Shown: positions 1 to 64,000 of the stretch, one piece after another
How the letters are laid out: each line of letters starts with the position of its first letter
How positions within the stretch are numbered: the first letter of the stretch is position 1
Virus record (IMG/VR): IMGVR_UViG_3300033150_001583
Span: 8,849 to 72,848 of that record
Length of the DNA: 64,000 bases
Origin: a virus
Direction: 5' to 3' (one strand)
The notes under the pieces: model-generated
Told to the model about the DNA's origin: nothing
The model's input: the letters and a program-made list of their open reading frames with translations, nothing else
Database searches by the model: none
Program-made: the position numbers and the translations under genes

Positions 1-1
1 T

Positions 2-1252
2 AAAAACACCCCCTCTAGTGATAATGATGAATGGAATTGGTCTTGGAACACTGATGCTGATGCAATAATAAATAAGTTGGGTTGGGCCGGATTGGCTAAG
101 GCGTGTGCTTGGTATGATCCTGATGGTGCAGAAGAAAAAGATGAAAATGGTTATCCCAAGGCTAAAAGTGCTTATGCTTTTCCTCATCACAAGCTAATTG
201 ATGGTGAGCTTACATTGGTTTGGGGTGGCGTAAGGGCAGCAATGCAGAGGTGTCTAGCATTGATGAATAGGAGTGATGTAAGTACTGATGTTGATTTAGA
301 TGGAGTCTATAATCATCTATCGAAGCATTATAAACACTTTAATAAGGAGGTTCCAGAAAAGTCGTCTAAAGCAAGCTTCTTTGATTATGATTATGAATCC
401 AAACTAAATGTTCAATTAAATAAGGAACTAGATGCTGATGATATGGAAGGAATTTATTTAGGTGCTTTAGATATGATTTTTGAAGATGCCAAGTTTGCTT
501 TGTTTAGAGAAGTTCCTTGGGGTAAAAAGACTATTACTTCTGAAGACATTGAGGATATGACCGCTTCACTAGATGTACTGGATGCTTTAAAGAGTAAGTT
601 GAAAAAATTAGTTGAAATTATGTGGACTCCATTTGTTGAAAAAGCGAATAAGAAAAAAGGAGGTAATGATAAAGTGGAACTAAAGGATGTTAAAGATTTT
701 TTGAATGAAGAGAATAGTATTTCTAAAGAAGAAGCTGAAATCTTAATTAAAGAAATTGCCTCGAAGTTTGGTTTTGACCTTGCTGAACTTGATGTTGAAA
801 AGGCATTAAAGGACAAAATTCAGACATTAGAGGATAAGATTGATAGTTTGAATCAGCAAATAAAGGATGCTCAAGCTGAAAAAGAAAAAATTGAAGCTGA
901 TAAGAAAAAGATTCAGAAAGATTTTGATGAGTATAAGAAGCAAGTTGAAGCTGAAAAGGAAGAAAGACGCAAGGATGAACTGGCAGAGAAGCGTATGGCT
1001 GAACTTGAGGAAGCTGGAATTAAGTTTTCTGAAGAACGTGCCAAGAAAGTGAAAGCAAGGATTCGCGAGATGTCTGATGAGGATTTCGCAGATTACAAGG
1101 AAGAGTTACAAGAAATTGCTGCTGTAAAGGCCGACAAAAATAAGGATGAAGATAAAGACCTCAAGAAAAGAATGGCGAGTTTGAATTTAGAAAGCAAGAA
1201 TAATGATGAATATAGCGATTATGAACTATTAGCTAATGAAATTTCTATATAG
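2..1252 (+). CDS. Capsid scaffolding / prohead-protease-associated protein, 5'-truncated by the window edge
   Basis: The frame is open from nt 2 (KNTPSSDNDEWNWSW...) into the 77..1252 ORF. Long acidic/basic coiled-coil C-terminus; sits immediately upstream of the decoration and major capsid genes. Confidence 0.6.
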   Translation, partial: KNTPSSDNDEWNWSWNTDADAIINKLGWAGLAKACAWYDPDGAEEKDENGYPKAKSAYAFPHHKLIDGELTLVWGGVRAAMQRCLALMNRSDVSTDVDLDGVYNHLSKHYKHFNKEVPEKSSKASFFDYDYESKLNVQLNKELDADDMEGIYLGALDMIFEDAKFALFREVPWGKKTITSEDIEDMTASLDVLDALKSKLKKLVEIMWTPFVEKANKKKGGNDKVELKDVKDFLNEENSISKEEAEILIKEIASKFGFDLAELDVEKALKDKIQTLEDKIDSLNQQIKDAQAEKEKIEADKKKIQKDFDEYKKQVEAEKEERRKDELAEKRMAELEEAGIKFSEERAKKVKARIREMSDEDFADYKEELQEIAAVKADKNKDEDKDLKKRMASLNLESKNNDEYSDYELLANEISI

Positions 1253-1314
1253 TTTAAAATTGGGCTTTGTTTGAATGATACTTGAAACTAATACATAAGG
1301 AGGTTAGAAAATAA

Positions 1315-1761
1315 ATGATTAAAGAAGTAACTCGTTTTGCAAAGACTTATGATTTTGCTAAGGCTCCCTCGCAAGATATGATTGCTGGTCGTTTAGTCAA
1401 ACTTGATGGTAATGGAAATGTTGCGTATGTTGAAGCTAGCGATACTGCTACGGATAAGAATGTAGTATTAGGTTTTCTTGGTCAAGATGTTATTGCGACT
1501 AATGTAAATACTCATATCCTTCCCTCGGTAAAACATTTTGCTCGTTATGGTGAACCTGTGACTGTGTATATTGGCAGAGATGATATTTTCATTACTGACC
1601 AAACTGCTGAAGATGTAACTGAAGGTGCTGTTTTATATGTTTCTGCTGAGGAAGGTAAAGAAGGCATGTTAGTTAAGACTAACCCTGGAACCAATGTTCC
1701 CGTGGCTATTGCTCTTGAAAGTGCTAGTGCTGGTGAAGAAGTTAAAGTTAAATTGCTTTAA
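1315..1761 (+). CDS. Capsid decoration/cement protein
   Basis: 148 aa with a strong AGGAGG RBS and beta-rich 'G.LV....G' patterns; lies between scaffold and MCP. Confidence 0.6.
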   Translation: MIKEVTRFAKTYDFAKAPSQDMIAGRLVKLDGNGNVAYVEASDTATDKNVVLGFLGQDVIATNVNTHILPSVKHFARYGEPVTVYIGRDDIFITDQTAEDVTEGAVLYVSAEEGKEGMLVKTNPGTNVPVAIALESASAGEEVKVKLL

Positions 1762-1792
1762 TTTTTGAGACTAATAAAGGAGGTAAAGACAA

Positions 1793-2668
1793 ATGAGTGA
1801 AGCTAAAAAACTTTCTGAAGCTAAGAGGATAGAACTCATTCAAAAAATACTTGAAGACGATAGTGCTCGTAGGGCTTTTGCTGCGAGTTTGAGTATACCT
1901 GTACAAAAGACTGTAGATGCCCAAGCTTCTGTAAGAAAAATTTTCGCGCAAGATAACTTACCCCCTGGTGCACTTGCTCAGTACCCCATTGACTTCCCTG
2001 ATGTACAGGCTTGGGTATTGCCGAGAATGGGTAGCATCCCTGTCCGCTTCGTAAGCGGAGATGAATTGATCGTAAATACTTTTGAAATTACTGCCGATGT
2101 CCAATATCGTACCTCGTATGCACGTGATGGTCGTTTTGATATTGCTCAAAGAGCTGCTAAGAAGCTTTCTAATGCTATCATTGAACAAGAAGAAGAATCT
2201 GGCTGGACTTTAATTAGGGCTGCCATTAGTGCTGACAATACTATTAGTGATGCTACGGAAGGTAACTATTTGAGTAAGCGTCTGATCAACTTGGCGATTG
2301 CTTATATGGAAGACCTTGGTTATAACGGTGATATTCTCTTCTGCTCGACTAATAGTGCTGCTGAGATTCGTGAGTGGGATAACACTCAGTTAGACGATAC
2401 TACTCGTAGGGAAGTATTCAAGCAAGGTGGAATGAAGTCGATTTGGGGAGTAACTATTGTTCCTCTCCGTAGATTGGGCGACGATGAGGCTTACCTATTT
2501 GACACTTCTCGCTTTGGTGTAATGCCGATTCGTCAGAAGCTGATGACTTTTGAAGATCCTGCTATTGCTTCGAAGTTACGCTTTGGTTTTATGGCTTATG
2601 AGGAAATTGGTTTTGGTGTACTGGATGATAAAGCTGTATGTAAGATTTCTATAGATAGGACGCCTTAA
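1793..2668 (+). CDS. Major capsid protein (HK97 fold)
   Basis: 291 aa, AAGGAGG RBS, head-module position; C-terminal 'FGFMAYEEIGFGVLDDKAVCKI' is typical of HK97-type MCPs. Confidence 0.8.
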   Translation: MSEAKKLSEAKRIELIQKILEDDSARRAFAASLSIPVQKTVDAQASVRKIFAQDNLPPGALAQYPIDFPDVQAWVLPRMGSIPVRFVSGDELIVNTFEITADVQYRTSYARDGRFDIAQRAAKKLSNAIIEQEEESGWTLIRAAISADNTISDATEGNYLSKRLINLAIAYMEDLGYNGDILFCSTNSAAEIREWDNTQLDDTTRREVFKQGGMKSIWGVTIVPLRRLGDDEAYLFDTSRFGVMPIRQKLMTFEDPAIASKLRFGFMAYEEIGFGVLDDKAVCKISIDRTP

Positions 2669-2700
2669 TCAGATAACTAGAAAATAAAGGAGTGGTATAG

Positions 2701-3177
2701 GTGCAGAAGTACATAAATAATGCTGAAGGTATTCTCTGGGTAGGGCGTACTAGATTGAAGCCTAAACAGGTGGTTGAACTTACTAAGGAATATTTTAAGA
2801 GTGATGCTGATTTAAAGGAAGCAAAAAGGGTCGCTGAAGATCCAGATAATAAATTGCTAATTCCCTATTCTCCGCCTGAGAAGGAGAAAGCTGAAAATGA
2901 GGTTTCTCCTTCTCAGGACAATCCTTCAAATGATGAACAAAATAACTTAAAAGTTCAACAACAGGACGATAAAGAGAAAAATGAAGTTGTTGAAGAAGAA
3001 GAAAAAGATTATTTCGATTTACATTGGAAGAAGTTTGAGAAAGAAATTAAAGAAATAAATGATATTGAAGCTTTAAAACAGTTGTTGACTGAAGCCAAAG
3101 AGATTGAAAAAGAAGGGATAAAGAAGGTGGATACTTATATAAGGATTTTGAATGAACAGATTAAAAAGTTATCTTAA
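2701..3177 (+). CDS. Hypothetical head-associated protein, acidic low-complexity middle
   Basis: GTG start with AAGGAG RBS; follows the MCP. Confidence 0.5.
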   Translation: MQKYINNAEGILWVGRTRLKPKQVVELTKEYFKSDADLKEAKRVAEDPDNKLLIPYSPPEKEKAENEVSPSQDNPSNDEQNNLKVQQQDDKEKNEVVEEEEKDYFDLHWKKFEKEIKEINDIEALKQLLTEAKEIEKEGIKKVDTYIRILNEQIKKLS

Positions 3178-3190
3178 AGAGTGATCTCTT

Positions 3191-3604
3191 ATGACTATTA
3201 CGGGTGTTTTAAACAAGTTAAGAAGAAGATTGGGTGATACAGATTCTAATAATTATGTTTTTACTGATTCTGAGTTGAAAGGGTACATTGGTGACAGTAT
3301 ACCCAGAGTTAAGAATTATTTATCTTCGTCTCTTGAGTATGATGAAAAAAACCAAACCCTCTCTAGAGAAGTTTCAAGTGAAGAAGCTGATCTTTTAGCA
3401 TTACAGGCTCATATTTTAGTAACGATAAGGATTAAATCTAGTGCTGATAGAGACAATTTTTCTATCAGGAAAGGTCGCTTACGTATTGATAATACTAAAC
3501 AGTCTTCTGATCATGCGGAGACTTTGAGTAGATTAGAGAAAGAAAAGAGAGAGTTAATTTGGGAGATGTGTTGCTCTAATTTGCAAGGTGTGAGGGTTGA
3601 ATAA
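3191..3604 (+). CDS. Head-tail connector/adaptor protein
   Basis: 137 aa; N-terminal 'LRRRLGDTD...FTDSEL..YI' is typical of adaptor proteins; neck-module position. Confidence 0.65.
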   Translation: MTITGVLNKLRRRLGDTDSNNYVFTDSELKGYIGDSIPRVKNYLSSSLEYDEKNQTLSREVSSEEADLLALQAHILVTIRIKSSADRDNFSIRKGRLRIDNTKQSSDHAETLSRLEKEKRELIWEMCCSNLQGVRVE

Positions 3605-3606
3605 TC

Positions 3607-4059
3607 ATGAGAGTTCCCGACCCGCAGAAAATTATAGAAAAAATCAGTGAGGTTAACCACATTTACACTGATGAAATTACTCTTCACTTTGTTACTGAAA
3701 TTGATTGTGATCAGTGTGGCTACGATCCTGTTCGTGGTGAGGGGTTGGATATTAATTGTCCTAAATGTGGTGGTAGTGGAAAGATTAAGGTAGATGACCC
3801 TATTACGATTGATGTTACTGTGGAAACTGAGGATGAAGCTGAACTTGAGTTTTTGGAAGCTGGGACTTTTTTAAAAGACCAATTATTTATAACCATTGAT
3901 AGACAAGAGTATGAAAATCACAATATTGATATAGAGAAGGTTGATTATTTTACCTTTCAAGGTGAAGACTATGTTTTGGTAGCTTATAGAAAGCAGTATT
4001 TACAAAATATCTTTTATGAAATTCGGTGTAAGCTGGAGAAGAAGACCGATGCCACGTAA
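3607..4059 (+). CDS. Head closure/stopper protein with CxxC...CxxC zinc motif
   Basis: CDQC and CPKC motifs; position after the adaptor. Confidence 0.55.
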   Translation: MRVPDPQKIIEKISEVNHIYTDEITLHFVTEIDCDQCGYDPVRGEGLDINCPKCGGSGKIKVDDPITIDVTVETEDEAELEFLEAGTFLKDQLFITIDRQEYENHNIDIEKVDYFTFQGEDYVLVAYRKQYLQNIFYEIRCKLEKKTDAT

Positions 4060-4750
4060 AAAACGGAGTTTTAAAGGAGAACTAAAAGTAAAATTGGGAT
4101 CTAGTTATAAGAAAACATACGATCATGTGCATGATTTTGCTTCTGCGTTTAGTAGTATTTCGTTATCTACAGTTATTTGGACTGCTGCTGCTCATTTGAG
4201 ACATAAAGTTTACGAAAATATACGTCGTGAACCTTTGGATTATGTGCGAACTGGTGGGTTTTTAAAGGCTGTTAGTGATGAGCGCGTTAAAAAGTTTAAA
4301 GTTAGTACTACTATTAAAGGAAAAAGAAGAATATTTACGTCTGGTGCTGGTTCTTTAGAAGTTTTAAATAAAGTTGTTCGTCCTAAAGAAACTGTTACTT
4401 TTGAAACTCCTAGTGGACAGCATAGAACTTTGTCTTTTAAGAAGGGCACGTTTCCAATCTGGATTATGGTTGAGTATGGTATTTTAAATAGGGGTGAGCA
4501 AGTTCCTAAAGAGTTCACTAAATATACTAAAAAGAAGACATCATTACCTTATCGTATGGTATTTGCGGGCTGGAATGTTAGCAATAATAAGCCAGTTATA
4601 TTCATGTCTAAGAATGTGCCTGTAAGTTATCCACATCACCCTGGCGTTAAAGGATCTGGAGCGTACAGGAGAGCCTTAAGAGAATTATATAAGGAAAGGT
4701 TTATAGAGAAATTAATTGATGAAACTATAGCAAGAAAATTAAAGGATTGA
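4049..4750 (+). CDS. Neck/tail completion protein (basic)
   Basis: Likely starts at the ATG of MPRKKRSF rather than 4016; synteny within the neck module. Confidence 0.45.
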   Translation: MPRKKRSFKGELKVKLGSSYKKTYDHVHDFASAFSSISLSTVIWTAAAHLRHKVYENIRREPLDYVRTGGFLKAVSDERVKKFKVSTTIKGKRRIFTSGAGSLEVLNKVVRPKETVTFETPSGQHRTLSFKKGTFPIWIMVEYGILNRGEQVPKEFTKYTKKKTSLPYRMVFAGWNVSNNKPVIFMSKNVPVSYPHHPGVKGSGAYRRALRELYKERFIEKLIDETIARKLKD

Positions 4751-5445
4751 TAGCTATGGAGCGGACTAGAAATGTAGAAAATTCTTTGTATTATGCTTTT
4801 TGTGAAAAATTTTCGCGGTTGAAAGAAAAAGATACATTACAAACTGATGATAATCAAGAATACAAATTTTCTTATTCTCCTCTGTCTCCCTTTCATGATG
4901 TAACCATCTACAAGAATGGAGTTTCCATTACTAGTGGATTTGTAATCAACTACAGAGATGGTATTTTAACTTTTGATTCTCCTAATTTACCCGAAGATGT
5001 TATTGAAGCTGATTATTATTATCAGTATGTTACTGTATTGTTATCTTTTCCAGATGATATAGAGAACAAATTGGTAGTTCCTTCTATTGTTATAGACAAT
5101 AATGAGAACACCAATAGACCTTTAGAACTTGGAACGAGAAAGCGTAGATATGAGAATTATGAATTCAATATCATTATATTTGGAAGGAGAGATGGTGAAA
5201 GAAAAGATCTTTGTGACATAGCAAAAGAAATTTTTCGCGGGGAAAAACCTCTCATTGATTTTAATCAAGCATTCCCTCTGAATCAAGATGGAACTTTAAA
5301 TACTGCTTTTAATAAAGAAGCACAGACTATTGGTTACTTGGATTTTGAAGACATTGTTGCTTATCCCGTTAGGACTGATGAACTTACTGATCCTAAACGT
5401 AAAGCCATAATGATTGAGGTAACTGTAGTTGATACAGTCCTCTAA
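4747..5445 (+). CDS. Tail terminator protein with an inserted small beta-sandwich domain
   Basis: Directly upstream of the major tail protein; insert 'VTIYKNG...GILTFDSP...VIEADY' resembles DUF2460-type domains. Confidence 0.55.
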   Translation: MIAMERTRNVENSLYYAFCEKFSRLKEKDTLQTDDNQEYKFSYSPLSPFHDVTIYKNGVSITSGFVINYRDGILTFDSPNLPEDVIEADYYYQYVTVLLSFPDDIENKLVVPSIVIDNNENTNRPLELGTRKRRYENYEFNIIIFGRRDGERKDLCDIAKEIFRGEKPLIDFNQAFPLNQDGTLNTAFNKEAQTIGYLDFEDIVAYPVRTDELTDPKRKAIMIEVTVVDTVL

Positions 5446-5472
5446 TCTTAGAAAAAAAGGAGGTTAGAATAG

Positions 5473-7038
5473 ATGGTTAAGCCTGCAAGAGTACATTATT
5501 CTGGTACTGGCGTATTTGTTGACGATATCGACATGGATCGTGTTCAGGCTGTCGGGTCTTCGAGTAGGTACAACGATGAAGACCTTAAAGAATTGGGTAG
5601 CCTGAAGATTACTGAAGTTGTCGATGATGTTGAAGATATGGAGCTTACTCTTGATACTAATGAATATGGTTCCAATAAAACGCTCGCCAGTTTTGCCAAT
5701 AAAGGCTTTGGCTTAAGGGTTTTTGCTGTTCCCGATGGTTCTAACCCTGGTAGTGCTCAAATTAAGGTTGAAGAAGGTTCGTTTATTGTAAATGGTGTGA
5801 GGATTCCGTTTGCTGGGACAACTGTTCCTATTACTCCGCCTACTGCCGAGGATGCTGCTGTTGTTTCTATTAACACTGATCCCAATAACTTAACAGTTAG
5901 TATTACATTTAATGATGTTGGTAGTGAAAATCCAACAACTCCACCTCCTTGCCCTGCTGGAGAGGTAGAACTTGCTCATTTGCTCCATGTAGGAACAGAT
6001 GGAGTTGTTACGCAAGATAATATTGTTGACAAGAGAAGTTGGGCTACTATTGATATCCTTGATTTTGAGCTTGCTAAGGCTGATGTTTACATACCTGTTA
6101 TTCCATCTGGGGCATCTGAAATTCAGCGGACTTCTTACATGGAAAACGTATTTGTTAACAGAATTGACTTGAATTACACGGTTGACGGCGTAGCAACAGA
6201 AAATTATGGAGCTGAAACTGATAATAAAGTTTGGTACTTTAATGATTCCAAACATATAGTAGTTGATCAGTTTGAAGCTACTGGAGGCGAAACTAGCTAC
6301 GTCTTAAGTCGAACACCTACTCAACTTAAGAATGGCAAATATATGTTAAGGGCAATTTTGAATGGTAATGAAATGGAAGAGGGCACTGATTTTACTGTTG
6401 ATGCTGGTACTAACACTGTTACGTTTAGTGGTGTAACTTTAAGTGCTGGAGATCAAGTTAAGTTTAGATATACTTCTGGTAGCGGTGGAGTATTTCATGA
6501 TGACTCTGATGAAATGGTCTCTCTTGCTTATGAACATCCTGGCGGTGTTAAGGGAGGACATATCAAGGTATATCTTACTGAAAATGGTGTTGATAATGAG
6601 TTACTCAGGGTGCAGAGCGTGAGGATTTCTGCTTCTCTCACTAGAGAAGCCTTGAGACAGCTTTCTACAGTTAGACCTTATGAAAGACCGCTTAATATTC
6701 CTGTTGAAATTACATGTTCATTAGAGTTCACTGATAGTGACCTTGAGGTGTTAGCAAGGTTAGCTGGAGAAACTTATGATGCTAACGAGGGTGTTACTGG
6801 TACTAATTCAATTGATATTGGAAAGATACTTAAGGATAGAGGACTACTCGTTGAAATATATAGATTACATGATGAGCAGCGTGCGGAATTACCTGAAAAT
6901 CACCCGTTCCAATATCCTTTGAAGAAAGTGAGGATTCCATATTTAATTCCTACTGATGAGAATATGGAAGCGAGAGTTGATGCTAATAATACGCAAACAT
7001 TTGATTTTAGATCGCATAGGTTGCAGATAACTGCTTAA
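5473..7038 (+). CDS. Major tail (tube) protein with inserted accessory domains
   Basis: 521 aa, AAGGAGG RBS; 'RVQSVRISASLTRE.LRQL' tube-protein pattern; precedes the chaperones and tape measure. Confidence 0.7.
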   Translation: MVKPARVHYSGTGVFVDDIDMDRVQAVGSSSRYNDEDLKELGSLKITEVVDDVEDMELTLDTNEYGSNKTLASFANKGFGLRVFAVPDGSNPGSAQIKVEEGSFIVNGVRIPFAGTTVPITPPTAEDAAVVSINTDPNNLTVSITFNDVGSENPTTPPPCPAGEVELAHLLHVGTDGVVTQDNIVDKRSWATIDILDFELAKADVYIPVIPSGASEIQRTSYMENVFVNRIDLNYTVDGVATENYGAETDNKVWYFNDSKHIVVDQFEATGGETSYVLSRTPTQLKNGKYMLRAILNGNEMEEGTDFTVDAGTNTVTFSGVTLSAGDQVKFRYTSGSGGVFHDDSDEMVSLAYEHPGGVKGGHIKVYLTENGVDNELLRVQSVRISASLTREALRQLSTVRPYERPLNIPVEITCSLEFTDSDLEVLARLAGETYDANEGVTGTNSIDIGKILKDRGLLVEIYRLHDEQRAELPENHPFQYPLKKVRIPYLIPTDENMEARVDANNTQTFDFRSHRLQITA

Positions 7039-7054
7039 TTTTGATTATGAACAA

Positions 7055-7354
7055 TTGAATAATGAAAAGGCATTGGAAAGGAGTTTGGTATTGATGGACT
7101 ATAGGAAGAGTGATCGAGACTTTTTGAAGGAGAAGGTAAAGAAGTCGATTACTAAGGTATTCGATGAGGGTTTGACTTTACTTGAGTTGAATACCGATGA
7201 AGATAAATTTAAAAAACTTCGTTCTCGCCTTCTCAGGGTCGGAAACGATCAAATCAGGTTTATGATGAGTGAACTTAATAAGTACATAGTCACTTATAAA
7301 CCTATTAAGGAAGAGAGAATTGTTATTAAAAGGGATGAAGGCGAGAGCGATTAA
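7055..7354 (+). CDS. Hypothetical phage protein
   Basis: 99 aa ORF with TTG start, followed by a terminator. Confidence 0.5.
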   Translation: MNNEKALERSLVLMDYRKSDRDFLKEKVKKSITKVFDEGLTLLELNTDEDKFKKLRSRLLRVGNDQIRFMMSELNKYIVTYKPIKEERIVIKRDEGESD

Positions 7355-7372
7355 AGCTCTCGCTTTTTGTTT
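7341..7372 (+). terminator. Rho-independent terminator
   Basis: Stem GCGAGAGC (7341-7348) / GCTCTCGC (7356-7363), 7-nt loop, followed by TTTTTGTTT. Confidence 0.85.
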
Positions 7373-7400
7373 ATAAATATGAAAATGGAGGGGTAAGAGA

Positions 7401-8123
7401 ATGGCAAAGGCTACTAAAAAGAAAGTTGATAAGAAGAAGGAGGAACAATTGAAGGAGGCTTTAGATACTACAATTAGTGGCACTAAAACTTTTGAAGTTG
7501 ATGGTTTTGGTACGGTAACTGTGCGTTTCCCGTCTATTGAAGAGAGCAGAATTGCTGATTATAAGTATACCCAAGCGTTAAACAAAGCTATGATGAGAGA
7601 CGGGTTGCCTACTACAGAGGAAATGGAAAAATTTTTGCGGGATAGAGGGATATGGACTGAAGAAGATGATAAGAAGCTAGAAGAATTACAAAAAGAAATG
7701 GACGATCAATTAATTGCTATTTCTAAGGTTAAATCAGATAAGGCAGCAGAGCCTTTCAGAAAAAGAATGGCTGAATTGCGTGAGGAAATAAATCAATTGA
7801 GGAGTAAGCGCAACTTTTATATGAATCAGACCGCCGAAAATAAAGCTGACGAGGAGCGCATTGGTTATCTTACTTGGGCTTGTAGTATTAATGCTGAGAC
7901 TGGCGAGAGGCTTTGGGACACTTTTGAAGATTTTAAAAACGAAAGAAATCAAAGAGCTGTCGGGCAAATTGCCTACCAGCTCTTATCTCTCATGGCTGGA
8001 ATAGATGATGAATTACTTGCCGACCTCCCCCAGGAGGAGGTCGCTGAGGCCACCCTGGGGGAGGGTGAAGGAGAGAAGAAAACTGAGAGAGATAGCGAAG
8101 GGGACGGGCCAAGCGGGAATTAG
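7401..8123 (+). CDS. Tail assembly chaperone (gpG-like)
   Basis: Lies between the tail tube and tape measure; GGAGGGG RBS; helical and charged. Confidence 0.7.
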   Translation: MAKATKKKVDKKKEEQLKEALDTTISGTKTFEVDGFGTVTVRFPSIEESRIADYKYTQALNKAMMRDGLPTTEEMEKFLRDRGIWTEEDDKKLEELQKEMDDQLIAISKVKSDKAAEPFRKRMAELREEINQLRSKRNFYMNQTAENKADEERIGYLTWACSINAETGERLWDTFEDFKNERNQRAVGQIAYQLLSLMAGIDDELLADLPQEEVAEATLGEGEGEKKTERDSEGDGPSGN

Positions 8124-8472
8124 ATGGAAGATGCATTGGAGGGCTTGTAAATCTACTGGCTCTCCCCTATTTGATGGCCCTGTCTCTGAGTGGGATGTTA
8201 ATAAGGTTCGTTTGGTGTATTGGAGTAGTCTTTATGATTCTGTTTATGAAAGTCCAGATAGACCGCCTCAATATATTATAGATGATAATAAACTTTTGGA
8301 TGAGTGGTTTGAAGCACAAACTGAGGAATTAGAAGAGCGGGCTGAAAAAAATTACCGCGAGAAATATAGACAAGGAAAAGCAACGAATATGCCTTCTGCT
8401 TATAATCATCAGACTGTTTTTACAATAAAACGTTCCTCCTCGAAAAAAAGCGTGGTGAAGAATAATGGCTAA
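8005..8472 (+). CDS. Tail assembly chaperone C-terminal extension (gpT-like), probably reached by recoding
   Basis: Overlaps the upstream chaperone by about 120 nt in the +1 frame and ends overlapping the TMP start; the protein-like part appears to begin near 'KLREIAK'. Confidence 0.55.
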   Translation: MMNYLPTSPRRRSLRPPWGRVKERRKLREIAKGTGQAGIRWKMHWRACKSTGSPLFDGPVSEWDVNKVRLVYWSSLYDSVYESPDRPPQYIIDDNKLLDEWFEAQTEELEERAEKNYREKYRQGKATNMPSAYNHQTVFTIKRSSSKKSVVKNNG

Positions 8473-11400
8473 AGCCTATGAAACTCAATATATTGTTACT
8501 CTTTCAGCGGTTGATGAGAGTCTTTTAGAAACTTTAACAGGGCAAAATGGAGTATTAGGTGCTCTTAATCAAATTCAACAGAAAATAGAGCAAATTAATA
8601 AGACTCCTATTACTATACGGACTAAGATAGAAGATAAAGAGGCCAAGCCTTCTTCTGGTGGATCTTCTTCTGGAGGAACAGGAGGAATATCTTCTGGTGG
8701 CGGAAGGCCACCTAAACACAATAAGAGAAGTCTTGATACTGCGGAAGTAAATCAAGTAGCCGCCGCTTCAAAGAAGATTGCTAAAGGCTATAATGAACTA
8801 GCTGGGTCTATTGAAAAACTTAAGCAAGTAGGCAAGGTTTCTTTAGGAAAAGATTTAGGAATTACTGCTAAAACTATTGGAAGTCTTAGGGATTTAGGTG
8901 AAGCGTCTGGTAATGCTGGTACTGGTTTAGAAAAGGTTGCTAGTGCTCTTGAAGGCATTGGTCAGGCTAAAGGGTTTTCTGCGGTGAAAAATTTAGGGGC
9001 TAATTTAACAAATATTAGAAGAGTTGAAGGCTTGGGAGATGCTGCTATTCGTGCTGGCACTGGTTTAAATGAAATTGCCAATGCTCTCCAGCGGATGGGG
9101 GATGTAAAAAAAATTGGTCCAACAATTACTTATACCAATAAGCAAATTGGCAAGTTTATTTCTACTTTAAGACATTTAGATCAAAAAGGTACTAAGGCTT
9201 TAGTAGGACTTGAGACTAGACTTGCTTCTATACAACAAAGAATAAATGATACTATATCTAAAATAAATGCACTTTCGACTGTTGGTGCTAGTAAGCTTGA
9301 AGCATTTCAGCAAAGACAGACAAAAAGAAGTATTTCTCAAGAACAAAAGCAAGATCTTGAAAAAATTAAAGAAGCTACTTCTGCTCAGGCACAAGAATTG
9401 GAAAAACAGTATTTGAGTGCAATGCGTAATATCCAACGCCAGCGTTTTGGTAGGGCCATGACTATTGCTGATATGCTGGGTGTTAAGATTGATCCCAGGG
9501 ATTATCAGCACATGTTTGATTTTAATGTCCAGCTTCAAGCTGCTCGTGAACAAGTGCGGAAAATGTTGGAGCAGCATAAAAGGACTAAACAAAGCCTTTA
9601 TAGTGTTATTCCTCTCTATGACGAGATGGGCAATAAAGTATCTCAATTTGCTGTGATGGTTGATAGGGCTGGTAGAGTTATTTATAACTTTGACCGTGAT
9701 TTGATTCAATTGTTCCAGAATATGTTCTACAGGATGGGAGTTTGGGCTATAGCAACTGCTGGTGTTTATATGTTCATCAATGCTATCAAAGAAGCTATTC
9801 AGTATATGAAAGATCTTAGTAGACAACTTAAATTACTGGAGATTGCGGCAGGAGGACTTAATATTGGCGAAATTATAGAAGGTATAGGACGGCTTGTGTC
9901 TGAATATGGAGGGACGGTAGCTGAAGCTGTTGATATTACATACCAGTTTGTAAAAGTTCTTCGCGATGAAGAAAAAGCCTTGGAAGCTACTAAGTTGGCT
10001 TTAATGGCATATAATATTTCTGGTTTGGAGTACGATGAATCTGCCGAGTTATTGATTGGTGTAATGAACCAATATAATTTGTCAATTCGAGAAGCTAGAG
10101 ATTTGATGGATGCTTGGGCGGTTGCTTCTCGTAAGGGTACTGTTGACTTTAAAGAATTAGCGGAGGCATTTAATAAATCTGCTGTTGCCGCCAATGAACT
10201 AGGTATTAGCTATAAAGAACTGACGGCAATGATTGAGGCAGTAGGAACTGCTAGTGGTGAAAGTGGTAAAGAAATAGGTAACTTTGTGAAGTTTATATTG
10301 GAACATGCTAGAGATTTAGAGACTTTATATGCTGTTCAAGAAGTAGCTGGCGTTCCTGTATTTACTGAAACTGGTGAGTATAGAAGTACTTTTGATGTAC
10401 TTGTTGATTTAGGAAAAGCCTGGAAAGATCTTAGTGATGATCAAAGAAATTATGTTAAGACTGCTTGGGCAAGTTATCGTCAGGGTGCTAGGTTTAAAGC
10501 TTTAATGGAGGCTACCAGTCGAGACATAGAAGAATTTGGTTCTACTTTAGGTATATTGAAAGAGATACATGAAGGTTATGGTGAGGCAGCTTATCAGAAT
10601 GCTTTAGTTCTCAATACTTTGCAGGGTGCCTTCCAAAAGTTGCAAGGTGTTTATACTACTTTTGTTCAAAGTTTTACTGATAGTGGTTTGGCACAACTTA
10701 TTAAATTTGCAGTGAAGGGACTTTATACTTTACTTGATTTGTTCAATAAAACTGATGATGCAGGCACGCACTTCCTTAGTTTGATAAGTGCTATTATTAC
10801 TAGAATTGCTATAATGGCAAGACAGGGGATGGGTACTCTTGCCCGTTCCATAGGTGAATTTAAGGATGCAATGAATAGTTTTGCACGGGCACAAGAGGTT
10901 GCTGGCACTCAAGGAGCTGCTGCTCAAGAAAAGATACGCAGTGAGATCGGTGTTACAAATACTGCTTTAAATCATCAGATAGCTTTAGTAGATCGGTTGA
11001 TTGCTGGCTACAGAAGATTGTTTGGTACTGAAGTTCCTCAGACTGTGAAGGAGGCTACGAAAGATACCGAGAAAATAATACCGAGTAGGGTTTTTTCACC
11101 TAAGACTCCAGTGACACCTAGACAGCCAGTTGATTTAAGTTATATTCCTTCTCCTCGTAAAACGACTCCATCAGGGATTATAGTCCCTGGAGGAATTTCG
11201 CGCGATTTTGTTACTAGTTATGACCGAAAGTTTAATATGGGTTTAATAGGTAGAGTACAAGATAGAATTAGTAAATTTTCTAATGCTATTAGGAGTAGTT
11301 TAGATGGTATTATTGTCTCTATGAGGAATCTTGGGAATAAGATACCTGCTACTTTAAGGAAGATAGATGACAGCTTTGCCAAGGCATTAAGGAGTAGCAA

Positions 11401-14400
11401 TTTATTTGGCGATGCATTATTAAAAATTGAGCGTGGAGAAATAAAGGCTGGTCGTGCTGGAAAGACACTTACTGGGATAATTACTACTATCAATACTGCT
11501 CTTACTGCCACTACTGGAGTTATAGGTAGACTTAAATTTGCTATTAGAGGTTTGATGGCTGCTATACCTGAGATTTTATTGTTATCTCTTGCCTTTGAGG
11601 CAGTATATAAAGGTATTGAGAAAATTGGTGAAGCTTGGGATAAATCAGTTGAGAGAAGGGCATTATATGAGCGTAATAGAGTACAGGCGTTTGCTATGGC
11701 TAGGGAAGATTTTCATAAGATGCTTGCTGAAGGAAGAAAACTTTACTTAATGCCCGAAAAGGAAAGGACATTAACTAAGTATGAAGAGGAAGAATTGAGA
11801 AGACTTGAAGAGCGTGAAAAAGAAGGTTTGACTACTTCGGATGAAGTTAGACTGGAAGAGTTACGTGCTAAAAAGAGACGGCAGGAAAGATTTCAGGAGA
11901 TTAGAGAGAGGACGACCCTTGACCTTTATGAATGGGGTCAACATATTACTCCAGAAGATTTAATGTTGATGGATGAAGAAGAGGTTGATAGGTTATTAGA
12001 TGAATATTTTAAGAAGCTACCACAAAAAGTAAAAGAAGAAATTAAAGTAGCCAAAGAAAAAATTAAAGAGGAAAAGGCTTTGAGACTTCCTTTAATTGAT
12101 CCCGCTGAGATTTCTAAATATGAAACCGAAGTAAATAGGTTTTTTGATAAAATAAATCGGCGGTTAAAAGAATACAAAAATCAACTTGACTATGTTAGAG
12201 AAAGTTATTTGGGTTTAGGTAGTAGTAATGAATACTATAAGACTGTGCTTGAAGAATTAACTCAAGTGCAAAGCGTTATCTTGGATAATTACGATGAAAC
12301 TAATATGAAATTATTTCAAGTACAAAATAAGTATAATGAGGCTACTAATGCTCTTCGAGATTATGAGGAATTGTTGCGGAGGCAAGGAAAAGATGTTGAA
12401 AGTATGTGGAAGAAAATTTATACTGGGGAGATTGATGATTCTGATAGTGATATAAAGAAACTCAAGGAATATTATGATGCTCAACAGCGTTATGAGGCAT
12501 TGTTGGTTAAAGCGAAGCAGGAGCAGGCCAATTTAAATAAAGAATTAGTCAATACAAAGAAGGAAATGCTAGACCTCGTTATGAGTAGCAATGAGTATGC
12601 TGGTGTTTGGGATAGTATTCAGCAAAGGATTAAACTTGTAAAACAGACTCTTGCTGATTTGCGGAATATTAGGTTAACCGAGGGTGTAGGTGAAAGGATT
12701 GCCGAAATAGGTATTGAAGTGTTTGGCCGTGGCTGGGATAAACCTACATTTCTTATTAATCGTATTTCAGGAAATATTGATAAGCTATTTAGTAATATAA
12801 CTAAGATTGAAGAATCTCTTGCTCTTTTTGGTGATGATCAGGAGAAACTAAGGGAAGCACTGGATAAAGTTAAATTTGGTGAAATAGGTCAACAAATGAA
12901 AGTTGCTGTTACCGATCCAATTATTCAGCAGGCGAAAGAAACCCTTAAAGTTGAAGAAAGACAAGAAGAGGTATTAAAGGAAATTAAAGAAGGTATTGGG
13001 GATTTAACAAAAACACTTACAGAAGAAAAATTTGGAGAGGGTAGTGGCAAAGTAGAACTTGGGGCTTTAGGCTGGCATGATCTTAGAGAAAAAACACTTT
13101 CTGGCGAGAGATCAATAACGGCAATTGTGAAAGAATATGCACAGAAGTATGGAGATCCAAGGTTATTTGCTTTGACTATGGGATTTATTTCGAGAGAAAG
13201 TGGTTTTAATCCTAATGCTATGAATACTAAGGGAGAATATTCTGTTGGTTTGGGGCAAATTAACTTACAAGGGGCTGCGGGTAAAAGAAACATATCAATT
13301 TTAAAAGAAGTTTTGAAGGAGCAGGGTATAGATCTTGAACAAGCAAAACTTGCAGAAACAGGGATTTTCGGGAAAAGAGCTTCTTCTGTTTTATATAGAG
13401 GAGAAAAAATTAAATCGTGGGAAGAATACCTCAAAGACCCAGAAATAAATATAGCAGTAACTATGAGACGAATTAAGGAAGACCTTGAAAGGGCTGGTGG
13501 AGATTTTATAGGATTGATGAGGAATTACGTTGGCCCGAAGGTTCCTAATGAGGAAATTATTAGGCGTGCTAAAGAGGTAAATAAGTATGCAGGATGGGAA
13601 CTTATCAATATTGATGAACTTACCAAAAAGTTAAAATATGGGAATGCAGAAGGAAGAATTTTGGCGGAAGCGCAAGAGTCCAGGAAAGATTTAGTAAATG
13701 CAGAAAAGGAAAGCGTAAAGCTTCTTAGGGAAAATATTTCTGAGTTAAGGCAGATGTTGATATATAGTCTTAATACTATACCCGAACTGGCTGAAGTTTT
13801 AGAAGGATTAGGTAATGTGTGGTCTGGATTTTCTGTTAGTAAGGCTGAATTATATCGCAGAAATATAGAAAGAGCTTTTGACAAGATTAAAGATATACCT
13901 TCCCTTTTAACTAAGGGATTAGAAGAAGCATTAAAAGGTGCAGTAGGAGAATATTATGATGCAGCTATAGCTGAACAAGAAAAACAGTATCAGAAAGAAA
14001 TTTCTTTGAGGGAAAAATTAATTACTGTTGATAGAAGCCTAGCAGAAAGTCATTCTACTATTCTTGAAAATATTAAAGATAAACTTATTGACTTATTGCG
14101 TGATGCTCCTTTAGATAAAGTTGATGCAATACTCGATAAAATAAGAGAAGTTTATAACGAAATAGTTTCAGCAAAGAAAGTTGAACTATTTGAAAATCTC
14201 TTTAGAGAAATTGATGTTAATTCTCTTTTATCTGGTATATCTCCTATTTTTGGTATAGATTTAGTTAATGTTGTTGATTCAATTAAGGAAGATTTAGTTG
14301 ATTTATTTAAACAACATCCCGATAGAAGAGGCGAGGTAGAAAATACTCTAAGAGCAATAAATGATATAGCTACTCAAGTTAAGTATAATACTACTTATCA

Positions 14401-16690
14401 TGTTGCTGAAATCGGTAAGGTTGTAAGAGGTTTGCAAAGAGCTACGATAGGTACTCCTGAATACTATCAGTTAGTAGAAAACTTGCGTACCAGATTAGAA
14501 AATCTCTACGGTTTGGATAAGAAGATCAACTCCTTAAGTGAAATTTTTAATCAAATGGCTGTTGAGCTTCCTGAAATCTATGGACAGTTGGCCGATTTAA
14601 GAACAAAGAAGGCTAACCGTGACTTAATAACATTATTTGAACAGATTGAGCAGGTAAATGAAGTATTTAGAGACACTACCCCTCTGTCGATGAAATATTT
14701 CGCGGTACAAAAAGACTTAGTAGAATTAGAACAAAGAGAGTTAGATATTTTAAATGATAGAGTTTCTGCTGCTCAAAAACTGTTTGAATTAACTGGTCAA
14801 GGATTGAGAGAATTTGTCACAATAGCAGGTCAACAAAGGGAGTACCGCAGGGCTTTACTAGAAAATCAACGTGCTCAACTTATTAATCAAATACTAGGCG
14901 GAAAATTTTCGGGGGAAGAATATCAAGCATTACTGAAAGAACTTGTATCAATCGAAAAGCAATGGATGGAACTAATTACTGAACGTAGAGATTTATTAAC
15001 TGAAAGCTTTAAACTTGGTATTATTTCTCTTGAAGAATATATTTCCAAATTAGATGAATTAAGAGATAAAAATTATGATTTAAGGTCTTCTATCTTAGAT
15101 CTAAGAACTACTATGGAAACAAGTATTAGAGAAGCATTTAAGAGTGCGTTAACTGGTGCTTTCACTGGTTCTTTGACGGCTGGCACAGATTTTATAAATT
15201 CAATTAAAAATTCACTTGCCGAGGCTGTATCCGAAAGTATTACTACTTCCCTATTAAACAACGCGGGAATAAAAGGATTATTAGATGAAACACTTAACGA
15301 GATTACTGAATCAATTTACAGTGGAAAGCTTATAGACGATGATGCAATAAGAGATAATTTACAACAAATAATAAATACTTTGTCTGGATACTTGCCTGCT
15401 TATAGAGATTTGCTAAGTGGAATTTTTGAGACGCTAGAGAATTCTGTATTTAACGCCCCTACTGGATTTAAAATTGAACCCTATTTGTATGAATTTATGA
15501 AGGCGCGTGGGCCAGAAGCATTCCCTGGCATAAATTTACCGCCTGATTATGAAAGTGGCACTACTCCCCTACCCTTACCTGAAAATCCTCCTGTGGAGGA
15601 AGTAAAAGTACCAAAAGTACCAGAAAATCCGATAAGAGAAACGTTAGATTTGTTATTTGTAGGACTCGATGAAAAATTTAGAGAACTAACTGATAGAGTT
15701 AGTACTTATTTCGATGAAGTTATTGAAACGTTTGATATATCTAATGTTATTTCTGATATATTGGACAGATATGGTATTAAAGTTGATAGAGGAACTGATT
15801 TTCAGGGAGCTTTAAGACAGGCATTTGATAAGGTTCTTGAGTTAAAGAGAACCTACATGGAGGCAGCTCGTAGGAATGACCAGACTACAATGGAAGCTGC
15901 ACATAAAAGTGCTGATGAAATTCGTAGAAAAATATCTGAAGCTACTGGTGCATCAATTAGTAAAATAAATGATTTAATAGGTGCAGGCAGGTCGTTATAT
16001 AGTATTAGTGAAAGTACTTGGAATCAACTACTTGAATTACCTGAGATTAAAGATGCGATTAATAATAATGCTTCTGCTATAGATTCTTTAAAAGATGCTT
16101 TAAGTAATATTACTATTAATGTTTCTGGTAGTTTTGGTTCTGTAAGTACTAGTGGAAAGGGGTCTGGTAAGAGTTCTGGACGTTCTAGTGGTTCTAGTTC
16201 ATCTGTGCCGAGTTCTGTTTTAGATAAAATTAGAAAGAACCAAGATACTTGGTGGGCTGAATACAACAAACATAAGGATACAATAGATCCAGGTAATCCT
16301 TCTACATGGACAGATGCAATGAAAAAAGCTCATGAAGAAAATGAGAAGCTAACTAGTAAATATGGTTTAGAGTCTGGTACAACCAAGAGATATCATACTG
16401 GTGGTAGAAGTCCTTTTGAACAATTAGCTTTATTAAGGCCAGGAGAAATAGTAATACCTCCTGATTTAGTCCAATTTATAGATAAAGTTCGTGGTAAAGC
16501 ACACTATAGCTTTAATAACACACCAACTGAGAATAATTTTAAAGTAGAGGTAAATGTAGAAGTTAATGGTGGTAATCCTGCTGATGTTACTAAAGCTGTT
16601 GAGGAAGGGGTACAAAATGCTATAAGACAAATCGAAAGAGAAAATCGTATGAATAATTTAAGGTTTAGAGGAGTTAGTTATGCTTATTAA
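8465..16690 (+). CDS. Tape measure protein with internal lytic transglycosylase (SLT) domain
   Basis: 2741 aa, largely helical; TP901-like TMP core around aa 440-740; SLT motif 'FISRESGFNPNAMN...SVGLGQIN' at about nt 13180-13270. Confidence 0.9.
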   Translation: MAKAYETQYIVTLSAVDESLLETLTGQNGVLGALNQIQQKIEQINKTPITIRTKIEDKEAKPSSGGSSSGGTGGISSGGGRPPKHNKRSLDTAEVNQVAAASKKIAKGYNELAGSIEKLKQVGKVSLGKDLGITAKTIGSLRDLGEASGNAGTGLEKVASALEGIGQAKGFSAVKNLGANLTNIRRVEGLGDAAIRAGTGLNEIANALQRMGDVKKIGPTITYTNKQIGKFISTLRHLDQKGTKALVGLETRLASIQQRINDTISKINALSTVGASKLEAFQQRQTKRSISQEQKQDLEKIKEATSAQAQELEKQYLSAMRNIQRQRFGRAMTIADMLGVKIDPRDYQHMFDFNVQLQAAREQVRKMLEQHKRTKQSLYSVIPLYDEMGNKVSQFAVMVDRAGRVIYNFDRDLIQLFQNMFYRMGVWAIATAGVYMFINAIKEAIQYMKDLSRQLKLLEIAAGGLNIGEIIEGIGRLVSEYGGTVAEAVDITYQFVKVLRDEEKALEATKLALMAYNISGLEYDESAELLIGVMNQYNLSIREARDLMDAWAVASRKGTVDFKELAEAFNKSAVAANELGISYKELTAMIEAVGTASGESGKEIGNFVKFILEHARDLETLYAVQEVAGVPVFTETGEYRSTFDVLVDLGKAWKDLSDDQRNYVKTAWASYRQGARFKALMEATSRDIEEFGSTLGILKEIHEGYGEAAYQNALVLNTLQGAFQKLQGVYTTFVQSFTDSGLAQLIKFAVKGLYTLLDLFNKTDDAGTHFLSLISAIITRIAIMARQGMGTLARSIGEFKDAMNSFARAQEVAGTQGAAAQEKIRSEIGVTNTALNHQIALVDRLIAGYRRLFGTEVPQTVKEATKDTEKIIPSRVFSPKTPVTPRQPVDLSYIPSPRKTTPSGIIVPGGISRDFVTSYDRKFNMGLIGRVQDRISKFSNAIRSSLDGIIVSMRNLGNKIPATLRKIDDSFAKALRSSNLFGDALLKIERGEIKAGRAGKTLTGIITTINTALTATTGVIGRLKFAIRGLMAAIPEILLLSLAFEAVYKGIEKIGEAWDKSVERRALYERNRVQAFAMAREDFHKMLAEGRKLYLMPEKERTLTKYEEEELRRLEEREKEGLTTSDEVRLEELRAKKRRQERFQEIRERTTLDLYEWGQHITPEDLMLMDEEEVDRLLDEYFKKLPQKVKEEIKVAKEKIKEEKALRLPLIDPAEISKYETEVNRFFDKINRRLKEYKNQLDYVRESYLGLGSSNEYYKTVLEELTQVQSVILDNYDETNMKLFQVQNKYNEATNALRDYEELLRRQGKDVESMWKKIYTGEIDDSDSDIKKLKEYYDAQQRYEALLVKAKQEQANLNKELVNTKKEMLDLVMSSNEYAGVWDSIQQRIKLVKQTLADLRNIRLTEGVGERIAEIGIEVFGRGWDKPTFLINRISGNIDKLFSNITKIEESLALFGDDQEKLREALDKVKFGEIGQQMKVAVTDPIIQQAKETLKVEERQEEVLKEIKEGIGDLTKTLTEEKFGEGSGKVELGALGWHDLREKTLSGERSITAIVKEYAQKYGDPRLFALTMGFISRESGFNPNAMNTKGEYSVGLGQINLQGAAGKRNISILKEVLKEQGIDLEQAKLAETGIFGKRASSVLYRGEKIKSWEEYLKDPEINIAVTMRRIKEDLERAGGDFIGLMRNYVGPKVPNEEIIRRAKEVNKYAGWELINIDELTKKLKYGNAEGRILAEAQESRKDLVNAEKESVKLLRENISELRQMLIYSLNTIPELAEVLEGLGNVWSGFSVSKAELYRRNIERAFDKIKDIPSLLTKGLEEALKGAVGEYYDAAIAEQEKQYQKEISLREKLITVDRSLAESHSTILENIKDKLIDLLRDAPLDKVDAILDKIREVYNEIVSAKKVELFENLFREIDVNSLLSGISPIFGIDLVNVVDSIKEDLVDLFKQHPDRRGEVENTLRAINDIATQVKYNTTYHVAEIGKVVRGLQRATIGTPEYYQLVENLRTRLENLYGLDKKINSLSEIFNQMAVELPEIYGQLADLRTKKANRDLITLFEQIEQVNEVFRDTTPLSMKYFAVQKDLVELEQRELDILNDRVSAAQKLFELTGQGLREFVTIAGQQREYRRALLENQRAQLINQILGGKFSGEEYQALLKELVSIEKQWMELITERRDLLTESFKLGIISLEEYISKLDELRDKNYDLRSSILDLRTTMETSIREAFKSALTGAFTGSLTAGTDFINSIKNSLAEAVSESITTSLLNNAGIKGLLDETLNEITESIYSGKLIDDDAIRDNLQQIINTLSGYLPAYRDLLSGIFETLENSVFNAPTGFKIEPYLYEFMKARGPEAFPGINLPPDYESGTTPLPLPENPPVEEVKVPKVPENPIRETLDLLFVGLDEKFRELTDRVSTYFDEVIETFDISNVISDILDRYGIKVDRGTDFQGALRQAFDKVLELKRTYMEAARRNDQTTMEAAHKSADEIRRKISEATGASISKINDLIGAGRSLYSISESTWNQLLELPEIKDAINNNASAIDSLKDALSNITINVSGSFGSVSTSGKGSGKSSGRSSGSSSSVPSSVLDKIRKNQDTWWAEYNKHKDTIDPGNPSTWTDAMKKAHEENEKLTSKYGLESGTTKRYHTGGRSPFEQLALLRPGEIVIPPDLVQFIDKVRGKAHYSFNNTPTENNFKVEVNVEVNGGNPADVTKAVEEGVQNAIRQIERENRMNNLRFRGVSYAY

Positions 16691-16694
16691 TTTA

Positions 16695-16726
16695 TCCTTC
16701 CCCGTGGAAATTTTTGCGGGGAAGGA
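16695..16726 (+). terminator. GC-rich hairpin after the TMP stop (possible terminator)
   Basis: Perfect 10-bp stem TCCTTCCCCG / CGGGGAAGGA; the U-tract is displaced by about 8 nt. Confidence 0.55.
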
Positions 16727-16751
16727 GACTACTTCTTTTTAGGAGGGGGTT

Positions 16752-16958
16752 GTGGTGAAAGAGTTACTGGAAAGACGTAAGCAGGAGATTGAACAAGAAT
16801 TTAACAACGTACAGAATGATTTAACAAAAGCTAGAGAGGTAGTGGAACAACTTACTATTAGGCTTTATCAATGTCAGAGGGCATATCAAGAAGTGGATAG
16901 TTTGCTTAATAGTTTATTAAATGAAAAATCTAAGAATGAAAAGAAGGATAAAAAATGA
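16752..16958 (+). CDS. Small coiled-coil hypothetical protein
   Basis: AGGAGG RBS, GTG start, heptad pattern. Confidence 0.55.
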   Translation: MVKELLERRKQEIEQEFNNVQNDLTKAREVVEQLTIRLYQCQRAYQEVDSLLNSLLNEKSKNEKKDKK

Positions 16959-17917
16959 GTTGGAAATACGGAAGTTATGTTTTTGAAATAGACCCTTATT
17001 CCTCCACTGAGGAAATAGAATATATAGGAGATAAAATTGTAACATCTAGCGGTCGAAAAATAATTGAACCAACGACTTATAAGACCGCTAGATCTCTTTC
17101 CTCTGTTTTTTATCAGCCTAGTACACATAAAATTGAAACTAAAAATCTTCCTTATAATAATATTCAATGTGTTGATTTTTGGGGAGAAAAATATTATTTG
17201 GGTTTAGATGATGGTTCTATTGTTATAACTAATAGAAATTTTCGCGGGGACAACGAATTAACTCCAGCTATAGAGCCTAATGTAAAAGGAATTACCTTTG
17301 ATTCAGTTGAAATTTGGGTCTTAACCCAAGTGGACTCAACTACTCATAAATTATATTCACTTAGTCCTGTGGATGGTACTATTAGCTCAACCTATTCTTA
17401 TTCGGGTATAGTTTCAGGATTAGTTTATATTGGAGAATATCCCTTTGGATATTTATACAAACAGTATCAAAATGGTTTAATAGAGAAGATAGATCCAAGT
17501 AGTGGTGATGTAGTTGGCACATATGATTTATTGACTTCTTACGGTACGGATTTTTTCGGCGCAACAAAAAAAGATAATTACTACATAACCACTAATGATA
17601 ACGAATATATTAACTTTGTAGATTTGACTAAAAACAAAATCATCGACAGCGAAAAAATAAGCACTAACATTAGCGACCTCACTAACATTAGTGCCAACAA
17701 TTATTTCCTTATTTCTAATGATTATAGTATTTATAGGATCAATTCTGTCCTATTAGATCTAGACCAACTTGAAAAAGAAATCAAAACAGGAAAAGTTATC
17801 TTGGAAGATGATTTAGGAAACCAAGTAAACGTATCAATTAACAATTACAATTTCGAACGGCTACAAAACCATTATAAGGCTTTTATTGTGAATTTGAATG
17901 TTACTGAGGTTGGTTAA
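16955..17917 (+). CDS. Distal-tail-like protein with inserted beta-propeller-like domain
   Basis: N- and C-termini align by eye with 18642..18983; middle has repeated short beta-strand/Asp-Gly turns. Confidence 0.5.
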   Translation: MSWKYGSYVFEIDPYSSTEEIEYIGDKIVTSSGRKIIEPTTYKTARSLSSVFYQPSTHKIETKNLPYNNIQCVDFWGEKYYLGLDDGSIVITNRNFRGDNELTPAIEPNVKGITFDSVEIWVLTQVDSTTHKLYSLSPVDGTISSTYSYSGIVSGLVYIGEYPFGYLYKQYQNGLIEKIDPSSGDVVGTYDLLTSYGTDFFGATKKDNYYITTNDNEYINFVDLTKNKIIDSEKISTNISDLTNISANNYFLISNDYSIYRINSVLLDLDQLEKEIKTGKVILEDDLGNQVNVSINNYNFERLQNHYKAFIVNLNVTEVG

Positions 17918-18563
17918 AAATATTTTTAAGTTTTTTAGTTTCTTCTTCAATATTATTAACTATAATTTTAATTCTGTTCGATATTATAAGGGATGCTTTG
18001 ATTAAATTAGTTGCTTCGTTTAAATTCCCTTTTGATTTGGCGTTGAAAGCTTCAGTTATTAAGTGCCAACGATTATATATACTGTAAAATTCTTCGGTTT
18101 GGTATTGGTGTAATTTACTAAGTATTTGTGGTGGATTAAGTAATATAAAATTATCGATTTGTTCTTTTATAAGTTCATTGTCTTTTTTAAGTCTTTCATA
18201 AATGGCAATGTCGGAAATATCTTCTTTTTTAATATAATCTTCCATATTGGCATTAATTTCTTCAATCTTTTTGATAAACTTATATGTTTTTTCGATGTAT
18301 TCTTTACATTTTATTATCTCTGATTTTTCATTAGTTATCAAAACACGTCTATTCATCCCATCCCACTCAACATCAGCACCAAGAGCTTCACTGACAAACC
18401 TGACAGGAACCATAGTTCTTCCGTTGATGATTTGGGGTGGGACGTCGGTCTCGATTTTTTGGCCGTTGACAAAAATGGTAATATTATTTTGACTATAAGC
18501 AATTCCAACGATTAAAAATATGCAGAGTATTGTAGTTAAGATAATCAGAAGAGCTTTTTTCAT
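17901..18563 (-). CDS. Secreted copper-amine-oxidase N-terminal ('stalk') domain protein, moron-like
   Basis: Signal peptide MKKALLIILTTILCIFLIVGIAYS; domain motif 'I.VNG..I.TDVPPQIINGRTMVPVRFVSEALGADVEWD'; own RBS; the only long gene on the - strand. Confidence 0.85.
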   Translation of the reverse strand: MKKALLIILTTILCIFLIVGIAYSQNNITIFVNGQKIETDVPPQIINGRTMVPVRFVSEALGADVEWDGMNRRVLITNEKSEIIKCKEYIEKTYKFIKKIEEINANMEDYIKKEDISDIAIYERLKKDNELIKEQIDNFILLNPPQILSKLHQYQTEEFYSIYNRWHLITEAFNAKSKGNLNEATNLIKASLIISNRIKIIVNNIEEETKKLKNIFNQPQ

Positions 18564-18597
18564 AAAATATCCCTCCTGGTATTATTTTCTATCCATA

Positions 18598-18626
18598 ATA
18601 ATAGCATTTCGAAATTACGATTTCAA
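18598..18626 (-). promoter_or_regulatory. sigmaA-type promoter for the antisense moron
   Basis: On the - strand: TTGAAA-17 nt-TATTAT with extended -10 TG. Confidence 0.6.
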
Positions 18627-18641
18627 GTTTTTCAGGAGAGA

Positions 18642-18983
18642 TTGCAAATGCAAATAGGAAACTTTGTATTTGATTATCAACCTTTAAGTATGAATAAAAA
18701 TGTTGAAACTACATTGAGTGAATCTGTTAGTGTAGATGGTGTTATTACTTCTACCCCTGAAAATTTTTCTACGATAAGGCATTATATTATTTATTTATTT
18801 GAAGATTCAACATATCGGAAGTTAGAAAATTTTCGCGGGGAAATAAAAAAAGGAAAAACAACTCTCATTGATGAGTTTGATATAAAACATGAAGTATTAA
18901 TTACAAGAGTATCCAACGCAAGAAAATTAACCGCTGAACCATATCCAGTATATAGAATAGAATTAGAGGTTGACCTACTATGA
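18642..18983 (+). CDS. Distal tail (Dit)-like small protein
   Basis: 113 aa between TMP and baseplate hub; apparent paralog of the ends of 16955..17917. Confidence 0.45.
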   Translation: MQMQIGNFVFDYQPLSMNKNVETTLSESVSVDGVITSTPENFSTIRHYIIYLFEDSTYRKLENFRGEIKKGKTTLIDEFDIKHEVLITRVSNARKLTAEPYPVYRIELEVDLL

Positions 18984-20506
18984 GAAATATAACTTCAACT
19001 CAACAAGAGATTCTTAATTCCAATGAAAGAAAAGTAGTCCAAACTGTAAAAATATATAGAAATGATTATCCTGATACTCCTATTAATATCACTAGTAGAG
19101 TTGAGGATATTCGTATAAATTATGATTTAAATTCTAGAAACGCCACATGCCAGCTTACTATAGATAATTCTGATTATACTTACTCTCCTCATAATAGAAA
19201 CAGCAATATTAATCAAGTGAATTCGGTTTACAATCCCCTACTCTACCCTAACCATAAGGTAGAAATTTTTGCGGGGTTTGAAACATCACAAGGAAATGAA
19301 GAATGGCAGTTATTTACTGGTATTACTGGCGATGAAATAAATACTCAAACTATTCCAGGAAAAATTTTAATGACAATAAGAGATATGTCAAAGAGACTTC
19401 AAGATAAATATGTATATCTTTCTCAATCTTATGATTATCAATTGGCTGAAGATGTAATTCAAGGATTATTAAATGAATTTGGTTTTACTGATATAAATTT
19501 GATAGTTAGCGAACCAACTAATTATGTTATTCAACATTATCAGATTAAGGATAGTAACCTTTGGGATGGACTCCAAAAAATAGCTGATCTTATGGGTTGG
19601 ATTTTAATGTTTAATTACAAGGGAGATTTAATATTTAAAAAGGTAAATGATGGGTCTTCTCCCGCAAAAATTTTTGGCGAGAATGAATTCATTAGAGAGG
19701 AAATTAACATTACTGATGCCGATATACGCAACGTAATAAAGGTCAAAGTTCAAACTCCTGATGGCGTTATTGATGTTGAATTAAGAGATCAATCTTCTAT
19801 TGATGAGTTTGGAGAACGTTTTATGGAGGTTGATCGTGATCTAAGTTCGATGATACATACTTACGAGCAGGCTTTTCAGCTTGCAAGTGCTATTTTAAGA
19901 GATTTAGCACATTTTAAAGAACCTTATACTCTTCCTCTACCCCTCTACCCTCCTATTGAGCTTGATGATATTGTTGCTTCTCAGAGTAGTAAGACGGGTT
20001 TAGAGGGGACGGAGTTATTTAAAGTTGTTGGTATTGAACATCAAATAAGTGCTACTTCTAAGAGAACGGTTTTGAATTTACAAAGTTATATTCCACCAGA
20101 AGAAACTACGGGCAAAATACCCAACCCTCCCTCTGGTCTAATAGGAGAAATAATTTCGCGGGAAATAAATAACTACCCGAATTCAGGTTGGACTGGTAAT
20201 ACTAAGACAGTTTATTATCCGAAAATTTCTTTTACTAAACCTACTCAAAATACTGATGGAACTGCTTTAGATAATTTAGCGGGATATTTAGTAGCCAGAT
20301 CTACTACTTCTTCTACTGATGGTTTTATTCAGTTAAAGTCTGTTCCTGCTTTTGATGCTCAAGGTAATGATCGGACGTTTTTTATAGATTACTCTGCTCC
20401 TGCGGGAAATTGTTGGTATAAAATGGCTGCTATAAATACCCAAGGCAGGATTTCGAGTTATTCGGGAATGGTTCAGGTCACAGTTCCTACGGTTAATATC
20501 AGCTAA
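18980..20506 (+). CDS. Baseplate hub / tail-associated (Tal-like) protein with C-terminal FN3-like domain
   Basis: Hub-like motifs ('IRNVIKV', 'SIDEFGER'); C-terminal 'PNPPSGL...WYKMAAIN..G.IS.YS' FN3 pattern. Confidence 0.7.
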   Translation: MRNITSTQQEILNSNERKVVQTVKIYRNDYPDTPINITSRVEDIRINYDLNSRNATCQLTIDNSDYTYSPHNRNSNINQVNSVYNPLLYPNHKVEIFAGFETSQGNEEWQLFTGITGDEINTQTIPGKILMTIRDMSKRLQDKYVYLSQSYDYQLAEDVIQGLLNEFGFTDINLIVSEPTNYVIQHYQIKDSNLWDGLQKIADLMGWILMFNYKGDLIFKKVNDGSSPAKIFGENEFIREEINITDADIRNVIKVKVQTPDGVIDVELRDQSSIDEFGERFMEVDRDLSSMIHTYEQAFQLASAILRDLAHFKEPYTLPLPLYPPIELDDIVASQSSKTGLEGTELFKVVGIEHQISATSKRTVLNLQSYIPPEETTGKIPNPPSGLIGEIISREINNYPNSGWTGNTKTVYYPKISFTKPTQNTDGTALDNLAGYLVARSTTSSTDGFIQLKSVPAFDAQGNDRTFFIDYSAPAGNCWYKMAAINTQGRISSYSGMVQVTVPTVNIS

Positions 20507-20541
20507 TATTGGAATATACTTAGAACTGAGGTGATCATGGA

Positions 20542-23500
20542 ATGTACTCGCCCACTTCTTCAAGATGGTTTAAATACGAAACAGTAACAAGACAAAGCTA
20601 TTCTGATTTTGGTGAAGTAGTTCAAATTAACAACGATAATACAGTTAATGTACACATTTTGGGTTACAACAGTGTTGGAGATCCAATTCTCTTAGAAAAG
20701 GTGCAGGTCGAAGGAAACTATACACCTAAAGTGGGCGATTGGGTAAGTATTGAGTGGAAAAATGGCAATCCTGTTGTAACTTCGGGATTAATAAGTTCTA
20801 CTATAAATTTAAATGATTACTCGGCAACTATAACCTCTTCTACTCAGATAACGAGTGGTGTTATAATTGGAGATCATATTAGTTCTAGAACAATTTCGGC
20901 GGAAAAAATTCAAACAGGTACAATTACGGCAAACGAAATACAAACAGGTACTATTACTGCTGATTCAGGTATTATTGCTGATGCTGCCATTACTACAGCT
21001 AAGATAGCTGATCTTGCTGTTTCTGAAGCTAAAATAGCCGATTTAGCCGTTACTGAAGCAAAAATTGCTGACTTGGCTGTTACTACTGCAAAAATTAATG
21101 ATCTTGCCGTTACTGAAGCTAAAATAGCAGATTTAGCTGTTACTAATGCTAAAATTAATGATTTGGATGCTTCTAAAATTACTGCTGGTGATATAGCTGG
21201 AGAAAGATTAAAAGCAAATGTTATTAGTGCTATTAATGCTCATGTACAAGGTTTAGATGTTAGTCAGGTGGATGCTGATAATATACATGCGGATGCTATT
21301 GAGGTTAATGTAATTGATGCAATTAATGCTAATGTTGGATTTGCGGAAATTGATGGGGCTATAATTCAGGATGCTACTATTACTACTGCAAAAATAGCTG
21401 ATTTATCCGTTACTAATGCTAAAATTAGTGATCTTAATGCTTCTAAAATTACCGCTGGTGATATAGCTGCGGATAGAATGAAAGCTAATGTAGTTGATGC
21501 TATTAATTTATACACTGGTACGGCTCGAATTGATCAAGCTAAAATTGAGGATCTAGATGCTTCTAAAATTGTTAGTGGTACTATTGATACTACGAAGGTT
21601 ACTATTTCTACTAATGCTAGTGGTACTGGTGCTAGATTAGATTTTCTTTATGATGGTATGTATATTTTTGATGATGCTGATAATGTAATGGCTCGTTTGA
21701 CTAACGAAGGTTTTGTTGTTCATGTTCCTGGTGGGATAAAAATAGATAGTGGTGGAACTATTAGGGTTGGCCCAACTGAAGATATTGTAATTAGTGGAGA
21801 AGGAATAAAGTCGAAGGCTGGTGGAGATAATTACACGGCTTTCTTTACTGGAGATGGTTTAAGATTTGAAGATCCCAACAATCCTCAGAAACAGTTAATA
21901 ATGAGTGCAGGTGAAATTAAATTAACTACAGACGGAGGACAAACGGTTTCTACAGCTTTAACTCCTGATGGGTTTTATGGCAATCTTTTGGTTGATTATT
22001 CTTTACCACCTGAAAAATTTGATACTACTCCCCCCGCTATTCCTACTTGGAGAGAAGAAGGTTTGACTTCGGTTGTTGAACAAACTTCGGGGGGAGAGAT
22101 AGTTTGTATTATTGTTAAGTGGAATGAAGTATCTGATGATGATCTTGAGGGGTATAAGATTTATCTTCAGGAAGAGGGTTCTACGGTATTTTATCCTATA
22201 GCTGTTGTGGGCAAAACAAATGAATATAAAATTCGCGGGGTAAAATCAAACACAACGTATAAAGTGAAAGTATCTTCTTTTGACAGACAAGGTAATGAGT
22301 GTAATACTTCTACTCCACTTGATAATAACTTGACTACTTATGAAAAAACTATAGTTACTGTAAAAGATACAGTAGCTCCCGCACAACCAGTAAGTTCTCC
22401 AATTATAGTAAATGGTTTAAAAGAATTCGGTATAAAGTGGAATGAAGTAACTACCAATGAAGATGGTTCTGAGTGTCTTGATTTGGCTTATTATGAGCTA
22501 CAAAGATATTCTTCTAAAGATGAAAAATGGACTACTATAGCAAAGATTAAGGGAATTTCTTTTGTTGATGACGATGTTGAATATAGCGTTGAGTATAAAT
22601 ATCGTTATAGGGCAGTAGATACGAGTGGAAATGTGTCGGATTGGTCTCCAGAAACTTTTGCAGGGGAACCGACAAAAGTAGGTTCTAATGATATTGTTGC
22701 AAATTCGATTACCACTAGCCATATTTCAACTACAGGTCTTGATGCTAGCGTTATTACTTCAGGAAAAATTCATGGTAGTATGATTGAAGCAGATACTATT
22801 ACGGCAGATAAGTTTGAAAGTAGATTACATGGTGATATAGTTCAGGCATTAAGGTATGTTCAGAGTAAATTAAGTGAATTACTTTATACTTGGCAGAGTT
22901 CTCAAGAAAATTATGATAGTGGTACTTATAATGGTACGTGTTCTTATAATGGAATTTTGATGTTGGAAACTGTTCATAAGTGGGATGAGGATGGGCTTGA
23001 ATGGGATGATCCTGATTTATATTGGGATAAGCCTGTAGTAACACAGGGTACTTGGGAAAGTCCAGTCTTGGATATTGGTGAAAATACAACAGTGTTAAAT
23101 ATTTGCAGGATGTCTTACAGTGTGCCTTCAGGTGCGTCTTTAACTGTATATACGAGGTATTCAGAAGATGGTGTTAATTGGACGGAGTATGAGGAATTTA
23201 AAGGAGTAGTTACAACTTGTAGATATGCTCAGTTTAAAATTGAATTACAGGTGCAAAATACCGATGAAAATATTTATTTAGATAACTTTGAATTTGAGTT
23301 TTATATTAATGATGATTCAACTTTTGTTGATAATATCTTAACTCTTAATGCTGGTTATAAGGGCGATTCCCCTACTGAAGAGTATGGTTTAGAAATAGAA
23401 AGAGGGTCTTTGCGAAATGCTTCGTTGATTTGGGATGGTTCTAATGATGTATGGAAGGCTGGATTAAAGGGATATGAAGAGGAAATTATTCTAGCTAATA

Positions 23501-24225
23501 ATCCTGCTAATATACCAGGAGTTAGTCCACAGCTTTTCCAAATTGGTGGAGGAGCACAATTAAAAAATAATTCTGGTGTTCTTGAAATTAGAAATTCAGT
23601 CGATAGTGATTATGCGGACTTGGTTGTAAAAGATTTGACAGTAAAAGGAACAACTATAACTATTGAGTCTCAGGTAGTTAATATTGGAGATAGTATTATT
23701 ACTTTAAATGAAGATGGAAACAGTATTTGTTACAACAATGGTAATGTAGGTATAGGTACAACAAATTTTACTCATGATGAACATACTGACCCAATAAAAT
23801 TTAACACTGAAGGCACATTCCATAGATTTGCGAGGGAAAATTCTGACCCCCATTTGGAATTATTTTTTAATGGGATACCATCTGTTAATGCTACTGTGGG
23901 AAGACTTAAATTTATGGGGAAAAATAGTATAGGAACATGTGTGGGGTTTGCTCAAATTGTTGGTGGAGTAACAGACTCTACGAATGGGGCAGAAAAAGGT
24001 TATTTAACGTTTAATATTAATAGTGGAGGAAATACTCCGTCTTGGGGATTACGTGAAGTAATGAGAATTACTAGTGATGAAAATGTTGGCATAGGAACAA
24101 CTTCTCCTGATGAAAAACTAGAAGTAGTAGGCAAAACCAAATCTTCTGAAGGCTTTGAGACAGGCAACTTTGAGATTGTCTATAATAGTTCGACTAAGAG
24201 TTTAGATTTTAACGTGGTAGCGTAA
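20542..24225 (+). CDS. Central tail fibre / host-specificity protein
   Basis: N-terminal OB-like part, 10-aa AKIADLAVT repeats, two FN3 domains, C-terminal 'NVGIGTT' fibre repeats. Confidence 0.8.
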   Translation: MYSPTSSRWFKYETVTRQSYSDFGEVVQINNDNTVNVHILGYNSVGDPILLEKVQVEGNYTPKVGDWVSIEWKNGNPVVTSGLISSTINLNDYSATITSSTQITSGVIIGDHISSRTISAEKIQTGTITANEIQTGTITADSGIIADAAITTAKIADLAVSEAKIADLAVTEAKIADLAVTTAKINDLAVTEAKIADLAVTNAKINDLDASKITAGDIAGERLKANVISAINAHVQGLDVSQVDADNIHADAIEVNVIDAINANVGFAEIDGAIIQDATITTAKIADLSVTNAKISDLNASKITAGDIAADRMKANVVDAINLYTGTARIDQAKIEDLDASKIVSGTIDTTKVTISTNASGTGARLDFLYDGMYIFDDADNVMARLTNEGFVVHVPGGIKIDSGGTIRVGPTEDIVISGEGIKSKAGGDNYTAFFTGDGLRFEDPNNPQKQLIMSAGEIKLTTDGGQTVSTALTPDGFYGNLLVDYSLPPEKFDTTPPAIPTWREEGLTSVVEQTSGGEIVCIIVKWNEVSDDDLEGYKIYLQEEGSTVFYPIAVVGKTNEYKIRGVKSNTTYKVKVSSFDRQGNECNTSTPLDNNLTTYEKTIVTVKDTVAPAQPVSSPIIVNGLKEFGIKWNEVTTNEDGSECLDLAYYELQRYSSKDEKWTTIAKIKGISFVDDDVEYSVEYKYRYRAVDTSGNVSDWSPETFAGEPTKVGSNDIVANSITTSHISTTGLDASVITSGKIHGSMIEADTITADKFESRLHGDIVQALRYVQSKLSELLYTWQSSQENYDSGTYNGTCSYNGILMLETVHKWDEDGLEWDDPDLYWDKPVVTQGTWESPVLDIGENTTVLNICRMSYSVPSGASLTVYTRYSEDGVNWTEYEEFKGVVTTCRYAQFKIELQVQNTDENIYLDNFEFEFYINDDSTFVDNILTLNAGYKGDSPTEEYGLEIERGSLRNASLIWDGSNDVWKAGLKGYEEEIILANNPANIPGVSPQLFQIGGGAQLKNNSGVLEIRNSVDSDYADLVVKDLTVKGTTITIESQVVNIGDSIITLNEDGNSICYNNGNVGIGTTNFTHDEHTDPIKFNTEGTFHRFARENSDPHLELFFNGIPSVNATVGRLKFMGKNSIGTCVGFAQIVGGVTDSTNGAEKGYLTFNINSGGNTPSWGLREVMRITSDENVGIGTTSPDEKLEVVGKTKSSEGFETGNFEIVYNSSTKSLDFNVVA
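20980..21570 (+). repeat. Coding tandem repeats (about 30 nt; AKIADLAVT/E) and a duplicated TNAKI.DL.ASKITAGDIA..R.KANV block
   Basis: Directly visible in both DNA and translation. Confidence 0.85.
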
Positions 24226-24237
24226 GAGGGTGACGCT

Positions 24238-27200
24238 ATGGGGTTAGTAGCATGGTGGAAATTTGAAAATAGTTTATCTTCTGATGAAGGTAATATTGCA
24301 TCATTTTCCAGAGCTTCAGTAGCATATAAAGAAGATGGAACTGAGGTTACTACAAATATACCACGTTATGAAAAAGGGAAAATTGGTTACGCGGTGATGG
24401 TGGAAGAAGGAACGACGAATTTACATGATGACCCATTATTTACAAATGTTGATGCGAATAATGTTCCAACAAGTTGGACAAAGTGGATTGCTTACGATAA
24501 TACGGTGAATCCCACTGTTTATGAAGAGGGTTTAAAAAGGTTTTGTCGTTTAGAAGTAAATCCAGATGGCACTTCTCTGATACAACAGAATGAGGTCTTA
24601 ACTGTTGGTGCGGATTACACAGTGTCATATTGGGCAAGGTTAAATGTTGCTGATGTATCTCAAATTAGTTATTTAGGATTTTATTATGCCAATAACTATT
24701 ATTATCCAACAGGTATATCTTTTGATGCTGATGGTTCGACCACTATTACGATAACTGGTGGGACACTTGATTATGAAAAAATTAAACCTTCTAATCAAAA
24801 GTATCTCTATAAACTATACGATAGCGCAAATAACTTTCTTGGGTATGTGGTTGATACCGATAGTGTAAACGGAAAAGTTACACTAGACCGTTCCGTTGCT
24901 GCTGGAAGTTATACTAGTGTATACTTCAAGCATATTGACCACCGTGTGTACCATGTTCCAACTAAAGATTTAATAAGCGATAACCAGTGGACATATCAAA
25001 AATTTACGTTTTCAATACCGCTACATTACAATGAGAACGGTGCTTATATAAATACAAGTATTTGTTACAGACTTCATACTAATGACGGAATCTCAGGTTA
25101 TCTTGATATATGGCAACCACAGATTGAACAAAAACCCTACGCCACCTCCTTCACCGACGGCACCCGCTCCCCCGAAACCCTGACCATCCCCACGGCGGGG
25201 GTAATTGATAGGCCAGAATTTACTATTGGAATGTGGGCTAAGGCTAATGTAGTAAAGACGGACAGATGGCAGGGACTCTTTGATGGCAGATGGAGTCCTG
25301 GAATGCCAGTTTGTTTGGCACTACAAGTTAATACTAACTACTTGTATTTTTACTACTTAGATGAAAACGGTATCAATACTGCTTTGAATACTGGATATGT
25401 TGTTTCTAACCGTACAGCATGGCATCATTATGTTATTACCTATGCAGGCGGTATTATTCGTATTTTTGTTGACGGGGTTGAAATTAAGGAAGCAACAGTT
25501 TCGTTGCAGCAGAATAGTGGTACTCAAGTGTTTTATATTGGTCGTAGCAAGGGAAGCAACGAATGGTGGAATGGTTTTATAGATGACCTTCGTATATACG
25601 ATTATGCCCTCTCAGACAAAGAGATTAAAGAACTAGCTAAGGCTAAAATTTTACATTATAAGTTTGATGATTTTCAAGAACCTACTACTAATAATATACC
25701 TTCTCAGGATTATTTTGATGTTAATGGACTTAAAAGTGCGGTTTATGATCCAGATACAAAAGAATGGACTTTAGTTTTAGCCGCTGGTAGTTCTACTAAT
25801 TGGCGTGGGATACTTATAAAATATAGCCCAGATAAGGTTATAGAACCTGCGGGAGCGGTTATAACATACTCATGGGAGGTATATTCTGAAGAAGAGGTTC
25901 CAATTGTTGTAGATTTAAACAATTATGGCATGACTACTTCTACTGGAAGTAATGATAATAGACAGTGGGCAGAGTATCATTATGGGAATACTGTTCCTCA
26001 TCAATGGGTCAGGATGTGGGCAACATATCAAGTTAACGATGATCAAGATTATTATACTAGAAACAATATTTGCTTTGGTAATGGGTTTGTTCCTGATCAT
26101 GATGTAACTATAAAAGTAAGAAATATACAACATGAATTAAAGGATCACCCTACTTCTTTTGTTGATGGTTCTAGAGAAGGGATAGTTCATGATTGTAGTG
26201 GTTATGAACATCATGCGACATTGGATGCAGATACTCCTCAGTGGGTAGAGGACAGTAAATTGGGCGGTGGTTGCTATTATTTCAATAATAAACCTTTAGA
26301 TGGACAACATTTTCAGGAAATAGTAGCTCCGAACGTTTACATACCGCGTCAAGGTACATTATCTGCATGGATTAAGGGAACTACAGATGATCAACCATTA
26401 GATAACATATATCCATTTGGCTGGAGAAATTTTTGTACTCTAGGGCCAAGTGGTGGTACTAGTGATAGTAGAAGTGGATTAATATACTATTATAATGCAA
26501 GTAGCTATACTACTAGAAATTGGGGAGGACAGGGATTTTATGACGGTAACTGGCATTTGTATACAATAGCTTGGGATGCAGATAATGATATACTGAGGCT
26601 TTATAAGGATGGTAATAAAGTTGGTGATGATAAATCGCCAGGTACTATGTACCATATTGAAACTTTTAGAGACTTCGTAGTTGGTTCAGCATGGTCTTCA
26701 ACTTATGGTGGTCATGGAGGTTATATAGATGATGTAAGAGTTTATGCAACTATGCTATCGGACGATGATGTCAAACAACTCTACCAACAACGTGCTAGTT
26801 TAGATGATAAAGGTAATTTATATACGCATGAGTTTAAGGAACCTAGAAGTCATTTGTTAATTAAGGAACAAACTAAGAATGTGTTTGACAATGATTGGAA
26901 TTCAATGGGTACTTGGACGATAGAAGATACTGATGTTAGTGATTTTGTCGAAAGTGATCGTACTTTGGGTAATTTTTATATTGAGGGGTGGGCTTATTGT
27001 TCTTCTGCTGACTATACTCCAAGAAATATGGAGTATACGAAGTTAAACAATGATCAGGGATTTAGATGTTTCATCGAAAATTTTTTAGTGTGGCCTGATA
27101 GTTGGGGGCAAGGATGGCATTATTTCCAAGTACCAGTAACGAATGGAGATAATGTGACTTATTATAGTGTGGATCAAACGCCTTGGCATGACATGACTAG

Positions 27201-28608
27201 ACTTGAGTTTTATAGAACTGGCCCTAGTACTGGAGTAGATACTTCCCAATATATTACCCTAAAAGATGTACGCTTGGTAAAATATCTTGACAATAGAATT
27301 ATTAAGCCAAGTTTATCAAAAAATGGCATTATGTATGGATTGGAATTTAATGAAGTAGGCCCAACAGATGGGCTTATGGGCTGGTGGAAGTTGGATGAGC
27401 CTATTAATCAACTAGACTACAGTGATTTTTCTTCTATTGGTGATTGGATTGATACGGGGAATAGCCGTGTTACACCTACAATTGTAGATAGTCCAGAAGC
27501 TACAAATGGTAAGGCCATGCAGTTTGCTGGTGGAGAAGGTTGGTATTATAAGAATGTATTAATACCTTATGATCCAAATAAACTGTACTGTGTATCTGGT
27601 AGGGTAAGGCAAGTAGTGGATGATGCTAGTAGCTACTGTTATATAGGAGTAGAAGGAGTAGCTTCAGATGGAACTACTATGATAAATATTAATGGGGCTA
27701 ATTCACACTCTAGTCAACACTATATAGCAGCTTCTCATCAACTTTTAACAGTGGCTAATGGTTGGGTTACATTTAGGGGTTATTTTACAGGTCATTCTAC
27801 ATCCGCTGGAGGGCAGCATAATGATCCTAATAGCCCTGCTGCTATGTATGATGGTGTGGCGTATATTAGGCCTCTCATTATACTTAACTATAATGATGGA
27901 GTAGGAACCGCCGAGGTTGATTATATAGAAGTTAGAGAAATAGCATATGCTAAAGATGTGTCAAGATACATTAATTATGGTATAGTAAATGGGTGCATTA
28001 CTACTACTGGTATAAATGGACTAACTTACAAGTTTAATGGCATGGATGATTATATTAGTATTCCAGATAACTCTATGTATGATTTTACAAATGCATTCAC
28101 AATGAGCCTTTGGATTAAAAGAGATGCATCGTTACCTAAAACTTATAATACTACTTGGAGGGGTGTAGTTACTAAAGGCCCTTTAGTTAGTCCTTATGGC
28201 ATTTATTGGGCATCAGGTGATGGTAGCTCATCTGTAAGTAGTCAATTCGTATTTGAAGTGTATGATGGAACAACTAGAGAACGTGTTTACTTCTCTTTAG
28301 ATACAGAATGGCATCATATCTTAGCGTTATTTAATGGGAGCGAACAATCGGTATACGTCGATGGTAGCTTAGTAGGCACTAACGCTGTTTCTGCGATTAT
28401 TACAGACAATGATCCTATATATATTGGATATGGTGGAAGTGACAGGTATTTCCCAGGTAAGATAGCGGATGTACGCCTATACAACCGTGCCCTATCCCCT
28501 GAAGAAGTTAGAATCCTCTATGAGCTAACTGGTGGTTCAAGTAATAAGATGAAGTTTACTGATAATGGAATAGTTTATGTTAAAGGCCAGTTTAAGGAGG
28601 TGGGTTAG
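24238..28608 (+). CDS. Multi-LamG/concanavalin-A domain receptor-binding protein
   Basis: Several 'W.HY..T', 'G.IDD.R.Y..ALS..E.' LamG signatures plus CBM-like segments. Confidence 0.85.
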   Translation: MGLVAWWKFENSLSSDEGNIASFSRASVAYKEDGTEVTTNIPRYEKGKIGYAVMVEEGTTNLHDDPLFTNVDANNVPTSWTKWIAYDNTVNPTVYEEGLKRFCRLEVNPDGTSLIQQNEVLTVGADYTVSYWARLNVADVSQISYLGFYYANNYYYPTGISFDADGSTTITITGGTLDYEKIKPSNQKYLYKLYDSANNFLGYVVDTDSVNGKVTLDRSVAAGSYTSVYFKHIDHRVYHVPTKDLISDNQWTYQKFTFSIPLHYNENGAYINTSICYRLHTNDGISGYLDIWQPQIEQKPYATSFTDGTRSPETLTIPTAGVIDRPEFTIGMWAKANVVKTDRWQGLFDGRWSPGMPVCLALQVNTNYLYFYYLDENGINTALNTGYVVSNRTAWHHYVITYAGGIIRIFVDGVEIKEATVSLQQNSGTQVFYIGRSKGSNEWWNGFIDDLRIYDYALSDKEIKELAKAKILHYKFDDFQEPTTNNIPSQDYFDVNGLKSAVYDPDTKEWTLVLAAGSSTNWRGILIKYSPDKVIEPAGAVITYSWEVYSEEEVPIVVDLNNYGMTTSTGSNDNRQWAEYHYGNTVPHQWVRMWATYQVNDDQDYYTRNNICFGNGFVPDHDVTIKVRNIQHELKDHPTSFVDGSREGIVHDCSGYEHHATLDADTPQWVEDSKLGGGCYYFNNKPLDGQHFQEIVAPNVYIPRQGTLSAWIKGTTDDQPLDNIYPFGWRNFCTLGPSGGTSDSRSGLIYYYNASSYTTRNWGGQGFYDGNWHLYTIAWDADNDILRLYKDGNKVGDDKSPGTMYHIETFRDFVVGSAWSSTYGGHGGYIDDVRVYATMLSDDDVKQLYQQRASLDDKGNLYTHEFKEPRSHLLIKEQTKNVFDNDWNSMGTWTIEDTDVSDFVESDRTLGNFYIEGWAYCSSADYTPRNMEYTKLNNDQGFRCFIENFLVWPDSWGQGWHYFQVPVTNGDNVTYYSVDQTPWHDMTRLEFYRTGPSTGVDTSQYITLKDVRLVKYLDNRIIKPSLSKNGIMYGLEFNEVGPTDGLMGWWKLDEPINQLDYSDFSSIGDWIDTGNSRVTPTIVDSPEATNGKAMQFAGGEGWYYKNVLIPYDPNKLYCVSGRVRQVVDDASSYCYIGVEGVASDGTTMININGANSHSSQHYIAASHQLLTVANGWVTFRGYFTGHSTSAGGQHNDPNSPAAMYDGVAYIRPLIILNYNDGVGTAEVDYIEVREIAYAKDVSRYINYGIVNGCITTTGINGLTYKFNGMDDYISIPDNSMYDFTNAFTMSLWIKRDASLPKTYNTTWRGVVTKGPLVSPYGIYWASGDGSSSVSSQFVFEVYDGTTRERVYFSLDTEWHHILALFNGSEQSVYVDGSLVGTNAVSAIITDNDPIYIGYGGSDRYFPGKIADVRLYNRALSPEEVRILYELTGGSSNKMKFTDNGIVYVKGQFKEVG

Positions 28609-28609
28609 G

Positions 28610-29467
28610 TTGGCTGAATTGGGGAGTACGACTATATATGGGTTTCTTAGTTTGTTAGCAGAACTAAGGCCACATCCAATACCAGCAGATCAGGCACCCA
28701 ATGGTAGCTTATTTGTAGATTCAGCGGATGAACAACTTAAATGGAAAACGAGAGATGGTACTAATATAATCTCGATAGAGGAGCTTTTTACCTCTGTCAG
28801 TAATGGTAAAACTAATATCGCTGCCGCCATTACTGACATGGGACAATCGGCATCAGGCAGCGATACATTTGATCAGTTAGCTACAGCTATTAGGAATATT
28901 TCGACTGATGCAACAGCATCTGCAAGTAATATTCTTAGTGGTAAGACAGCTTATTCTGGCGGGTCAAAAATAACAGGAACTATGCCTAATAGAGGTGCTT
29001 ACAATATAACTCCTGGTACTAGTAATAAATATATACCAGCAGGATATCATAACGGTAGTGGTGTAGTATATGGGGATGCTAATTTAGTTCCTGGTAATAT
29101 AAAAGATGGGGTTAGTATTTTTGGGGTAGTTGGTAATCTGATTCCTGGAATTGAGTATGCTTCAGGTTCAACTACATCATCTACAATAAGTGCCGAAGTA
29201 GGATTTAGATCTCAGGTGATTATAGTCAGGAATACTGCTGGTGGTGGGGCTTGGTTTATTACTGATAGTCCTGAATTGCCTTATAGAGCATTAGATGTCT
29301 CTCACGTCTACCAAACGTACTACAACAATTGTATTTATATGAGATATGATGGTTATTGTTATCGTACAGATGTAAGTGGTATAACCGATACAGGTTTTTC
29401 AATAACTTTACCTAATCCTCCGACAACTGGCACTTATGAATGGATAGCTTATGCATATGGATGGTAA
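28610..29467 (+). CDS. Tail fibre protein
   Basis: Likely TTG start (MAELGSTTIYG) behind AAGGAGG; 'GK..IA.AIT..G..A....TF..L', 'DATA.A.NILSGKTAY..G.KITGTM' and 'N..PGNIK.GVSIFGV.G' are typical clostridial phage fibre motifs. Confidence 0.75.
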   Translation: MAELGSTTIYGFLSLLAELRPHPIPADQAPNGSLFVDSADEQLKWKTRDGTNIISIEELFTSVSNGKTNIAAAITDMGQSASGSDTFDQLATAIRNISTDATASASNILSGKTAYSGGSKITGTMPNRGAYNITPGTSNKYIPAGYHNGSGVVYGDANLVPGNIKDGVSIFGVVGNLIPGIEYASGSTTSSTISAEVGFRSQVIIVRNTAGGGAWFITDSPELPYRALDVSHVYQTYYNNCIYMRYDGYCYRTDVSGITDTGFSITLPNPPTTGTYEWIAYAYGW

Positions 29468-29492
29468 TCTTAAAGTAGAAGGGGGAGATTAA

Positions 29493-30485
29493 TTGGTAGG
29501 TATTGGTAGAAGGATATACTATAGAAAAGATAATGGAGAGTTTCTTTTTGATACTGGAGAGAAAATAGGTAGACGTGTTAGAGATTCAACAGTAGAACAA
29601 GACTTGAGCATAATAAAGAGCTTACATCCAGATGTAGAATTGGATAATATAGATTTTATTCAGTTAGAATTTGGAGAGTATAGAGATGCAATATCGCTTA
29701 GTAGGTTTCTAACAGTAGATCCTAAAACAAAGAGGTTACAATTTCATGGAATAGTAGTTCTACATGCTTTTCCATATAACAGTGAAAAAGAAAGTTATAC
29801 TAAGACTGAGGTAGAGGAATTCTATAACAAGGACTATATACAATTCAATCTCAGACAATTACTCAAACAAGATTGGATACAATTCAGATGGATGGATATT
29901 GATGATCTGCATAATCGTCAGATTCATGATGCAGAATGGAAAGACTGTTTAGACGATCCTTATTTAGAGAAATATAGGACTGCTAAGATCGCATTAGCGA
30001 AGGACATTCTTGATAATGGAACATATTGGCCGTTTTCTATAGCCAAATTAGATGGAAAATATTACGTGTATGAGGGTAATCATAGAATAGATGCTATCAA
30101 AACCTATGATAAGTTTTGTGGATGGCCGAGAGATAGGAGATTGCTTTGTATTCTCTATCCTGATTTCTTTATAATATACAAAGACAAAAAAACCTACCAT
30201 AAAGTAATGGATTCTCCTGTAAAGCTCAGGATGCCCTATGTTGATAATCCCTCTAAACCATTCGTTGAACAGTTAATGAGAGTTGGTTTAGCTAAACTAG
30301 TAAGACCTAATGTTGTTGAAGTTACAGTCAATACTTACCATGATCTTTTTGACGTTTCGCAAGTTTATCCTCATTGGCTTAGAAATATTTTTTATGAGTT
30401 TGAACAAAAAGGAAGCAGGATTTTACCTAGTAAGATTATTAATTCAGAGATAGAATGGTCTCGTTTTGTTGAAGGGCGGGTGTGA
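29493..30485 (+). CDS. Fusion: fibre-assembly-like N-domain plus ParB/Srx-fold domain
   Basis: N-terminus 'IGRRIYY.K.NG..LFDTGE...IQLE.G.Y...VDP.T..L.F'; later 'WPFSIAKLDGKYYVYEGNHRIDAI' ParB-like motif. Confidence 0.65.
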   Translation: MVGIGRRIYYRKDNGEFLFDTGEKIGRRVRDSTVEQDLSIIKSLHPDVELDNIDFIQLEFGEYRDAISLSRFLTVDPKTKRLQFHGIVVLHAFPYNSEKESYTKTEVEEFYNKDYIQFNLRQLLKQDWIQFRWMDIDDLHNRQIHDAEWKDCLDDPYLEKYRTAKIALAKDILDNGTYWPFSIAKLDGKYYVYEGNHRIDAIKTYDKFCGWPRDRRLLCILYPDFFIIYKDKKTYHKVMDSPVKLRMPYVDNPSKPFVEQLMRVGLAKLVRPNVVEVTVNTYHDLFDVSQVYPHWLRNIFYEFEQKGSRILPSKIINSEIEWSRFVEGRV

Positions 30486-30488
30486 TGA

Positions 30489-31520
30489 ATGAATAAGATT
30501 GGTAGAAAAATATATTACTTAAAGAAGAATGGATTAGTCTTATTTGATACTGGAGAGAAAATAGGCACAAGTGTTAAACAGACCACCTATGAAGATGATA
30601 TTAAGGCTGCGGGTTTAGAGCGATTACATCAAGAAGGCAAAATAGATGTAATTGAGCTTGAATATGGGCAGTATAAGGAGGAGTTCGAACGGGCTTGTTA
30701 TATCAAAGTAAATCCTAAAACAAAGAAGTTAAAGTTTTATTTAGGGGATCGCGTTTATAAGATAGAATTTTATAACGGAGAAGAAAAATACACAAAAGAA
30801 GAAGTGGAGTATATCTATGATCAGTATGTTAATTTTAATCTGAGGAAGATATTAGAAGAAAATATTCCTAAAGTAAGTTTTAGATGGGTTTCTTTAGATG
30901 ATCTAGTAATTAGAGAGGATATACTTGTTAGGTCGTGGAAGAATTATTATAAAGATGGATATTTGGAAGATAGTTCGTTAGATAGAACTCTCCTTGCTAG
31001 GGATATACTTAAGCATGGTACATATTGGCCTATATTAATTGAGAATAATGGAAATGGATTGGTTGTGCATGAGGGCAATCATAGAGTTATATCTGCAAAA
31101 CTTTTTCAACTCGAAGGAGGTTGGCCTAAAAATAGAAGGTTTTTAGCAATAGAGGTTTTTGGTGATTATCCAAGACTTAAGAAAAGTAATCCGCAGGTAG
31201 TTTTACCTAAACCTGTTAGGCAAAGAATTCCCTTTGTTACTAAATTTCCAAGTGTGTCTAGGGATGACAAGGATACCTTAAAGTATATGGAGGAACAAGC
31301 GATAAACTTTGTAGATGATAAGGGGATAATGATTGAACTTTATGCTGATACTTATGAAGAATTTTTTATGTACAATCAAATGATTCCTCATTGGTTAAGA
31401 AATTTATTGTATGAATATAAAACCAAGAAAGGTATTATTATTAAACCTAGTAAAATCTTAAATGATGAAGAAGAATGGAATAAGTGGAGCAGAGGGGGTC
31501 GTCTATGTTCAGTAAGGTAA
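30489..31520 (+). CDS. Paralog of the upstream fusion protein (fibre-assembly-like plus ParB/Srx-fold)
   Basis: Same N-terminal motif; 'WPILIENNGNGLVVHEGNHRVISA'; shared C-terminal 'PHWLRN..YE' motif. Confidence 0.65.
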   Translation: MNKIGRKIYYLKKNGLVLFDTGEKIGTSVKQTTYEDDIKAAGLERLHQEGKIDVIELEYGQYKEEFERACYIKVNPKTKKLKFYLGDRVYKIEFYNGEEKYTKEEVEYIYDQYVNFNLRKILEENIPKVSFRWVSLDDLVIREDILVRSWKNYYKDGYLEDSSLDRTLLARDILKHGTYWPILIENNGNGLVVHEGNHRVISAKLFQLEGGWPKNRRFLAIEVFGDYPRLKKSNPQVVLPKPVRQRIPFVTKFPSVSRDDKDTLKYMEEQAINFVDDKGIMIELYADTYEEFFMYNQMIPHWLRNLLYEYKTKKGIIIKPSKILNDEEEWNKWSRGGRLCSVR

Positions 31521-32413
31521 AAAGAGTAGAAATTGAAATTCATAGTTATTGTAATCGCAAGTGTCCTTGGTGTCCTAATGGTTATGTAGATAGGAGCTTT
31601 TATAAGGAATTAGACGAGGAGGTTTATTTAGAAATTTTGAGGGACTTGAAAAGAAATAATTTTGATTATATGAGAGATAAGAATGATAAAAAACGTATTA
31701 CTATTCATAGGTTTTTTGAACCCTTGTCTAATGCAGAATTAGTTAAAAAGAGAGTTATACAGGGACATGAGATAATTCCTAAAGCGGAATTTAGTCTGAA
31801 TACAAATGGGGATTTTTTAAGTCCAGAGGTCTTGGATGGATTATATTTAGAAAGTTTATATATTATGGACTATGATTGTAAAGGAAGAGAATATTGGCTG
31901 GAGAAATTTAAGAAACTTAATGTACTTTTTATAAATGAAAGGGATAATTTGTTAATTGGTACTCATAAGAATATAAATAAGGTTGTGTGTTGTTTAGATT
32001 GGCCTAAACATGCTGAACTTGAAGATAGAGCGGGGTTTTTACCTGAAGAAGTTTATTATAACGGAGAAAAAATGTCTTGGAAAAATAATAGAGATGTTAG
32101 AAGAGAACCTTGCTTGGAGCCTACGTACTTTATATCAATTGACTATAATGGTAATGTTATGCCTTGTTGTCATATGAGAAGTGATATACCTAGATACTCT
32201 GAGTTTATATTAGGCAATGTGTATAAAAACAAACTCAGTGAGATATTTTCGTCTGAGAAAGCTGAATCACTAAGGAAACTCCTATATAGTTCGAATTATT
32301 CCCAATTTCCAAGTCATTGTCGTCATTGCCAAAAAACCCGTGATGAAAGATTTCTTAGAAGGTTTTTAGATAGAGAAGAAATAGAAAAAATAAGGAAAAT
32401 GAGGGAAAAGTAA
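31505..32413 (+). CDS. Radical SAM enzyme with Twitch/SPASM domain
   Basis: CNRKCPWC; 'TNGDFL'; C-terminal C.EP...G.V.PCC...LGN...C..C. Confidence 0.85.
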   Translation: MFSKVKRVEIEIHSYCNRKCPWCPNGYVDRSFYKELDEEVYLEILRDLKRNNFDYMRDKNDKKRITIHRFFEPLSNAELVKKRVIQGHEIIPKAEFSLNTNGDFLSPEVLDGLYLESLYIMDYDCKGREYWLEKFKKLNVLFINERDNLLIGTHKNINKVVCCLDWPKHAELEDRAGFLPEEVYYNGEKMSWKNNRDVRREPCLEPTYFISIDYNGNVMPCCHMRSDIPRYSEFILGNVYKNKLSEIFSSEKAESLRKLLYSSNYSQFPSHCRHCQKTRDERFLRRFLDREEIEKIRKMREK

Positions 32414-32415
32414 CG

Positions 32416-33252
32416 ATGTTATCTGAGGTGAGACTTGTTGAAATAGAAATTCATAGCAAATGTAATCGTAAGTGTTTATGGTGTCCAAATAGAGAGTTGG
32501 ACAGAACAAAGTTTATAGAGATGTCGTCAAGTATTTATAAAAAATTTTTATATGAATTGCGAGATGGTAACTTTAGTGGCACTATAACTTACTCAAGATA
32601 TAATGAGCCATTTTATGATATTAGCCTGTTCAAAAAAAGAGTGAAAGAGGCAAAATCAATTTTGCCAGATGTAAAACTTGTAACTAATACTAATGGGGAT
32701 TTTTTATCTCGCGAAAATTTAGATGGCCTTTTAATAGATGATTTAACTATCATGGATTATGACTGTATTGGTTTATATCAGTGTCAGCGGAGATTAATAG
32801 AGTTGGGTGTTAAGATAACTAAACTCGATTATCCATATATTTACGGAACACATAAAAATATTAGTAAGGTGTTGTATTTTGTTGATTGGCCTAGACATGC
32901 GCTTTTTGAAGATAGGGGTGGTTTTCTAAGAGATAAAAATTTGCGGTGGAAAAATAATCGAGAAAGAAGAAAGAGACCATGCTTAGAACCAAGGTATTTT
33001 ATTGCAGTTGATTATAATGGTAATGTTACTCCTTGTTGTCATATTCGTAGTGATATCAAAGAGCATAAGCCTTATATTTTGGGAAATTTATATCAACAAG
33101 ATATTGTGACTATTTTTTATAGCGATAAGGCTAGAAAATTTAGGGAGTTATTATCTAGTAATAAATATGATGAATATCCCTTCCCCTGTCAACATTGTCA
33201 AAAAGATGCGGGGAGATATACAAGAGATAATCCTAGCATTGATTTTGATTAA
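32416..33252 (+). CDS. Radical SAM enzyme with Twitch/SPASM domain (paralog)
   Basis: CNRKCLWC; same C-terminal Cys pattern; visibly similar to the upstream gene. Confidence 0.85.
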   Translation: MLSEVRLVEIEIHSKCNRKCLWCPNRELDRTKFIEMSSSIYKKFLYELRDGNFSGTITYSRYNEPFYDISLFKKRVKEAKSILPDVKLVTNTNGDFLSRENLDGLLIDDLTIMDYDCIGLYQCQRRLIELGVKITKLDYPYIYGTHKNISKVLYFVDWPRHALFEDRGGFLRDKNLRWKNNRERRKRPCLEPRYFIAVDYNGNVTPCCHIRSDIKEHKPYILGNLYQQDIVTIFYSDKARKFRELLSSNKYDEYPFPCQHCQKDAGRYTRDNPSIDFD

Positions 33253-33259
33253 AGGAGGG

Positions 33260-33916
33260 ATGGTTATTAAGTTAGGGGTTTTTATTCCAGGTAGACTTAA
33301 GAGTGAAAGGTTGCCGAATAAACTTATTCTTCCTATTGGAAAGTCGTGTTTGTGGGATATAGCATGTAGAAAATTAAATACACTCCCTGATAAGTATAAC
33401 AAGTATGCACTTGTCTGCGATAAAGAATTAATTGATATAGCTTCAAAATATCATAATATTAAAGTAATACATAGAGATAGAGAGACTGCCGAGGCTGAGG
33501 GGCCTTTGAAATTTATTTTTAAAGATTTGAAAGATGTAGAAGATACTCACTTAATGTTTCTTAATCCTTGTTTAAGTTTTTTGACCAAAGAAACTATTCA
33601 GAGATGCCTAGAAGAGTTCGAAGAACAGAAGTATGATTATGCGACAAGTGTTAAAAAGTTGCAGAATTGGATCTTTGATGAAAATGGTATTCCTTTAAAT
33701 TCTATTGATTATAAAAGACTTACTACAAAAGAAATCAAACCGATATACCAAGCTGCCCATTGTTTCCATATTTTTAATAAAGAAAAATTTTTTGAGGATG
33801 GAATGATGCTGAAACCTGGGCACGGGCTTATTGAAGTTCCTTACGAAGAAACTATTGATGTAGATACTTTAGAAGATTATCGGTATGTGAGGTATAGACA
33901 TGAGATATGTAGTTGA
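33260..33916 (+). CDS. Acylneuraminate cytidylyltransferase (NeuA/CMP-nonulosonate synthetase family)
   Basis: 'FIPGRLKSERLPNK' matches the IPAR.GSKR.P.K motif; C-terminal 'IDVDTLEDY'; ATG at 33260 behind AAGGAGG. Confidence 0.8.
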   Translation: MVIKLGVFIPGRLKSERLPNKLILPIGKSCLWDIACRKLNTLPDKYNKYALVCDKELIDIASKYHNIKVIHRDRETAEAEGPLKFIFKDLKDVEDTHLMFLNPCLSFLTKETIQRCLEEFEEQKYDYATSVKKLQNWIFDENGIPLNSIDYKRLTTKEIKPIYQAAHCFHIFNKEKFFEDGMMLKPGHGLIEVPYEETIDVDTLEDYRYVRYRHEICS

Positions 33917-34196
33917 TATAGACGGGACTATTTGCACTCAAAGAGAAAAAGGTGATTATGAAAATGCTGAACCCTTGCCAGAAAGGATAGAAAAGATAAA
34001 TAAATTATATGATGAAGGTCATACTATTTGGTTTTTTACAGCTAGGGGTTCTGAGACAGGAATAAATTGGCGGGAACTCACAGAAAAACAACTTAAAGAT
34101 TGGGGTGTTAAATATCACAGATTATTGTTTGGTAAACCTAGTGCTGATAGATATATAGACGACAAAGCTGTAAATGCTAACGAAAAGGAATGGTAG
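33900..34196 (+). CDS. Small capless HAD phosphatase (capsule-biosynthesis type)
   Basis: HAD motifs DIDGT, TAR, GKP, IDD. Confidence 0.8.
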   Translation: MRYVVDIDGTICTQREKGDYENAEPLPERIEKINKLYDEGHTIWFFTARGSETGINWRELTEKQLKDWGVKYHRLLFGKPSADRYIDDKAVNANEKEW

Positions 34197-34197
34197 T

Positions 34198-34518
34198 ATG
34201 GAGAATATAAGGGTGATAAATAAAAAATGGGGCAAAGAAAAGTGGATAAAAGTAACAGATAATTATGCTTTTAAGATATTGGAAATAAGCAGAGGTTGTT
34301 CTACTTCCCTGCACTATCATAAATACAAAGAAGAAACATGGTATGTTATTGAGGGTTTGGGGATTGCTCAAGTTAATAATAGGATAATACGTATAGAAGA
34401 AGGAGATTTTATTCACATTAAACCCAAGGTTTGTCATAGGTTAAGTGCTATTGAAAATTTGAAAATAGCCGAAGTTTCTACCTCTGAATTATGGGATGTG
34501 GTGAGGGTGATGAAGTAA
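34198..34518 (+). CDS. Cupin (mannose-6-phosphate isomerase type II-like)
   Basis: 'K.WG.E', 'SLHYH..KEETWYV..G.G', 'H.I..K..HRL' cupin motifs. Confidence 0.75.
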   Translation: MENIRVINKKWGKEKWIKVTDNYAFKILEISRGCSTSLHYHKYKEETWYVIEGLGIAQVNNRIIRIEEGDFIHIKPKVCHRLSAIENLKIAEVSTSELWDVVRVMK

Positions 34519-35351
34519 TGTTTATAGGTGAAATAGGTATTAATCATAATGGTAATATCGAATTAGCTAAGAAAATTATAGATATGGCAAAAAGAGCTGG
34601 GGTCGATGTTGTTAAGTTTCAAAAGAGGAATCCCGATTTATGTGTTCCCAAGGAACAGAAAAACAAAATTAAGGATACTCCTTGGGGTAGAATGACTTAT
34701 ATTGAATATAAGCATAAGATTGAATTTGGGAAGGACGAATATGATGAAATAGATAGGTATTGTAAGGATAATCAAATATTATGGACAGCAAGTGTTTGGG
34801 ATGTAGATAGTTTGGATTTTATTTTGCAGTATGATGTGCCTTTTATAAAAATTCCTAGTGCTTGTATTACTGATTTAGAATTACTTACAAGAGTTAAAGG
34901 TGCTAACAAACCAGTAATTATTTCTACAGGAATGAGTACAGAGCAAGAGATAGAAAAAGCAGTTAATATTTTAGATAATGTAGATCTTACAATAATGCAT
35001 TGTAATAGCAGTTATCCAGCTAATGATAACGAATTGGATTTACGGGTTATTTGTACTTTAAAGAAAAAATTTCTGTGGCACAAGATAGGATACAGTAGTC
35101 ATGACCTTGGAATAGGTGCTTGTATTGTAGCAAAAGTATTAGGGGCCGAGGTTATTGAAAAACACATTACTTTAGATAAAACTATGTGGGGTAGTGATCA
35201 AAAAATTAGCTTGGAATTTGATGAGTTAAGTGAATTAATACAGTATTTGAAAAGAATACCTGTTTGGCTAGGGGATAATGTAATAAAAGTTTATGATTCT
35301 GAAAAGAAAATTAGGAATAAATTAAGAAGGGTACGAAATGAGGTGAAATAA
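34518..35351 (+). CDS. neuB: NeuB-family nonulosonate synthase (short form, no C-terminal SAF domain)
   Basis: 'FIGEIGINHNG', 'VKFQKR', 'MHCNSSYP', 'GYSSH', 'IEKHITLD' signatures. Confidence 0.9.
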   Translation: MFIGEIGINHNGNIELAKKIIDMAKRAGVDVVKFQKRNPDLCVPKEQKNKIKDTPWGRMTYIEYKHKIEFGKDEYDEIDRYCKDNQILWTASVWDVDSLDFILQYDVPFIKIPSACITDLELLTRVKGANKPVIISTGMSTEQEIEKAVNILDNVDLTIMHCNSSYPANDNELDLRVICTLKKKFLWHKIGYSSHDLGIGACIVAKVLGAEVIEKHITLDKTMWGSDQKISLEFDELSELIQYLKRIPVWLGDNVIKVYDSEKKIRNKLRRVRNEVK

Positions 35352-37256
35352 ATGTCTTTAACTGAAATAGGTGGGTCACTAATTAGTCTTCCTGTAAATG
35401 ATAACTTTGATTATTTACATACCTTTTCAAAAGATATTATTAAAGAAAATATAGGATATGGTATAAGAAGTGGTTTAAATGTGCAAGCCCAAACTGTTCC
35501 AGATATGACAGTAAAGGTTACTAGTGGTGTTGCTTACTTACCTACTGGATTAAGAGTTCAATTGCCCGAAACTAATTTAAGTATATCTAACCCTAGTGTA
35601 GTCCAACATACAAATGAACCGCATGATACTGATGTAAATGGTATATTTACTACGGATTTAATGCCTATTGTTGATGTTAATGGTAGTTTCGCGGGAGTAA
35701 ATGATGTAACAGTAACAAAAGTTTCAGATGGTACTACAGTAACAGTTGACTCTATTGCTCCTGATATTGGTCAAATTGATACTGCTTTAACTGAGATAAC
35801 AAGTGTTGAGGTAGATTATTACCACGGTCAAGAAAGAATAGATATTATAGTTATAAATACAAGTGGGAATTTAGAGGTAATTGAGGGTACTCCCGCTAAT
35901 AGTAATCCCTCTCCCCCATCTACTCCTGTTGGTGCTTTAAAACTTGCAGAAATTTACGTAAAACCTAAGAGTGTGGTTTCTATAGAAAGTACTGATATAA
36001 CAAATACTAGTGTTATCAAGGGTATTCATTTAGATTCGAATTTTAATCTTGTTGTTGAACAGGACTTAATTGTAAAAGGTGCTCAATCAGTTGGTCAAGT
36101 TGTTAATGAAACTTTGGTTGTTCGTGATTATCTATATAATGACCAAACGGGTATGGCACTTAAGATTAATGATGATTTAAATGTAGTTGGAAATATAACA
36201 TTGGGTGGTACAGTGAATGGTCGAGATATAGCAAGTGATGGATTGACGTTGGATAATCATATAGCGAAGGAGGTGGATACTTCTTCAACAGATACTACCA
36301 AAGATAAACATGTCTCTAATGCACTTGCCAAGGGATGGGAAGACCACAAAAATTCGGTGGGAAATGTACATAATACCAGTCACAATCAATTAAATAATAT
36401 TGGTCAAGTTGATGTTACCTCTACTGATACTACTAAAGACAAACATGTTAGTAATGCTTTAGCTAAGGGCTGGGAAGATCATAAAAATTCTCCTCATTTA
36501 CAATTAGGAGAAACTTCTACTACTGCTTACCGTGGTGATAGAGGTAAAATAGCTTATGACCATGCTATTTCAACTGGCAATGCACATAATATGGATCATG
36601 CTGATTTGAATTTGATTTTGGGGGTAAATACAACTTCAACTAACACAACTAAGGATAAGCATGTTAGTGATGCTTTAGCTAAGGGTTGGGAAGATCATAA
36701 AAATGCTAGTGCTCCTCACCCTGGGCATGTTAAAAAGTCTGGTGATACAATAACAGGCACTATTACCTTGGGTAATGGTGCTTTACTTAGAAAGACAGAT
36801 AGTACAAATACGACGTATACCATAATAGATAATGATGCAAAAGTATGGCGAGCAGTTTATAACGACTTAGCAGAATGGTTTAAAAAAGCGGAGGATAATT
36901 TGGAACCTGGTGACTTACTTGCTATGTCGCCTAACGGTGTTGTTAAGACGCAAGGAATTCTAGATAGGAAAGTAGTTGGTGTATACTCAGATACGTTTGG
37001 CTTTTGTCTTGGTGGAGAAGCGTATGAAAATATGATGGATAATGAAAAAGACCATGCTCCAGTAGCTATTTCTGGCCGCGTTAAAGCAAAAGTTATAGGC
37101 AGAGCATCAATTGGAGATTTTGTAGTACCAAGCGATATTCCAGGAGTGGGTATGATATCCAAGGAACCTGTATTAGGATGTACAGTGGGTAAGGTTTTAG
37201 AAGAAAAAACATCTGTTAATATAAAGCGTATCTGGATATTAGTAATGAATAGTTAA
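35352..37256 (+). CDS. Tail fibre/spike with C-terminal intramolecular chaperone (peptidase G2-like) domain
   Basis: C-terminal 'NDLAEWF...EPGDL...VVGVYS...VAISGRV..KV.G....GDFVVPS.IPGVG' pattern; three internal KDKHVS.ALAKGWEDHKN repeats. Confidence 0.7.
   Translation: MSLTEIGGSLISLPVNDNFDYLHTFSKDIIKENIGYGIRSGLNVQAQTVPDMTVKVTSGVAYLPTGLRVQLPETNLSISNPSVVQHTNEPHDTDVNGIFTTDLMPIVDVNGSFAGVNDVTVTKVSDGTTVTVDSIAPDIGQIDTALTEITSVEVDYYHGQERIDIIVINTSGNLEVIEGTPANSNPSPPSTPVGALKLAEIYVKPKSVVSIESTDITNTSVIKGIHLDSNFNLVVEQDLIVKGAQSVGQVVNETLVVRDYLYNDQTGMALKINDDLNVVGNITLGGTVNGRDIASDGLTLDNHIAKEVDTSSTDTTKDKHVSNALAKGWEDHKNSVGNVHNTSHNQLNNIGQVDVTSTDTTKDKHVSNALAKGWEDHKNSPHLQLGETSTTAYRGDRGKIAYDHAISTGNAHNMDHADLNLILGVNTTSTNTTKDKHVSDALAKGWEDHKNASAPHPGHVKKSGDTITGTITLGNGALLRKTDSTNTTYTIIDNDAKVWRAVYNDLAEWFKKAEDNLEPGDLLAMSPNGVVKTQGILDRKVVGVYSDTFGFCLGGEAYENMMDNEKDHAPVAISGRVKAKVIGRASIGDFVVPSDIPGVGMISKEPVLGCTVGKVLEEKTSVNIKRIWILVMNS
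36275..36705 (+). repeat. Three copies of an about 80-nt coding repeat (D/N-T-S/T-ST.TTKDKHVS.ALAKGWEDHKN)
   Basis: Copies near 36275, 36410 and 36628. Confidence 0.85.
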
Positions 37257-37269
37257 AGGTGGTGAAATT

Positions 37270-37632
37270 ATGGGTGAAGCTCCAAGTGTAAATTATGTTG
37301 ACCCTGGGGAGCAAACTAATAAATCTAAGTTGGATGCTTTAAAAGCTGATGTAGACAATGCGCTAACAACTACTGGTGCTTCTTTTACATGGACGGAGTG
37401 GCCGATAAGTGTTGGAGAAGCAATAAACGATGCAGATATTCTTGAGTTAAGAAGTGCCCTTGATGTTGCTTATGATAATCTTGATATAGGATGTTCAACT
37501 TATCACTCAACTGTTTATAGTGCTACATATAGTGACTATGGGGATGATTCTGAGGATTCTCATGATTCTTCAGATGATAGTAATAATAGTGTTAGATCAT
37601 TTAACTCTGGGGATTTTAATCTTTATGATTAG
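37270..37632 (+). CDS. Small protein with D/S/N/Y-rich C-terminal core; putative radical-SAM substrate
   Basis: Leader-like N-terminus; core CSTYHSTVYSATYSDYGDDSEDSHDSSDDSNNSVRS; directly upstream of rSAM genes. Confidence 0.6.
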   Translation: MGEAPSVNYVDPGEQTNKSKLDALKADVDNALTTTGASFTWTEWPISVGEAINDADILELRSALDVAYDNLDIGCSTYHSTVYSATYSDYGDDSEDSHDSSDDSNNSVRSFNSGDFNLYD

Positions 37633-37644
37633 GAGGCGATTAAT

Positions 37645-37875
37645 TTGCCTTATGCATGGGTACAGAGTATTCCTGGAGATGGTGTGCTTGATGAACAAAT
37701 TGATGAAATTAAAAGTGTAGCTGATTATATAAATTCTAGTCATTGTCCTGGTTACTATGGTTCTGTTAAATCTGCTAATCATATTACTCACTATGGTGAT
37801 TATGGTGATGATAGTGATGATAGTGTCAATACTAATAATTCTGATAGAAGTGATAATAGCGTAAATTTAGCCTGA
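37645..37875 (+). CDS. Paralogous small D/S/N-rich protein; putative radical-SAM substrate
   Basis: AGGAGG RBS, TTG start; shares C-x-x-Y-x3-V-x-SA...DYGDDS(E/D)DS...NNS-x-RS with the upstream gene. Confidence 0.6.
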   Translation: MPYAWVQSIPGDGVLDEQIDEIKSVADYINSSHCPGYYGSVKSANHITHYGDYGDDSDDSVNTNNSDRSDNSVNLA

Positions 37876-37890
37876 TTAAGGGGTGTTTAT

Positions 37891-39270
37891 ATGATTACAA
37901 TTAAAAAAGCTGGTGGTCGTGTTAAAGATATTAATATTTTCTTCTCCGCGAAGTGTAATATGAACTGTGCATATTGTTATATACCTAAAACAAAATATTT
38001 GAATAAAGTTAATGAGAAAGTCAGAGAATCTTTAATAAATGGATCTATAGTAAAAAATATTAAGTCGTTTGTTGATCCAGAAGACATGAGTACTGTATCA
38101 TTGTGGGGGGCAGAGCCTACTCTCAACTCTGACTGTGCTGAAAAATTTTTTAGTGATCTTTTCAAAGAATTTCCTATGATAGATACTGTTGAATTTTCTA
38201 CCAATACACTTTTAGGTTGTGAGTATATATTAGAAATAGTTGATGCTGTTGATAAATGTTCATATAAGTTAAAGAATCCTGAAAATATTGGAGTAGATAT
38301 TCAAATATCTTTAGATGGCCCAGCGTGGATAACAGATGCTAATAGACATCCCAATGCAACAGCAAAGATTATAAAAGTTTATAAGTCTTTAGTAGATGAA
38401 TTCTCCGTTAGAAAATATGGAAATTTAAAGAAAGTTAATATTCATTTTAAGCCGACTCTTACTTGTGAGAATATGAGAGAAATGAATAATGACTTGAATA
38501 AGTTAGTAGGTTGGTATAAGTTTTTTGAAGAACTAGTGGATTATAGGCGAAAATGTAAAAAAAAGCATGGTGTTCTTGGTTATATTCCAGCACCTTTACC
38601 AACAATAGTAACTCCTGGGAAACATACATCAGAAGATGGTAAACAGCTTGCTCAGTGGATACGTAATACTAAGGGAGTAGATACTTCACAGTTTAAATAT
38701 TATAAACAGCCTTTATTTACTCAACCTCTTACAAAAGTAAAACACTTTATAGAAATTAATCAAGAAGTAGCAGGAAGATTTCATGAATTAACTTGTGGTG
38801 GAGCAGATGCTTCTTTTGCGCTGGGTGTTCAGAATGACATTCACCCGTGTCATAGAAATTTTATATGTAATTCTTATTTGGAATATCCTTCAGCTAAAGA
38901 GAGGTTGGCTAGTAGAAATTTGGTTGTAGAGGTTGGGGATGATACTAACTTACTTCGGTTACTTTATATAACTAGGGGGTATCATGACTTCTTTTCTGCA
39001 CGGGCGGCCTTTATAACTGCTGCGGTGAAACGTTTAGCTATGTGTGGTCAGGCTGATGAGATTTATCTATATAATGATGATCTTTGTATGTTGCTTGGAG
39101 TAGCTTTATCAGGTATTACATGTTATATAGGTTCTGTAGTAGAATCTACAAGTGTTCATCTTCCAATGTTGTCGTTAATTAGATTGCTTGCAAATGGTGC
39201 ATTTCAGGAGCTTTTAGAAATGTTATTAGAAAGGTGGGGTAATGGGCATGGATTATCACTTGGAAAATAA
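37891..39270 (+). CDS. Radical SAM peptide-maturase-like enzyme with degenerate SPASM
   Basis: CNMNCAYC; 'LWGAEPTL'; 'CGG...IHPCHR' but lacks the distal SPASM Cys cluster. Confidence 0.8.
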   Translation: MITIKKAGGRVKDINIFFSAKCNMNCAYCYIPKTKYLNKVNEKVRESLINGSIVKNIKSFVDPEDMSTVSLWGAEPTLNSDCAEKFFSDLFKEFPMIDTVEFSTNTLLGCEYILEIVDAVDKCSYKLKNPENIGVDIQISLDGPAWITDANRHPNATAKIIKVYKSLVDEFSVRKYGNLKKVNIHFKPTLTCENMREMNNDLNKLVGWYKFFEELVDYRRKCKKKHGVLGYIPAPLPTIVTPGKHTSEDGKQLAQWIRNTKGVDTSQFKYYKQPLFTQPLTKVKHFIEINQEVAGRFHELTCGGADASFALGVQNDIHPCHRNFICNSYLEYPSAKERLASRNLVVEVGDDTNLLRLLYITRGYHDFFSARAAFITAAVKRLAMCGQADEIYLYNDDLCMLLGVALSGITCYIGSVVESTSVHLPMLSLIRLLANGAFQELLEMLLERWGNGHGLSLGK

Positions 39271-40591
39271 TGTTGTAGTTAATCATATTCTTGAAGAAAT
39301 GTATTTTAAAAATTGGCATCCAGAAGGACATCGTAATATGAGAGGATTAGAATTAATTATAAGTCCTCGTTGTAATTTAAAGTGTAAATATTGCTATATT
39401 AATAATTTTGGTCACCGTTTATATCCTAGTAAGATATATAATGAAGCTAAGATAATTGAAAATACAGATATTATTATTGACTGGTTAATAAGTAATAAAT
39501 ATAGGCCAAGATTAGACTTATTTAGTGGTGAAATATTTGCTCAAGATTTAGGACATAAAGTTATTGAATTGATTTATGAAAAATATAAAAGAGTACAAGA
39601 AGATGCTAAGATTTCCTATATTTGTGTTCCAACTAATTTTACCTTTATACAGGATAAAGAATTAACAGATAGAGTCCAAAGCTATATTGATAAATTTAGG
39701 GAAATTGGAATCATATTTCATCTGAGTGCTAGTTTTGATGGTAAGTATATGGAGCAGAATAGACCTTATAAAGCTAATATAGATTATGATTTAAATAAAC
39801 CCAGAGATGATGAATACTATGAAAAAGTGTTTGAATTTGTAAAGAAGAATGATTGTGGTCTTCATCCCATGGTATATTCAGAAGGAATTGAATTGTGGAA
39901 AAAGAATTTTTTGTGGTTTCAAGGAATGATGAGTAAGCATGGTATTGATTGGAGAAAAATTTATCTTTTACAAGTTCGTAATGCTGAATGGACTAGAAAG
40001 CAATGTAAAGGCTTATATGATTTTGTGGTATGGTTAACGAAGTGGGCGTTTAATAAGGTAGGGAGAAACAAAGAAAAATACATTGATTTTTTAAAATGTC
40101 ATCCTTACGGTTTCAATATTCTTAAGACTACTTTGGGAGATAATGGTAGAGGACTTGCTTGTTCTATTCAATCAAGCCTAGCAGTTAGATTGGGGGACTT
40201 GGCTCTAGTGCCCTGTCATAGACTTATGTATGAAACTCAAGAATATGGACGTTTTATAGTGGAGAATGGGAGAATAACTGGGATTGAGGCTATTAATCCT
40301 GAATTGCTTATTGGAGTTGTAAGCCATGATTTTAGATCAACTGCTTATTGTATAACTTGTTCAATTAGGGATTTGTGTAGTGGAGGATGTCTTGGTAGCC
40401 AGTATGAAATTACTGGAGACCCTTTCACTCCTATACCGACAATGTGTGCTATGCAACATGCATTAGCTGTGGGGATAATTAAAGGTATGTTAGATATTGG
40501 AGTTTATTCTTATGCTGTTGAACTTATGACAGAACCACAAATTTATCAGCATGAATTAATTAGAAAGGAGTTAGATAAGTATGGGTTTTAA
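39242..40591 (+). CDS. Radical SAM/SPASM peptide-maturase-like enzyme
   Basis: CNLKCKYC; 'FSGE'; full SPASM 'CS...PCHR...CITC...CSGGC.G...C'. Confidence 0.85.
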   Translation: MGMDYHLENNVVVNHILEEMYFKNWHPEGHRNMRGLELIISPRCNLKCKYCYINNFGHRLYPSKIYNEAKIIENTDIIIDWLISNKYRPRLDLFSGEIFAQDLGHKVIELIYEKYKRVQEDAKISYICVPTNFTFIQDKELTDRVQSYIDKFREIGIIFHLSASFDGKYMEQNRPYKANIDYDLNKPRDDEYYEKVFEFVKKNDCGLHPMVYSEGIELWKKNFLWFQGMMSKHGIDWRKIYLLQVRNAEWTRKQCKGLYDFVVWLTKWAFNKVGRNKEKYIDFLKCHPYGFNILKTTLGDNGRGLACSIQSSLAVRLGDLALVPCHRLMYETQEYGRFIVENGRITGIEAINPELLIGVVSHDFRSTAYCITCSIRDLCSGGCLGSQYEITGDPFTPIPTMCAMQHALAVGIIKGMLDIGVYSYAVELMTEPQIYQHELIRKELDKYGF

Positions 40592-41096
40592 AGAACATAA
40601 AGATAAGTTAATATTCTTACTAAGTGAAGATGTTAATGTAAGTATATTTTTAGGAAGCAGGGTACGTCATGTTCGTGAGGTAGTTAAAGAAGTGATAGAA
40701 GATTTAGAAAAACGTATGTCTAACAATGTTAATGAAGTTCCTGAATCACTAAAAGTTAAGGTTGAAAGATTAAATAAAGATTTGATAGTACTTACTGTTG
40801 TTAATATAGTAGAAGATTCTACGCGAGAGTTTCTAGATTCTTACTCTTTACTTACTTATAATTGGGGTAGCGCAATAAAAGACGAAGAAATTAAAAGAAC
40901 TTCTAGGGGAATTAAGACAATGTTGGATTTTCATAAATCTACTGTTGGGTTAATTTCAGCGGCTCGGACATTTGTTAGATATGCGAAGCAATTTGAATCA
41001 TTTAGCCCCAGTGCCTTTAATATTAGCAAAGCATATCTGGAACAGCTTTACGATGATTTAAAAAAAGGAAAGAATATAAACAATAGAAATAAGTAA
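40581..41096 (+). CDS. Hypothetical helical protein coupled to the rSAM genes
   Basis: Overlaps the rSAM stop codon; no recognisable motif. Confidence 0.5.
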   Translation: MGFKEHKDKLIFLLSEDVNVSIFLGSRVRHVREVVKEVIEDLEKRMSNNVNEVPESLKVKVERLNKDLIVLTVVNIVEDSTREFLDSYSLLTYNWGSAIKDEEIKRTSRGIKTMLDFHKSTVGLISAARTFVRYAKQFESFSPSAFNISKAYLEQLYDDLKKGKNINNRNK

Positions 41097-41115
41097 TCAG
41101 AAGGGAGAGATTGGT

Positions 41116-41409
41116 ATGTTATATGTAAAAATTAACAATTCATCAAGTACTTTTCAGAGTGAGATTCTTGATTTTAGAGAATTATATGATTTTGAAATTA
41201 AAAAACAAATCTTAAGAATAGAACTTTCGAATGTTCAGATTAGTTTTGATGAGCTTATAAATAGTATACCTAAAGAAGAGTTGTTAACCGTTGAAGTTAC
41301 TGATGAAAATAATAATGTTATTCATCAGGCTAGTGATTATGCTCCTTCAAGGGCAGAAATACAGTTTACAGATAAAGGAAAAAACTTTGTTATTATTTTA
41401 GAAAAATAA
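41116..41409 (+). CDS. Hypothetical protein
   Basis: 97 aa, GGGAGA RBS. Confidence 0.5.
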   Translation: MLYVKINNSSSTFQSEILDFRELYDFEIKKQILRIELSNVQISFDELINSIPKEELLTVEVTDENNNVIHQASDYAPSRAEIQFTDKGKNFVIILEK

Positions 41410-41428
41410 AAGCTGAGGAGTAATTAAA

Positions 41429-41866
41429 ATGAGGGTTAAGCTTGATAAAATTATTTCTAGTGATTTTATTTTTGTGGTTGAAAAAGTTAAGCCTTATTTG
41501 ACTATTAATGATGTAGATAGGATTGGGTCTTTATCGGTAAACTATTTTATGATTATGTCTAGTCATAATGAGGTATTAGCAAGAGTTTTTTTTAGTAAAA
41601 ACAATGTAAAAACTAAAAAAAATAAAGTATACGTTCCTAATTCATCATGTATTAAAATTAGAATGAGTTCTAAGGGTACTAAAGGATCTATGAAGTTGTC
41701 AAGGTGTATATATGATTTCAAGAGAAAAAAGAAAGTGGAAATATATACAAACTATAGTAAGGAATTAGTTTTGTTAAATTATATTGTTAAAAATAATCCT
41801 GATGATTTTAAGTATAAGTTAGAACCAAATCGAGAAGAACTAATCGTTATTTTTAAGGAGGTTTAA
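41429..41866 (+). CDS. Hypothetical basic protein
   Basis: 145 aa, GAGGAG RBS. Confidence 0.5.
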   Translation: MRVKLDKIISSDFIFVVEKVKPYLTINDVDRIGSLSVNYFMIMSSHNEVLARVFFSKNNVKTKKNKVYVPNSSCIKIRMSSKGTKGSMKLSRCIYDFKRKKKVEIYTNYSKELVLLNYIVKNNPDDFKYKLEPNREELIVIFKEV

Positions 41867-41868
41867 AA

Positions 41869-42885
41869 TTGAAAAGAGCCTTGGATTATATTAAATATAA
41901 ACCATATTGGGGTACTGGAGAAGGAGTAAAAATAGCAATAATGGATCAGCCTACAGAAATAAAATTATTCCCTGATCTTAATGTAACTCCAGTTAATTAT
42001 AACGGAAGTAGTTATAATTTTCCTCATGGTACAATGGTTTTAGATGTTTGTTCTGAAATAGCAAGTGAAGCTGAGTATTATACGTACCCTACCTTGGTTT
42101 ATAACATAGAAACACAATATATAAAAGATTTGGAAGATTGTATTAAACGTGGTGTTGATGTAGTTAATATGTCTTTTTCTATTCCTCCCCAAGAAGTTAC
42201 GGAAGATATGATTGAAATAACGAGAGAAGCTTATAAAGCAGGAATTAAGATTGTAACTTCTTCTGGGAATACAGGAGACCGTAATGTAAGATTTCCTGGA
42301 GATATGGACGAAGAAGTTATAGCGGTTGGGGCTATTTCTATGGATACAGGTGAAATAGCTAGTTATACAACTAGAGGAGAATACTTAGAGATTTTAGCTC
42401 CATCAGGAGTTTGGGTTAGAGACAATACAGGAGAAATGACATATTTTAGAGGAACCTCTACTTCCTCCCCTATTGTGGCTAGTTCAATTGCTGTTTTTAT
42501 CGAGACATATAGAAAGTTACACGGAGAAGATCCAAATATTGAGCAATGTAGACACTTTCTTTTATTTGACCATAAAATGATTAACGGTTATCCCCTATTT
42601 GAGTATCCAGATTATCAAAAATTCTGGGGGGTTGAAAAACCATTTGTAGGTAGAAAAGCAGTGTTTCAAATCGGCAATAAACATCTCTATATTTATGATT
42701 GCTCTGCTAGCGAAGAAAAATTAATTAAAGAAATTGTAATGGATATTGCTCCAACTCTGATGCAGTCGGATAAGAAAGGATATGCAAGAACCATGATTCC
42801 ATTAAGGTTCGCATTTGAAGCCTTTGGATTAAATGTTGAATGGGTTCCTGAAGGAAAGAAAATTATTGTTAGAAAAAATGTGTAA
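41869..42885 (+). CDS. Subtilisin-like serine protease (S8) with C-terminal copper-amine-oxidase N-domain
   Basis: Catalytic motifs GVKIAIMD, HGT.V, SSGN.G, GTS.SSP; C-terminal 'RTMIPLRFAFEAFGLNVEW'. Confidence 0.85.
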   Translation: MKRALDYIKYKPYWGTGEGVKIAIMDQPTEIKLFPDLNVTPVNYNGSSYNFPHGTMVLDVCSEIASEAEYYTYPTLVYNIETQYIKDLEDCIKRGVDVVNMSFSIPPQEVTEDMIEITREAYKAGIKIVTSSGNTGDRNVRFPGDMDEEVIAVGAISMDTGEIASYTTRGEYLEILAPSGVWVRDNTGEMTYFRGTSTSSPIVASSIAVFIETYRKLHGEDPNIEQCRHFLLFDHKMINGYPLFEYPDYQKFWGVEKPFVGRKAVFQIGNKHLYIYDCSASEEKLIKEIVMDIAPTLMQSDKKGYARTMIPLRFAFEAFGLNVEWVPEGKKIIVRKNV

Positions 42886-42903
42886 ATTGGAGGTGTTTCT
42901 TCC

Positions 42904-43251
42904 TTGAGCGAGGGAAATAACAAAGTTACTGAACTCGAAAAAGAAGTTGAACAGGTTAAGAATCGTCAAGATATGTTTGAAAAAAGACAGGAAAGGCTTG
43001 AGGAGGAAATAAAAGTTATTAAAGAGCAAATTACTCAACAGCGCGTTGATTCGGCTGAAACTAAAACCATGTTGAAATCTCTTGTTGAACAGAACGATAG
43101 AATTGAGAAATCGTTATTGAAGACTCTTAATACTTCTATTAGTAATAATCAAACTAATACTGTTCGTCTTTTAGATGTAGTATCAAAGATAGTTATAGTT
43201 GTTTTAGGTCTCTTGGGAACTGCTTGGGGAGTTAAGAATTTGTTTTTGTAA
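42904..43251 (+). CDS. Coiled-coil protein with C-terminal transmembrane helix (XhlA-like/lysis accessory)
   Basis: Coiled coil followed by IVIVVLGLLGTAWG; upstream of holin and endolysin. Confidence 0.55.
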   Translation: MSEGNNKVTELEKEVEQVKNRQDMFEKRQERLEEEIKVIKEQITQQRVDSAETKTMLKSLVEQNDRIEKSLLKTLNTSISNNQTNTVRLLDVVSKIVIVVLGLLGTAWGVKNLFL

Positions 43252-43290
43252 TCTTTTCCCCCGCGAAATTTTTTGTGAGGAGGGGTCATA

Positions 43291-43542
43291 ATGAATTTTT
43301 GGAAAGATGGGCTTTCAGTTGATGAAACAAGATTTTCCGTTCTCCTTTGTTTGCTTATAATAGGTTTTGGATATGCTCTCTACGCATATCATACACATGG
43401 TGATTTTTCTAATAACTTATTAGAACTTTTGAAGTTCTTAATATTTGCTGTTGCAGGAATTAACGCAGTAAATAGTGTTTCTAAGGTTTTTGAGAAGGTT
43501 AAATCGGCTGTTAATAAAGAAGTTTCAAAATATGATTTGTAA
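43291..43542 (+). CDS. Holin
   Basis: 83 aa, two hydrophobic segments, immediately upstream of the endolysin. Confidence 0.7.
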   Translation: MNFWKDGLSVDETRFSVLLCLLIIGFGYALYAYHTHGDFSNNLLELLKFLIFAVAGINAVNSVSKVFEKVKSAVNKEVSKYDL

Positions 43543-43554
43543 TCTTGGAGGGGA

Positions 43555-44256
43555 GTGAAGTTGATTACTAAAGATTTTTTAACAATAAATAAATATTCGC
43601 GTCCAGGTATAAAACTTAAAGGTATTAAAGGAGTTGTAGTACATTGGACGGCTAATCCTAAAACTACTGCAAAAAATAATAGAGATTATTTTGAGAGTCT
43701 AAAAGATAGAAAAAATACATATTGTTCTGCTCACTACATTATTGGACTTAAAGGAGAAATTGTTCAGTGTATCCCCGATGATGAAATGGCGTATCATGTG
43801 GGAAGTAAAACATATACTCAGGAAGCTCTTAAAAGACTTTCGATATATCCTAATAATTGTACAATAGGAATTGAATGTTGTATTTTAGATTGGGAGGGGC
43901 GTATGACAAATGATACGTACTCCTCCCTACTTTATCTTTGCAAAGAACTTTTAAAAAGACATAATTTAACTGCTGATGATTTGTGGCTTCATAAGGAAGT
44001 AGTGGGTTGGAAGGATTGTCATCGTTGGTTTGTTAATCATCCTGATGAGTGGCAAAAATTTAAGGAAGAAGTGAGAAAGAGTATGTCTGAAAAGGATGAT
44101 TGGCGAGTCAAGCTGGGTCAAGAAGCTGTAAAATTTTTGGCGGAAGAAAAAATTATAAATAATCCAGATGTTTGGAAGGACAAAATGAGAGAACCTGTTG
44201 AAAATTGGCTGTTTTTTGAGTTGATAAAAAGAACCATAAAAAAACTAAATAAATGA
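43555..44256 (+). CDS. Endolysin, N-acetylmuramoyl-L-alanine amidase (Amidase_2)
   Basis: 'GVVVHWTAN', 'SAHYII', 'AYHVG', 'N..TIGIE.C', 'LHKEV.G.KDC' motifs. Confidence 0.9.
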   Translation: MKLITKDFLTINKYSRPGIKLKGIKGVVVHWTANPKTTAKNNRDYFESLKDRKNTYCSAHYIIGLKGEIVQCIPDDEMAYHVGSKTYTQEALKRLSIYPNNCTIGIECCILDWEGRMTNDTYSSLLYLCKELLKRHNLTADDLWLHKEVVGWKDCHRWFVNHPDEWQKFKEEVRKSMSEKDDWRVKLGQEAVKFLAEEKIINNPDVWKDKMREPVENWLFFELIKRTIKKLNK

Positions 44257-44268
44257 GTTAAATTACAC

Positions 44269-44296
44269 TTGACAATGGATATTCAAATGCTATAAT
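44269..44296 (+). promoter_or_regulatory. sigmaA promoter
   Basis: TTGACA (44269)-16 nt-TATAAT (44291) with extended -10 TG. Confidence 0.8.
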
Positions 44297-44341
44297 CATA
44301 GCTGAAAATTGAAGTACACTTGGAAAGGAGGGAAGCATCCT

Positions 44342-44773
44342 TTGGAGTTTATTTTGGCTAATATTGATGTTTTAATAATTTTAGGTTTAGTTGTTGGGGT
44401 TATTGTTCTTGGGTTTGGCCTAATCCCCTATTTTAAGCGTAAAGGTTATCTTAATCGGGACGATGCTCGACTAACTGCTCAATTACTAGAGATCGTTAAA
44501 CTTATTGTATCTGATTTAAAATTTGAAGATAAAAAGAAAAAAGAAGATGTTTTATTAATTTTTGAGATTAGCCAAATTACTGTTAGGTACATTGAACAGA
44601 CTATGACATTTGAAGATAATAAGATGAAAAAAGAAGTAGCATACAATACTGTTCTTGAGATCCTTAGAGAACTAGATATCGAGATTACTGAGAATAGAAA
44701 GAAGCTGATCAAGATTAGTATTGAGGCTGCTGTTAATCAGTTACCTCCCACAGGAAGAATAACAAAACAGTAA
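44342..44773 (+). CDS. Membrane protein, possibly LL-H-type holin family
   Basis: TTG start behind AAGGAGGG; single N-terminal TM; C-terminal 'K..VAY..V...L....I....ISIEAAVN.L'. Confidence 0.5.
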   Translation: MEFILANIDVLIILGLVVGVIVLGFGLIPYFKRKGYLNRDDARLTAQLLEIVKLIVSDLKFEDKKKKEDVLLIFEISQITVRYIEQTMTFEDNKMKKEVAYNTVLEILRELDIEITENRKKLIKISIEAAVNQLPPTGRITKQ

Positions 44774-44789
44774 AAAAAGAGGTGATAAT

Positions 44790-45215
44790 TTGTATTATTT
44801 TTCGCAGGAATTTTTGAATAAACTAGATTCTACTGTAATTGAAATAATTAGCTATATATTAGAAAAAGCAGAAAAACAAAATAGTAATACAGTTGTTATA
44901 ACTCCTGAAGAATGGCTTTTAGATGATGAGAACCTATATTACGCTCTTTTAAGTGATATTTTGTCTGTGTTAAATATACTCGAAAATTATGGTTATTTTA
45001 CGTATGAGGTAGACAAAGAAAAAAATATTACTGTTCACTTAACTGAGGAATTTTTAAATAGTGGTCTTATTGTTGAGTTAGACAAAACTGCTTCAAAGGA
45101 TTATTCTCTTTTCAAAAGAGACAATGTACCTGATGGATATAAAAAAGCCAGGGGGAAGAAGAAAAATAATGTAATTTCATTAAGACATGAAAAGCGAAGG
45201 ACAAAAGAGAGTTGA
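44790..45215 (+). CDS. Hypothetical protein (acidic N-domain, basic tail)
   Basis: GAGGTG RBS, TTG start. Confidence 0.5.
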   Translation: MYYFSQEFLNKLDSTVIEIISYILEKAEKQNSNTVVITPEEWLLDDENLYYALLSDILSVLNILENYGYFTYEVDKEKNITVHLTEEFLNSGLIVELDKTASKDYSLFKRDNVPDGYKKARGKKKNNVISLRHEKRRTKES

Positions 45216-45534
45216 GAAATTACTTAAATGTCTCTTCCCCCTTCAAGTGATTAGAACGGAGTATTTTATAAGATTTGATGATGGTACTAGATTATTTGTT
45301 GATTTTTATTTGCCTTGGTTTAAGATTGCTCTTGAAATAGATGGTGCACAACATAATAGTTACAATAGCTTTTTTTATTCGAGTAAGTCAGCATTTCGAG
45401 AGCAGATAGTTCGAGATGACAAGAAGAATATTTGGGCTTTAAAAAATAATATTGTTCTTATTCGTATGTCTGATAAAGAAGCTAAAGATATTACTAAAGA
45501 AGAACTTTTTGAAATAATTAAAAATGCAAGGTAG
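45187..45534 (+). CDS. DUF559/Vsr-like PD-(D/E)xK endonuclease
   Basis: 'VDFYLP...IALEIDG.QH...RD..KN' pattern. Confidence 0.75.
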   Translation: MKSEGQKRVEKLLKCLFPLQVIRTEYFIRFDDGTRLFVDFYLPWFKIALEIDGAQHNSYNSFFYSSKSAFREQIVRDDKKNIWALKNNIVLIRMSDKEAKDITKEELFEIIKNAR

Positions 45535-45536
45535 GG

Positions 45537-46565
45537 ATGAGGTTAATGGAAAAGGAAAAAACTTCGCTTAGTATTGCTTTAGATGCTATTCGTAAAGACT
45601 ACGGCAAGGAAGCAATTATGTGGGGTAATTCAAAGCAAATTGTTAACATTGATGTTATTCCTTCTGGCTCTCTTTCGCTTGATATTGCAACAGGTATAGG
45701 AGGAATACCAAGGGGTAGATTAGTAGAAATTTTTTCGGAGGAATCAAAAGGAAAAACGACACTTGCCCTACATATTATTGCCGAGGCTCAAAAAATGGGC
45801 CTTTGTTGTTCTTTTGTTGACTGTGAGCACGCATTGGATAAGAGATATGCTACTGCTATTGGCGTTGACTTTGATAATTTGTTGATTTCACAGCCTGATA
45901 CAGCTCAGACTACAATGAATATAATTGAAGCTCTACTGCGTTCAGGAGAACTTGGGGTTATTGTCCTTGATAGTGTTGCAATGATGCCTTCAGAAAAGGA
46001 AGTTGAAGAGGATTTTTCTAAAGAAGAAGTCGGCTCTTTAGCAAAGATAATGTCTAAATCTATGCGTAAGCTCTTAAGTCTTGCTAGGAAATCAAAGACA
46101 TCACTGATTTTCTTAAATCAGGTTCGCGAAAAAGTTAGCATGTTTGGAGGTGGCGGACTTACTACTCCAGGTGGCAGGGCATTAAGGCATGGGGCTTCTA
46201 TGAGGATTTGGTTAGATTTTGCCGAGAGTCCCAAAAAATCTGTTATTAGAGATAGTAATGGAGATCCTGTTGGTCTCAAAATCAGGGCTGAAGTAGTGAA
46301 AAATAAATTAGCTGTTCCTTTTGGAGAAGCTTTTTACGATATTAAGTTCGGAAAAGGTATTTCGAGAGAGTCTGAGTTGGTTGATTTGGGTGTTATGTAT
46401 GGGGTTTTAACTAAGTCTGGTGCTTGGTTTAGGTATAAGGATGAAAATATTGCCCAAGGCAGGGAGAACTGCAAAAAATTTTTCGCGGAAAATAAAAATA
46501 TAGCAAATGAACTAGAACATGAAATTAGAATAAAGGCGGGGATTTTAAATCATCCCAATACGTAA
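45537..46565 (+). CDS. recA: RecA recombinase
   Basis: 'SGSLSLDIATGIGGIPRGR.VEI...ES.GKTT', 'FLNQVREK', 'GGRAL', 'VKNKLA.PF'. Confidence 0.95.
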   Translation: MRLMEKEKTSLSIALDAIRKDYGKEAIMWGNSKQIVNIDVIPSGSLSLDIATGIGGIPRGRLVEIFSEESKGKTTLALHIIAEAQKMGLCCSFVDCEHALDKRYATAIGVDFDNLLISQPDTAQTTMNIIEALLRSGELGVIVLDSVAMMPSEKEVEEDFSKEEVGSLAKIMSKSMRKLLSLARKSKTSLIFLNQVREKVSMFGGGGLTTPGGRALRHGASMRIWLDFAESPKKSVIRDSNGDPVGLKIRAEVVKNKLAVPFGEAFYDIKFGKGISRESELVDLGVMYGVLTKSGAWFRYKDENIAQGRENCKKFFAENKNIANELEHEIRIKAGILNHPNT

Positions 46566-46614
46566 AACAGAGGTTAATGAATGTGGTTGGGGAATAGAAG
46601 AAGGAGGTGACTTT

Positions 46615-46941
46615 ATGTCCCACAGGTTTTTAATACCTGAAGATGTTATTCGTATTTGCCCAAACTACCCACCCTATTTCGGAGATTATACTTGGCCTGG
46701 TGAAAAAATTTATTACTATTCTTATGGCACTTGCGATACCAATCCGTACAAAACTTGTCATGGTTGTAACGGCAAAGGTTGGGTAGAAGTAAGCGGCAAG
46801 GCACAGCTTTGCCCTGTGTGTAATGGTGAAGGAAAGGTATTAAAGCAAAATCCGACTATAATATGGAACTACAGAGAACCTAATTACAAAACGGTTTGTG
46901 ATAATGATACTATGCAAATTTGGGAAACATGGATAGAATAA
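46615..46941 (+). CDS. Small protein with CxxCxGxG zinc-finger repeats
   Basis: CHGCNGKG and CPVCNGEG. Confidence 0.6.
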   Translation: MSHRFLIPEDVIRICPNYPPYFGDYTWPGEKIYYYSYGTCDTNPYKTCHGCNGKGWVEVSGKAQLCPVCNGEGKVLKQNPTIIWNYREPNYKTVCDNDTMQIWETWIE

Positions 46942-47014
46942 AGCAAGGTGATATTATGGAGGTTAAGATCAAATTAGATCTTAATAGACTTTTGACGGCT
47001 GGCAGGGATTTTGA

Positions 47015-47461
47015 ATGAGAAAGAAGGTAGAGAAAATACTTAAAGAGAAGAACATTTATATCTTCCCTCCTCTTAAAAAATTTAAGGAGGTAATGATGTT
47101 AACTTATGATGATTTAGAGGATTTAGATTTTGAGACTTTAGATAGATATATTTATGTGCTGTCTCAATACATCACATATCTTGCCCAACAAAGAAATTTC
47201 TATAAAATTGAAGAAAATTATTTGAGAGATCAATACGAAAAGAAGTTAATGGCTAGAGTTGCTGATATTAAAGCTAAGACACTCAAAGAAAAGAAAGCTT
47301 TGGCGGCGCAAGATCCAGAAATTAAAGAGATAGAAAAAAAATACAAGTTGATAAAAAGCATTCGGGAATCTCTCCATGAAATGCCTGAGTATCATAGAGA
47401 AATATTGAATGCTCTGAAAAGGATACAAAGTGATTTAATAAGTGAACGAAGGGAGTCTTAA
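47015..47461 (+). CDS. Coiled-coil protein, possibly a UvsY-like recombination mediator
   Basis: Size, helical content and position between recA and the helicase; functional call is inference only. Confidence 0.35.
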   Translation: MRKKVEKILKEKNIYIFPPLKKFKEVMMLTYDDLEDLDFETLDRYIYVLSQYITYLAQQRNFYKIEENYLRDQYEKKLMARVADIKAKTLKEKKALAAQDPEIKEIEKKYKLIKSIRESLHEMPEYHREILNALKRIQSDLISERRES

Positions 47462-47464
47462 GTT

Positions 47465-48838
47465 TTGAGGCTCCCTTCTGAACTCAGGCAGAAAATGGAT
47501 GAGATTTCCGATGTAGCTTCTGAAAGGTCTGTTCTTTCTATATTGATAAACCATCCAGACCTTTATTATGACATTTTTTCTGAGGTTAATGTGGATTACT
47601 TTTCTAATTCTCAAAACAGAGAAATTTATAAGCTTATTTATAGTTATTTATCTAATAAGAAAGGGCTTTACAAGATTAATACTTATATTCTCTCTGATTT
47701 AGCCAAAAAACATGGTATTTTAGAAAAAATCGGGGGTAGAGATTATTTAAAAGCACTTGAAGATGTTAATAGTCCTAAAGAAAATTTGAGATTTTATCTT
47801 GATCAGTTGAAGTTTTATTATGTCCGCCGCCAAATTTTTGTTAAAGGATATGAGATACAGGAAGAAGCCTTAAACACTGAAACAAATGACTTAGATAAAT
47901 TTTTGGCGGAACAAGAAAGCAAACTAGTTGATATTTCATTAAAAACAAAGTATGGAGATGGTGTAGAAAACTTACTAGAAGATTTTGATACCCTTCTTGA
48001 AGAAAGAACCAAAAATCCAGGAGAAGTCTATGGTATCCCTACCCCTTTTAAAGAATTTAATAGGGCTACAGGCGGTCTTGTGGGTAATAGGCTTTATGTA
48101 ATTGGTGCTCGTTCGAAGAACTTTAAATCAGGGACGCTGATGAATATAGCCGTTTATGTTGCTAAGAATGTGGGTAATGTTCTTCTTCTTGATACTGAGT
48201 TAGATAAAAAACTTCAGCAGATACGTTTGTTGGCTATTTCTTCTGGCGTGCCTGAAAAAATGATTCAAAATGGTACTTTTATCAATGTTAAAAAATATCG
48301 GGAAGCTATAGAAAAAACCAAAAAATTTTTGCGGGGTAAAAAATTATTCCATAAGCACATACCTGTTTTCACTACTGATGAAATTGAGTACTTGGCACGA
48401 AAATACTACTTAAGAGAAAATATTAAACTGCTTGTTTTTGATTATATTAAAGAACCCGAAGACGATAATAAATATCGTTCTAAAAGAGAAAAACTTGGCG
48501 ATGTAACCATGAAACTTAAAGCTATATCTGCAAAATTAAATATACCTGTATTGACTGCTGTGCAGCTTAATAGGTTAGCTATTGACCAAAAAACCCTTGG
48601 TGAGGGCCATGTAGCTGAGTCTGATTTGATATTACAGAATGCAGACTACCTATTTTTTCAACGTTGGAAGACTGAAGAAGAACGCGAAGAGGAAGAGGGC
48701 AATTTTATTATCCAAGCTGGCCCTTCTCGATTTGGTTGCGAATATGAAGGGTGGTTCAATATTTATTCTTCTTTAAGAATGGAGGAATTAGGTAATTTCT
48801 ATATGGGTGAAAGTAAAGTGCTTGAAGAAGAATTCTAA
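47465..48838 (+). CDS. dnaB: Replicative helicase (DnaB family)
   Basis: 'E.SVLS.L', Walker A 'GARSKNFKS', 'LLVFDYIK', 'AVQLNR', 'ESD.I.Q.AD'. Confidence 0.9.
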   Translation: MRLPSELRQKMDEISDVASERSVLSILINHPDLYYDIFSEVNVDYFSNSQNREIYKLIYSYLSNKKGLYKINTYILSDLAKKHGILEKIGGRDYLKALEDVNSPKENLRFYLDQLKFYYVRRQIFVKGYEIQEEALNTETNDLDKFLAEQESKLVDISLKTKYGDGVENLLEDFDTLLEERTKNPGEVYGIPTPFKEFNRATGGLVGNRLYVIGARSKNFKSGTLMNIAVYVAKNVGNVLLLDTELDKKLQQIRLLAISSGVPEKMIQNGTFINVKKYREAIEKTKKFLRGKKLFHKHIPVFTTDEIEYLARKYYLRENIKLLVFDYIKEPEDDNKYRSKREKLGDVTMKLKAISAKLNIPVLTAVQLNRLAIDQKTLGEGHVAESDLILQNADYLFFQRWKTEEEREEEEGNFIIQAGPSRFGCEYEGWFNIYSSLRMEELGNFYMGESKVLEEEF

Positions 48839-48865
48839 AAAAATTTCGCGGGTATAAAAGGAGGA

Positions 48866-49081
48866 ATGATTATGAGAGATTTAATGATTGGCTTTATAGC
48901 ATTAGTAATAGTTTTGTTGTTGGATAGTTTATTGGTGATGCTGTGTTGGAATGAACTACTTCCCTATCTTTTTGGTTTGCCCAAAATAAGTTTTTTAAAG
49001 TCTATGGTTTTGGTTATATTATGCAATATTTTATTCAAGAGGAGAATGTTAGAATCTGATTCAAATAAAAATAAAAATTAA
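48866..49081 (+). CDS. Small membrane protein
   Basis: Two hydrophobic segments; AGGAGG RBS. Confidence 0.6.
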   Translation: MIMRDLMIGFIALVIVLLLDSLLVMLCWNELLPYLFGLPKISFLKSMVLVILCNILFKRRMLESDSNKNKN

Positions 49082-49094
49082 CTTTAAATTATAC

Positions 49095-49122
49095 TTGACA
49101 CTAGATATACAGTTGCTATAAT
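49095..49122 (+). promoter_or_regulatory. sigmaA promoter upstream of cas12f
   Basis: TTGACA (49095)-16 nt-TATAAT (49117) with extended -10 TG; same architecture as the 44269 promoter. Confidence 0.8.
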
Positions 49123-49230
49123 TAGAGTTGCGAAAATGATATGGAATAGACTTTAAGTAATATGTAAATGGAATTCATTTTGGGGTTTTGCTAGGGGGCG
49201 GTAAGGATTAGTAAGGAAATCACGCAATGC

Positions 49231-50457
49231 GTGGGTGCGGTGATTAAGAGACCTTTAGATGTCGAATGGGAAGAATTTGGTAAAGTATTACATGATTTAA
49301 GGTTTAAGACCGTACTTGCCTGTAATTATACCATACAACTCTATTGGGAGTGGGATAAAGAAAAGTTTAAATATAAGGAAGAATACGGCAATTTTCCAAG
49401 TGAAAAAGATGTTTTCGGAATGACTTTTAGAAATTATGTTTATCATAAGTTGAGAGAAAAATTTTCAGAAGTAAGTTCAGCTAATATATCACAGATACAG
49501 CAAGCTGCAATGAAGTTGTGGAAGAAAGAATTGCCAGAAATTCGAAAATTAAAGGCTTCTGTTCCAAGTGTTAAGTTGGGTTATCCTATACTTGTATATA
49601 ATAAAAACTATGAAATTAGAAGAAATAAAGAAGGTAGATTTGTAGTTAAATTGACTTTATATAGCAAAGAGAAAGAAAAAACGAGATTTGAAATTCTTTT
49701 AGATAAGCTGGATAAGTCTAAAAAAGCCATATTAGATAGAATTATATCGGGTGAATATAAACAAGGCGTATTACAAATAAGACAAATAAAAAAAAAGAAG
49801 AAAAAGAAATGGATGTGTATCTTTTCTTATTCCTTTGTTCCAGATAAGAGACATGAATTTATTAAGGATAGAGTAATGGGAATTGATTTAGGTATTAATT
49901 ATACTGCCTATTGTGCTCTTAATGATGATCCTAAGCCGAGATATCCTTATAAAGGGGGTGAGATTAAAGAGTTTAATAGAAGATTGAAAAAGAGAAAAAT
50001 TAGCATTCAGAAATCAGGCGGGAAAACAGGACATGGCCGAAAGCGCAAATTACTTCCTGTGGAAATTTTTTCAGGGCGGATAAAAAATTATAGAAACACA
50101 ATAAATCATAAGATAGCTAAACGAATAGTTGATAAAGCTTTAAAATTCAAGGTAGCTAAAATTCATTTAGAAGACTTATCTGAGATAGGTGAAGACACAG
50201 GTAATACTTCATTCTTTTTAGAAAACTGGCCTTATTATGATTTACAGCAAAAAATAAAGTATAAAGCCGAAAGAGAAGGTATTGAGGTGTGTTTCATAGA
50301 CCCTAAAAATACTTCTATTAAATGTTCGAAATGTGGATATATAGACAAAGAAAATAGAGATAAAGAGAAATTCAAGTGTAAGAAATGTGGTTTTGAGGCT
50401 CATGCTGATTATAATGCTGCTAGAAATATAGCTATGAGTGTTGATTATGTGAGTTAA
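49231..50457 (+). CDS. cas12f: Cas12f (type V-F) / TnpB-superfamily RNA-guided nuclease
   Basis: RuvC-I MGIDLG, RuvC-II IHLEDL, Zn finger CSKC/CKKC, RuvC-III HADYNAARNI. N-terminus 'IKRPLDVEWEEFGKVLHDL' resembles AsCas12f1 as recalled. Adjacent tracr-like RNA and array. The true start may be upstream, e.g. ATT at 49207. Confidence 0.85.
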   Translation: MGAVIKRPLDVEWEEFGKVLHDLRFKTVLACNYTIQLYWEWDKEKFKYKEEYGNFPSEKDVFGMTFRNYVYHKLREKFSEVSSANISQIQQAAMKLWKKELPEIRKLKASVPSVKLGYPILVYNKNYEIRRNKEGRFVVKLTLYSKEKEKTRFEILLDKLDKSKKAILDRIISGEYKQGVLQIRQIKKKKKKKWMCIFSYSFVPDKRHEFIKDRVMGIDLGINYTAYCALNDDPKPRYPYKGGEIKEFNRRLKKRKISIQKSGGKTGHGRKRKLLPVEIFSGRIKNYRNTINHKIAKRIVDKALKFKVAKIHLEDLSEIGEDTGNTSFFLENWPYYDLQQKIKYKAEREGIEVCFIDPKNTSIKCSKCGYIDKENRDKEKFKCKKCGFEAHADYNAARNIAMSVDYVS

Positions 50458-50460
50458 AAT

Positions 50461-50615
50461 TAAATACCAGGGCGATTTCACGTCCTGAAGGTGAGAAGTG
50501 TCATATCCTTGCAGTGACATGATAACGCTCACCAAGCCTAAAAAATCCCTTGCTATACGAGGCGCAGGGGCACCCTAATACTAATACAGATTGACGACAT
50601 TTTTTGTTGTTTTGA
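50461..50615 (+). ncRNA. tracrRNA-like structured RNA (copy 1)
   Basis: Stems GGGCG/CGTCC, GTGAG/CTCAC, CCCTTGC/GCAGGGG; CACCC complementary to GGGTG of the repeat; terminal hairpin plus U-tract; a second diverged copy at 56313 shows covariation. Confidence 0.8.
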
Positions 50616-50654
50616 GGATTTATAATCCTTGAGAATACTAGATTTCGAAATGGG

Positions 50655-50863
50655 GTTTCTAATAAGGCTATATCGGGTGGAAACGCGGCCAGCTTGAACC
50701 AACCATCAGTCAATGCTAGAGTTTCTAATAAGGCTATATCGGGTGGAAACGTAGAAGTGGCAGATGAGTGGGACATAGTACAGATTGGTTTCTAATAAGG
50801 TTATGTTGGGTGGAAACAGCAATGTTGTTGATTAAATAGAGTTCGTTTATGTGGGGTGGAAGC
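50655..50863 (+). CRISPR. Mini CRISPR array: three 30-bp repeats plus one truncated repeat
   Basis: GTTTCTAATAAGGCTATATCGGGTGGAAAC at 50655 and 50721 (identical) and 50788 (3 mismatches); spacers of 36 and 37 bp; degenerate 3' half-repeat at 50847-50863. Confidence 0.92.
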
Positions 50864-50948
50864 AACAGACAATAGAACAAAATATAGATGTAGTTAAAGT
50901 ATTTCTGAAGAAATTATACAGGATGGGAACATGTGGTGAGGCAGAAAA

Positions 50949-52037
50949 ATGTCAAAAAGAAGACATTTTTTAGAAATAAAGCAGATAATAGAACAAAATA
51001 TAGACGTAGTTAAAGTTTTGGAGTTTTATGGCGCAAGAAAAATTAAAAAATTTCCATCTGGCATACGTTGTTGCTGTCCATTGCACGATGGTGATAACTA
51101 CACGTCTTTTTATTTTAATACAGACACCATGACGTGGTATTGTTTTTCACGAAATTGCGGGGAAGGTATATCTAAAGACATTTTCGGCTTTGTCTATCTC
51201 GCGCAGAAAAAAATCGCAGGGAAAAGAGCAACATTAAAAGACGTAATATCAATTTTGCTTTCATTCTGCAATATCAATATAACCCTTGATGAAATAGATT
51301 TCTCCTATAACAAAGAACTTTACGACGCAGTAGACAATACTAACTTTATTAAAACAGTTAAATCGGATAAAGATACACACATTGATTTAGAAACGCTTAA
51401 TTATGATACTATTGCTCCTTTTTATAAAGAAGAACCATCGTACCTGTATACAAGAGGATACAGTAGAAAAATTATAAGTGTGTTTTCTATAGGTTTTTCT
51501 AGATACGGCATTAATGAAAAACACAAAATTAAAGATGATTTTCCAGGCAGAGTTATAGTTCCCGTGGAGCATTTAGATAATTCTTTAGTTGGTCTAAGTG
51601 GAAGACTTGCTACTGACAACAAAGAATTAATTAATAAATACGGCAAATACAGACATTTAGTTGACTTTCAAAAAGGGGCCGTACTCTATAATTTAAATCG
51701 AGCTTTGCCTTATATCAAGAGAGAGAAAAGTGTTATTTTTGTAGAAGGTTTTTTTGATGTGATGAGACTCTATACTTTTAGAGTAAGAAATGTAGTATCA
51801 CTGATGGGAACCTCCCTAACTAAATATCAAAGAAGCTTAATATTACCCTATGTTGAGAATGTATATCTTATGTTAGATTCTGATGAAGGAGGTGAGAAAG
51901 GAACTAAAAGAGTTGCGAAACAGTTAAAGGGATTGTGCAATATCTATCGTATTCCTCTTCCCTGCGGGAAAGACCCTGATGACTTATCTTTAAAAGAATT
52001 TTGGTTGAGTTTTGGAAGGGCAAAAAAAATAGTTTAA
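50949..52037 (+). CDS. dnaG: DNA primase (CHC2 zinc finger plus Toprim)
   Basis: 'CCCPLHDG...WYCFS..C', 'FPGRVIVP', 'FVEGFFDV', 'LMLDSDEGG', 'GKDPD'. Confidence 0.9.
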   Translation: MSKRRHFLEIKQIIEQNIDVVKVLEFYGARKIKKFPSGIRCCCPLHDGDNYTSFYFNTDTMTWYCFSRNCGEGISKDIFGFVYLAQKKIAGKRATLKDVISILLSFCNINITLDEIDFSYNKELYDAVDNTNFIKTVKSDKDTHIDLETLNYDTIAPFYKEEPSYLYTRGYSRKIISVFSIGFSRYGINEKHKIKDDFPGRVIVPVEHLDNSLVGLSGRLATDNKELINKYGKYRHLVDFQKGAVLYNLNRALPYIKREKSVIFVEGFFDVMRLYTFRVRNVVSLMGTSLTKYQRSLILPYVENVYLMLDSDEGGEKGTKRVAKQLKGLCNIYRIPLPCGKDPDDLSLKEFWLSFGRAKKIV

Positions 52038-52046
52038 GGGGGTTTA

Positions 52047-52430
52047 TTGATGGCGCGGAAAACCAAAAAGCGTAATGGAAGGAGAAGTAATGGAAGGAGA
52101 AGAGGACAAAGGAAAACTTATGATTTCAAGGGAATTAACGAGTGTTATTTACAAGGAGCTTTAGTTAATCCAGAATTTAGGGAAGGCAAAAATACTGACT
52201 TTTTTATAGCAAGTTTAGAAATACCGCCGACAGACGGAGAAAAATATCCTACTTACGTGAACATTAAGGCTTTTGATGAAGACATATTAAGTATATTAGA
52301 AGAATACGAAGAAGGCGATGTTTTGCATTGTATGGGAAGATTTAACGTATATAAAGCAGGGAAGACTTATTATTATTCTTTTATTGTTGAAGAAATTTAT
52401 GATCCAGAAGAAGACGAAGAGGATGAGTAA
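52047..52430 (+). CDS. ssb: Single-stranded DNA-binding protein
   Basis: 'INECYLQGAL...PEFR' OB-fold start and acidic C-terminal tail. Confidence 0.7.
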   Translation: MMARKTKKRNGRRSNGRRRGQRKTYDFKGINECYLQGALVNPEFREGKNTDFFIASLEIPPTDGEKYPTYVNIKAFDEDILSILEEYEEGDVLHCMGRFNVYKAGKTYYYSFIVEEIYDPEEDEEDE

Positions 52431-52432
52431 AG

Positions 52433-53728
52433 GTGCCTATAGCTGAAGAAACTTTGTTAGTGACTAGAAAGGGCATACTCCCTTTTTCTGCTTTTATTAA
52501 AGATAAACAACATAGGAGAGATATTTTATATCCTGTTGGGCGAGATATGTTTATCAGAGCTTTAAATAATTATGAGACTACATTTGAGGGATACCTGTTT
52601 TTTGGCAAAGGAGAAGCTATCAGAATAACAACATTAACTGGTTATTCTGTTATTGCTTCTCCTGATCAAAGGGTAAGAATTGTTAATTCTACTGGAAATT
52701 ATAGCTGGAGGCGCATGGAAAGTTTACAGGGTGGCGATTGGGTTGTCTTACAGATGAATTCTTATCCTGATTATGTTGATGATTTTTCACCGACTTTGTT
52801 AAAAGAGCCTTTAGATGATGAAGACATGGTTTTGCCTACAAGATTAACACAAGAGTTGGCAGAGTGGCTTGGATATTTTTTATTCAGGGGGATTCTTTTT
52901 TACCCCGAAAAAGATAAAAAGGCTCAAATTGGGTTTATATATAGCAACGAAAAAATAAAAAATTATCTGATAGGTTTAACGGCAAAACTTTTTGGGATAA
53001 GTGATTATGAGAAAATAGAAGGATTGGGTCTTCATAGTGCAGGTGCATTTGGTTATCAGTCCAATACACTGTTTAAGTGGCTGATTAGCGTTGGGTTATT
53101 AGGTTCTGAAGGTATTCCTCAAATTCCCTCTCTCATTTTTCGCGGGGGAAGAAAGATGATATATCCATTTTTGAGGGGAGCTTTTTCAGCCTGTTGTTTA
53201 GTAGAAGAATTGAAAAATAAGAGAGTTATTAAGTTGTATTCTCCTTATATTGACTTGATTCGAGAATTACAGATACTCTTACTTTCAATTGGTATTCCAA
53301 CAATAATAAATACTTCTATTCAGGATTCTGATTACTTATTTACTCTATATGTAATAACTAAAAAGGGACTTAAGAACTTTAGAGACAATATTGGTTTTTT
53401 TGATTCGCCTTTAAGCAATGCTTTAGAGGAGATAAATTTACTCAATTATGCACCAGAGAAAAAAATCGGGGGGCTAAGAGAAATATATGAGGAAGACCCT
53501 AAAAACTTAAAGAGTAGAAGCCAAACCGATATACTTAGGATTAAAAGGTTATTCACAGATGTAAGAGTGATGACACTTTCTAAAACATTAATTTGTGAAG
53601 TATTTAATGAGAATCATCTGTATGACCAAGTAATTTCAATCGAAAAAACCAAAGCAAAGCTTTATGAACCGAGATTAATTGGCAAAAGAAGCTTTGTGGG
53701 TAATGGATTTGTATTTTTTGTTGAGTAA
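52433..53728 (+). CDS. Free-standing intein-like protein (Hint-N, LAGLIDADG, Hint-C) with degenerate catalytic motifs
   Basis: Block A-like 'PIAEETLLVTRKG', block B-like 'VIASPDQRV', LAGLIDADG-like 'LAEWLGYFLFRG' and 'FLRGAFSACC', block F/G-like 'LYEPRLIGKRSFVGNGFVFF'; no extein on either side. Confidence 0.75.
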   Translation: MPIAEETLLVTRKGILPFSAFIKDKQHRRDILYPVGRDMFIRALNNYETTFEGYLFFGKGEAIRITTLTGYSVIASPDQRVRIVNSTGNYSWRRMESLQGGDWVVLQMNSYPDYVDDFSPTLLKEPLDDEDMVLPTRLTQELAEWLGYFLFRGILFYPEKDKKAQIGFIYSNEKIKNYLIGLTAKLFGISDYEKIEGLGLHSAGAFGYQSNTLFKWLISVGLLGSEGIPQIPSLIFRGGRKMIYPFLRGAFSACCLVEELKNKRVIKLYSPYIDLIRELQILLLSIGIPTIINTSIQDSDYLFTLYVITKKGLKNFRDNIGFFDSPLSNALEEINLLNYAPEKKIGGLREIYEEDPKNLKSRSQTDILRIKRLFTDVRVMTLSKTLICEVFNENHLYDQVISIEKTKAKLYEPRLIGKRSFVGNGFVFFVE

Positions 53729-53739
53729 GGAGGGTAATT

Positions 53740-53970
53740 ATGAAAGGTCTTACTGAAGAAAGGCTTAGGTTTATACGTGCTGCCTGTCAAGAACATTGTG
53801 TTTTTTGCCCTGATGTTGATATATGTACTAACTTGCCAGATATACCACCAGATGCAACAAGAGATATAGAGGAGAAGATACTTAAGAAATTTGAGGATAA
53901 TTTAAGAGAAAATACTCTTTGTGGCTTTCTTTCTAAATTAATGGATGAGGCGAATAAAGATGAAATTTAG
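53740..53970 (+). CDS. Small Cys-containing hypothetical protein
   Basis: AGGAGGG RBS; C..HC..C...C pattern. Confidence 0.5.
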   Translation: MKGLTEERLRFIRAACQEHCVFCPDVDICTNLPDIPPDATRDIEEKILKKFEDNLRENTLCGFLSKLMDEANKDEI

Positions 53971-54400
53971 ACTTGGAGGATTAAACACTACAATCAATGA
54001 TACGGACACCCCTGGATTGACTTTAAGCGTGTTTTTTCAGGGGTGTTCAAGACATTGTTATAACTGCCACAATCCTGAGTTGTGGGATCATGATGGTGGT
54101 CGTGAAGCTGATACAGACGAAATAATTTCGCGGGTAAAAAATAATCGGGATTGGTATGATTCAGTTGCATTAATGGGTGGAGAACCGCTTGAACAACCCG
54201 AAGCCTTAAGAGATTTACTGAAAAAACTAAATGAATTAGATATTGAAGTATGGTTGTATACTGGTTTTGATTATGAGGAAATTCCAGAAGATATAGTAAG
54301 GTTGTGCGATGTAATAATAGCGGGGGCTTATGTGGATGAACTAAAGACAAATTCGTTTCCCGCCTCTTCTAATCAACAAGTCATAGATAGGAGGCGATAA
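53960..54400 (+). CDS. nrdG: Anaerobic ribonucleotide reductase activating enzyme
   Basis: 'FFQGCSRHCYNCHNPE', 'GGEPL', 'SSNQ'; adjacent to nrdD. Confidence 0.9.
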   Translation: MKFRLGGLNTTINDTDTPGLTLSVFFQGCSRHCYNCHNPELWDHDGGREADTDEIISRVKNNRDWYDSVALMGGEPLEQPEALRDLLKKLNELDIEVWLYTGFDYEEIPEDIVRLCDVIIAGAYVDELKTNSFPASSNQQVIDRRR

Positions 54401-54405
54401 TATAT

Positions 54406-56289
54406 ATGCAACTAAGAGCAACTTTTGAGCCAGAATTTGATTACTTGTACGAGCAATTTAAAAACACTAAATATGGAAAAGAACTTTTAGATTTAGAAGG
54501 GGTAAGCTTAGATAAAACAGATGTAGGTTTGATGTCTTATAACTATTTTACAAAAGATGTCCAAGATATGACCGTTGACCAAAATGCCAATGCAAATGAA
54601 GATAAATGCCCCAACAATTACAGTGCTGAAATTACCAAAGGAATTTTAAAACTTGAAGGTCATTATCTTTTGTGGAGGTATGCTAAGAAGCGTTTTGGAA
54701 TACATAGGGCGAATCAGATGATGCGTTCTCTTTGGAAGGGTGATTTGTATTTTCATGATTCGTCAGGAAGTAACATCCAAAAGCCGTACTGCGTTGCGTT
54801 CAGTACAGCCCATATAATGAATGATGGTCGTAGGTATGGGCAACTGCACTCTTTGCCACCTAAGAGAGCTGATTCTTTTATTGCTCAGGTAATTGAAAGT
54901 ACGATGGACTTATCACAAGAATTCGCGGGGGCCTTAGCCCCAGCCGATATGATAGTTAATTATTGTTATTATGCCAAAAAAGAAAATTTATCGGAGTATA
55001 AGATTAAGAATGATTTTCAGAAGTTTATTCATGTTGTTAATAATAAGTTTAGACTGGGGTCAGAAAGCCCTTTTACAAATATTTCATTATTTTGTCGAGA
55101 AAATCTTAAAAAAGTTTTTGGTGACTACGTATATCCAGATGGTAGTAAGCCTGATTTTGAATATATAATGAAAGTCCAAAAAATTTTTGGGGAAATAATG
55201 GCAAAAGGAGATCCAGCAACAGGGCTTGCATATAGATTTCCTGTTACTACAGTAAATTTGATGGTTGATGAAAATAATGAAATTCTTGATAAAGATTTTT
55301 TGGAATGGACTTGCAGTAACAATATAGACAAGGCTTGTTTTAATATTTATGTAAATGATGGTGAGAAGCTCTGTTCTTGTTGTAGATTAACAAACAACAT
55401 GGAAGAAATGCGTAAAAAACGAGCTGATACTTTTGGCAATGGTGGAGTTTCGATTGGGAGCCATCGTGTTGTAACAATTAACCTGCCCCGCATTGCACGA
55501 CAAGCTCAAACAAGAGAAGAATTTTATAGATTGCTCGATAATCGACTGGAGATTGCAAGAGACTTTTTGTTAGTGCACAGAGAAGAAATTTTAAATCGCA
55601 GAATTAAACAAGGTTTTCTCAAGTTTTTTGAGCCACTTAAATGGTTTAATCAAAGTATGTTTTTCAGCACTATTGGAATTACAGGTATATATGAAATGAA
55701 TAAATTTGCGGGGTTCGATATAAACACCAAAGAAGGCCAAGAGTTTACTGAAGAAGTTTTAAGGTATATCAACAACAAAGCTGATGAGTTTTATGAACAA
55801 ACAGGTTGGGCCTTTAATGTTGAAGAAATTCCTGCTGAATCGGCTGCTGTAACACTTGCTAAAAAAGACAAAATAATTTTTGGCGATAATCCATTTGAGC
55901 TATATTCGAACCAGTACTTCCCTCTTATTGCTGATGTTGATATTATTGATCGAATTGAAGTTACAGGTAAATTCATGGAATTAACTTCAGGTGGCGGAAT
56001 TTTACATTTAAATATTGAAGAACAAATAACCGATCCTGAAAAAATGAAGTTCTTGATTAAACAGTGTGTAAAACATGGTGTAACTCATTTTGCAATCAAT
56101 TACGGCTATATTATCTGCAAGGGATGTGGTGAAGTTACTGTCGGTGGTAACGCTAAAAGCTGCCCCAAATGTGGTAGTAAAGATATTGATTACATGACGA
56201 GGGTAATTGGGTACTATTCTATCGTGTCTAAATGGAATCCTGTAAGAAGAAATTATGAATTTCCGAATAGAAAATTTAAGAAGATATAA
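54406..56289 (+). CDS. nrdD: Anaerobic (class III) ribonucleoside-triphosphate reductase
   Basis: 'YFHD', 'PYC', 'CSCCRL', 'E.PAES', C-terminal zinc CxxC...CPKC and 'TRVIGYY' glycyl-radical motif. Confidence 0.92.
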   Translation: MQLRATFEPEFDYLYEQFKNTKYGKELLDLEGVSLDKTDVGLMSYNYFTKDVQDMTVDQNANANEDKCPNNYSAEITKGILKLEGHYLLWRYAKKRFGIHRANQMMRSLWKGDLYFHDSSGSNIQKPYCVAFSTAHIMNDGRRYGQLHSLPPKRADSFIAQVIESTMDLSQEFAGALAPADMIVNYCYYAKKENLSEYKIKNDFQKFIHVVNNKFRLGSESPFTNISLFCRENLKKVFGDYVYPDGSKPDFEYIMKVQKIFGEIMAKGDPATGLAYRFPVTTVNLMVDENNEILDKDFLEWTCSNNIDKACFNIYVNDGEKLCSCCRLTNNMEEMRKKRADTFGNGGVSIGSHRVVTINLPRIARQAQTREEFYRLLDNRLEIARDFLLVHREEILNRRIKQGFLKFFEPLKWFNQSMFFSTIGITGIYEMNKFAGFDINTKEGQEFTEEVLRYINNKADEFYEQTGWAFNVEEIPAESAAVTLAKKDKIIFGDNPFELYSNQYFPLIADVDIIDRIEVTGKFMELTSGGGILHLNIEEQITDPEKMKFLIKQCVKHGVTHFAINYGYIICKGCGEVTVGGNAKSCPKCGSKDIDYMTRVIGYYSIVSKWNPVRRNYEFPNRKFKKI

Positions 56290-56312
56290 GGAGGTGATGA
56301 GCAATAGATAAT

Positions 56313-56470
56313 TAGATACTAGGGCGATTCCGCGTCCTAAAAGTGAGAAGTGCTATATCCTTACAATGGTATAGTGGCACTCACTAAGCCTTAAAAATCC
56401 TTCGCTATGCGAGGCGCGAAGGCATTCCACATTATTAAAAATCGACGACATTTTTTGTTGTTTTGGAAGT
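56313..56470 (+). ncRNA. Second, orphan tracrRNA-like copy
   Basis: Colinear with 50461-50615 along its length, with conserved stems and compensatory changes; no cas gene adjacent. Confidence 0.8.
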
Positions 56471-56504
56471 TTGTGAACCTTGAAAATAGCTAACTTCATG
56501 GTGG

Positions 56505-56535
56505 GTTCTGGAGTAAACTATGTGGAATGGGAAAT
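56505..56535 (+). CRISPR. Solitary diverged CRISPR repeat followed by a putative guide
   Basis: GTTCTGGAGTAAACTATGTGGAATGGGAAAT sits at the position equivalent to repeat 1 of the main array; its ATGTGGAATG pairs with CATTCCACAT in the copy-2 tracr. Confidence 0.65.
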
Positions 56536-56580
56536 GGTTATTAATTGGAATACATTTGAATTCTATTAGGAGGGGTTTGA

Positions 56581-56820
56581 TTGGATGTAAACGAGGTTTT
56601 TATTAATTGTTGGGTGTGGAAGGCAGTTTTGAGTTTTATAGGGCTTTATGTTTTTATCTTTGGTTTTGCTGCTTTGGGCGCAGTATCTGATAAGCCTATT
56701 TTATCTGCTACTTCTATATCAATTGCGTGGCTATGCAGTATAGGAGCTTGGGTGGTGGGGATTATAACTTTATTTTTATTAATCGCTAAAATTTTACTAT
56801 GGTTGGGGGTTTTGTATTAG
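56581..56820 (+). CDS. Small membrane protein
   Basis: AGGAGGGG RBS; two hydrophobic helices. Confidence 0.6.
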   Translation: MDVNEVFINCWVWKAVLSFIGLYVFIFGFAALGAVSDKPILSATSISIAWLCSIGAWVVGIITLFLLIAKILLWLGVLY

Positions 56821-56828
56821 AAGTTTCT

Positions 56829-56860
56829 CCCCCTCCCTACCCTACCCTCCCCTACCCTAC
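56829..56860 (-). repeat. Intergenic G-run tandem repeat (GGGTA-like)
   Basis: + strand CCCCCTCCCTACCCTACCCTCCCCTACCCTAC: six C-runs of 3 or more. Confidence 0.8.
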
Positions 56861-56883
56861 TATAAAAATAAATTAATTAAGGA

Positions 56884-57360
56884 GTGAGTTTTTTGGTACA
56901 GATTAAAGTTAAAAAAATCGGCGGGGCTAGTGGTATTGATAATATTCCTAAAAAGGCCACAGCAGGAAGTGCTGGTGTTGATTTAGTTGCAGTTGATTTT
57001 AAATATGGCAATAAAGAGTTCCAAAAAGAGTTTATACTCAAACCTGGTTGTTCTGTTTTAGTTAGGACGGGAATATGTGTCGAAATTCCTGAAGGATATG
57101 AGATGCAAATTCGACCTCGCAGTGGATTAGCTTTGAAGTATGGAATTACTGTTTTAAACAGTCCAGGTACTATTGATTCTGATTATAGAAATGAGGTTGG
57201 TGTTATTTTAATTAATCACGGCAAGAGACCTTTTAAAATACGAGCAGGAGATCGCATTGCTCAGGCTGTAGTTAAACCTGTTCCTGAAGTAGAATACGTT
57301 GAGGTTGACGAATTGTCTGAAACTGAACGCAAAGGTGGGTTTGGTAGTACAGGTAAGTAG
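56884..57360 (+). CDS. dut: dUTPase (trimeric)
   Basis: 'AGSAGVDL', 'IRPRSGLA', 'GTIDSDYR', 'GDRIAQ', 'RKGGFGSTG'. Confidence 0.95.
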   Translation: MSFLVQIKVKKIGGASGIDNIPKKATAGSAGVDLVAVDFKYGNKEFQKEFILKPGCSVLVRTGICVEIPEGYEMQIRPRSGLALKYGITVLNSPGTIDSDYRNEVGVILINHGKRPFKIRAGDRIAQAVVKPVPEVEYVEVDELSETERKGGFGSTGK

Positions 57361-57561
57361 TTGAGGGGGTTGGATAAGTTGGTATCTATGCAGAGAGAAA
57401 AGAACGAGGAGATTCTTGAATATCAAAAAATATGCGATGACTGCATGAGAGGATGCAAGGCTGTCAAAAAGGTTAAGAAAAAATCATCTGGTAAAATTAT
57501 AATTTTTGGTGATCTTGTTGTTTGTCCTAAGTTCGAAAAGAAAAAGAAAAATAAGGAATAA
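57361..57561 (+). CDS. Small Cys-rich hypothetical protein
   Basis: CDDC...C...CPKF pattern. Confidence 0.45.
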   Translation: MRGLDKLVSMQREKNEEILEYQKICDDCMRGCKAVKKVKKKSSGKIIIFGDLVVCPKFEKKKKNKE

Positions 57562-57574
57562 AGAATGATGGAAA

Positions 57575-58207
57575 ATGAAAATACAAGGATATATAGTTAA
57601 AGGAAAAGGCACTTATTATAAGGTGTGTCAAGAGGTCTGGGAGAATTACGAAGTTTACTTATTTGATAAAAAATGTCCTAGAAACCAGTGGGTAAAAGAT
57701 AGTTCAACAGTCGAGCCTGAATTTTTTCTTGACGGCGAAAAAATTCCTCATGAGTTAGAGGAGTTGGAATGGCGGGAGCCACCTGATGAGTATGACTTTG
57801 AAATTTTAGAGCATCCTTTTTATGCATATGTTTATAAGAATTGGGTGGCATCTAAGTGGATTACTAGGGATATTAAAACGGGCATGAAGGTTTTCAGAAA
57901 AGAAATTCCTCCCCGATCTCTTGACACTATGGCTATTCCTTTAAGAGAAATAAGACATCTTTTACCATGGAAAATTAAATATCGTAAATTTTTTGATAGA
58001 CTTGAAAAACAGCTTGATGTTAGGCTTAACTATTATCGTGAACTCGAAATAACAAAAATTTCGCGGGGAGAATTTAAAAGAATTTTTGTTCCTTTTGATA
58101 GGAAAGAAGTTTTTGATAACTATTTTGAGGCCAAGAATTATGTAGATTATCTAACTGATTTTATTAAGGAAAAGATAAGGGAGGAAAATATTTATGGAAA
58201 CCGTTAA
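57575..58207 (+). CDS. Hypothetical protein
   Basis: 210 aa ORF in operon context. Confidence 0.55.
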   Translation: MKIQGYIVKGKGTYYKVCQEVWENYEVYLFDKKCPRNQWVKDSSTVEPEFFLDGEKIPHELEELEWREPPDEYDFEILEHPFYAYVYKNWVASKWITRDIKTGMKVFRKEIPPRSLDTMAIPLREIRHLLPWKIKYRKFFDRLEKQLDVRLNYYRELEITKISRGEFKRIFVPFDRKEVFDNYFEAKNYVDYLTDFIKEKIREENIYGNR

Positions 58208-59180
58208 GGAAATAGTAGATAAAAGTACGATGCCTTATTATTTGGATAAAGAAATGATTTGCGCGAAATTCGCACTTTTTACTCATGGCGAAGATATAGA
58301 TGGGGCAGGTTGTGAAGTTCTCTATGACAAAATCTTTAGCTCATATATTTCACTATATTTTAAGTGCAATTATAAGGATGTGAAAGATAGACTTAGTAAG
58401 TTTATTGAAGAAGATGATTCTTCTTTTATCTTTATCACTGATCTAAGTTTTAAAGAAGATCAAGATAAAGACATAATTGAAGAGCTTGATCGACGTGGTA
58501 ACGTAAAACTTATTGATCATCACAAAACTTCTTTGTGGTTGAACGATTATAAATGGGCTACTGTAGATACTAGTAAATGTGCTACTTATTTGTTTTATAA
58601 GTATCTAATTGATGGTTATATATACAAAGAATATCCTCTTAATCGAATCTATAATAAAGATATTTTGAGTGTTTTAGGTAATTATTTGGATTTCGTAGAA
58701 CTTACAAATGATTATGATTTGTATTTAAAGAAAAATCCTTTATCTTCTGATATGGATATGTTTTATAAAGTAGTTGGACATGATGCTTATGTAAATAGAT
58801 TTTTAGATAATCCAGAAGTACGATTTAATTTATTTGAACAATTGATAATAGACCATGGCTATAGAAAGCGTGAAGAATATATAAATAAAGTTTTGGCTAC
58901 TATGATATGGACAACAGATAAGAATGGAAATTTTGTTGGTTTTGTTATAGCTGATAAAAAATATGCTAGTTATATAGGACAAAAAGCTTTTGAAACTACT
59001 TCTTGTGATTATATTACGATAATTGATCCTGTAAATATGGAAGCAAGTTTACGTTCTAATGGTAAAGTTGATGTTTCTAAGATAGCTGAAAAATTTGGCG
59101 GCGGAGGACATCCTAATGCGGCTGGTTTCCCGTTGAAAGGAAATATTAATAATAAGTTGGTGGGTGATTTTCTTGTATAA
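58194..59180 (+). CDS. DHH/DHHA1 phosphoesterase (NrnA-like)
   Basis: 'THGEDIDG', 'ITDLS', 'IDHH', C-terminal 'FGGGGHPNAAG'. Confidence 0.9.
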   Translation: METVKEIVDKSTMPYYLDKEMICAKFALFTHGEDIDGAGCEVLYDKIFSSYISLYFKCNYKDVKDRLSKFIEEDDSSFIFITDLSFKEDQDKDIIEELDRRGNVKLIDHHKTSLWLNDYKWATVDTSKCATYLFYKYLIDGYIYKEYPLNRIYNKDILSVLGNYLDFVELTNDYDLYLKKNPLSSDMDMFYKVVGHDAYVNRFLDNPEVRFNLFEQLIIDHGYRKREEYINKVLATMIWTTDKNGNFVGFVIADKKYASYIGQKAFETTSCDYITIIDPVNMEASLRSNGKVDVSKIAEKFGGGGHPNAAGFPLKGNINNKLVGDFLV

Positions 59181-59586
59181 TATCATAATTAATTATTTAC
59201 CAAAAGAGACTGTTCGTTGGGGAGATGAATTGATTTTTGCCCCGCCCCGAAATTTTTTGGGGCGGGTAGTAGAAAAAATACTCCGTAAGTTAGGTTGGGT
59301 AAAGTTGAATTTTTATGTTACTTATGAAAGGGTAAAAATACCTTCTCGTAAATTATCTAAGTTAATACTTGATGTTTATGAGGAATATTTAAAGATGGGG
59401 AAAAGACCAACGAAAGTTATCTTGGGCCAAGAACAGATGAATAGTTTAGAAATTGAGTATAATCAAATGGTGCCTACCTCTTTTTATCTTGATGTTTATA
59501 ATTGTGATATAAAAGAAATATATGGTATGCAAGTTGAACTTAATCCTCTTATTGACGGAGTAGTAATGACCAATTTTGAGGAATGA
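59164..59586 (+). CDS. Hypothetical protein
   Basis: ORF overlapping the DHH stop. Confidence 0.5.
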   Translation: MIFLYNIIINYLPKETVRWGDELIFAPPRNFLGRVVEKILRKLGWVKLNFYVTYERVKIPSRKLSKLILDVYEEYLKMGKRPTKVILGQEQMNSLEIEYNQMVPTSFYLDVYNCDIKEIYGMQVELNPLIDGVVMTNFEE

Positions 59587-59598
59587 GGAGGTTCAAGA

Positions 59599-59799
59599 TT
59601 GAGTAGTATTTCAGTTGATATTTCTAAGACTACCTGTCCTAGTTGTCGTAAGAAATTTTATGAGTTTTCTCACTCTCTTTATAGCAATTGTCCTTTTTGT
59701 GGTAGTAACTTAGCAGAGAGTGGTATCGAGCAAGAATTTGAGACTATAACTTTAGAAATCGACCCTCACACTGGTGAAATCAAACAAAGAAAGGGTTAG
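59599..59799 (+). CDS. Zinc-ribbon protein
   Basis: CPSC...CPFCG; AGGAGG RBS. Confidence 0.6.
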   Translation: MSSISVDISKTTCPSCRKKFYEFSHSLYSNCPFCGSNLAESGIEQEFETITLEIDPHTGEIKQRKG

Positions 59800-59824
59800 G
59801 GCTAAAAGTTAAGGGTAAAGCAAG

Positions 59825-62800
59825 GTGGTGAGGTTGGCAAAGTACATTCCACTTCATGTCCATACTCATGATTCTTTGTTAGATGGAATGATTAGATCTG
59901 AAGAATATATCAAGAAAGTGAAAGAAATGGGTATGGAGGCTTGTGCTATCACTGACCATGGAGTTATGGGGGGAGTGCCTAACTTCTATAAAAAATGCCG
60001 CGAAGAAAAAATTAAGCCTATTATTGGTTTTGAAGCTTATGTTGTTGATAATATAAATGTTAAAGATAGAGACCAAATTTGTCACTTGGTTTTGCTTGCT
60101 AAGAACCTTGAAGGATATAGAAATTTGGTTCGGTTGACTTCTCTTGGGCATATAAAAGGGTTTTATTACAAACCCAGACTTGACTTTGAAATGCTTAAAC
60201 AATACAAAGAAGGAATTATTGCTCTTAGTGCTTGTGTTGCAGGTCATATACCTAGAATGCTTTTAAATGGGGATTTTAATAAAGCCCAAGAGTACGTGAA
60301 TAAATATCTTGATATATTTAGAGATGATTTTTATATAGAAGTCCAAAATAATGGACTATCTGAACAAGCTAAAGTACTTCCCTACCTTTATGAAATTGCT
60401 GACAGAAATGGAATACCGATTGTGGCGACTACTGATGCTCATTATTTAAGTAAAGAGGATGCGGAGGCGCATAGGGTTCTTTTATGTATTCAGGTCGGTA
60501 AAACATTAGAAGAGTTAGAAGAAGGTGGTGGTTTCGAGGGATTCTGGAGCAGTGATCAATTCTATGTACTTTCTCCTGAAGAGATGGAGAGTGTATTTAA
60601 AAATAGATTAGATGCATTAGATAACACACTAGATATAGCAAATAAGTGCAACTTAATTATATCTGAGCTTGAAGAAACTAAATACAGGTTTCCAAAATTT
60701 TCGCCGCCAAAAAATTTGACAGCAGATCAATACTTAAGAAGAATAAGTAAAGTTAATTTAGTTAAGAAGTACTTAGATAAACCTAACTTTGATGAGTATT
60801 ACGAAAGAATGAGTTATGAATTGGATATAATTAGCAAGTTAGGATTTTCTACTTATTTTTTGGTGTTGAGAGATATAATTAAGTGGGCCAAAAAACAGGG
60901 AATTAGAGTTGGCAAATGTCGTGGCAGTGCAGGTGGGTGTTTGGTTTCTGATTTAGTTGGAATAACTGATATAGATCCAATAGAATTTAATCTAATATTT
61001 GAGAGGTTTTTAAATCCTGACAGAGTTTCTCTTCCAGACATTGACGTCGATATAGCGGATGATCGCAGACATGAAGTCATCGAATATCTGTACGAAAAGT
61101 ATGGCAGAGATAAAGTTTGCCATATAGGTACATTTGGAACTTTGTCTTTGAAAGCCGTCATTAAAGATGTAGCAAGAACTTTGGGTTATGACTTTAGTAA
61201 AATTAATAAGTTCACCAAGAATTTACCTGATGAAATTACTCTCAACGATTTAAGAGAATACGATGAGTTGCCTTTTGATAAAAAAGTTATTGATTATGCA
61301 GCTAAGTTAGAGGGATTAAAACGCCATGATTCTGCTCATGCTGCTGGGGTTATTATTTCACCTGTTCCAATTACTGATTATGTACCTTTGCGAGTACAGG
61401 AAGGCGAGATTGTATCCCAGCTAGATATGCATGAGTTAGAATTAATTGGTTTTGTTAAGTTTGATTTATTGGGATTACGTACTTTATCAGTAATTGAAAA
61501 CACAGTTCAGTTAATTAAAGAAAATCGAGGTATTGATTTAGATATTGACAATATTCCCCTTGATGATGAAAAGACATGGACATTATTTAGGTATGGTAAA
61601 ACTACTGGTGTGTTTCAGGTTGAAAAAGGAATTAGAGGATTGTTAACTGATATGCAAGCTTCTCAATTTAGTGACCTAGTTGCAGCTTTGGCCCTTTACC
61701 GTCCTGGGCCACTTTCAGCCAAAGATGAAGATGGCAAAACGATGGTTGAACATTATATTGATAGAAAACTAGGCAAGGAAAAAATAACATATGACCATCC
61801 TAAACTTGAACCAATCCTAAAAGAAACATACGGAATTATTGTTTATCAAGAACAAGTAATGAATATTGCAAGAGTTTTGGCTGGGTATACAAATTCTGAG
61901 GCTGATACTCTCAGGAAGGTAGTTGGTAAGAAGTTAGTAGATAAGATTCCTGAACAAAGGGAAAAATTTATTTCTGGTTGCATTAAGAATGGAGTTAAAA
62001 AAGAGATAGCGGAAAATATATTTAGTAAAATAGAGGGATTCGGTCGCTACGGCTTTAATTTGTCTCACAGTACAGGATATGCTCTAATTTCGTATCAAAC
62101 AGCATACTTAAAAGCTAATTATCCAATAGAATATATGTGCGCTTTAATCAGTTCTGTTGCGGGTGATAAAGATAAGATTAAGATGTATCTCAAAGAAGCT
62201 CAAAAAATGGGGGTTGTAGTTCTTCCTCCTGATATTAATAAGAGCCAAGAAAATTTTACATTAGAGGATGGAGTAATAAGGTTTGGTTTTTGTGCTGTAA
62301 AAAATTTTGGCAAAAGAGGAATAAAACAACTAATGGAGATTAGAAAAGATGGGCCTATAGAAAGTTTAAAGGATTTTCTGTTACGCATTAAAGATTCTCG
62401 TTCCATAGATAAAAAAGCTATTGAAAGTCTTATTAAGGTTGGAGCTTTTGATGGAGTGGAGAAACATAACCGCAGGACGTTATTGGAAAATTTGCCTGCA
62501 TTGTTGGAATTGATAAAGAAAATGAAAGGCAAAATTAGGAAAGGGTTTAGTAATATTTCTGAATTACACGAACCAATAATTGAATACAAATATGAGATTA
62601 AACCAGAATATTCTTCTAAAGAACTTAGAAAAATGGAAAAAGAAATTGTAAAAGTTTCTCTTAAAGCTACTCAAGTTAACCTTTATACTAAAAATTTTCG
62701 GCGGTTCAAAATTAAAGAGATAAGAGATGTATATGAAACTAAACCTGATAAAGTCGTCTTTATTGCTGGAGCTATAGACAATTTCAGTACAAGCACAATA

Positions 62801-63022
62801 AAGAAAAAAGGCAAAAATTACGGCAAGGAAATGGCTATTTTTGAGCTTACAGATAATACGGGTAGTATTAAGTGTATTGCTTTTCCTGATCAGTACAAAA
62901 AATACAAGTTAAAACTTAAAGAAGATAATATTATCCTTATCAAGGGGGTGGTTAAAGAGTATAACGCGGAGAAGGAAATTTATGTAAATAAAGTCCAAAA
63001 ACTTAAATTGGAGGAGGAATAG
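59825..63022 (+). CDS. dnaE: DNA polymerase III alpha subunit
   Basis: PHP 'LHVHT..SLLDG', 'TDHG'; 'RGSAGG', 'FERFLNP.R..LPDIDVD', 'KFDLLGL', C-terminal OB fold. Confidence 0.95.
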   Translation: MVRLAKYIPLHVHTHDSLLDGMIRSEEYIKKVKEMGMEACAITDHGVMGGVPNFYKKCREEKIKPIIGFEAYVVDNINVKDRDQICHLVLLAKNLEGYRNLVRLTSLGHIKGFYYKPRLDFEMLKQYKEGIIALSACVAGHIPRMLLNGDFNKAQEYVNKYLDIFRDDFYIEVQNNGLSEQAKVLPYLYEIADRNGIPIVATTDAHYLSKEDAEAHRVLLCIQVGKTLEELEEGGGFEGFWSSDQFYVLSPEEMESVFKNRLDALDNTLDIANKCNLIISELEETKYRFPKFSPPKNLTADQYLRRISKVNLVKKYLDKPNFDEYYERMSYELDIISKLGFSTYFLVLRDIIKWAKKQGIRVGKCRGSAGGCLVSDLVGITDIDPIEFNLIFERFLNPDRVSLPDIDVDIADDRRHEVIEYLYEKYGRDKVCHIGTFGTLSLKAVIKDVARTLGYDFSKINKFTKNLPDEITLNDLREYDELPFDKKVIDYAAKLEGLKRHDSAHAAGVIISPVPITDYVPLRVQEGEIVSQLDMHELELIGFVKFDLLGLRTLSVIENTVQLIKENRGIDLDIDNIPLDDEKTWTLFRYGKTTGVFQVEKGIRGLLTDMQASQFSDLVAALALYRPGPLSAKDEDGKTMVEHYIDRKLGKEKITYDHPKLEPILKETYGIIVYQEQVMNIARVLAGYTNSEADTLRKVVGKKLVDKIPEQREKFISGCIKNGVKKEIAENIFSKIEGFGRYGFNLSHSTGYALISYQTAYLKANYPIEYMCALISSVAGDKDKIKMYLKEAQKMGVVVLPPDINKSQENFTLEDGVIRFGFCAVKNFGKRGIKQLMEIRKDGPIESLKDFLLRIKDSRSIDKKAIESLIKVGAFDGVEKHNRRTLLENLPALLELIKKMKGKIRKGFSNISELHEPIIEYKYEIKPEYSSKELRKMEKEIVKVSLKATQVNLYTKNFRRFKIKEIRDVYETKPDKVVFIAGAIDNFSTSTIKKKGKNYGKEMAIFELTDNTGSIKCIAFPDQYKKYKLKLKEDNIILIKGVVKEYNAEKEIYVNKVQKLKLEEE

Positions 63023-63023
63023 T

Positions 63024-63254
63024 ATGAGTATTTTTGATTTCACTCAAGAAAAAGAAAAACGTTATTTGGGCTGCCATAAGGATGGAGATGTATTTGTCAT
63101 TGATATTTTTAAAAAAATAGATAATCACTATTATCACATAGAATCATTTGAATTACCTACAAAGGAGGCTTTACAGGAAGAGATTGAAAGATTAAAAGAG
63201 GAATATGAAATACCCAATATAGCAAAAGCAGAAAAACAGATAGAAGAGATATAA
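63024..63254 (+). CDS. Hypothetical protein
   Basis: GGAGGAGG RBS. Confidence 0.5.
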   Translation: MSIFDFTQEKEKRYLGCHKDGDVFVIDIFKKIDNHYYHIESFELPTKEALQEEIERLKEEYEIPNIAKAEKQIEEI

Positions 63255-63271
63255 GGCGAGGGAGTGGTTAG

Positions 63272-64000
63272 GTGAAAATAGATTATATTTCTGCAAGTAG
63301 GATTAATACTTATCTTAATTGTCCGCATCAGTATTATTTGGTGTATCATAAAAATTATTGGATGGACAATGAGGCAACAAGGTTTGGTACTTTAATGCAC
63401 GACACGATAGAACACACTTTAACTGATTATGGTGATGATATTAATCCGATCGAAACTGGAGTTGAGTTATTCAAAACTTTTTGGTCTAAGGGAAATCTTA
63501 GAAATAAGGAATATTTTGATATGGGGATTGAAATCATAAAACGGTTTTTTGAGCAAAACGATTATCTTGAGTTTAAAAGTAAGCTATTTGTGCCACCCGA
63601 AAAAAAATTTACTATTGAACTGGCACCTGGGGTTAAAGCATTAGGATTTATTGATATCTTACTTAAAGAGGACAAGAAGACAATTCATGTGGTAGATTTC
63701 AAAACCAGCTCTATAAGCAAAACATACACAGAAGCCAAGGACGACATACAAATGGGTCTTTATGATTTGGCTATTAGCGAAATGTTTCCTGAGTTTGAAA
63801 ATGTTTTGTTGACATTGTATTACTTGCGTACTGGCGAGAAAGTGACTACTACCCGCACCGAAAAAGAAAGAAATAGACTTAGAGATTTTTTAGTTGCTAC
63901 TTATTATCAAATTAAAGAAGACAAAACACATGAAAAAGTTTTGAATAACTTTTGTCATTGGTGTCCAGGTAAACATGAGTGTAGTGAGTATAAGAAGGCT
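63272..64000 (+). CDS. PD-(D/E)xK nuclease with Fe-S cysteines (Cas4/AddB-like), runs to the window edge
   Basis: Not in the ORF track. GTG at 63272: MKIDYISASRINTYLNCPHQYY..., 'GFIDIL', 'VVDFKT', 'Q...Y', C-terminal 'CHWCPGKHEC'. Confidence 0.8.
   Translation, partial: MKIDYISASRINTYLNCPHQYYLVYHKNYWMDNEATRFGTLMHDTIEHTLTDYGDDINPIETGVELFKTFWSKGNLRNKEYFDMGIEIIKRFFEQNDYLEFKSKLFVPPEKKFTIELAPGVKALGFIDILLKEDKKTIHVVDFKTSSISKTYTEAKDDIQMGLYDLAISEMFPEFENVLLTLYYLRTGEKVTTTRTEKERNRLRDFLVATYYQIKEDKTHEKVLNNFCHWCPGKHECSEYKKA

Follow-up and report, generated by a model that had tools for sequence, protein, structure and literature searches.

The L5 repressor (gp71 family; Cluster A) has 20–30 'stoperators', asymmetric sites without dyad symmetry that are found genome-wide, mostly away from promoters and predominantly co-oriented with transcription; each immunity group has its own consensus, and heteroimmune relatives of L5 have distinct motifs (PMC6550527). 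In P1, a plasmid-prophage, the C1 protein has 22 dispersed operators whose consensus is 17 bp long and asymmetric (PMC8546580). The DNA analysed here (the window) is a 64,000-nucleotide stretch, positions 8849–72848, of the 139,584-bp record of a circularly assembled, uncultivated phage, which carries a dispersed word of ~20 bases with the core TTTCGCGG. We consider it possible, with a probability of about 0.4, that the copies of this word are dispersed asymmetric sites for a phage-specific DNA-binding regulator, acting like the stoperators of L5 or the C1 operators of P1. Concerning L5, whose genome is ~52 kb, the likeness is in asymmetry, copy number and dispersal, and in density if that genome size is used; the phage motif is also private, its relatives lacking the same word. 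The phage copies lie mostly inside ORFs, whereas those of L5 are in short intergenic gaps; the phage word is ~20 bp and AT-flanked, against 13 bp, and has two perfect inverted pairs; and its co-orientation (74–80%) is little above that predicted by coding-strand composition. Unlike L5, the phage has a genome of 139 kb and probably a Bacillota host, and its candidate sites are known from sequence, with no repressor recognised. Concerning P1, which has bivalent operators and in which some operators are paired into incomplete palindromes, the inverted pairs of the phage match the bivalent operators, and the phage also has plasmid-maintenance-type genes. P1 operators are located at the promoters of specific operons, whereas more than half of the phage sites are deep in genes and the family numbers ~70; the motif does not resemble ATTGCTCTAATAAATTT in sequence, nor was a C1 homologue recognised in the phage.

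The initial annotation listed 13 exact copies of TTTCGCGG in the window, 12 on the + strand and one on the − strand; all these coordinates are correct (Table 1), and the expectation, which it had placed below 1 for such an 8-mer, is 0.40 in dinucleotide shuffles (none of 100 reaching 13). The seven near-variants given there are also present, all on the + strand (TTTTCGCGCA, TTTTTGCGGG three times, ATTCGCGGGG twice and ATTTGCGGGG). The whole genome contains 30 exact copies (21 + / 9 −) against ~2 expected, and TTTCGCGG/TTCGCGGG is its top-enriched 8-mer (order-3 Markov model, z 13–15). Based on a position-weight scan of the whole genome (cut-off at least 12 bits), there are 82 matches in 73 loci, against ~4 expected. 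The word is present ~30 to 70 times across the genome, ~30 sites being strong and ~40 weaker; the sites are dispersed genome-wide at one per 1.9–4.6 kb, the spacing of ~4.6 kb being that of the exact sites, and are clustered at genome positions 100–111 kb, amid small early genes and their promoters. The sparseness over the fibre/enzyme region that had been remarked on is present but only mild (5 loci vs 11.8 expected, P = 0.02).

Table 1. Exact and variant copies of the motif in the window (window coordinates; G006 is the closest relative of the phage).
Site	Position	Strand	Bits	Context
Exact TTTCGCGG	4811..4818	+		ORF 4747-5445, frame 1, F-S-R
Exact core	5233..5240	+		ORF 4747-5445, frame 0, F-R-G; F-D-K there in G006
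Exact core	14698..14705	+		2741-aa tape-measure-like ORF, frame 2, Y-F-A; GCG vs GCT in G006
Exact core	17240..17247	+		ORF 16955-17917, frame 0, F-R-G
Exact core	18831..18838	+	30.4	ORF 18642-18983, frame 0, F-R-G
Exact core	20154..20161	+		ORF 18980-20506, frame 1, I-S-R; TCG CGG vs TCT CGT (same S-R) in G006
Exact core, weak flanks	35687..35694	+		ORF 35352-37256, frame 2, F-A-G
Exact core, sole − site in window	43261..43268	−		Intergenic; possible sigma70-like promoter (TTGGGG-N17-TGTAAT, by eye) on one side, ribosome-binding site of ORF 43291-43542 on the other
Exact core	46481..46488	+		recA (45537-46565), frame 2
Exact core	48844..48851	+		Intergenic, 6 nt past dnaB-like stop; directly ahead of ribosome-binding site of a small ORF
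Exact core	53138..53145	+		Intein/LAGLIDADG-like ORF 52433-53728, frame 0; CGC GGG vs AGG GGT (same R-G) in G006
Exact core	54126..54133	+		nrdG-like radical SAM activase ORF 53945-54400, frame 1
Exact core	58059..58066	+		ORF 57575-58207, frame 1
Strong variant gaaaatTTTCGGGGgaag	14907..14914	+	22.1	
Variant ggaaatTTTTGCGGggaagg	16712..16719	+	20	Intergenic, past tape-measure-like ORF; hairpin with upstream CCCCG
Variant aaaaatTTTTGCGGgagaag	19662..19669	−	20.8	Antisense in ORF 18980-20506
Variant ctaaatTTTCGCGAgataaa	32709..32716	−	18.3	Antisense in an ORF
Variant aaaattTTTGGCGGaagaaa	44136..44143	+	18.7	
Variant aaaaatTTTTGCGGggtaaaaa	48327..48334	+	22.6	In dnaB-like ORF

Selection acts on the nucleic acid and not on the protein, as had been proposed, because four lines of evidence agree. 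The exact sense sites in genes fall in all three frames (6/7/3); they are made up of rare codons such as TCG-CGG and CGC-GGG (TCG 7%, CGG 4%, CGC 5%, GGG 15%); the enrichment survives a synonymous-codon shuffle inside genes, the codon-aware null by which the initial annotation would have seen it refuted (16 sense exact sites vs 1.37 expected, none of 300 shuffles giving more than 6); and where S-R or R-G is conserved in G006, at three places, that relative encodes it with the common codons TCT CGT or AGG GGT instead. The conservation also extends beyond the core. The consensus around TTTCGCGG is AAAAWTTTCGCGGGRAAAA, with A at −5 to −2 in 77–90% of the sites, G at +8 in 83% and then an A-run. 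The full word holds ~24 bits of information, far above the 13 bits needed for marking 30 places in the genome. Just 100 occurrences of its 19-mer were counted in 185,579 species genomes (596 Gb), and the full-length word would be almost absent from any host chromosome. The motif is private to this phage: G006 has zero copies, it is not enriched in the relatives G007–G010, and all other IMG/VR contigs match the motif 16-mer at most once. Relatives, with TerL 41–50% identical to that of the phage, are flagged as proviruses.

The proposal of a regulatory or nucleoid protein site is adopted here as the favoured reading, protein binding itself being what we infer. The motif would be a double-stranded DNA address of ~20 bp, asymmetric (AAAAW-TTTCGCGG-G-R-AAAA), read by a phage-encoded, sequence-specific DNA-binding protein, with one protein unit per single site and two per inverted pair, both at the perfect pairs (102.04 and 118.95 kb of the genome) and at several imperfect ones. 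The bound protein may act genome-wide on transcription, having an operator function at promoter-proximal sites and, at sites in or between genes, silencing by roadblock or partitioning read-through. The core had been described as a half-site of the palindrome CCGCGAAAWWTTTCGCGG, which exists twice in the genome (102034–102051 and 118942–118959), both copies being outside the window, which has none; imperfect inverted pairs are also present. Non-coding DNA together with positions no more than 30 nt from a gene start makes up 10% of the genome but holds 12 of the 30 exact sites. Three sites follow a repeated promoter-like 16-mer (TAGTATATCGGTTTGG) at a fixed distance. One site is upstream of a good sigma70-like promoter for an HTH-like ORF of 188 aa, and this ORF has a site within it. 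The HTH-like ORF at genome 108692–109258 (Atlas score 0.84, under the 0.9 line) is only a lead as the candidate binder. The gene kit is of temperate or plasmid-like type, with two tyrosine recombinases (Xer-like), a ParM/Alp-like actin and ArdA; the phage may be capable of lysogeny.

Several observations argue against the regulator reading. Pfam recognised no repressor family in the ~70 ORFs scanned. Most + block sites are deep within structural and replication genes, rather than at promoters or in the intergenic gaps that L5 uses, and no motif of comparable strength was found in the relatives, in contrast to the Cluster A phages, all of which have one. The register of the downstream A-run is not fixed, because CGCGG is followed by 2 to 5 Gs depending on the site, which is unusual for a rigid protein footprint. 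The same variation in G-run length bears on the Noc-binding site/parS of ParB-family proteins (TATTTCCCGGGAAATA): TTTCGCGGGAAA is one base off TTTCCCGGGAAA and the Noc/parS sites are dispersed over chromosomes, but the half-site register is lost because the G-run varies, and the palindromic TTTCCCGGG or TTTCGCGCGAAA has 0 copies in the phage. In the two ORFs that had been proposed as 'ParB fusions', Pfam found no ParB family in either.

The strand bias noted at the outset is real in the counts but is largely explained by gene direction and the purine-rich coding strand: all window genes are on the + strand, 74% of the ORF sites are in the sense strand, and the sense:antisense ratio is 2.8, against 1.9–2.5 given by coding-strand composition alone. 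Under a synonymous-codon null, the ORFs of the whole genome contain 45 sense sites vs 8.4 expected and 16 antisense sites vs 4.4 (3.6-fold), and enrichment in both orientations is expected of a duplex binding site. The regulator model does not predict the convergence of the exact sites: all but one of the 26 non-palindromic ones are directed towards ~108 kb (+ at 7.0–107.5 kb, − at 108.9–136.2 kb), and in the − gene block their order is six + then six − (P = 0.002). Strong sites are densest either side of this switch, and the sites flanking it (107452 and 108891) are 96% alike over 24 nt. This arrangement speaks for the KOPS/Chi-like candidate of the initial annotation, a polar signal for a translocating machine: either a Chi-like signal for host AddAB/RecBCD, by which phage DNA would be protected and the phage's own RecA loaded, or a KOPS/SRS-like signal guiding a pump of FtsK/SpoIIIE type that acts together with the Xer-like recombinases. 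The phage encodes RecA and a RuvB-like protein as well as the two recombinases. Chi is AGCGG in B. subtilis and GAAGCGG in S. aureus, and its density in E. coli is ~1 per 4.6 kb; the core of the motif has the same GCGG end and its exact sites the same density, and the motif shares with the Chi, KOPS and SRS octamers an invariant 8-base core and exact copies set in two opposed arcs. We nevertheless regard a polar signal as unlikely, since antisense ORF sites are enriched and the ORF strand bias is near composition, and since flanks conserved over ~12 further bases and enriched degenerate variants are foreign to the 5–8 bases of Chi/KOPS. Also, the wider family is mixed at 76–108 kb (13 + / 9 −), no switch at 108 kb is visible in the skews of four-fold sites, the recombinase genes are distant from that position, and G006, near-identical in oligonucleotide usage (tetranucleotide r = 0.83), lacks any copy. 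Hyper-abundance of the motif was found in 0 of 401 sampled Clostridia genomes, and a Selenomonadales signal was rejected as an artefact of the control word.

A somewhat less probable origin is a copy, gained via infection or DNA exchange, of the genome-wide 'self' or uptake-type word of certain Peribacteria/Gracilibacteria hosts, propagated by the drive or selection that also acts in their genomes. In three CPR MAGs (0.8–1.0 Mb) TTTCGCGG is the top 8-mer, with 2038, 2030 and 2745 copies, or ~1 per 400 bp, within ORFs, in all frames and in both orientations, as is typical of uptake sequences. These traits recur in the phage in diluted form, and it is similar to USS (Pasteurellaceae) and DUS (Neisseriaceae) in even dispersal, use of all frames, enrichment in both orientations, AT-rich flanks and intergenic inverted pairs. 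The upstream AAAA and downstream G-A are common to the MAGs and the phage, GC content is similar (34%), and the chance coincidence of two independent hyper-abundant 8-mers is unlikely. However, this is a phage and not a competent cell, its density is ~10-fold below that of the CPR MAGs, its inverted pairs have no terminator T-tracts, and the downstream flank is GATTTT in two MAGs vs GRAAAA in the phage. No link to motif-rich CPR bacteria was found in comparisons of tetranucleotide usage (r 0.22–0.37, vs 0.83 with the motif-less G006), TerL (whose relatives bear the names Clostridia and Paenibacillus), or DnaE and RuvB, which are equidistant from every genome tested.

It is improbable that the motif is an RNA or single-strand element, that is, the loop and 3′ arm of GC-stem hairpins in transcripts or single-stranded replication intermediates, with a signalling role in, for example, processing, stability or antitermination. 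The GC-core variants (TTTGGCGGG, TTTTGCGGGG, TTTCGGCGG) and the hairpins with co-varying stems could be read as a structural or RNA element and not as protein sites: a common loop, GAAAWTTTT, is closed by different GC stems whose arms complement each other (CCCCGC/GCGGGG, CCCGCCCC/GGGGCGGG, CCGCC/GGCGG, CCCCG/CGGGG). The sense-strand excess and the intergenic copies 5–35 nt upstream of start codons point the same way. Most copies, however, cannot fold for lack of a left arm, the antisense orientation is enriched as well, the 5′ leaders of the 87–107 kb genes would hold the complement and hence a different RNA word, the palindromes have no terminator U-tract, which bacterial look-alikes have, and an Rfam search matched no family. 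The least probable reading is a promoter element recognised by a sigma factor or RNA polymerase of the phage's own. It is suggested by the GC-rich core, set in AT-rich DNA with GGGRAA after it, a layout that recalls phage polymerase start regions, by co-orientation with genes in the + block and by a sigma-like 296-aa ORF adjoining the motif cluster. However, just 1–2 of 14 + block sites are ahead of a gene, several strong sites face away from the neighbouring gene, the ORFs scanned include no recognisable single-subunit RNA polymerase, and the 16-mer TAGTATATCGGTTTGG is a better promoter candidate.

Based on the whole genome, the eight-base core TTTCGCGG and its complement form the most over-represented 8-mer (TTTCGCGG/TTCGCGGG; order-3 Markov model, z 13–15), with 30 exact copies, 21 on the + and nine on the − strand. 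In the window, the 13 positions listed by the initial annotation (12 on +, one on −) are all exact; dinucleotide shuffles give 0.40, so the claimed excess stands, and the seven near-variants it named are all present. CGCGGG occurs 32 times in the genome, 25 times directly after TTT. The alignment of the 30 copies has the consensus AAAAW-TTTCGCGG-G-R-AAAAAA, with A at 77–90% from −5 to −2 and G at 83% at +8, followed by an A-rich stretch, and contains about 24 bits of information in total. A position-weight matrix made from these copies and applied at a threshold of at least 12 bits finds 82 matches at 73 loci, against about 4 in Markov-simulated genomes; a wider family of variants therefore exists (TTTTGCGGGG, TTTGGCGGG, TTTCGGCGG and TTTCGGGGG). 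The consensus AAAAWTTTCGCGGGRAAAA is asymmetric and not self-complementary, without dyad symmetry.

Reading frames, codon shuffles, codon rarity and the comparison with a relative demonstrate that selection acts on TTTCGCGG at the DNA level. The exact copies inside ORFs lie in frames 0, 1 and 2 six, seven and three times, respectively. Sense copies in ORFs number 16, whereas a within-gene synonymous-codon shuffle gives 1.37 (maximum 6 in 300), and the enrichment thus survives the codon-aware null which the initial annotation had named as its refutation test. The codons that the motif imposes are rare in the phage: TCG is 7% of Ser, CGG 4% and CGC 5% of Arg, GGG 15% of Gly and GCG 10% of Ala. 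Three motif sites cover residues conserved in G006, the nearest usable relative (TerL 48% identical, syntenic core); S-R at two sites is TCT CGT in G006 and TCG CGG in the phage, and R-G at the third is AGG GGT in G006 and CGC GGG in the phage. As the nearest relatives are distant, synonymous-site conservation can be assessed against G006 only, which has no copy.

The IMG/VR virus record comprises 139,584 bp, the window being its bases 8849–72848. The annotated 'direct terminal repeat' is only an exact 114-bp overlap of the record ends, which indicates a circular assembly of ~139,470 bp and is not proof of physical termini. The GC content is 34% and the stop-codon usage is standard. Genes are arranged in a + strand block (+ block), which spans ~139.1 kb to 75.7 kb across position 0, and a − strand block (− block) covering 75.7–139.0 kb. 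The + block contains structural genes (TerL, a portal-like protein, a 2741-aa tape-measure-like protein and tail fibres), enzymes (two radical SAM enzymes, NrdD and its activase) and DNA genes (RecA, a DnaB-like helicase, a TnpB/Cas12f-like protein, DnaG, a DnaE-type polymerase and an intein-like ORF). The − block has about 110 ORFs, mostly small, with products including a tyrosine recombinase, RuvB-like protein, ParM/Alp-like actin, ArdA, CCA-adding enzymes, ThyX, UDG and RNase H; a second tyrosine recombinase adjoins the terminase genes. Judged by predicted products, the two XerC/D-like tyrosine recombinases, ParM/Alp-like actin, ArdA, RecA, RuvB-like protein, DnaB, DnaG and DnaE form the kit typical of large phage-plasmid-like elements. 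No match to Rfam families or tRNAs was obtained in genome-wide scans. The positions of the features discussed here are collected in the table.

Positions of the features discussed (window, bases of the window; genome, bases of the whole record)
Feature	Position or locus	Strand	Remark
Overlap of record ends	genome 1–114 = 139471–139584		exact
Predicted gene-kit ORFs (XerC/D-like recombinases, ParM/Alp-like actin, ArdA)	genome 2588–3427, 75764–76735, 85194–86204, 104190–104717	−	
RecA	window 45537–46565	+	full-length
Sigma-like ORF (weak)	genome 106274–107164		296 aa, − block
GC-rich stretch	genome 108078–108608		
HTH-like ORF	genome 108692–109258		188 aa
Perfect inverted pairs of the motif	genome 102.04 kb, 118.95 kb		22–30 bp
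TAGTATATCGGTTTGG	genome 77286, 90963, 96148, 102085, 103139, 103821, 105058, 105353	−	
CTAGTGCT	window 1724, 3438, 8940, 34138, 34855, 36706	+	
CTAGTGCT	genome 76192, 85520, 103954, 123705	+	
CTAGTGCT	genome 99554	−	
CPR loci with AAAATTTCGCGGGATTTT	L073, L082, L086, L096, L099, L102, L143, L148		Peribacteria MAGs CAZYIR01, CAZMOH01
CPR loci	L092, L104, L131		Gracilibacteria MAG JALVIB01, likewise with AAAATTTCGCGGGATTTT

The motif loci are spread almost evenly along the 139.5 kb, at about one per 1.9 kb. The sparseness reported earlier over the fibre/enzyme island (about 22.3–43 kb of the window) is present but only mild (5 loci against 11.8 expected, P=0.02). A mild surplus of loci is seen at 100–111 kb (11 against 5.8 expected, P=0.03), where the exact copies are more strongly in excess (8 loci within 8 kb, where 1.5 would be expected).

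A long, asymmetric, private duplex word which is enriched in either orientation as well as in intergenic DNA, and which occurs singly, in inverted pairs and with graded weaker variants, has the look of a protein-binding site. Our leading interpretation, with a probability of about 0.4, is that the motif represents the predicted sites of a phage regulator, for which copies near promoters would be operators and those within genes or between cistrons would be roadblocks. The two tyrosine recombinases, the ParM-like actin and ArdA, together with relatives of the phage that are flagged as proviruses, favour such a regulator. Among the candidates of the initial annotation it is thus the phage regulatory protein site that is preferred, on asymmetry, enrichment in both orientations and variants, although its function is inferred. 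Several observations weigh against it: the + block copies are mostly deep in genes, the length of the G-run varies, some motif hairpins have co-varying stems, the relatives lack a motif of their own of similar strength, and the scanned ORFs offer no binder beyond a lead. That lead is the HTH-like 188-aa ORF, a candidate binder, which is located mid-cluster and has a good sigma70-like promoter, a motif site upstream and another inside the ORF. Pfam and PHROGs scans of about 70 ORFs revealed no clear repressor, and Pfam recognised no family in the ORFs previously described as ParB fusions. A likeness to Noc/parS was rejected, as the phage genome has no copy of the related palindromes TTTCCCGGG and TTTCGCGCGAAA and the G-run is variable.

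Two known systems are comparable. The immunity repressor of L5 and Cluster A phages has 20–30 asymmetric sites, most of them 'stoperators' which block elongation; these are mostly co-oriented with transcription and their consensus differs among heteroimmune relatives (PMC6550527). The C1 protein of P1 has 22 asymmetric 17-bp operators dispersed on the plasmid prophage (PMC8546580). As in L5, the site of the phage is asymmetric and dispersed genome-wide (30 exact copies, 73 loci). Unlike the L5 stoperators, the sites are mostly inside ORFs: in the + block 12 of the 14 exact copies are deep inside them, and the location in short intergenic spaces seen in L5 is not found. Over the whole genome, only 12 of the 30 exact copies fall between genes or at their starts, where non-coding DNA and the 30 nt around start codons make up 10% of the sequence. 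Heteroimmune relatives of L5 each have a distinct motif; the relatives of this phage lack TTTCGCGG as an enriched word, but neither G006 nor G009 shows another word enriched to a similar degree. The C1 operators overlap promoters of regulated operons; the phage sites adjoin promoter-like elements in some cases, but not in most. We favour a variant of the stoperator and C1 systems.

This phage alone has the word. A megablast search against 50,697 phage records found no match, and a DnaB-based locus search found no near relatives; in a set of 5.8 billion proteins the top TerL matches reach 44–51% identity, and the TerL relatives are named Clostridia and Paenibacillus. The five long IMG/VR relatives contain 0, 7, 2, 2 and 0 copies of TTTCGCGG, which is no enrichment, and every other IMG/VR contig matches the 16-mer form once at most.

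To our knowledge, stoperator-style genome-wide control has been described only in actinobacteriophages and P1. Should the motif prove to be a scattered site for a repressor or silencer, such control would extend beyond them to large phages that probably infect Bacillota, and a regulatory word could be written into conserved structural genes via rare synonymous codons. If so, a private, long, codon-independent word would provide a computational handle on the immunity specificities of uncultivated phages.

Concerning orientation, all genes of the window are on the + strand, and its 12:1 ratio therefore cannot tell 'strand' from 'sense'. Genome-wide, the ORF-internal matches of at least 12 bits comprise 45 sense and 16 antisense copies; synonymous shuffles give 8.4 and 4.4, an enrichment of 5.4-fold and 3.6-fold, respectively. 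The sense:antisense ratio of 2.8 lies near the 1.9–2.5 expected from the purine-rich coding strand alone, with a modest surplus of sense copies at the highest scores only. Of 26 exact sites 19 are co-oriented with transcription, as are 45 of the 61 ORF matches; the synonymous-codon null is already 64–71% sense, varying with the score cut-off. Gene orientation and coding-strand composition explain most of the strand bias; the counts of the initial annotation hold, whereas its polar reading is weakened, as both orientations are enriched over the codon null.

A polar signal of the Chi or KOPS type is unlikely, though it is the strongest of the alternatives. In its favour are the GCGG end of the core, the recombination genes encoded by the phage and the two arms formed by the exact copies: the 26 non-palindromic ones are on + over 7.0–107.5 kb and on − over 108.9–136.2 kb, with a single exception (window 43261), and those of the − block are ordered as six + and then six − (P=0.002, post hoc). 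The binding-site reading does not predict this two-arm arrangement around ~108 kb. The single orientation per arm of Chi and KOPS is fitted by the exact copies alone; the antisense enrichment in ORFs contradicts it, and the wider family is mixed in 76–108 kb (13:9). The anti-oriented strong copies at 87–107.5 kb are nearly all immediately upstream of ribosome-binding sites, and the copies at 108.9–110 kb are co-oriented with their genes. The GC and AT skews at four-fold sites show no change at 108 kb that would mark a replication switch. As for the over-representation and replication-strand skew that such a signal would show in a host chromosome, none of 401 sampled Clostridia genomes is hyper-abundant in TTTCGCGG, and Selenomonadales contain it at Markov expectation. 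The exact place where the TTTCGCGG copies switch orientation is a GC-rich stretch of ~500 nt with no convincing ORF or Rfam match, flanked by canonical terminators and strong sigma70-like promoters. A separate word, CTAGTGCT, occurs genome-wide ten times on + and once on − against 1.3 expected, which is marginal after correction for 65,536 words; its + copies are found within the − block as well, so its bias tracks the DNA strand and not gene direction.

The same core is saturating in a few bacteria, and a host-type uptake or self word is somewhat less probable again. Among 185,579 species genomes, the flanked forms of the word (17-mer and 19-mer) are recurrent in only three CPR MAGs, two of Peribacteria and one of Gracilibacteria. 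TTTCGCGG is their top 8-mer, with 2038, 2030 and 2745 copies in 0.8–1.0 Mb (~1 per 400 bp) and the consensus AAAATTTCGCGGGATTTT or AAAATTTCGCGG[GA]A; the copies are within ORFs, in both orientations and independent of gene strand. This distribution resembles that of uptake sequences, whose traits (hyper-abundance, both orientations, even spacing) are those of the three MAGs. Against a host-type word in the phage, tetranucleotide usage (r 0.22–0.37 with the CPR MAGs, 0.83 with G006), DnaE and RuvB distances and TerL relatives reveal no link to these MAGs; the RuvB and DnaE homologues are 41–46% identical to every lineage tested and hence uninformative for the host. The common core may be due to chance, to a DNA-binding specificity that phage and bacteria have in common, or to a putative host relationship. 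It is similarly doubtful that the word is no private operator but a self/uptake signature shared with a Peribacteria/Gracilibacteria-like lineage, the 139-kb phage(-plasmid) being a virus of such ultra-small bacteria that mimics its host, or else that the exact copies form a two-armed polar system converging at ~108 kb, a phage counterpart of chromosomal KOPS/Chi architecture; we know of no description of either organisation in a phage genome. Peribacteria and Gracilibacteria presumably feed on scavenged DNA. Their word may matter more than the phage motif and could be the first uptake-type sequence in these groups; our literature search on TTTCGCGG or uptake sequences in CPR bacteria found no relevant paper.

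Among other bacteria, ten Clostridia/Bacillota MAGs containing the 17-mer show no enrichment, and three further Clostridia genomes have modest counts and no polarity. Selenomonadales were rejected as host (95 copies against 78.7 expected, order-3 Markov; flanks not conserved); their high motif-to-control ratio arises because the control word GGCGCTTT is depleted there. G033, G013 and about 25 related Selenomonadales genomes have 0–4 copies of GGCGCTTT per 2 Mb against ~28 expected, and AAAATTTT is their top 8-mer; this strong oligonucleotide avoidance makes the reversed-word control misleading in the group. In the high-GC Bacillota MAG WQUN01, the word sits in an unrelated repeat, GCGGCAAATTTTCGCGGGAAAATCGC, on many small contigs (L292–L300; GC 55–61%), sometimes as inverted pairs ~46 nt apart.

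The co-varying stems agree with an RNA or single-strand hairpin element, which we consider improbable. The palindrome proposed by the initial annotation is absent from the window and present elsewhere in the genome in two copies, the perfect inverted pairs, both between co-directional genes. They were rejected as intrinsic terminators, since T's before and A's after the stem are the reverse of terminator flanks; the same palindrome in 36 bacterial contigs has mostly the usual A-run/T-run flanks, and a scan of IMG/VR matched six unrelated contigs, without enrichment. That the motif is itself a promoter element is the least credible option. Three anti-oriented strong copies sit 15–18 nt after a repeated 16-mer, TAGTATATCGGTTTGG, which may serve a phage-specific transcription class as its promoter or leader. 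It is located upstream of small − strand genes and is followed 14–18 nt on by a T-run, a GC block, A4T4 and then the ribosome-binding site; a related word, CCGATAGA, occurs in G006 at 9:0.

Follow-up and report, generated by a model that had tools for sequence, protein, structure and literature searches.

A phage nonulosonate gene set that shares a conserved cassette with radical SAM and ParB/Srx-fold genes

The locus and its surroundings

The window analysed here is a 64,000-nt part of a complete phage genome of 139,584 bp. The source phage is uncultured and its host is probably an anaerobe, a Firmicute of gut type. No public sequencing runs are listed with this stretch, and a megablast search with the island found no match among 50,697 phage records. 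The genes discussed below all lie on the plus strand, flanked on either side by a fibre-type gene:

28577..29467, plus strand: fibre-tip protein (PHROG tail-fibre matches), directly upstream of the cassette
29493..30485, plus strand: ParB/Srx-fold protein 1, 330 aa, a paralogue of protein 2
30489..31520, plus strand: ParB/Srx-fold protein 2, 343 aa (AF2 model, Foldseek, VIA)
31484..32413, plus strand: BtrN-like twitch radical SAM enzyme 1, 309 aa (Pfam SPASM and Radical_SAM)
32416..33252, plus strand: BtrN-like twitch radical SAM enzyme 2, 278 aa (BtrN match)
33260..33916, plus strand: NeuA/KdsB-type CMP-ulosonate cytidylyltransferase, 218 aa (Pfam CTP_transf_3)
33900..34196, plus strand: capless mini-HAD phosphatase, 98 aa (four HAD motifs)
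34174..34518 (ORF), plus strand: small cupin, type II PMI-like, 106 aa from its likely start (Pfam Cupin_2, MannoseP_isomer)
34518..35351, plus strand: SAF-less NeuB-family PEP-aldose condensing synthase, 277 aa (PF03102)
35352..37256, plus strand: fibre-like protein, 634 aa (Pfam DUF4815), directly downstream of the cassette

The four sugar genes proposed in an earlier, sequence-only reading are all present, intact and co-oriented; they had been listed in pathway order, whereas the gene order is NeuA-HAD-cupin-NeuB. The NeuA-like ORF is open from 33167, with an ATG at 33260 directly behind AGGAGG. For the cupin the likelier start is the ATG at 34198, where it forms TAGTATG with the stop of the HAD gene, and for NeuB, the ORF of which is open from 34491, it is the ATG at 34518, which overlaps the stop of the cupin gene as TAATG. 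The four genes are translationally coupled, and the fibre-like gene that follows begins 1 base past the NeuB stop codon. Indeed, an unbroken run of overlaps and gaps of 0–8 nt extends from a fibre gene at 24238 to the end of this fibre-like gene at 37256. Within the block, promoter-like sites occur no more often than in shuffled sequence, there are no terminator-like sites, and the sole one, at 37360, lies downstream. Co-transcription of the cassette with the late tail-fibre genes is the best explanation, and shares the moderate confidence that we place below in the reading as a whole.

The C-terminal part of the fibre-tip protein is homologous to a 523-aa fibre encoded immediately ahead of the ParB-like gene in a related lineage, L166, and homologues of the 634-aa fibre-like protein flank the cassette in L003 and L168. 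Fibre genes thus lie on the flanks of the cassette here and in all three of these lineages, and the two flanking proteins of this phage are possible acceptors for a sugar. Just downstream, here as in L003 and L168, there is a second set of radical SAM and repeat-protein genes; small repeat proteins are encoded here at 37270–37875. The phage also carries two integrases and a ParM-like segregation gene.

The sugar genes and a Kdn-type route

The synthase was assigned to the NeuB family on its gathering score (PF03102, 250.5 bits against a cut-off of 22.1), its N-terminal EIGxNHNG and its metal- and PEP-binding His/Glu motifs, and it has the invariant columns of the short-NeuB alignment. It scores below the NCBIfam equivalog cut-offs of both NeuB/NnaB (TIGR03569, 244.7 bits against 399.65) and PseI (TIGR03586, 194.1 against 340.25). 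There is no SAF domain in this protein, nor anywhere in the phage genome. The short form on which the sequence-only reading had remarked is real, but it is no oddity: the protein belongs to a large and normal subfamily, present in more than 575 IMG/VR contigs and in many bacterial and archaeal genomes, with a solved member (PDB 6ncs). It is 67% identical to its nearest metagenomic relatives and about 50% identical to the short NeuBs of Streptomyces, Chloroflexi and Ignavibacteria, and a tblastn search of 50,697 phage records matched only two uncultured records. On the circumstantial grounds of the adjacent phosphatase, the PMI-like cupin and the Streptomyces relatives, we predict that it is a Kdn-9-P synthase of the BT1714 or P. 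parvum type.

The NeuA-like protein shows the N-terminal IP(A/G)RxxSxRLPxK motif and matches CTP_transf_3 (37 bits, cut-off 22.6), which places it in the NeuA/KdsB/PseF family; it has a weak likeness to PseF and KdsB, and reaches no NCBIfam equivalog cut-off. In the neighbouring phosphatase, HAD motifs I–IV can be read in the translation (DxDGT with D6/D8, T47, K79 and DD87-88), and since all four fall within 98 aa, leaving no room for a cap domain, the protein can be assigned to the capless (C0) HAD type. Its nearest family is EcbF/BcbF (TIGR01689, 33.7 bits, below the cut-off of 162) and its nearest solved chain PDB 9iqw, a ‘capsule biosynthesis protein’ (E 6.7e-13), and no KdsC-family model is among its NCBIfam matches at E<=0.01. 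Thus the capless phosphatase suggested previously stands, but as an EcbF/BcbF-like mini-HAD and not the KdsC/BT1713 type. It is predicted to act as a nonulosonate-9-phosphate phosphatase, and in lineages L166 and L178 a mini-HAD of the same family forms the C-terminal part of a fusion with NeuA.

The cupin keeps its His/Glu/His motifs and matches Cupin_2 (41.9 bits) and MannoseP_isomer (PF01050, 38 bits, cut-off 23.6). The suggestion of a mannose-6-phosphate isomerase agrees with this one Pfam domain match, but outside Pfam the assignment is weak, as the PDB matches are generic cupins, one of them a 113-aa Man-6-P isomerase at E 0.0014. The gene recurs beside short NeuB in viral loci of both the ParB and the Maf type, defined below, independently of radical SAM genes. 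A role as a keto-sugar isomerase partner of the radical SAM enzymes was considered and rejected, 12 Maf-type loci having the cupin with short NeuB and no radical SAM gene.

Together, the four genes are best explained as encoding every step needed to make a CMP-activated 3-deoxy-nonulosonic acid out of central metabolites, a reading that falls under the same joint, moderate confidence. The PMI-like cupin would turn Fru-6-P into Man-6-P, the SAF-less NeuB would join this to PEP to give Kdn-9-P, the mini-HAD would take off the 9-phosphate, and the NeuA homologue would use CTP to yield the CMP-sugar. Such a Kdn-type route, from Man-6-P and PEP through Kdn-9-P and Kdn to CMP-Kdn, appears to fit the comparative evidence, the reference chemistry being that of Bacteroides thetaiotaomicron and Prymnesium (PMC6200933). 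The sugar is probably Kdn, although the sequence does not tell Kdn from another nine-carbon acid. Likewise, we infer Man-6-P to be the substrate of NeuB, the sequence of which does not separate different aldose phosphates. The phage genome has no DegT-type aminotransferase. An eight-carbon Kdo product was judged unlikely, the synthase being of the NeuB and not the KdsA family.

The comparison with B. thetaiotaomicron (BT1714 Kdn-9-P synthase, Kdn-9-P phosphatase and CMP-Kdn synthetase) and Prymnesium parvum, which follow the same three-step logic (PMC6200933), is one of pathway logic. A NeuB-family synthase, a HAD phosphatase, a CTP-dependent cytidylyltransferase and a 9-phosphorylated intermediate are held in common, and an isomerase supplying Man-6-P fits upstream of such a pathway. 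In contrast to those systems, the genes described here are phage-encoded within a tail-fibre operon, the phosphatase is a 98-aa mini-HAD where the B. thetaiotaomicron route has a KdsC-type enzyme, and a PMI-like cupin, BtrN-like radical SAM enzymes and ParB/Srx-fold proteins are added.

Kdn is present in the walls of Streptomyces, as part of a wall polymer (PMC11481543). In one Streptomyces genome (G003) short NeuB is the sole NeuB homologue, and its locus, comprising a putative glycosyltransferase (DUF6716), a NeuA-HAD fusion and short NeuB, presumably holds the genes for a Kdn teichulosonic acid. The fusion, in Streptomyces as in Woesearchaeota, joins a KdsC/Hydrolase_3-type HAD to NeuA and adjoins short NeuB. 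Like the phage, Streptomyces therefore combines a SAF-less NeuB (about 50% identity) with a phosphatase functionally tied to NeuA; unlike the phage, it has an adjoining putative transferase and neither radical SAM nor ParB-like genes. Because NeuA-HAD fusions occur in L166 and L178 as well as in Streptomyces and Woesearchaeota, a phosphorylated intermediate, and with it the Kdn-type reading, gains support. The proposed logic of isomerase, synthase, phosphatase and cytidylyltransferase accordingly holds, but not as a free-standing pathway, since it is half of a larger cassette.

The radical SAM and ParB/Srx-fold half of the cassette

What is new here is that the sugar genes make up the biosynthetic half of a cassette conserved among phages; one or two BtrN-like radical SAM genes and one or two ParB/Srx-fold genes make up its other half. 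Across 17 lineages, NeuB is found in all, NeuA in 16, ParB-like and radical SAM genes in 15 each (orthologues of radical SAM enzyme 2 likewise in 15) and the cupin in five, and no other family is common to more than three. In every lineage with enough sequence (15/15), NeuA/NeuB form a contiguous block with the ParB-like and radical SAM genes, and the cassette in related lineages usually adjoins fibre genes; in L002 it lies at a prophage edge in a bacterial contig. The ParB-like genes are most tightly linked to radical SAM genes. A scan of viral contigs with a narrower ParB-like alignment picked out four loci, each of which has NeuB or a gene resembling it in the neighbourhood, and four further ParB-anchored contigs are either shorter than 1 kb (two) or end before NeuB could show (two).

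A sister group of loci encodes Maf/CST-I-like proteins. ParB-like genes are present in 12 of the 70 loci compared, with a radical SAM gene in 11 of these, and Maf-like genes in 46 of the 70, and the two never share a locus. The NeuB tree contains one ParB-type group and one Maf-type clade, so that this exclusivity is one evolutionary contrast, essentially between two NeuB clades, and not many independent events. Fisher tests of co-occurrence are formally strong but confounded by phylogeny, and their p-values are not used here as independent evidence. The Maf/CST-I-type cassettes, mostly from marine phages in IMG/VR, share with the present one NeuA, the mini-HAD, a NeuB of the short subfamily and, in many cases, the small cupin; they differ in often having a further NeuB, of the long form, together with genes for a dehydratase and an aminotransferase, and in their NeuBs forming a separate clade.

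The two radical SAM enzymes are 48% identical to each other in pairwise alignment, and for each the sole PDB match is BtrN (E 3.7e-15 for enzyme 1; E 1.6e-19, by sequence and over the full length, for enzyme 2). BtrN of butirosin biosynthesis (PDB 4M7T) is of similar size, and enzyme 2 lines up with it residue for residue at the CxxxCxxC motif and at all four cysteines of the auxiliary cluster. BtrN oxidises 2-deoxy-scyllo-inosamine, after which an aminotransferase acts, whereas the phage genome has no DegT-type aminotransferase, and a BtrN-like role is a prediction. The most likely reaction of the phage enzymes would be to oxidise or epimerise a sugar carbinol without the use of oxygen. A complex prediction for radical SAM enzyme 2 with the ParB-like protein scored 0.02, which argues neither for nor against binding.

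The ParB/Srx-fold proteins are 41% identical in pairwise alignment. Protein 2 consists of a phage-specific N-domain (residues 1 to about 100), a ParB/Srx domain (about 125–235) and a C-terminal domain. Its AF2 model (pLDDT 81.7) has as its top seven VIA matches members of the ParB/Srx superfamily, at Z 5.0–7.7 with Srx at 7.7; Srx, KorB, SbnI, PadC and SerK are among the top Foldseek and VIA matches, and Foldseek gives a probability of 1.0 for PadC, ParB and sulfiredoxin with E values of only 1e-3 to 1e-2. A conserved NGTYWP...EGxHR motif aligns to DGHHR of SerK and GERR of ParB. Pfam, including ParB_N, gave no match for protein 2, and the modelled structure places it in the superfamily at the level of the fold. 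With the free serine kinases SerK and SbnI, with sulfiredoxin and with the CTP-binding ParB, Noc, KorB and PadC, it shares a core fold and, in the equivalent place, the (D/E)GxHR phosphate-binding motif; the phage proteins differ in having extra N- and C-terminal domains and no HTH or DNA-binding domain. The N-domain of protein 1 matches phrog_3321, and this domain of the ParB-like proteins, when folded by itself, gave a pLDDT of 86.5 and a best solved match of Z 3.6. A structure search with it returned only uncharacterised small phage proteins and suggested no function, and the PHROG label ‘rhodanese-related sulfurtransferase’ is without support. A full HMM search of 1.84 billion representatives recovered 310 clusters of the ParB-like family at E<=1e-10. 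Across 399 cellular genomes of the same class, besides that of L166, there were one moderate match (E 6.7e-11) and four marginal ones. These proteins are most likely nucleotide-dependent, and would serve as a phosphotransferase or as an unconventional loading enzyme.

Loading and destination of the sugar

The sequence-only reading had noted no recognisable glycosyltransferase or Maf-type protein in the window and had asked for a genome-wide search; this result is upheld and extends to the complete 139.6-kb genome, where no glycosyltransferase, Maf, sialyltransferase or Kdo-transferase family was found. Searches for Maf/MptE-like, GT2, GT4/GT1, Capsule_synth and DUF6716 families gave no six-frame match at E<=0.1, HMMs built from viral neighbour families matched no transferase-type family, and no glycosyltransferase emerged when almost every ORF of 240 aa or more was scanned with Pfam and PHROG. 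The search did not include separate runs for GT52, GT80, GT38 and GT30, and the lack of a CST-I (GT42) match is uninformative, as the control genomes also gave none.

Because the ParB-like and radical SAM genes travel together in the cassette, and the Maf-type sister clade has no ParB-like gene, we infer that the enzymes missing for tailoring and loading are best sought among their products, which gives concrete candidates for the novel loading enzyme that the sequence-only reading had considered. The cassette would then replace the Maf/CST-I-type transferase used by the sister group. A ParB-like protein need not itself be a transferase, since in the ParB-type lineage L168 a GT4-like gene adjoins NeuA. 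As the sugar genes are half of a cassette with radical SAM and ParB/Srx-like genes, the product is probably a tailored Kdn derivative, and its acceptor would be a fibre or another virion protein. Flagellin is O-glycosylated in a Maf-dependent manner with pseudaminic or legionaminic acid in Campylobacter and Helicobacter. There too, a dedicated cluster makes the CMP-nonulosonate, and the protein of a surface filament receives it while still in the cytoplasm; in the model proposed here there is no Maf protein, the sugar is without amino or acetamido chemistry, and the target would be a phage fibre.

Other end products would be compatible with parts of this evidence. Neu5Ac, or another N-acylated nonulosonate, could be made from ManNAc-6-P by the animal-type route, which likewise proceeds through a 9-phosphate and a HAD phosphatase (PMC6200933), and NeuB/NnaB is the best NCBIfam match of the synthase. 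That score falls far below the equivalog cut-off, however, and the genome lacks a NeuC/GNE-type epimerase, a kinase of known type, an aminotransferase and an acetyltransferase; with a PMI-like isomerase alongside, and Kdn-containing Streptomyces as the nearest cellular relatives of NeuB, we regard such a product as quite improbable. A soluble small molecule, such as a radical-SAM-modified CMP-sugar or nucleotide used in host takeover or anti-defence and not as a glycan donor, might account for the lack of a transferase and for the way in which radical SAM chemistry is combined with an enzyme that uses CTP and a ParB/Srx fold that binds nucleotides. We found no precedent for this, the cassette is consistently beside fibre genes and the sister clade pairs the same synthase, NeuA and HAD with Maf/CST-I-like transferases, all of which makes it a very remote prospect.

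As possible uses of the sugar, the sequence-only reading had named the masking of fibres and superinfection exclusion, both of them conjectures. The target might instead be the host surface, with the phage supplying a CMP-sugar that host transferases for wall polymers, S-layer or flagellin would use, thereby altering receptors for superinfection exclusion or for immune evasion by the lysogen. The lack of any transferase family in the complete genome would fit, the two integrases and ParM-like gene make a carrier state plausible, and the L002 cassette lies at a prophage edge. Typical lysogenic-conversion morons, however, differ from these genes, which are embedded in the late fibre operon and lack a separate promoter or terminator. 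Moreover, the cassette has been swapped among unrelated phages always together with its ParB-like and radical SAM genes, beside fibre genes, which argues for a self-contained, virion-directed function, and a host-surface role therefore seems unlikely to us. It is also conceivable, at a similarly low level of confidence, that there are two independent modules, the radical SAM and ParB-like proteins modifying fibre or repeat proteins by peptide chemistry, with the sugar genes unrelated and nothing in the cassette loading the sugar. ParB-like genes do adjoin radical SAM genes in two further judgeable contigs where NeuB is not visible, and the second radical SAM and repeat-protein set downstream, here and in L003 and L168, would suit this idea. 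Those contigs, however, stop before NeuB could appear, the two halves are contiguous in 15 of 15 lineages with enough sequence, and both radical SAM enzymes match only BtrN, a small-molecule carbinol dehydrogenase, over the full length and with the same cluster ligands.

The best overall explanation is thus a Kdn-type route coupled to a tailoring and loading half, the cassette most likely decorating a fibre or other virion protein with a tailored acidic sugar, and we consider it somewhat more probable than all else taken together. A bolder form of this explanation is that the ParB/Srx-fold protein is a new CMP-nonulosonate-dependent loading enzyme, or an obligatory phosphotransfer partner, acting with BtrN-like tailoring of Kdn that needs neither O2 nor NAD, in the decoration of fibres. 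We put this forward tentatively, as a minority view; if true, it would mean a protein glycosylation outside the GT fold, specific to phages of anaerobes, and a previously unseen acidic sugar on their fibres.

In the literature on phage nonulosonates, NeuB, BtrN and ParB-kinase combinations we found no description of such a cassette. As SAF-less NeuB occurs in more than 575 viral contigs, virus-encoded nonulosonate synthesis appears to be common, yet it is essentially undescribed in cultured phages. The cassette also offers two problems in enzymology: how a radical SAM enzyme of the BtrN family might work on a nonulosonate, and what part a ParB/Srx-fold protein might take in the transfer or activation of a sugar. 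If the preferred reading is correct, a sialic-acid-like sugar covers part of the adsorption apparatus in tailed phages that infect anaerobic, probably gut-type, Firmicutes, and is put there by enzymes that would escape any glycosylation survey, with possible effects on host recognition, on resistance to lectins and antibodies of the host or animal, and on phage behaviour in mucus and in therapy.

The sugar genes and the late fibre operon

The sequence-only reading recognised four nonulosonate genes at 33260-35351, and all four are indeed intact and co-oriented, although it listed them in pathway order rather than in the gene order below.

33260-33916, co-oriented: NeuA/KdsB-type cytidylyltransferase (Pfam CTP_transf_3, 37 bits)
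33900-34196, co-oriented: capless HAD of 98 aa, four catalytic motifs all present
34174/34198-34518, co-oriented: PMI-like cupin (Cupin_2, 41.9 bits; MannoseP_isomer, 38 bits)
34491/34518-35351, co-oriented: NeuB-family synthase without a SAF domain (PF03102, 250.5 bits)

The NeuA start is preceded by AGGAGG, seven bases upstream. NeuA and HAD overlap by 17 nt, the HAD stop and cupin start lie within TAGTATG, the cupin stop and NeuB start within TAATG, and the gene downstream of NeuB begins at the very next base. These junctions show classic translational coupling and, since no promoter or terminator signal rose above chance between 24000 and 37300, the sugar genes belong to the late fibre operon. 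Fibre genes flank the cassette both upstream (28577-29467) and downstream (35352-37256).

The synthase scores below the equivalog cut-offs of both NeuB and PseI, and a SAF domain is absent from it and from the rest of the genome. A truncated NeuB was ruled out, as SAF-less NeuBs of 270–295 aa form a large subfamily, which saturated a protein search with the phage enzyme and includes a 290-aa member of solved structure (6ncs). Such enzymes are encoded on more than 575 IMG/VR contigs and on at least 600 stretches of bacterial and archaeal species genomes, with carriers among Streptomyces, Chloroflexi, Ignavibacteria, Chlorobi, Pelagibacteraceae and DPANN archaea. None of the cultured phages in the deposited collection carries a NeuB of this type.

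For the product, comparison makes the Kdn-type logic of the sequence-only reading the best one. In B. thetaiotaomicron and Prymnesium, Man-6-P and PEP yield Kdn-9-P, then Kdn and CMP-Kdn (PMC6200933). The phage NeuA and HAD families are fused in two related phage cassettes, with the mini-HAD at the C-terminus of NeuA, and a NeuA-HAD fusion also occurs in a Woesearchaeota locus and in Streptomyces; a phosphatase joined to the cytidylyltransferase implies that the synthase product is phosphorylated, the trait that marks this Kdn route. The Streptomyces short NeuB, about 50% identical to the phage enzyme and the only NeuB homologue in the Streptomyces genome examined (G003), lies directly behind the NeuA-HAD fusion and a DUF6716 putative glycosyltransferase, and a Kdn-containing teichulosonic acid decorates Streptomyces walls (PMC11481543). 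In a Caldiserica locus, HAD, short NeuB and NeuA are followed by oxidoreductases and a methyltransferase. Since the PMI-like cupin also stands next to short NeuB where radical SAM genes are lacking, its function goes with the synthase. A rival reading is that the sugar is an N-acylated nonulosonate; Pfam or PHROGs scans found no NeuC-type epimerase among the larger ORFs, and the phage genome has no DegT-type aminotransferase. The fusions, the Streptomyces relatives, these two absences and the cupin are the grounds on which we prefer a Kdn-type logic. Two parts of the correspondence did not hold up as well: the PMI identity of the cupin is weak outside Pfam, and the HAD is not of the KdsC type of the BT1713 phosphatase, but an EcbF/BcbF-like mini-HAD whose nearest PDB chain is 9iqw, a 'capsule biosynthesis protein'.

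Two types of viral locus

The absence of a recognisable transferase, first remarked for the window, extends to the complete genome, where the proposed check for glycosyltransferases found none. Six-frame HMM searches of the whole genome (E ≤ 0.1) gave no match to MptE/Maf, GT2, GT1/GT4, DUF6716 or Capsule_synth, nor to CST-I, a model that also missed all control genomes and so shows little. HMMs from gene families that adjoin short NeuB on other viral contigs likewise gave no hit of transferase type in the genome, and Pfam or PHROG scans of nearly all ORFs of at least 240 aa found no glycosyltransferase.

A survey of short NeuB collected 85 viral loci, 70 of them non-redundant, whose genes were clustered. 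Forty-six loci, mostly marine, are of the Maf type: they carry short NeuB, NeuA, mini-HAD and often the cupin, together with a partner protein that has hits both to CST-I (at the gathering score) and to MptE/Maf, and often an additional, long NeuB alongside dehydratase and aminotransferase genes. In the 12 loci of the ParB type, which include the window, the CST-I/Maf-matching protein is absent and the sugar genes are preceded by at least one ParB-like copy (as at 29493-30485 and 30489-31520) and at least one radical SAM/SPASM gene (as at 31484-32413 and 32416-33252), the radical SAM gene neighbouring the ParB-like gene in 11 of the 12. The two partner sets never occur in one locus. On the NeuB tree the ParB type forms one deep, long-branched group and the Maf type one clade, so this exclusivity is a contrast of two lineages and not many independent events.

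Enlarging the set with loci found through the ParB-like protein itself gave 17 ParB-type lineages, with NeuB in 17, NeuA in 16, ParB-like and radical SAM genes in 15 each, the cupin in five, and any further family in three at most. The association held down to about 55% NeuB identity, across unrelated phage backbones. At locus L166 the fibre upstream of the cassette shares a C-terminal domain with the window's fibre-tip protein, and at L168 and L003 the cassette likewise lies beside fibre genes.

Some cassettes vary. In a 203-kb phage (IMGVR_UViG_3300033747_000022), a second, 207-aa NeuB-like gene (L169:14293-14916, +) sits beside two ParB-like and two BtrN-like genes, about 90 kb from the full short NeuB at L006; the cassette halves can thus be separated or duplicated within one genome. 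In the ParB-type cassette L178, on a contig labelled 'archaeon' yet with phage-like genes (ThyX, RuvC, SbcCD-like), a NodU/CmcH/TobZ-type O-carbamoyltransferase (7870-9480, +) lies directly 3′ of NeuB; a carbamoylated nonulosonate would be a further tailoring variant.

The ParB-like and BtrN-like proteins

The ParB-like proteins have no Pfam match. An AlphaFold model based on 16 members of the family (pLDDT 81.7) assigns residues ~125–235 to the ParB/Srx fold. In VIA, the top seven matches (Z 5.0–7.7) are sulfiredoxin, KorB, SbnI, PadC, SerK, sulfiredoxin again and a pNOB8 ParB; Foldseek puts SbnI and SerK, both free serine kinases, at the top together with their relative 1vk1, and a PDB profile search with the family returned only superfamily members, weakly. 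In its conserved NGTYWP...EGxHR motif the family lines up with SerK (DGHHR) and ParB (GERR), which by motif type puts it nearer the kinase/Srx members than the CTPase clamps. This is a genuine but small family, with 310 clusters at E ≤ 1e-10 among 1.84 billion representatives. In cellular genomes it is rare: of 399 sampled from one class, clear members occurred in one, the L166 genome. The proteins of this phage and of loci L166, L068/L170 and L003 have an extra N-terminal domain, for which no solved relative was found and whose matches are all small phage proteins without characterisation.

By sequence, BtrN is the one solved protein that either radical SAM protein matches; it is a twitch-domain dehydrogenase whose substrate is 2-deoxy-scyllo-inosamine, of which it oxidises a secondary alcohol. 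The second enzyme matches it over the full length (E 1.6e-19), and the three radical-SAM and four auxiliary-cluster cysteines all align. This likeness favours carbinol chemistry on a small molecule over the cross-linking of peptides, and such chemistry fits cellular short-NeuB loci, in which NAD-dependent oxidoreductases stand at the corresponding position; among the cellular loci sampled, such oxidoreductases were seen in one (L180) and radical SAM genes in none. At L168, a faint Peptidase_U32 match (12687-13673, +) lies amid radical SAM and ParB-like genes; oxygen-independent hydroxylases belong to the U32 family and would fit anaerobic tailoring chemistry. At L166, a 270–285-aa protein (13776-14633, +) with a PP-loop-like GRDSTAA motif and a CxxC pair, encoded between ParB-like and radical SAM genes, may be an ATP-pyrophosphatase-type partner.

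Host and proposed mechanism

The virus record is complete (139,584 bp, direct terminal repeats), and a DNA-level search of 50,697 deposited phage genomes found no related record. Nearly all window genes are on the plus strand, in structural, lysis and replication modules. RecA and DnaB are phage-encoded, as are the following:

41869-42885, +: subtilase-type protein with a Cu_amine_oxidN1 wall-binding domain, probably the lysin of the lysis set
54406-56289, +: anaerobic ribonucleotide reductase NrdD

These two point to a strictly anaerobic Gram-positive host. Outside the window, the complete genome (G000:C1) encodes two tyrosine integrases and an actin-like ParM/ALP segregation ATPase (2588-3427, 75764-76735 and 85194-86204, all minus), which with the terminal repeats suggest a temperate or plasmid-prophage lifestyle. 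Taken with NrdD, RecA, DnaB and the lysin, they suggest that the phage is temperate or plasmid-like and infects an anaerobic Firmicute.

Among described systems, the CMP-Kdn pathway of BT1714 and its partners comes closest (PMC6200933); the Streptomyces short-NeuB locus is the nearest genomic analogue, and Maf-dependent nonulosonate glycosylation of flagellins the nearest functional one. Literature searches turned up no account of short-NeuB cassettes or BtrN-like enzymes in phages, nor of a ParB/Srx protein in a sugar pathway.

From the observed gene identities, operon structure, synteny and absence of known transferases we infer a scheme whose chemistry is putative beyond the family level. 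The four sugar enzymes would convert Fru-6-P, PEP and CTP to a CMP-activated Kdn-type sugar, and the BtrN-like enzymes would oxidise or epimerise a carbinol, either on the sugar or on a precursor; after an oxidation, the genome holds no DegT-type aminotransferase to act next. The ParB/Srx proteins, acting on a nucleotide-linked substrate, might phosphorylate an intermediate or the acceptor, or load the sugar. Two observations argue against a transferase role: a GT4-like gene stands beside NeuA in one ParB-type lineage, and the tightest linkage of the ParB-like genes is to the radical SAM genes. Host enzymes supplying the transfer are a rival reading of the same missing gene. Others are that the sugar genes and the radical SAM/ParB-like genes are two unrelated modules, to be set beside their contiguity in all 15 lineages with enough sequence, and that the end product is soluble, to be set beside the flanking fibre genes.

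At L168 a 228–233-aa protein (14945-15646, +), encoded between a GT4-NeuA-HAD-NeuB block and one of the radical SAM genes, combines a folded head with an extended tail in which every fourth residue is Trp, and is similar in layout to the D/S/N-rich repeat proteins of the window (37270-37875); such tails may be acceptors of sugar or radical SAM chemistry. In the scheme proposed here, the modified sugar would be attached to a protein encoded on the same late transcript, either a fibre or another virion protein nearby.

Follow-up and report, generated by a model that had tools for sequence, protein, structure and literature searches.

Why would a phage carry two radical SAM (rSAM) enzymes and two small, low-complexity proteins in the middle of its late operon? 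Radical SAM/SPASM enzymes are known from the production of antibiotic-like peptides and from the maturation of a few enzymes. In the literature searched, we found neither a description of rSAM/SPASM maturation of a phage structural protein nor a publication on the cassette analysed here, which lies within a 64,000-nucleotide stretch of viral DNA (the window) from a large phage whose host is probably a gut Firmicute. The original prediction, made from the letters of the DNA, placed a RiPP-like cassette of five genes at 37270–41096; all five open reading frames (ORFs) are confirmed at these positions, on the plus strand and tightly packed, each with a Shine–Dalgarno sequence upstream. From the gene set and its conservation, the anatomy of the small proteins, the cofactor motifs, the operon position and a set of gene fusions, all of which were observed directly, we consider it reasonably probable that this phage protein-maturation cassette yields enzymatically modified, fibre-associated proteins and not secreted RiPPs.

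The cassette lies in a late tail-to-lysis operon

The site of the cassette is between the last tail-fibre gene and the lysis genes, in an operon that runs on unbroken through fibre, cassette and lysis genes with a ribosome-binding site before each gene; no terminator was found within it, and the next strong promoter lies past the endolysin. Directly upstream of the cassette, and outside its conserved core, a 634-aa tail-fibre protein (35352–37256, plus strand) carries DUF4815 at residues 145–219. Its C-terminal part alone is common to the fibres that precede the cassette in four other loci (L002, L008, L013 and L006), and these ~200 residues (~416–634) resemble a Peptidase_G2-like intramolecular-chaperone domain: they match PF11962 clusters with an Atlas feature score of 0.96 (218/256 shared) and a TM score of 0.69, and the protein has weak PDB sequence matches to the phi29 pre-neck appendage (6qz9, E = 0.069; 3gqh, E = 0.82), although a Pfam search returned no PF11962 match at E ≤ 0.01. 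Such chaperone domains, found in phi29 gp12-like fibres, are C-terminal, autoproteolytic and normally cleaved off. What these upstream fibres have in common would then be generic and normally removed, so this fibre is probably not a specific partner of the cassette.

Cargo ('moron') genes, too, are classically found between tail-fibre and lysis genes, which counts against a role in the fibre. The cassette could then be RiPP cargo, with the leader cut by an S8 or host protease and lysis releasing the modified cores to serve the phage or lysogen as bacteriocin-like, signalling or metal-binding peptides. We regard this as rather unlikely, but it accords with the adjoining lysis genes, with the leader-plus-core layout beside peptide-maturase-type enzymes, and with a subtilisin-like S8 protease with a C-terminal Cu_amine_oxidN1 domain (41869–42885, plus strand; PF00082, 63.9 bits) that lies three genes downstream and is weakly QhpE-like (29.7 bits against a cutoff of 165). 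S8 genes flank the cassette in just one other locus, L072 (2/36 loci in all), and the protease is possibly a non-conserved accessory and a candidate for processing.

The small proteins share a folded leader and a junction cysteine

The two putative substrates are pepA (type A; 37270–37632, plus strand; 120 aa) and pepB (type B; 37645–37875, plus strand; 76 aa). pepA contains a degenerate first repeat unit (helix 18–35) and a second unit, W41...E59-L-R61...D65 (helix 54–70), followed by junction Cys75 and an Asp/Ser/Tyr-rich core of 45 residues. pepB has a single unit (M-P-Y-A-W...D-E-I-K), junction Cys34 and a core of 42 residues; its TTG start, with AGGAGG 8 nt upstream, gives the N-terminus M-x-[F/Y]-x-W seen family-wide. 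BLASTP alone does not show the two to be paralogues (E = 3.5). A leader HMM trained on other loci only, with the window proteins left out, singled out just this pair among the 377 ORFs of the window, matching pepB 1–41 (E = 4e-10) and pepA 38–81 (E = 1.4e-8), with the next match at E = 1.4. The paralogy and common leader that had been proposed are thereby upheld, and the core strings proposed with them (C-x-x-Y-x3-V-x-S-A, DYGDDS[E/D]DS and NNS-x-RS) appear in both translations.

In the AF2 model of pepA the leader is predicted with confidence to be folded (pLDDT 80–90) and the core has no predicted fold (pLDDT 39–51). The leader belongs to a widespread class of helix-containing 'x-E-L-R' repeats of ~33 residues, of which it is a folded copy; the repeat is absent from Pfam, and the leader is homologous to a structural repeat in large surface proteins. 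The leader domain has 2,550 database relatives (clusters at 50% identity, tandem-repeat proteins without a tail included), and 114 of the best 150 of these have the architecture of an N-terminal leader followed by a tail. The Cys that closes the leader is kept in 111/113.

Across the family the tail is a hypervariable repeat of the tetrad [Y/V/H]-[D/N]-[S/T/G/A]-[T/G/S/A], again with no predicted fold. Tetrads number 1,122 against 492 ± 17 in shuffled sequences, and consecutive tetrads in register 521 against 26 ± 5; Val occupies position 1 in 18% and Gly position 3 in 20%. The cores had been assigned a periodicity of 3/6 residues; the family-wide period is instead 4, with an 8-residue super-period, and the two cores of the window itself are short and rich in Asp and show weak tetrad periodicity. 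Tails reach 221 residues and contain a median of one Cys (1.4% of tail residues). Between loci L012 and L018, leaders are 93/80% and rSAM2 87% identical and cores 40/30%, so the cores evolve much faster than the leaders and enzymes. Read from sequence, the near-invariant junction Cys and the tetrad pattern within so variable a tail point to a constraint imposed by an enzyme.

The leader-plus-tail module also occurs as the terminal part of larger proteins, in at least two cases. P0180 (960 aa) has lectin-type DUF5000/F5_F8-type-C domains and a type-A leader and core at its C-terminus, and is encoded in a module (L084) where pepB, rSAM1, rSAM2 and p171 come next and collagen-like tail fibres flank the set; in P0177 a beta-rich domain is fused to the window's own pepA subtype. 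These fusions lend support to the idea, already part of the original prediction, of a structural, fibre-associated product. For RiPP cargo, fusion of the module to the C-terminus of P0180, a protein with lectin domains encoded among fibre genes, is awkward, as are tails of up to 221 residues and a junction at which no cleavage motif was found. Typical RiPP leaders are disordered; here the 'leader' is confidently folded and related to a structural repeat that occurs in large surface proteins, a further point against cargo.

Two paired radical SAM enzymes with intact cluster sites

rSAM1 (37891–39270, plus strand; 459 aa; PF04055, 35 bits against a cutoff of 29.5; Fer4_12) and rSAM2 (39242–40591, plus strand; 449 aa; radical SAM/SPASM) overlap by 29 nt. 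The first had been described as degenerate, keeping only a proximal Cys pair. This does not hold: its CX3CX2C motif (C22/C26/C29) is kept in 24/24 homologues, and three C-terminal cysteines are conserved as well (C302 in 23/24, C320 and C411 in 24/24). As these three alone do not make the seven-Cys SPASM pattern, the auxiliary site of rSAM1, judged by its cysteines, is a three-Cys, twitch-like site and not a decayed SPASM domain. The full SPASM Cys set ascribed to the second enzyme, by contrast, is borne out: in rSAM2 C44/C48/C51 of the CX3CX2C motif and all seven SPASM cysteines (307, 325, 370, 373, 379, 383 and 402) are invariant in 28/28 homologues, with scores just under the cutoffs for PF04055 (28 bits against 29.5) and for the SPASM domain model (TIGR04085/PF13186; 24.4 bits against 27). 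rSAM2 has more than 434 homologues at 41–66% identity.

The best NCBIfam match of both enzymes is PapB, at 53.8 bits (rSAM1) and 61.3 bits (rSAM2) against a cutoff of 340, which places them outside the PapB-type ranthipeptide/sactipeptide families (NF047865, TIGR03974); QhpD comes second for rSAM2 (49 bits against 453), and the SCIFF maturase model scores 30.1 bits against 425. No PDB sequence matched rSAM1 at E ≤ 0.01. The rSAM2 profile has three PDB sequence matches, which are its nearest solved relatives, CteB (5wgg), 8vpo and ChlB (9gm3); CteB and ChlB are maturases that cross-link peptides. From their constant pairing and overlapping genes, it is plausible that rSAM1 and rSAM2 form a heteromeric maturase.

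That the low-complexity tails act as such, as Ca/Fe-binding or adhesive acidic stretches beside enzymes that are inactive relics or chaperones, seems to us very improbable. The tails do abound in residues that can ligate metals (Asp, His, Tyr and Ser), and the core lacks a predicted fold. However, the cluster-binding cysteines of both enzymes are conserved across more than 24 diverged homologues, which would be unexpected in relics.

The fifth gene encodes p171 (40581–41096, plus strand; 171 aa), which overlaps rSAM2 by 11 nt. The AF2 model (pLDDT 89.8, pTM 0.73) is all-helical, with six helices, a flexible linker (140–149) and then a C-terminal helix bearing the conserved motif F-x-P-P-x-F-x-[LIV]-S-[KR]-x-Y-L. 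Searches of Pfam, NCBIfam, PHROGs and PADLOC gave no match, and a search for structural relatives gave none that was convincing.

The cassette is conserved in phages and cells

Related loci numbered 36, from phages (including stop-codon-recoded ones), CPR bacteria, a DPANN archaeon and Bacillota MAGs; no match was found in 50,697 GenBank phage records. rSAM1 adjoins rSAM2 in 34/36, the remaining two being truncated, and a p171 homologue directly follows rSAM2 in 26/36. An ORF that bears the leader or is strongly D/N/S/T/Y/H/G-rich is present in 33/36; one of the three loci without a repeat protein ends at a contig end. The type-A-then-type-B pair occurs in 19/36 loci, from phage to the DPANN archaeon, and again in the two further loci inspected (L084 and L085), whereas about ten divergent loci have no detectable p171 or leader. 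A RiPP-like arrangement of substrates beside maturases is thus supported by 33/36 loci, and homologues of the enzymes without such peptides, an occurrence that would have spoken against it, are almost never found. Judged by its sequence conservation, this is a conserved system that has yet to be curated.

Across the 36 loci, the conserved set includes neither a protease nor a transporter nor an immunity gene, so that the dedicated cluster protease and transporter of a classical RiPP are missing from it. This agrees with the earlier proposal of a non-secreted product and, with S8 genes in 2/36 loci, argues against RiPP cargo. Cassettes in cellular genomes without fibre genes (L004, beside TatAC and POR; L085, beside ribosomal protein genes) favour cargo.

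Such cellular cassettes, and the weak tetrad periodicity of the window's cores, were counted against the fibre reading.

Upstream in the window lies an island with NeuB, a PseF-like cytidylyltransferase, a phosphatase, a cupin and two more small rSAM/SPASM proteins. Given these further enzymes, and since chaperone-like small ORFs often come after fibre genes as a general matter, the small proteins might be unmodified fibre-assembly or adaptor proteins, with the rSAMs acting on the fibre or on the island's nonulosonic-acid sugar. We consider this improbable: the sugar island is missing at most cassette loci (for example, L002, L004 and L085), whereas 33/36 loci have the repeat proteins; the nearest relatives of both enzymes act on peptides; and the near-invariant Cys and the tetrads in a hypervariable tail point to enzymatic constraint.

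Comparison with known maturation systems

The CXXX-repeat system (TIGR04115, with TIGR04114-type targets) likewise sets an rSAM/SPASM maturase beside a low-complexity target of strict period 4. However, rSAM2 scores 20.2 bits against the TIGR04115 cutoff of 350, every fourth residue of those targets is Cys and not Tyr, Val or His (Cys being 1.4% here), and the leader domain and p171 belong to other families. HxsABCD comprises HxsB (TIGR03978), a paired rSAM (HxsC), a His/Ser-rich repeat peptide (HxsA) and a small protein (HxsD). Like the cassette, it combines two distinct co-travelling rSAMs with one additional small protein and a substrate made of short-period polar/aromatic repeats. It differs in its period of 3 (H-x-S) against 4; TIGR03978 scores are 22.8 and 15 bits against 370, and p171 has no NCBIfam match, so no HxsD counterpart is recognised by model. 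To our knowledge, no chemistry and no phage or fibre setting has been described for Hxs.

In the gamma-subunit of quinohemoprotein amine dehydrogenase, QhpC, cross-links are made by the rSAM/SPASM enzyme QhpD and the leader is removed by the subtilisin-like QhpE. QhpC offers the parallel of a small protein without regular secondary structure that is knitted by an rSAM/SPASM enzyme and remains a structural subunit, and QhpD is the second-best NCBIfam match of rSAM2, with a weakly QhpE-like S8 protease nearby. Yet both fall far below cutoff (49 bits against 453; 29.7 against 165), no dehydrogenase subunits are present, and QhpC has several Cys-to-Asp/Glu thioethers, as PapB-type maturases make several thioethers in Cys-rich substrates, whereas the tails here have a median of about one Cys.

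Triceptide synthases (XyeB, GrrM/OscB, YhhB, AmcB, HaaB/HtkB and ChlB) are rSAM/SPASM enzymes that form three-residue cyclophanes, modifying aromatic-X-X motifs repeatedly by ring-to-C-beta cross-links, with Tyr and His among the aromatic residues. The units [Y/H]-[D/N]-[S/T] are compatible with this shape, and ChlB is among the PDB matches of rSAM2. Cyclophane formation on His links its C2 to C-beta (PMC11499958). With family scores of 15–29 bits against cutoffs of 310–450, the cassette enzymes are not members of these families; moreover, such links are impossible for the tetrads with Val at position 1 (18%) or Gly at position 3 (20%), and here two enzymes and a helper would act on a substrate whose leader is a folded domain.

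Proposed maturation and implications

The identity of the substrates, their chemistry, the function of p171 and the link to the virion are inferred from these observations. pepA and pepB would be the substrates, each with a folded N-terminal domain (two and one repeat copies, respectively), a junction Cys and an unstructured tetrad tail. The paired and translationally coupled rSAM1 and rSAM2 would generate 5'-deoxyadenosyl radicals from SAM and with them remove hydrogen atoms from sites along the tail. The tail would thereby gain a series of covalent modifications, most likely in the form of one intramolecular cross-link for each tetrad, and the auxiliary clusters (one twitch-like in rSAM1, SPASM in rSAM2) would take up the electron. 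The junction Cys could plausibly bind the open iron of an auxiliary cluster, or make a single thioether. rSAM1 has no N-terminal peptide-recognition domain and, as neither enzyme has its own leader-recognition domain, p171 may serve as a dedicated helical scaffold or substrate adaptor. The N-terminal domain probably stays on the product, which would be a rigidified, protease-resistant appendage on the tail-fibre apparatus, at the surface that contacts the host, and not an exported antibiotic peptide.

More tentatively, and at odds we would put short of even, the paired rSAMs may stitch a hypervariable, disordered Tyr/His-Asp/Asn-Ser/Thr tetrad tail into a rod or knot at the host-contact end of the fibre, independently of Cys and perhaps by new chemistry, which would make it the first receptor-binding element of a virion to be cross-linked by enzymes, in phages and sporadically in CPR bacteria and DPANN archaea. 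We know of no characterised rSAM family that targets such a Cys-poor tetrad of Tyr/His/Asp/Asn/Ser/Thr, which makes new chemistry likely. With natural variants of the putative substrate numbering in the hundreds, all for one pair of enzymes, the family is a resource for enzymology and for producing constrained peptides. If the tails are cross-linked parts of the fibre, the organs with which phages recognise hosts would include covalent architectures built by enzymes, which structure prediction does not see, and virion proteomics and host-range engineering would have to reckon with such cross-links.

Genomic setting of the cassette

The virus record is complete (139.6 kb, with terminal repeats), the window being part of it. 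The five cassette genes lie on the plus strand, as does the fibre gene that precedes them (35352-37256, 634 aa): pepA (37270-37632, 120 aa) and pepB (37645-37875, 76 aa, with a TTG start), which encode small candidate substrates composed of a leader and a core or tail; rSAM1 (37891-39270, 459 aa) and rSAM2 (39242-40591, 449 aa), which encode the radical SAM enzymes and overlap by 29 nt; and p171 (40581-41096), which encodes a helical helper and overlaps rSAM2 by 11 nt. From the fibre gene to p171, neighbouring genes are spaced by 12-15 nt or overlap. Downstream of p171 come two small ORFs and then an S8 protease of the subtilisin-like type (41869-42885), which has a Cu_amine_oxidN1 domain of cell-wall type and separates the cassette from the lysis genes; after it lie holin-like ORFs and, at 43555-44256, an endolysin.

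Each gene from the fibre to the endolysin is preceded by a Shine-Dalgarno sequence, and this stretch contains neither a terminator nor an excess of promoter-like sites. The first perfect sigma-70-type promoter (44269-44296; TTGACA, 16 nt, TG-TATAAT) lies directly past the endolysin stop, where the following transcription unit begins. Given the ribosome-binding sites throughout, the absence of a terminator and the position of this promoter, the cassette belongs to a late tail-to-lysis transcription unit. Every relative of the endolysin belongs either to a Bacillota phage or to a phage contig from human faeces, and the host is therefore likely to be an anaerobic member of the Bacillota. A search for sequencing runs containing the cassette listed none. 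The S8 protease may be a processing protease or may be unrelated to the cassette; in a Peptococcaceae locus (L072, 1-6913), three S8 genes surround the cassette.

Further upstream, the tail module contains an enzyme island (29493-35351), itself preceded by two giant fibre-like proteins (20542-28608), one of 1,227 aa with fn3 matches and one of 1,456 aa matching three Laminin_G_3 domains and a sialidase-like N-terminal domain. The island encodes two paralogous proteins of 330 and 343 aa with a rhodanese-like N-terminal part (phrog_3321), a PseF-like cytidylyltransferase, a capsule-type HAD phosphatase, a cupin, NeuB and two more small rSAM/SPASM proteins (31484-32413 and 32416-33252), for which the best NCBIfam match is a tungsten-cofactor rSAM maturase, with scores (36-46 bits) well short of the cutoff of 380. 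The island resembles a pathway for nonulosonic acid, which might serve to glycosylate a virion protein. It is outside the conserved cassette, since most related loci do not have it.

The leader is a copy of a widespread repeat

The original prediction regarded pepA and pepB as paralogues with common core strings. These strings are legible in the two translations, and although BLASTP of pepA against pepB gave no significant match (E=3.5), the relationship was recovered with a leader HMM, which was used in its place and made solely from loci other than the window. Among 377 window ORFs, this model matched pepB residues 1-41 (E=4e-10) and pepA residues 38-81 (E=1.4e-8), with no other ORF below E=1.4. 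By this profile measure, the two are true paralogues.

A search of 1.84 billion proteins with a profile of the type-A (two-unit) leader gave 2,550 cluster representatives at E<=0.001. Among the best 150 of these, 114 begin with the leader and continue as a tail rich in D/N/S/T/Y/H/G (21-221 aa, median 76, with a median of one Cys), 24 are tail-less and have a C-terminus made of two or three tandem units, nine have an internal repeat or a tail that is not D/N/S/T/Y/H/G-rich, and three have a tail-bearing leader away from the N-terminus (P0180, P0177 and P0192, the last with a leader beginning at residue 20). Some of the tail-less proteins contain Laminin_G_3, fn3, beta-propeller or hexosaminidase-type domains. 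Because the best 150 relatives share the same unit, tandem and tail-less forms included, the ‘leader’ is, as judged from these architectures, one copy of a ~33-aa repeat that occurs widely, has the consensus S-W-T..P...G..I.A.H-I-x-E-L-R-x-A-V and is not represented in Pfam. Two or three tandem copies occur in P0144, P0189, P0222, P0250, P0135 and ~30 others of the best 150, often as the very last segment of secreted proteins with several domains (Laminin_G_3, fn3, beta-propeller, RHS).

In the AlphaFold2 model of pepA, residues ~10-72 are confident (pLDDT 80-90; helices 18-35 and 54-70) and the core is at pLDDT 39-51; the model had no match at E<=0.001 among viral structures. Of 113 independent proteins, 111 have a Cys at the end of the leader domain, most often within N-x-C-x-x-[H/E/D].

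The tails are built from four-residue units

The tail unit, or tetrad, comprises two larger residues followed by two small ones: Y (21%), V (18%) or H (12%) predominates at position 1 and D (25%) or N (23%) at position 2, with S/T/G/A at position 3 and T/G/S/A at position 4. Tetrads were observed 1,122 times against 492+-17 in shuffles, and consecutive in-register pairs 521 times against 26+-5; Ser/Thr autocorrelation is 1.9 at lag 4 and 0.06 at lag 2. The periodicity is thus four residues, with an eight-residue super-period, and not the three or six originally proposed. The cores of pepA and pepB in the window are short, Asp-rich and weakly periodic. A reading of their DYGDD strings as X-Y-G ‘splicease’ sites is not general to the family.

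Leader identity between loci L012 and L018 is 93% and 80%, and core identity 40% and 30%, with rSAM2 at 87%, rSAM1 at 79% and p171 at 69% (the L016/L019 pepA leader comparison was left out as a splitting artefact). By these identities, the cores evolve far faster than the leaders, the enzymes and p171.

Two radical SAM enzymes and a helical helper

Both enzymes are of the peptide-maturase type, as originally assigned. Their best NCBIfam match is PapB (54 bits for rSAM1 and 61 for rSAM2), and rSAM2 has a further match to QhpD (49 bits), all far under the family cutoffs of 340-855 bits. The seven SPASM cysteines of rSAM2 are invariant, in keeping with the full set ascribed to it. The description of rSAM1 as degenerate, with only the proximal Cys pair, does not hold: besides C22/C26/C29, residues C302, C320 and C411 are conserved across 24 homologues, and these three would fit one twitch-like auxiliary cluster.

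Typical RiPP maturases carry a peptide-recognition domain of ~70-100 aa at the N-terminus. Both enzymes lack it, their CX3CX2C motifs beginning as early as residue 22 (rSAM1) and residue 44 (rSAM2), which makes p171 a reasonable candidate for an adaptor. In the p171 model (pLDDT 89.8), a bundle of six helices is followed by a floppy linker at residues 140-149 and then by a conserved C-terminal helix, which contains F-x-P-P-x-F-x-L-S-K-x-Y-L. The protein had no match in family libraries, a best Foldseek E of 0.15 against the PDB, Z<=8.9 in a wide structural alignment (within the noise level for helical bundles) and nothing informative in a feature-based atlas search; the AFDB yielded two uncharacterised proteins alone, probably family members, and the automatic ‘globin-sensor’ label on one of them was not adopted. 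In a predicted complex of p171 with pepA(1-85) and pepB(1-50), pepB gave a median of 0.47 against 0.34 for the best control, which was scored as no answer, neither for nor against binding.

Radical SAM/SPASM enzymes cleave SAM reductively, abstract hydrogen and form bonds oxidatively, with auxiliary clusters as electron sinks; the tails of pepA and pepB would be modified in this manner. In CteB (PDB 5WGG), a substrate Cys ligates the open auxiliary iron, and by analogy the Cys at the leader/tail border (pepA Cys75, pepB Cys34) may ligate the open iron of an auxiliary cluster. The preferred candidate products are ring-to-C-beta or ether cross-links within tetrads, followed by one thioether from the junction Cys and, third, by epimerisation. 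The cassette would work like the CXXX-repeat and His-Xaa-Ser systems, but membership tests placed it in neither; it would likewise resemble triceptide systems, although its enzymes are not members of those families, and QhpC maturation, again without family membership. Judged by its sequences, it is a distinct, Cys-poor family, and no description of a pepA-pepB-rSAM1-rSAM2-p171 cassette was found in the published literature searched.

Conservation and distribution of the cassette

More than 434 relatives of rSAM2 (41-66% identity) were found, in every case without a specific name. Of the 36 loci analysed, 27 are IMG/VR contigs and three are contigs reached by exact-protein look-ups; the others are on MAG contigs with the labels Colwellbacteria, Paceibacterota, Saccharibacteria, Clostridia and Peptococcaceae. 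Two extra loci, L084 and L085, were examined apart. Alignment-based scans recovered related loci. Single-sequence searches for related loci in viral and genome collections returned nothing, nor did blastn/tblastn of the cassette and rSAM2 against 50,697 GenBank phage records. rSAM1 adjoins rSAM2 in 34 of 36 loci, the other two ending at a contig border, and a p171 homologue follows the enzymes in 26. Homologous enzymes without the peptides would have refuted the original prediction, and this was not the outcome: a leader-bearing or strongly D/N/S/T/Y/H/G-rich ORF accompanies them in 33 of 36 loci, the others being L068 (truncated), L026 (with a Cys/Phe/Ser-rich ORF instead) and L072 (none). 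Recognisable substrates form an ordered pair, type A and then type B (one-unit leader), upstream of rSAM1 or downstream of p171.

Several loci depart from this arrangement. In L017 (4562-8835) the order is rSAM1-p171-pepA-pepB-rSAM2-p171, with two p171 paralogues. In a divergent clade (L026, L030, L032, L034 and L070; rSAM2 28-38% identical), p171 and the leader are not detectable, and a single long substrate-like ORF (182-474 aa) lies upstream of rSAM1, that of L026 (5063-5611) being Cys/Phe/Ser-rich, not Tyr/Asp/Ser-rich. Six viral loci exhibit stop-codon readthrough, of TAG in L010, L024, L027, L029 and L031 and of TGA in L028. Since a single stop type interrupts the rSAM genes of each locus (per gene, 2-8 TAG or 4-6 TGA), one stop codon appears to have been reassigned in the late genes of these phages.

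The full five-gene set also occurs on two contigs with cellular surroundings. On a Nanohaloarchaeota MAG contig (L085), its neighbours are the ribosomal protein genes rpS7/rpS12/L7Ae; on L004, a Parcubacteria contig of 238 kb, it is flanked by TatAC on one side and by pyruvate:ferredoxin oxidoreductase genes on the other. The cassette is rare in cells: in the CPR phylum of the Saccharibacteria genome, the enzyme was found in one of 401 sampled genomes, the centre genome alone, which weakens its reading as a lineage-wide attachment device of CPR/DPANN episymbionts. A role in defence or counter-defence was dropped, PADLOC having given no defence family and just a weak generic rSAM-core match to pVip. 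The cassette is a sporadic accessory system that has probably moved horizontally.

Link to tail fibres

What cassette phages have in common in the upstream fibre is limited to its C-terminal ~200 aa, which resemble the chaperone domain (Peptidase_G2) found in fibres of the phi29 gp12 type. Because this is a generic module, normally cleaved off, the domain marks the ‘last fibre gene’ and not a cassette partner, and docking of pepA on it was dropped. Fusions are a stronger link to fibres than the upstream gene. In P0180 (960 aa), which has DUF5000/F5_F8-type-C domains, the C-terminal end consists of a type-A leader, then C-S-T-H, then a core; the genes that follow it are pepB, rSAM1, rSAM2 and p171, the whole set lying between two collagen-like tail fibres; in P0177, a beta-rich domain is fused to a leader and core of the window pepA subtype. 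That the products are secreted RiPPs seems improbable. Based mainly on these two clear fusions and on synteny, the putatively modified products of pepA and pepB are more probably associated with the virion.
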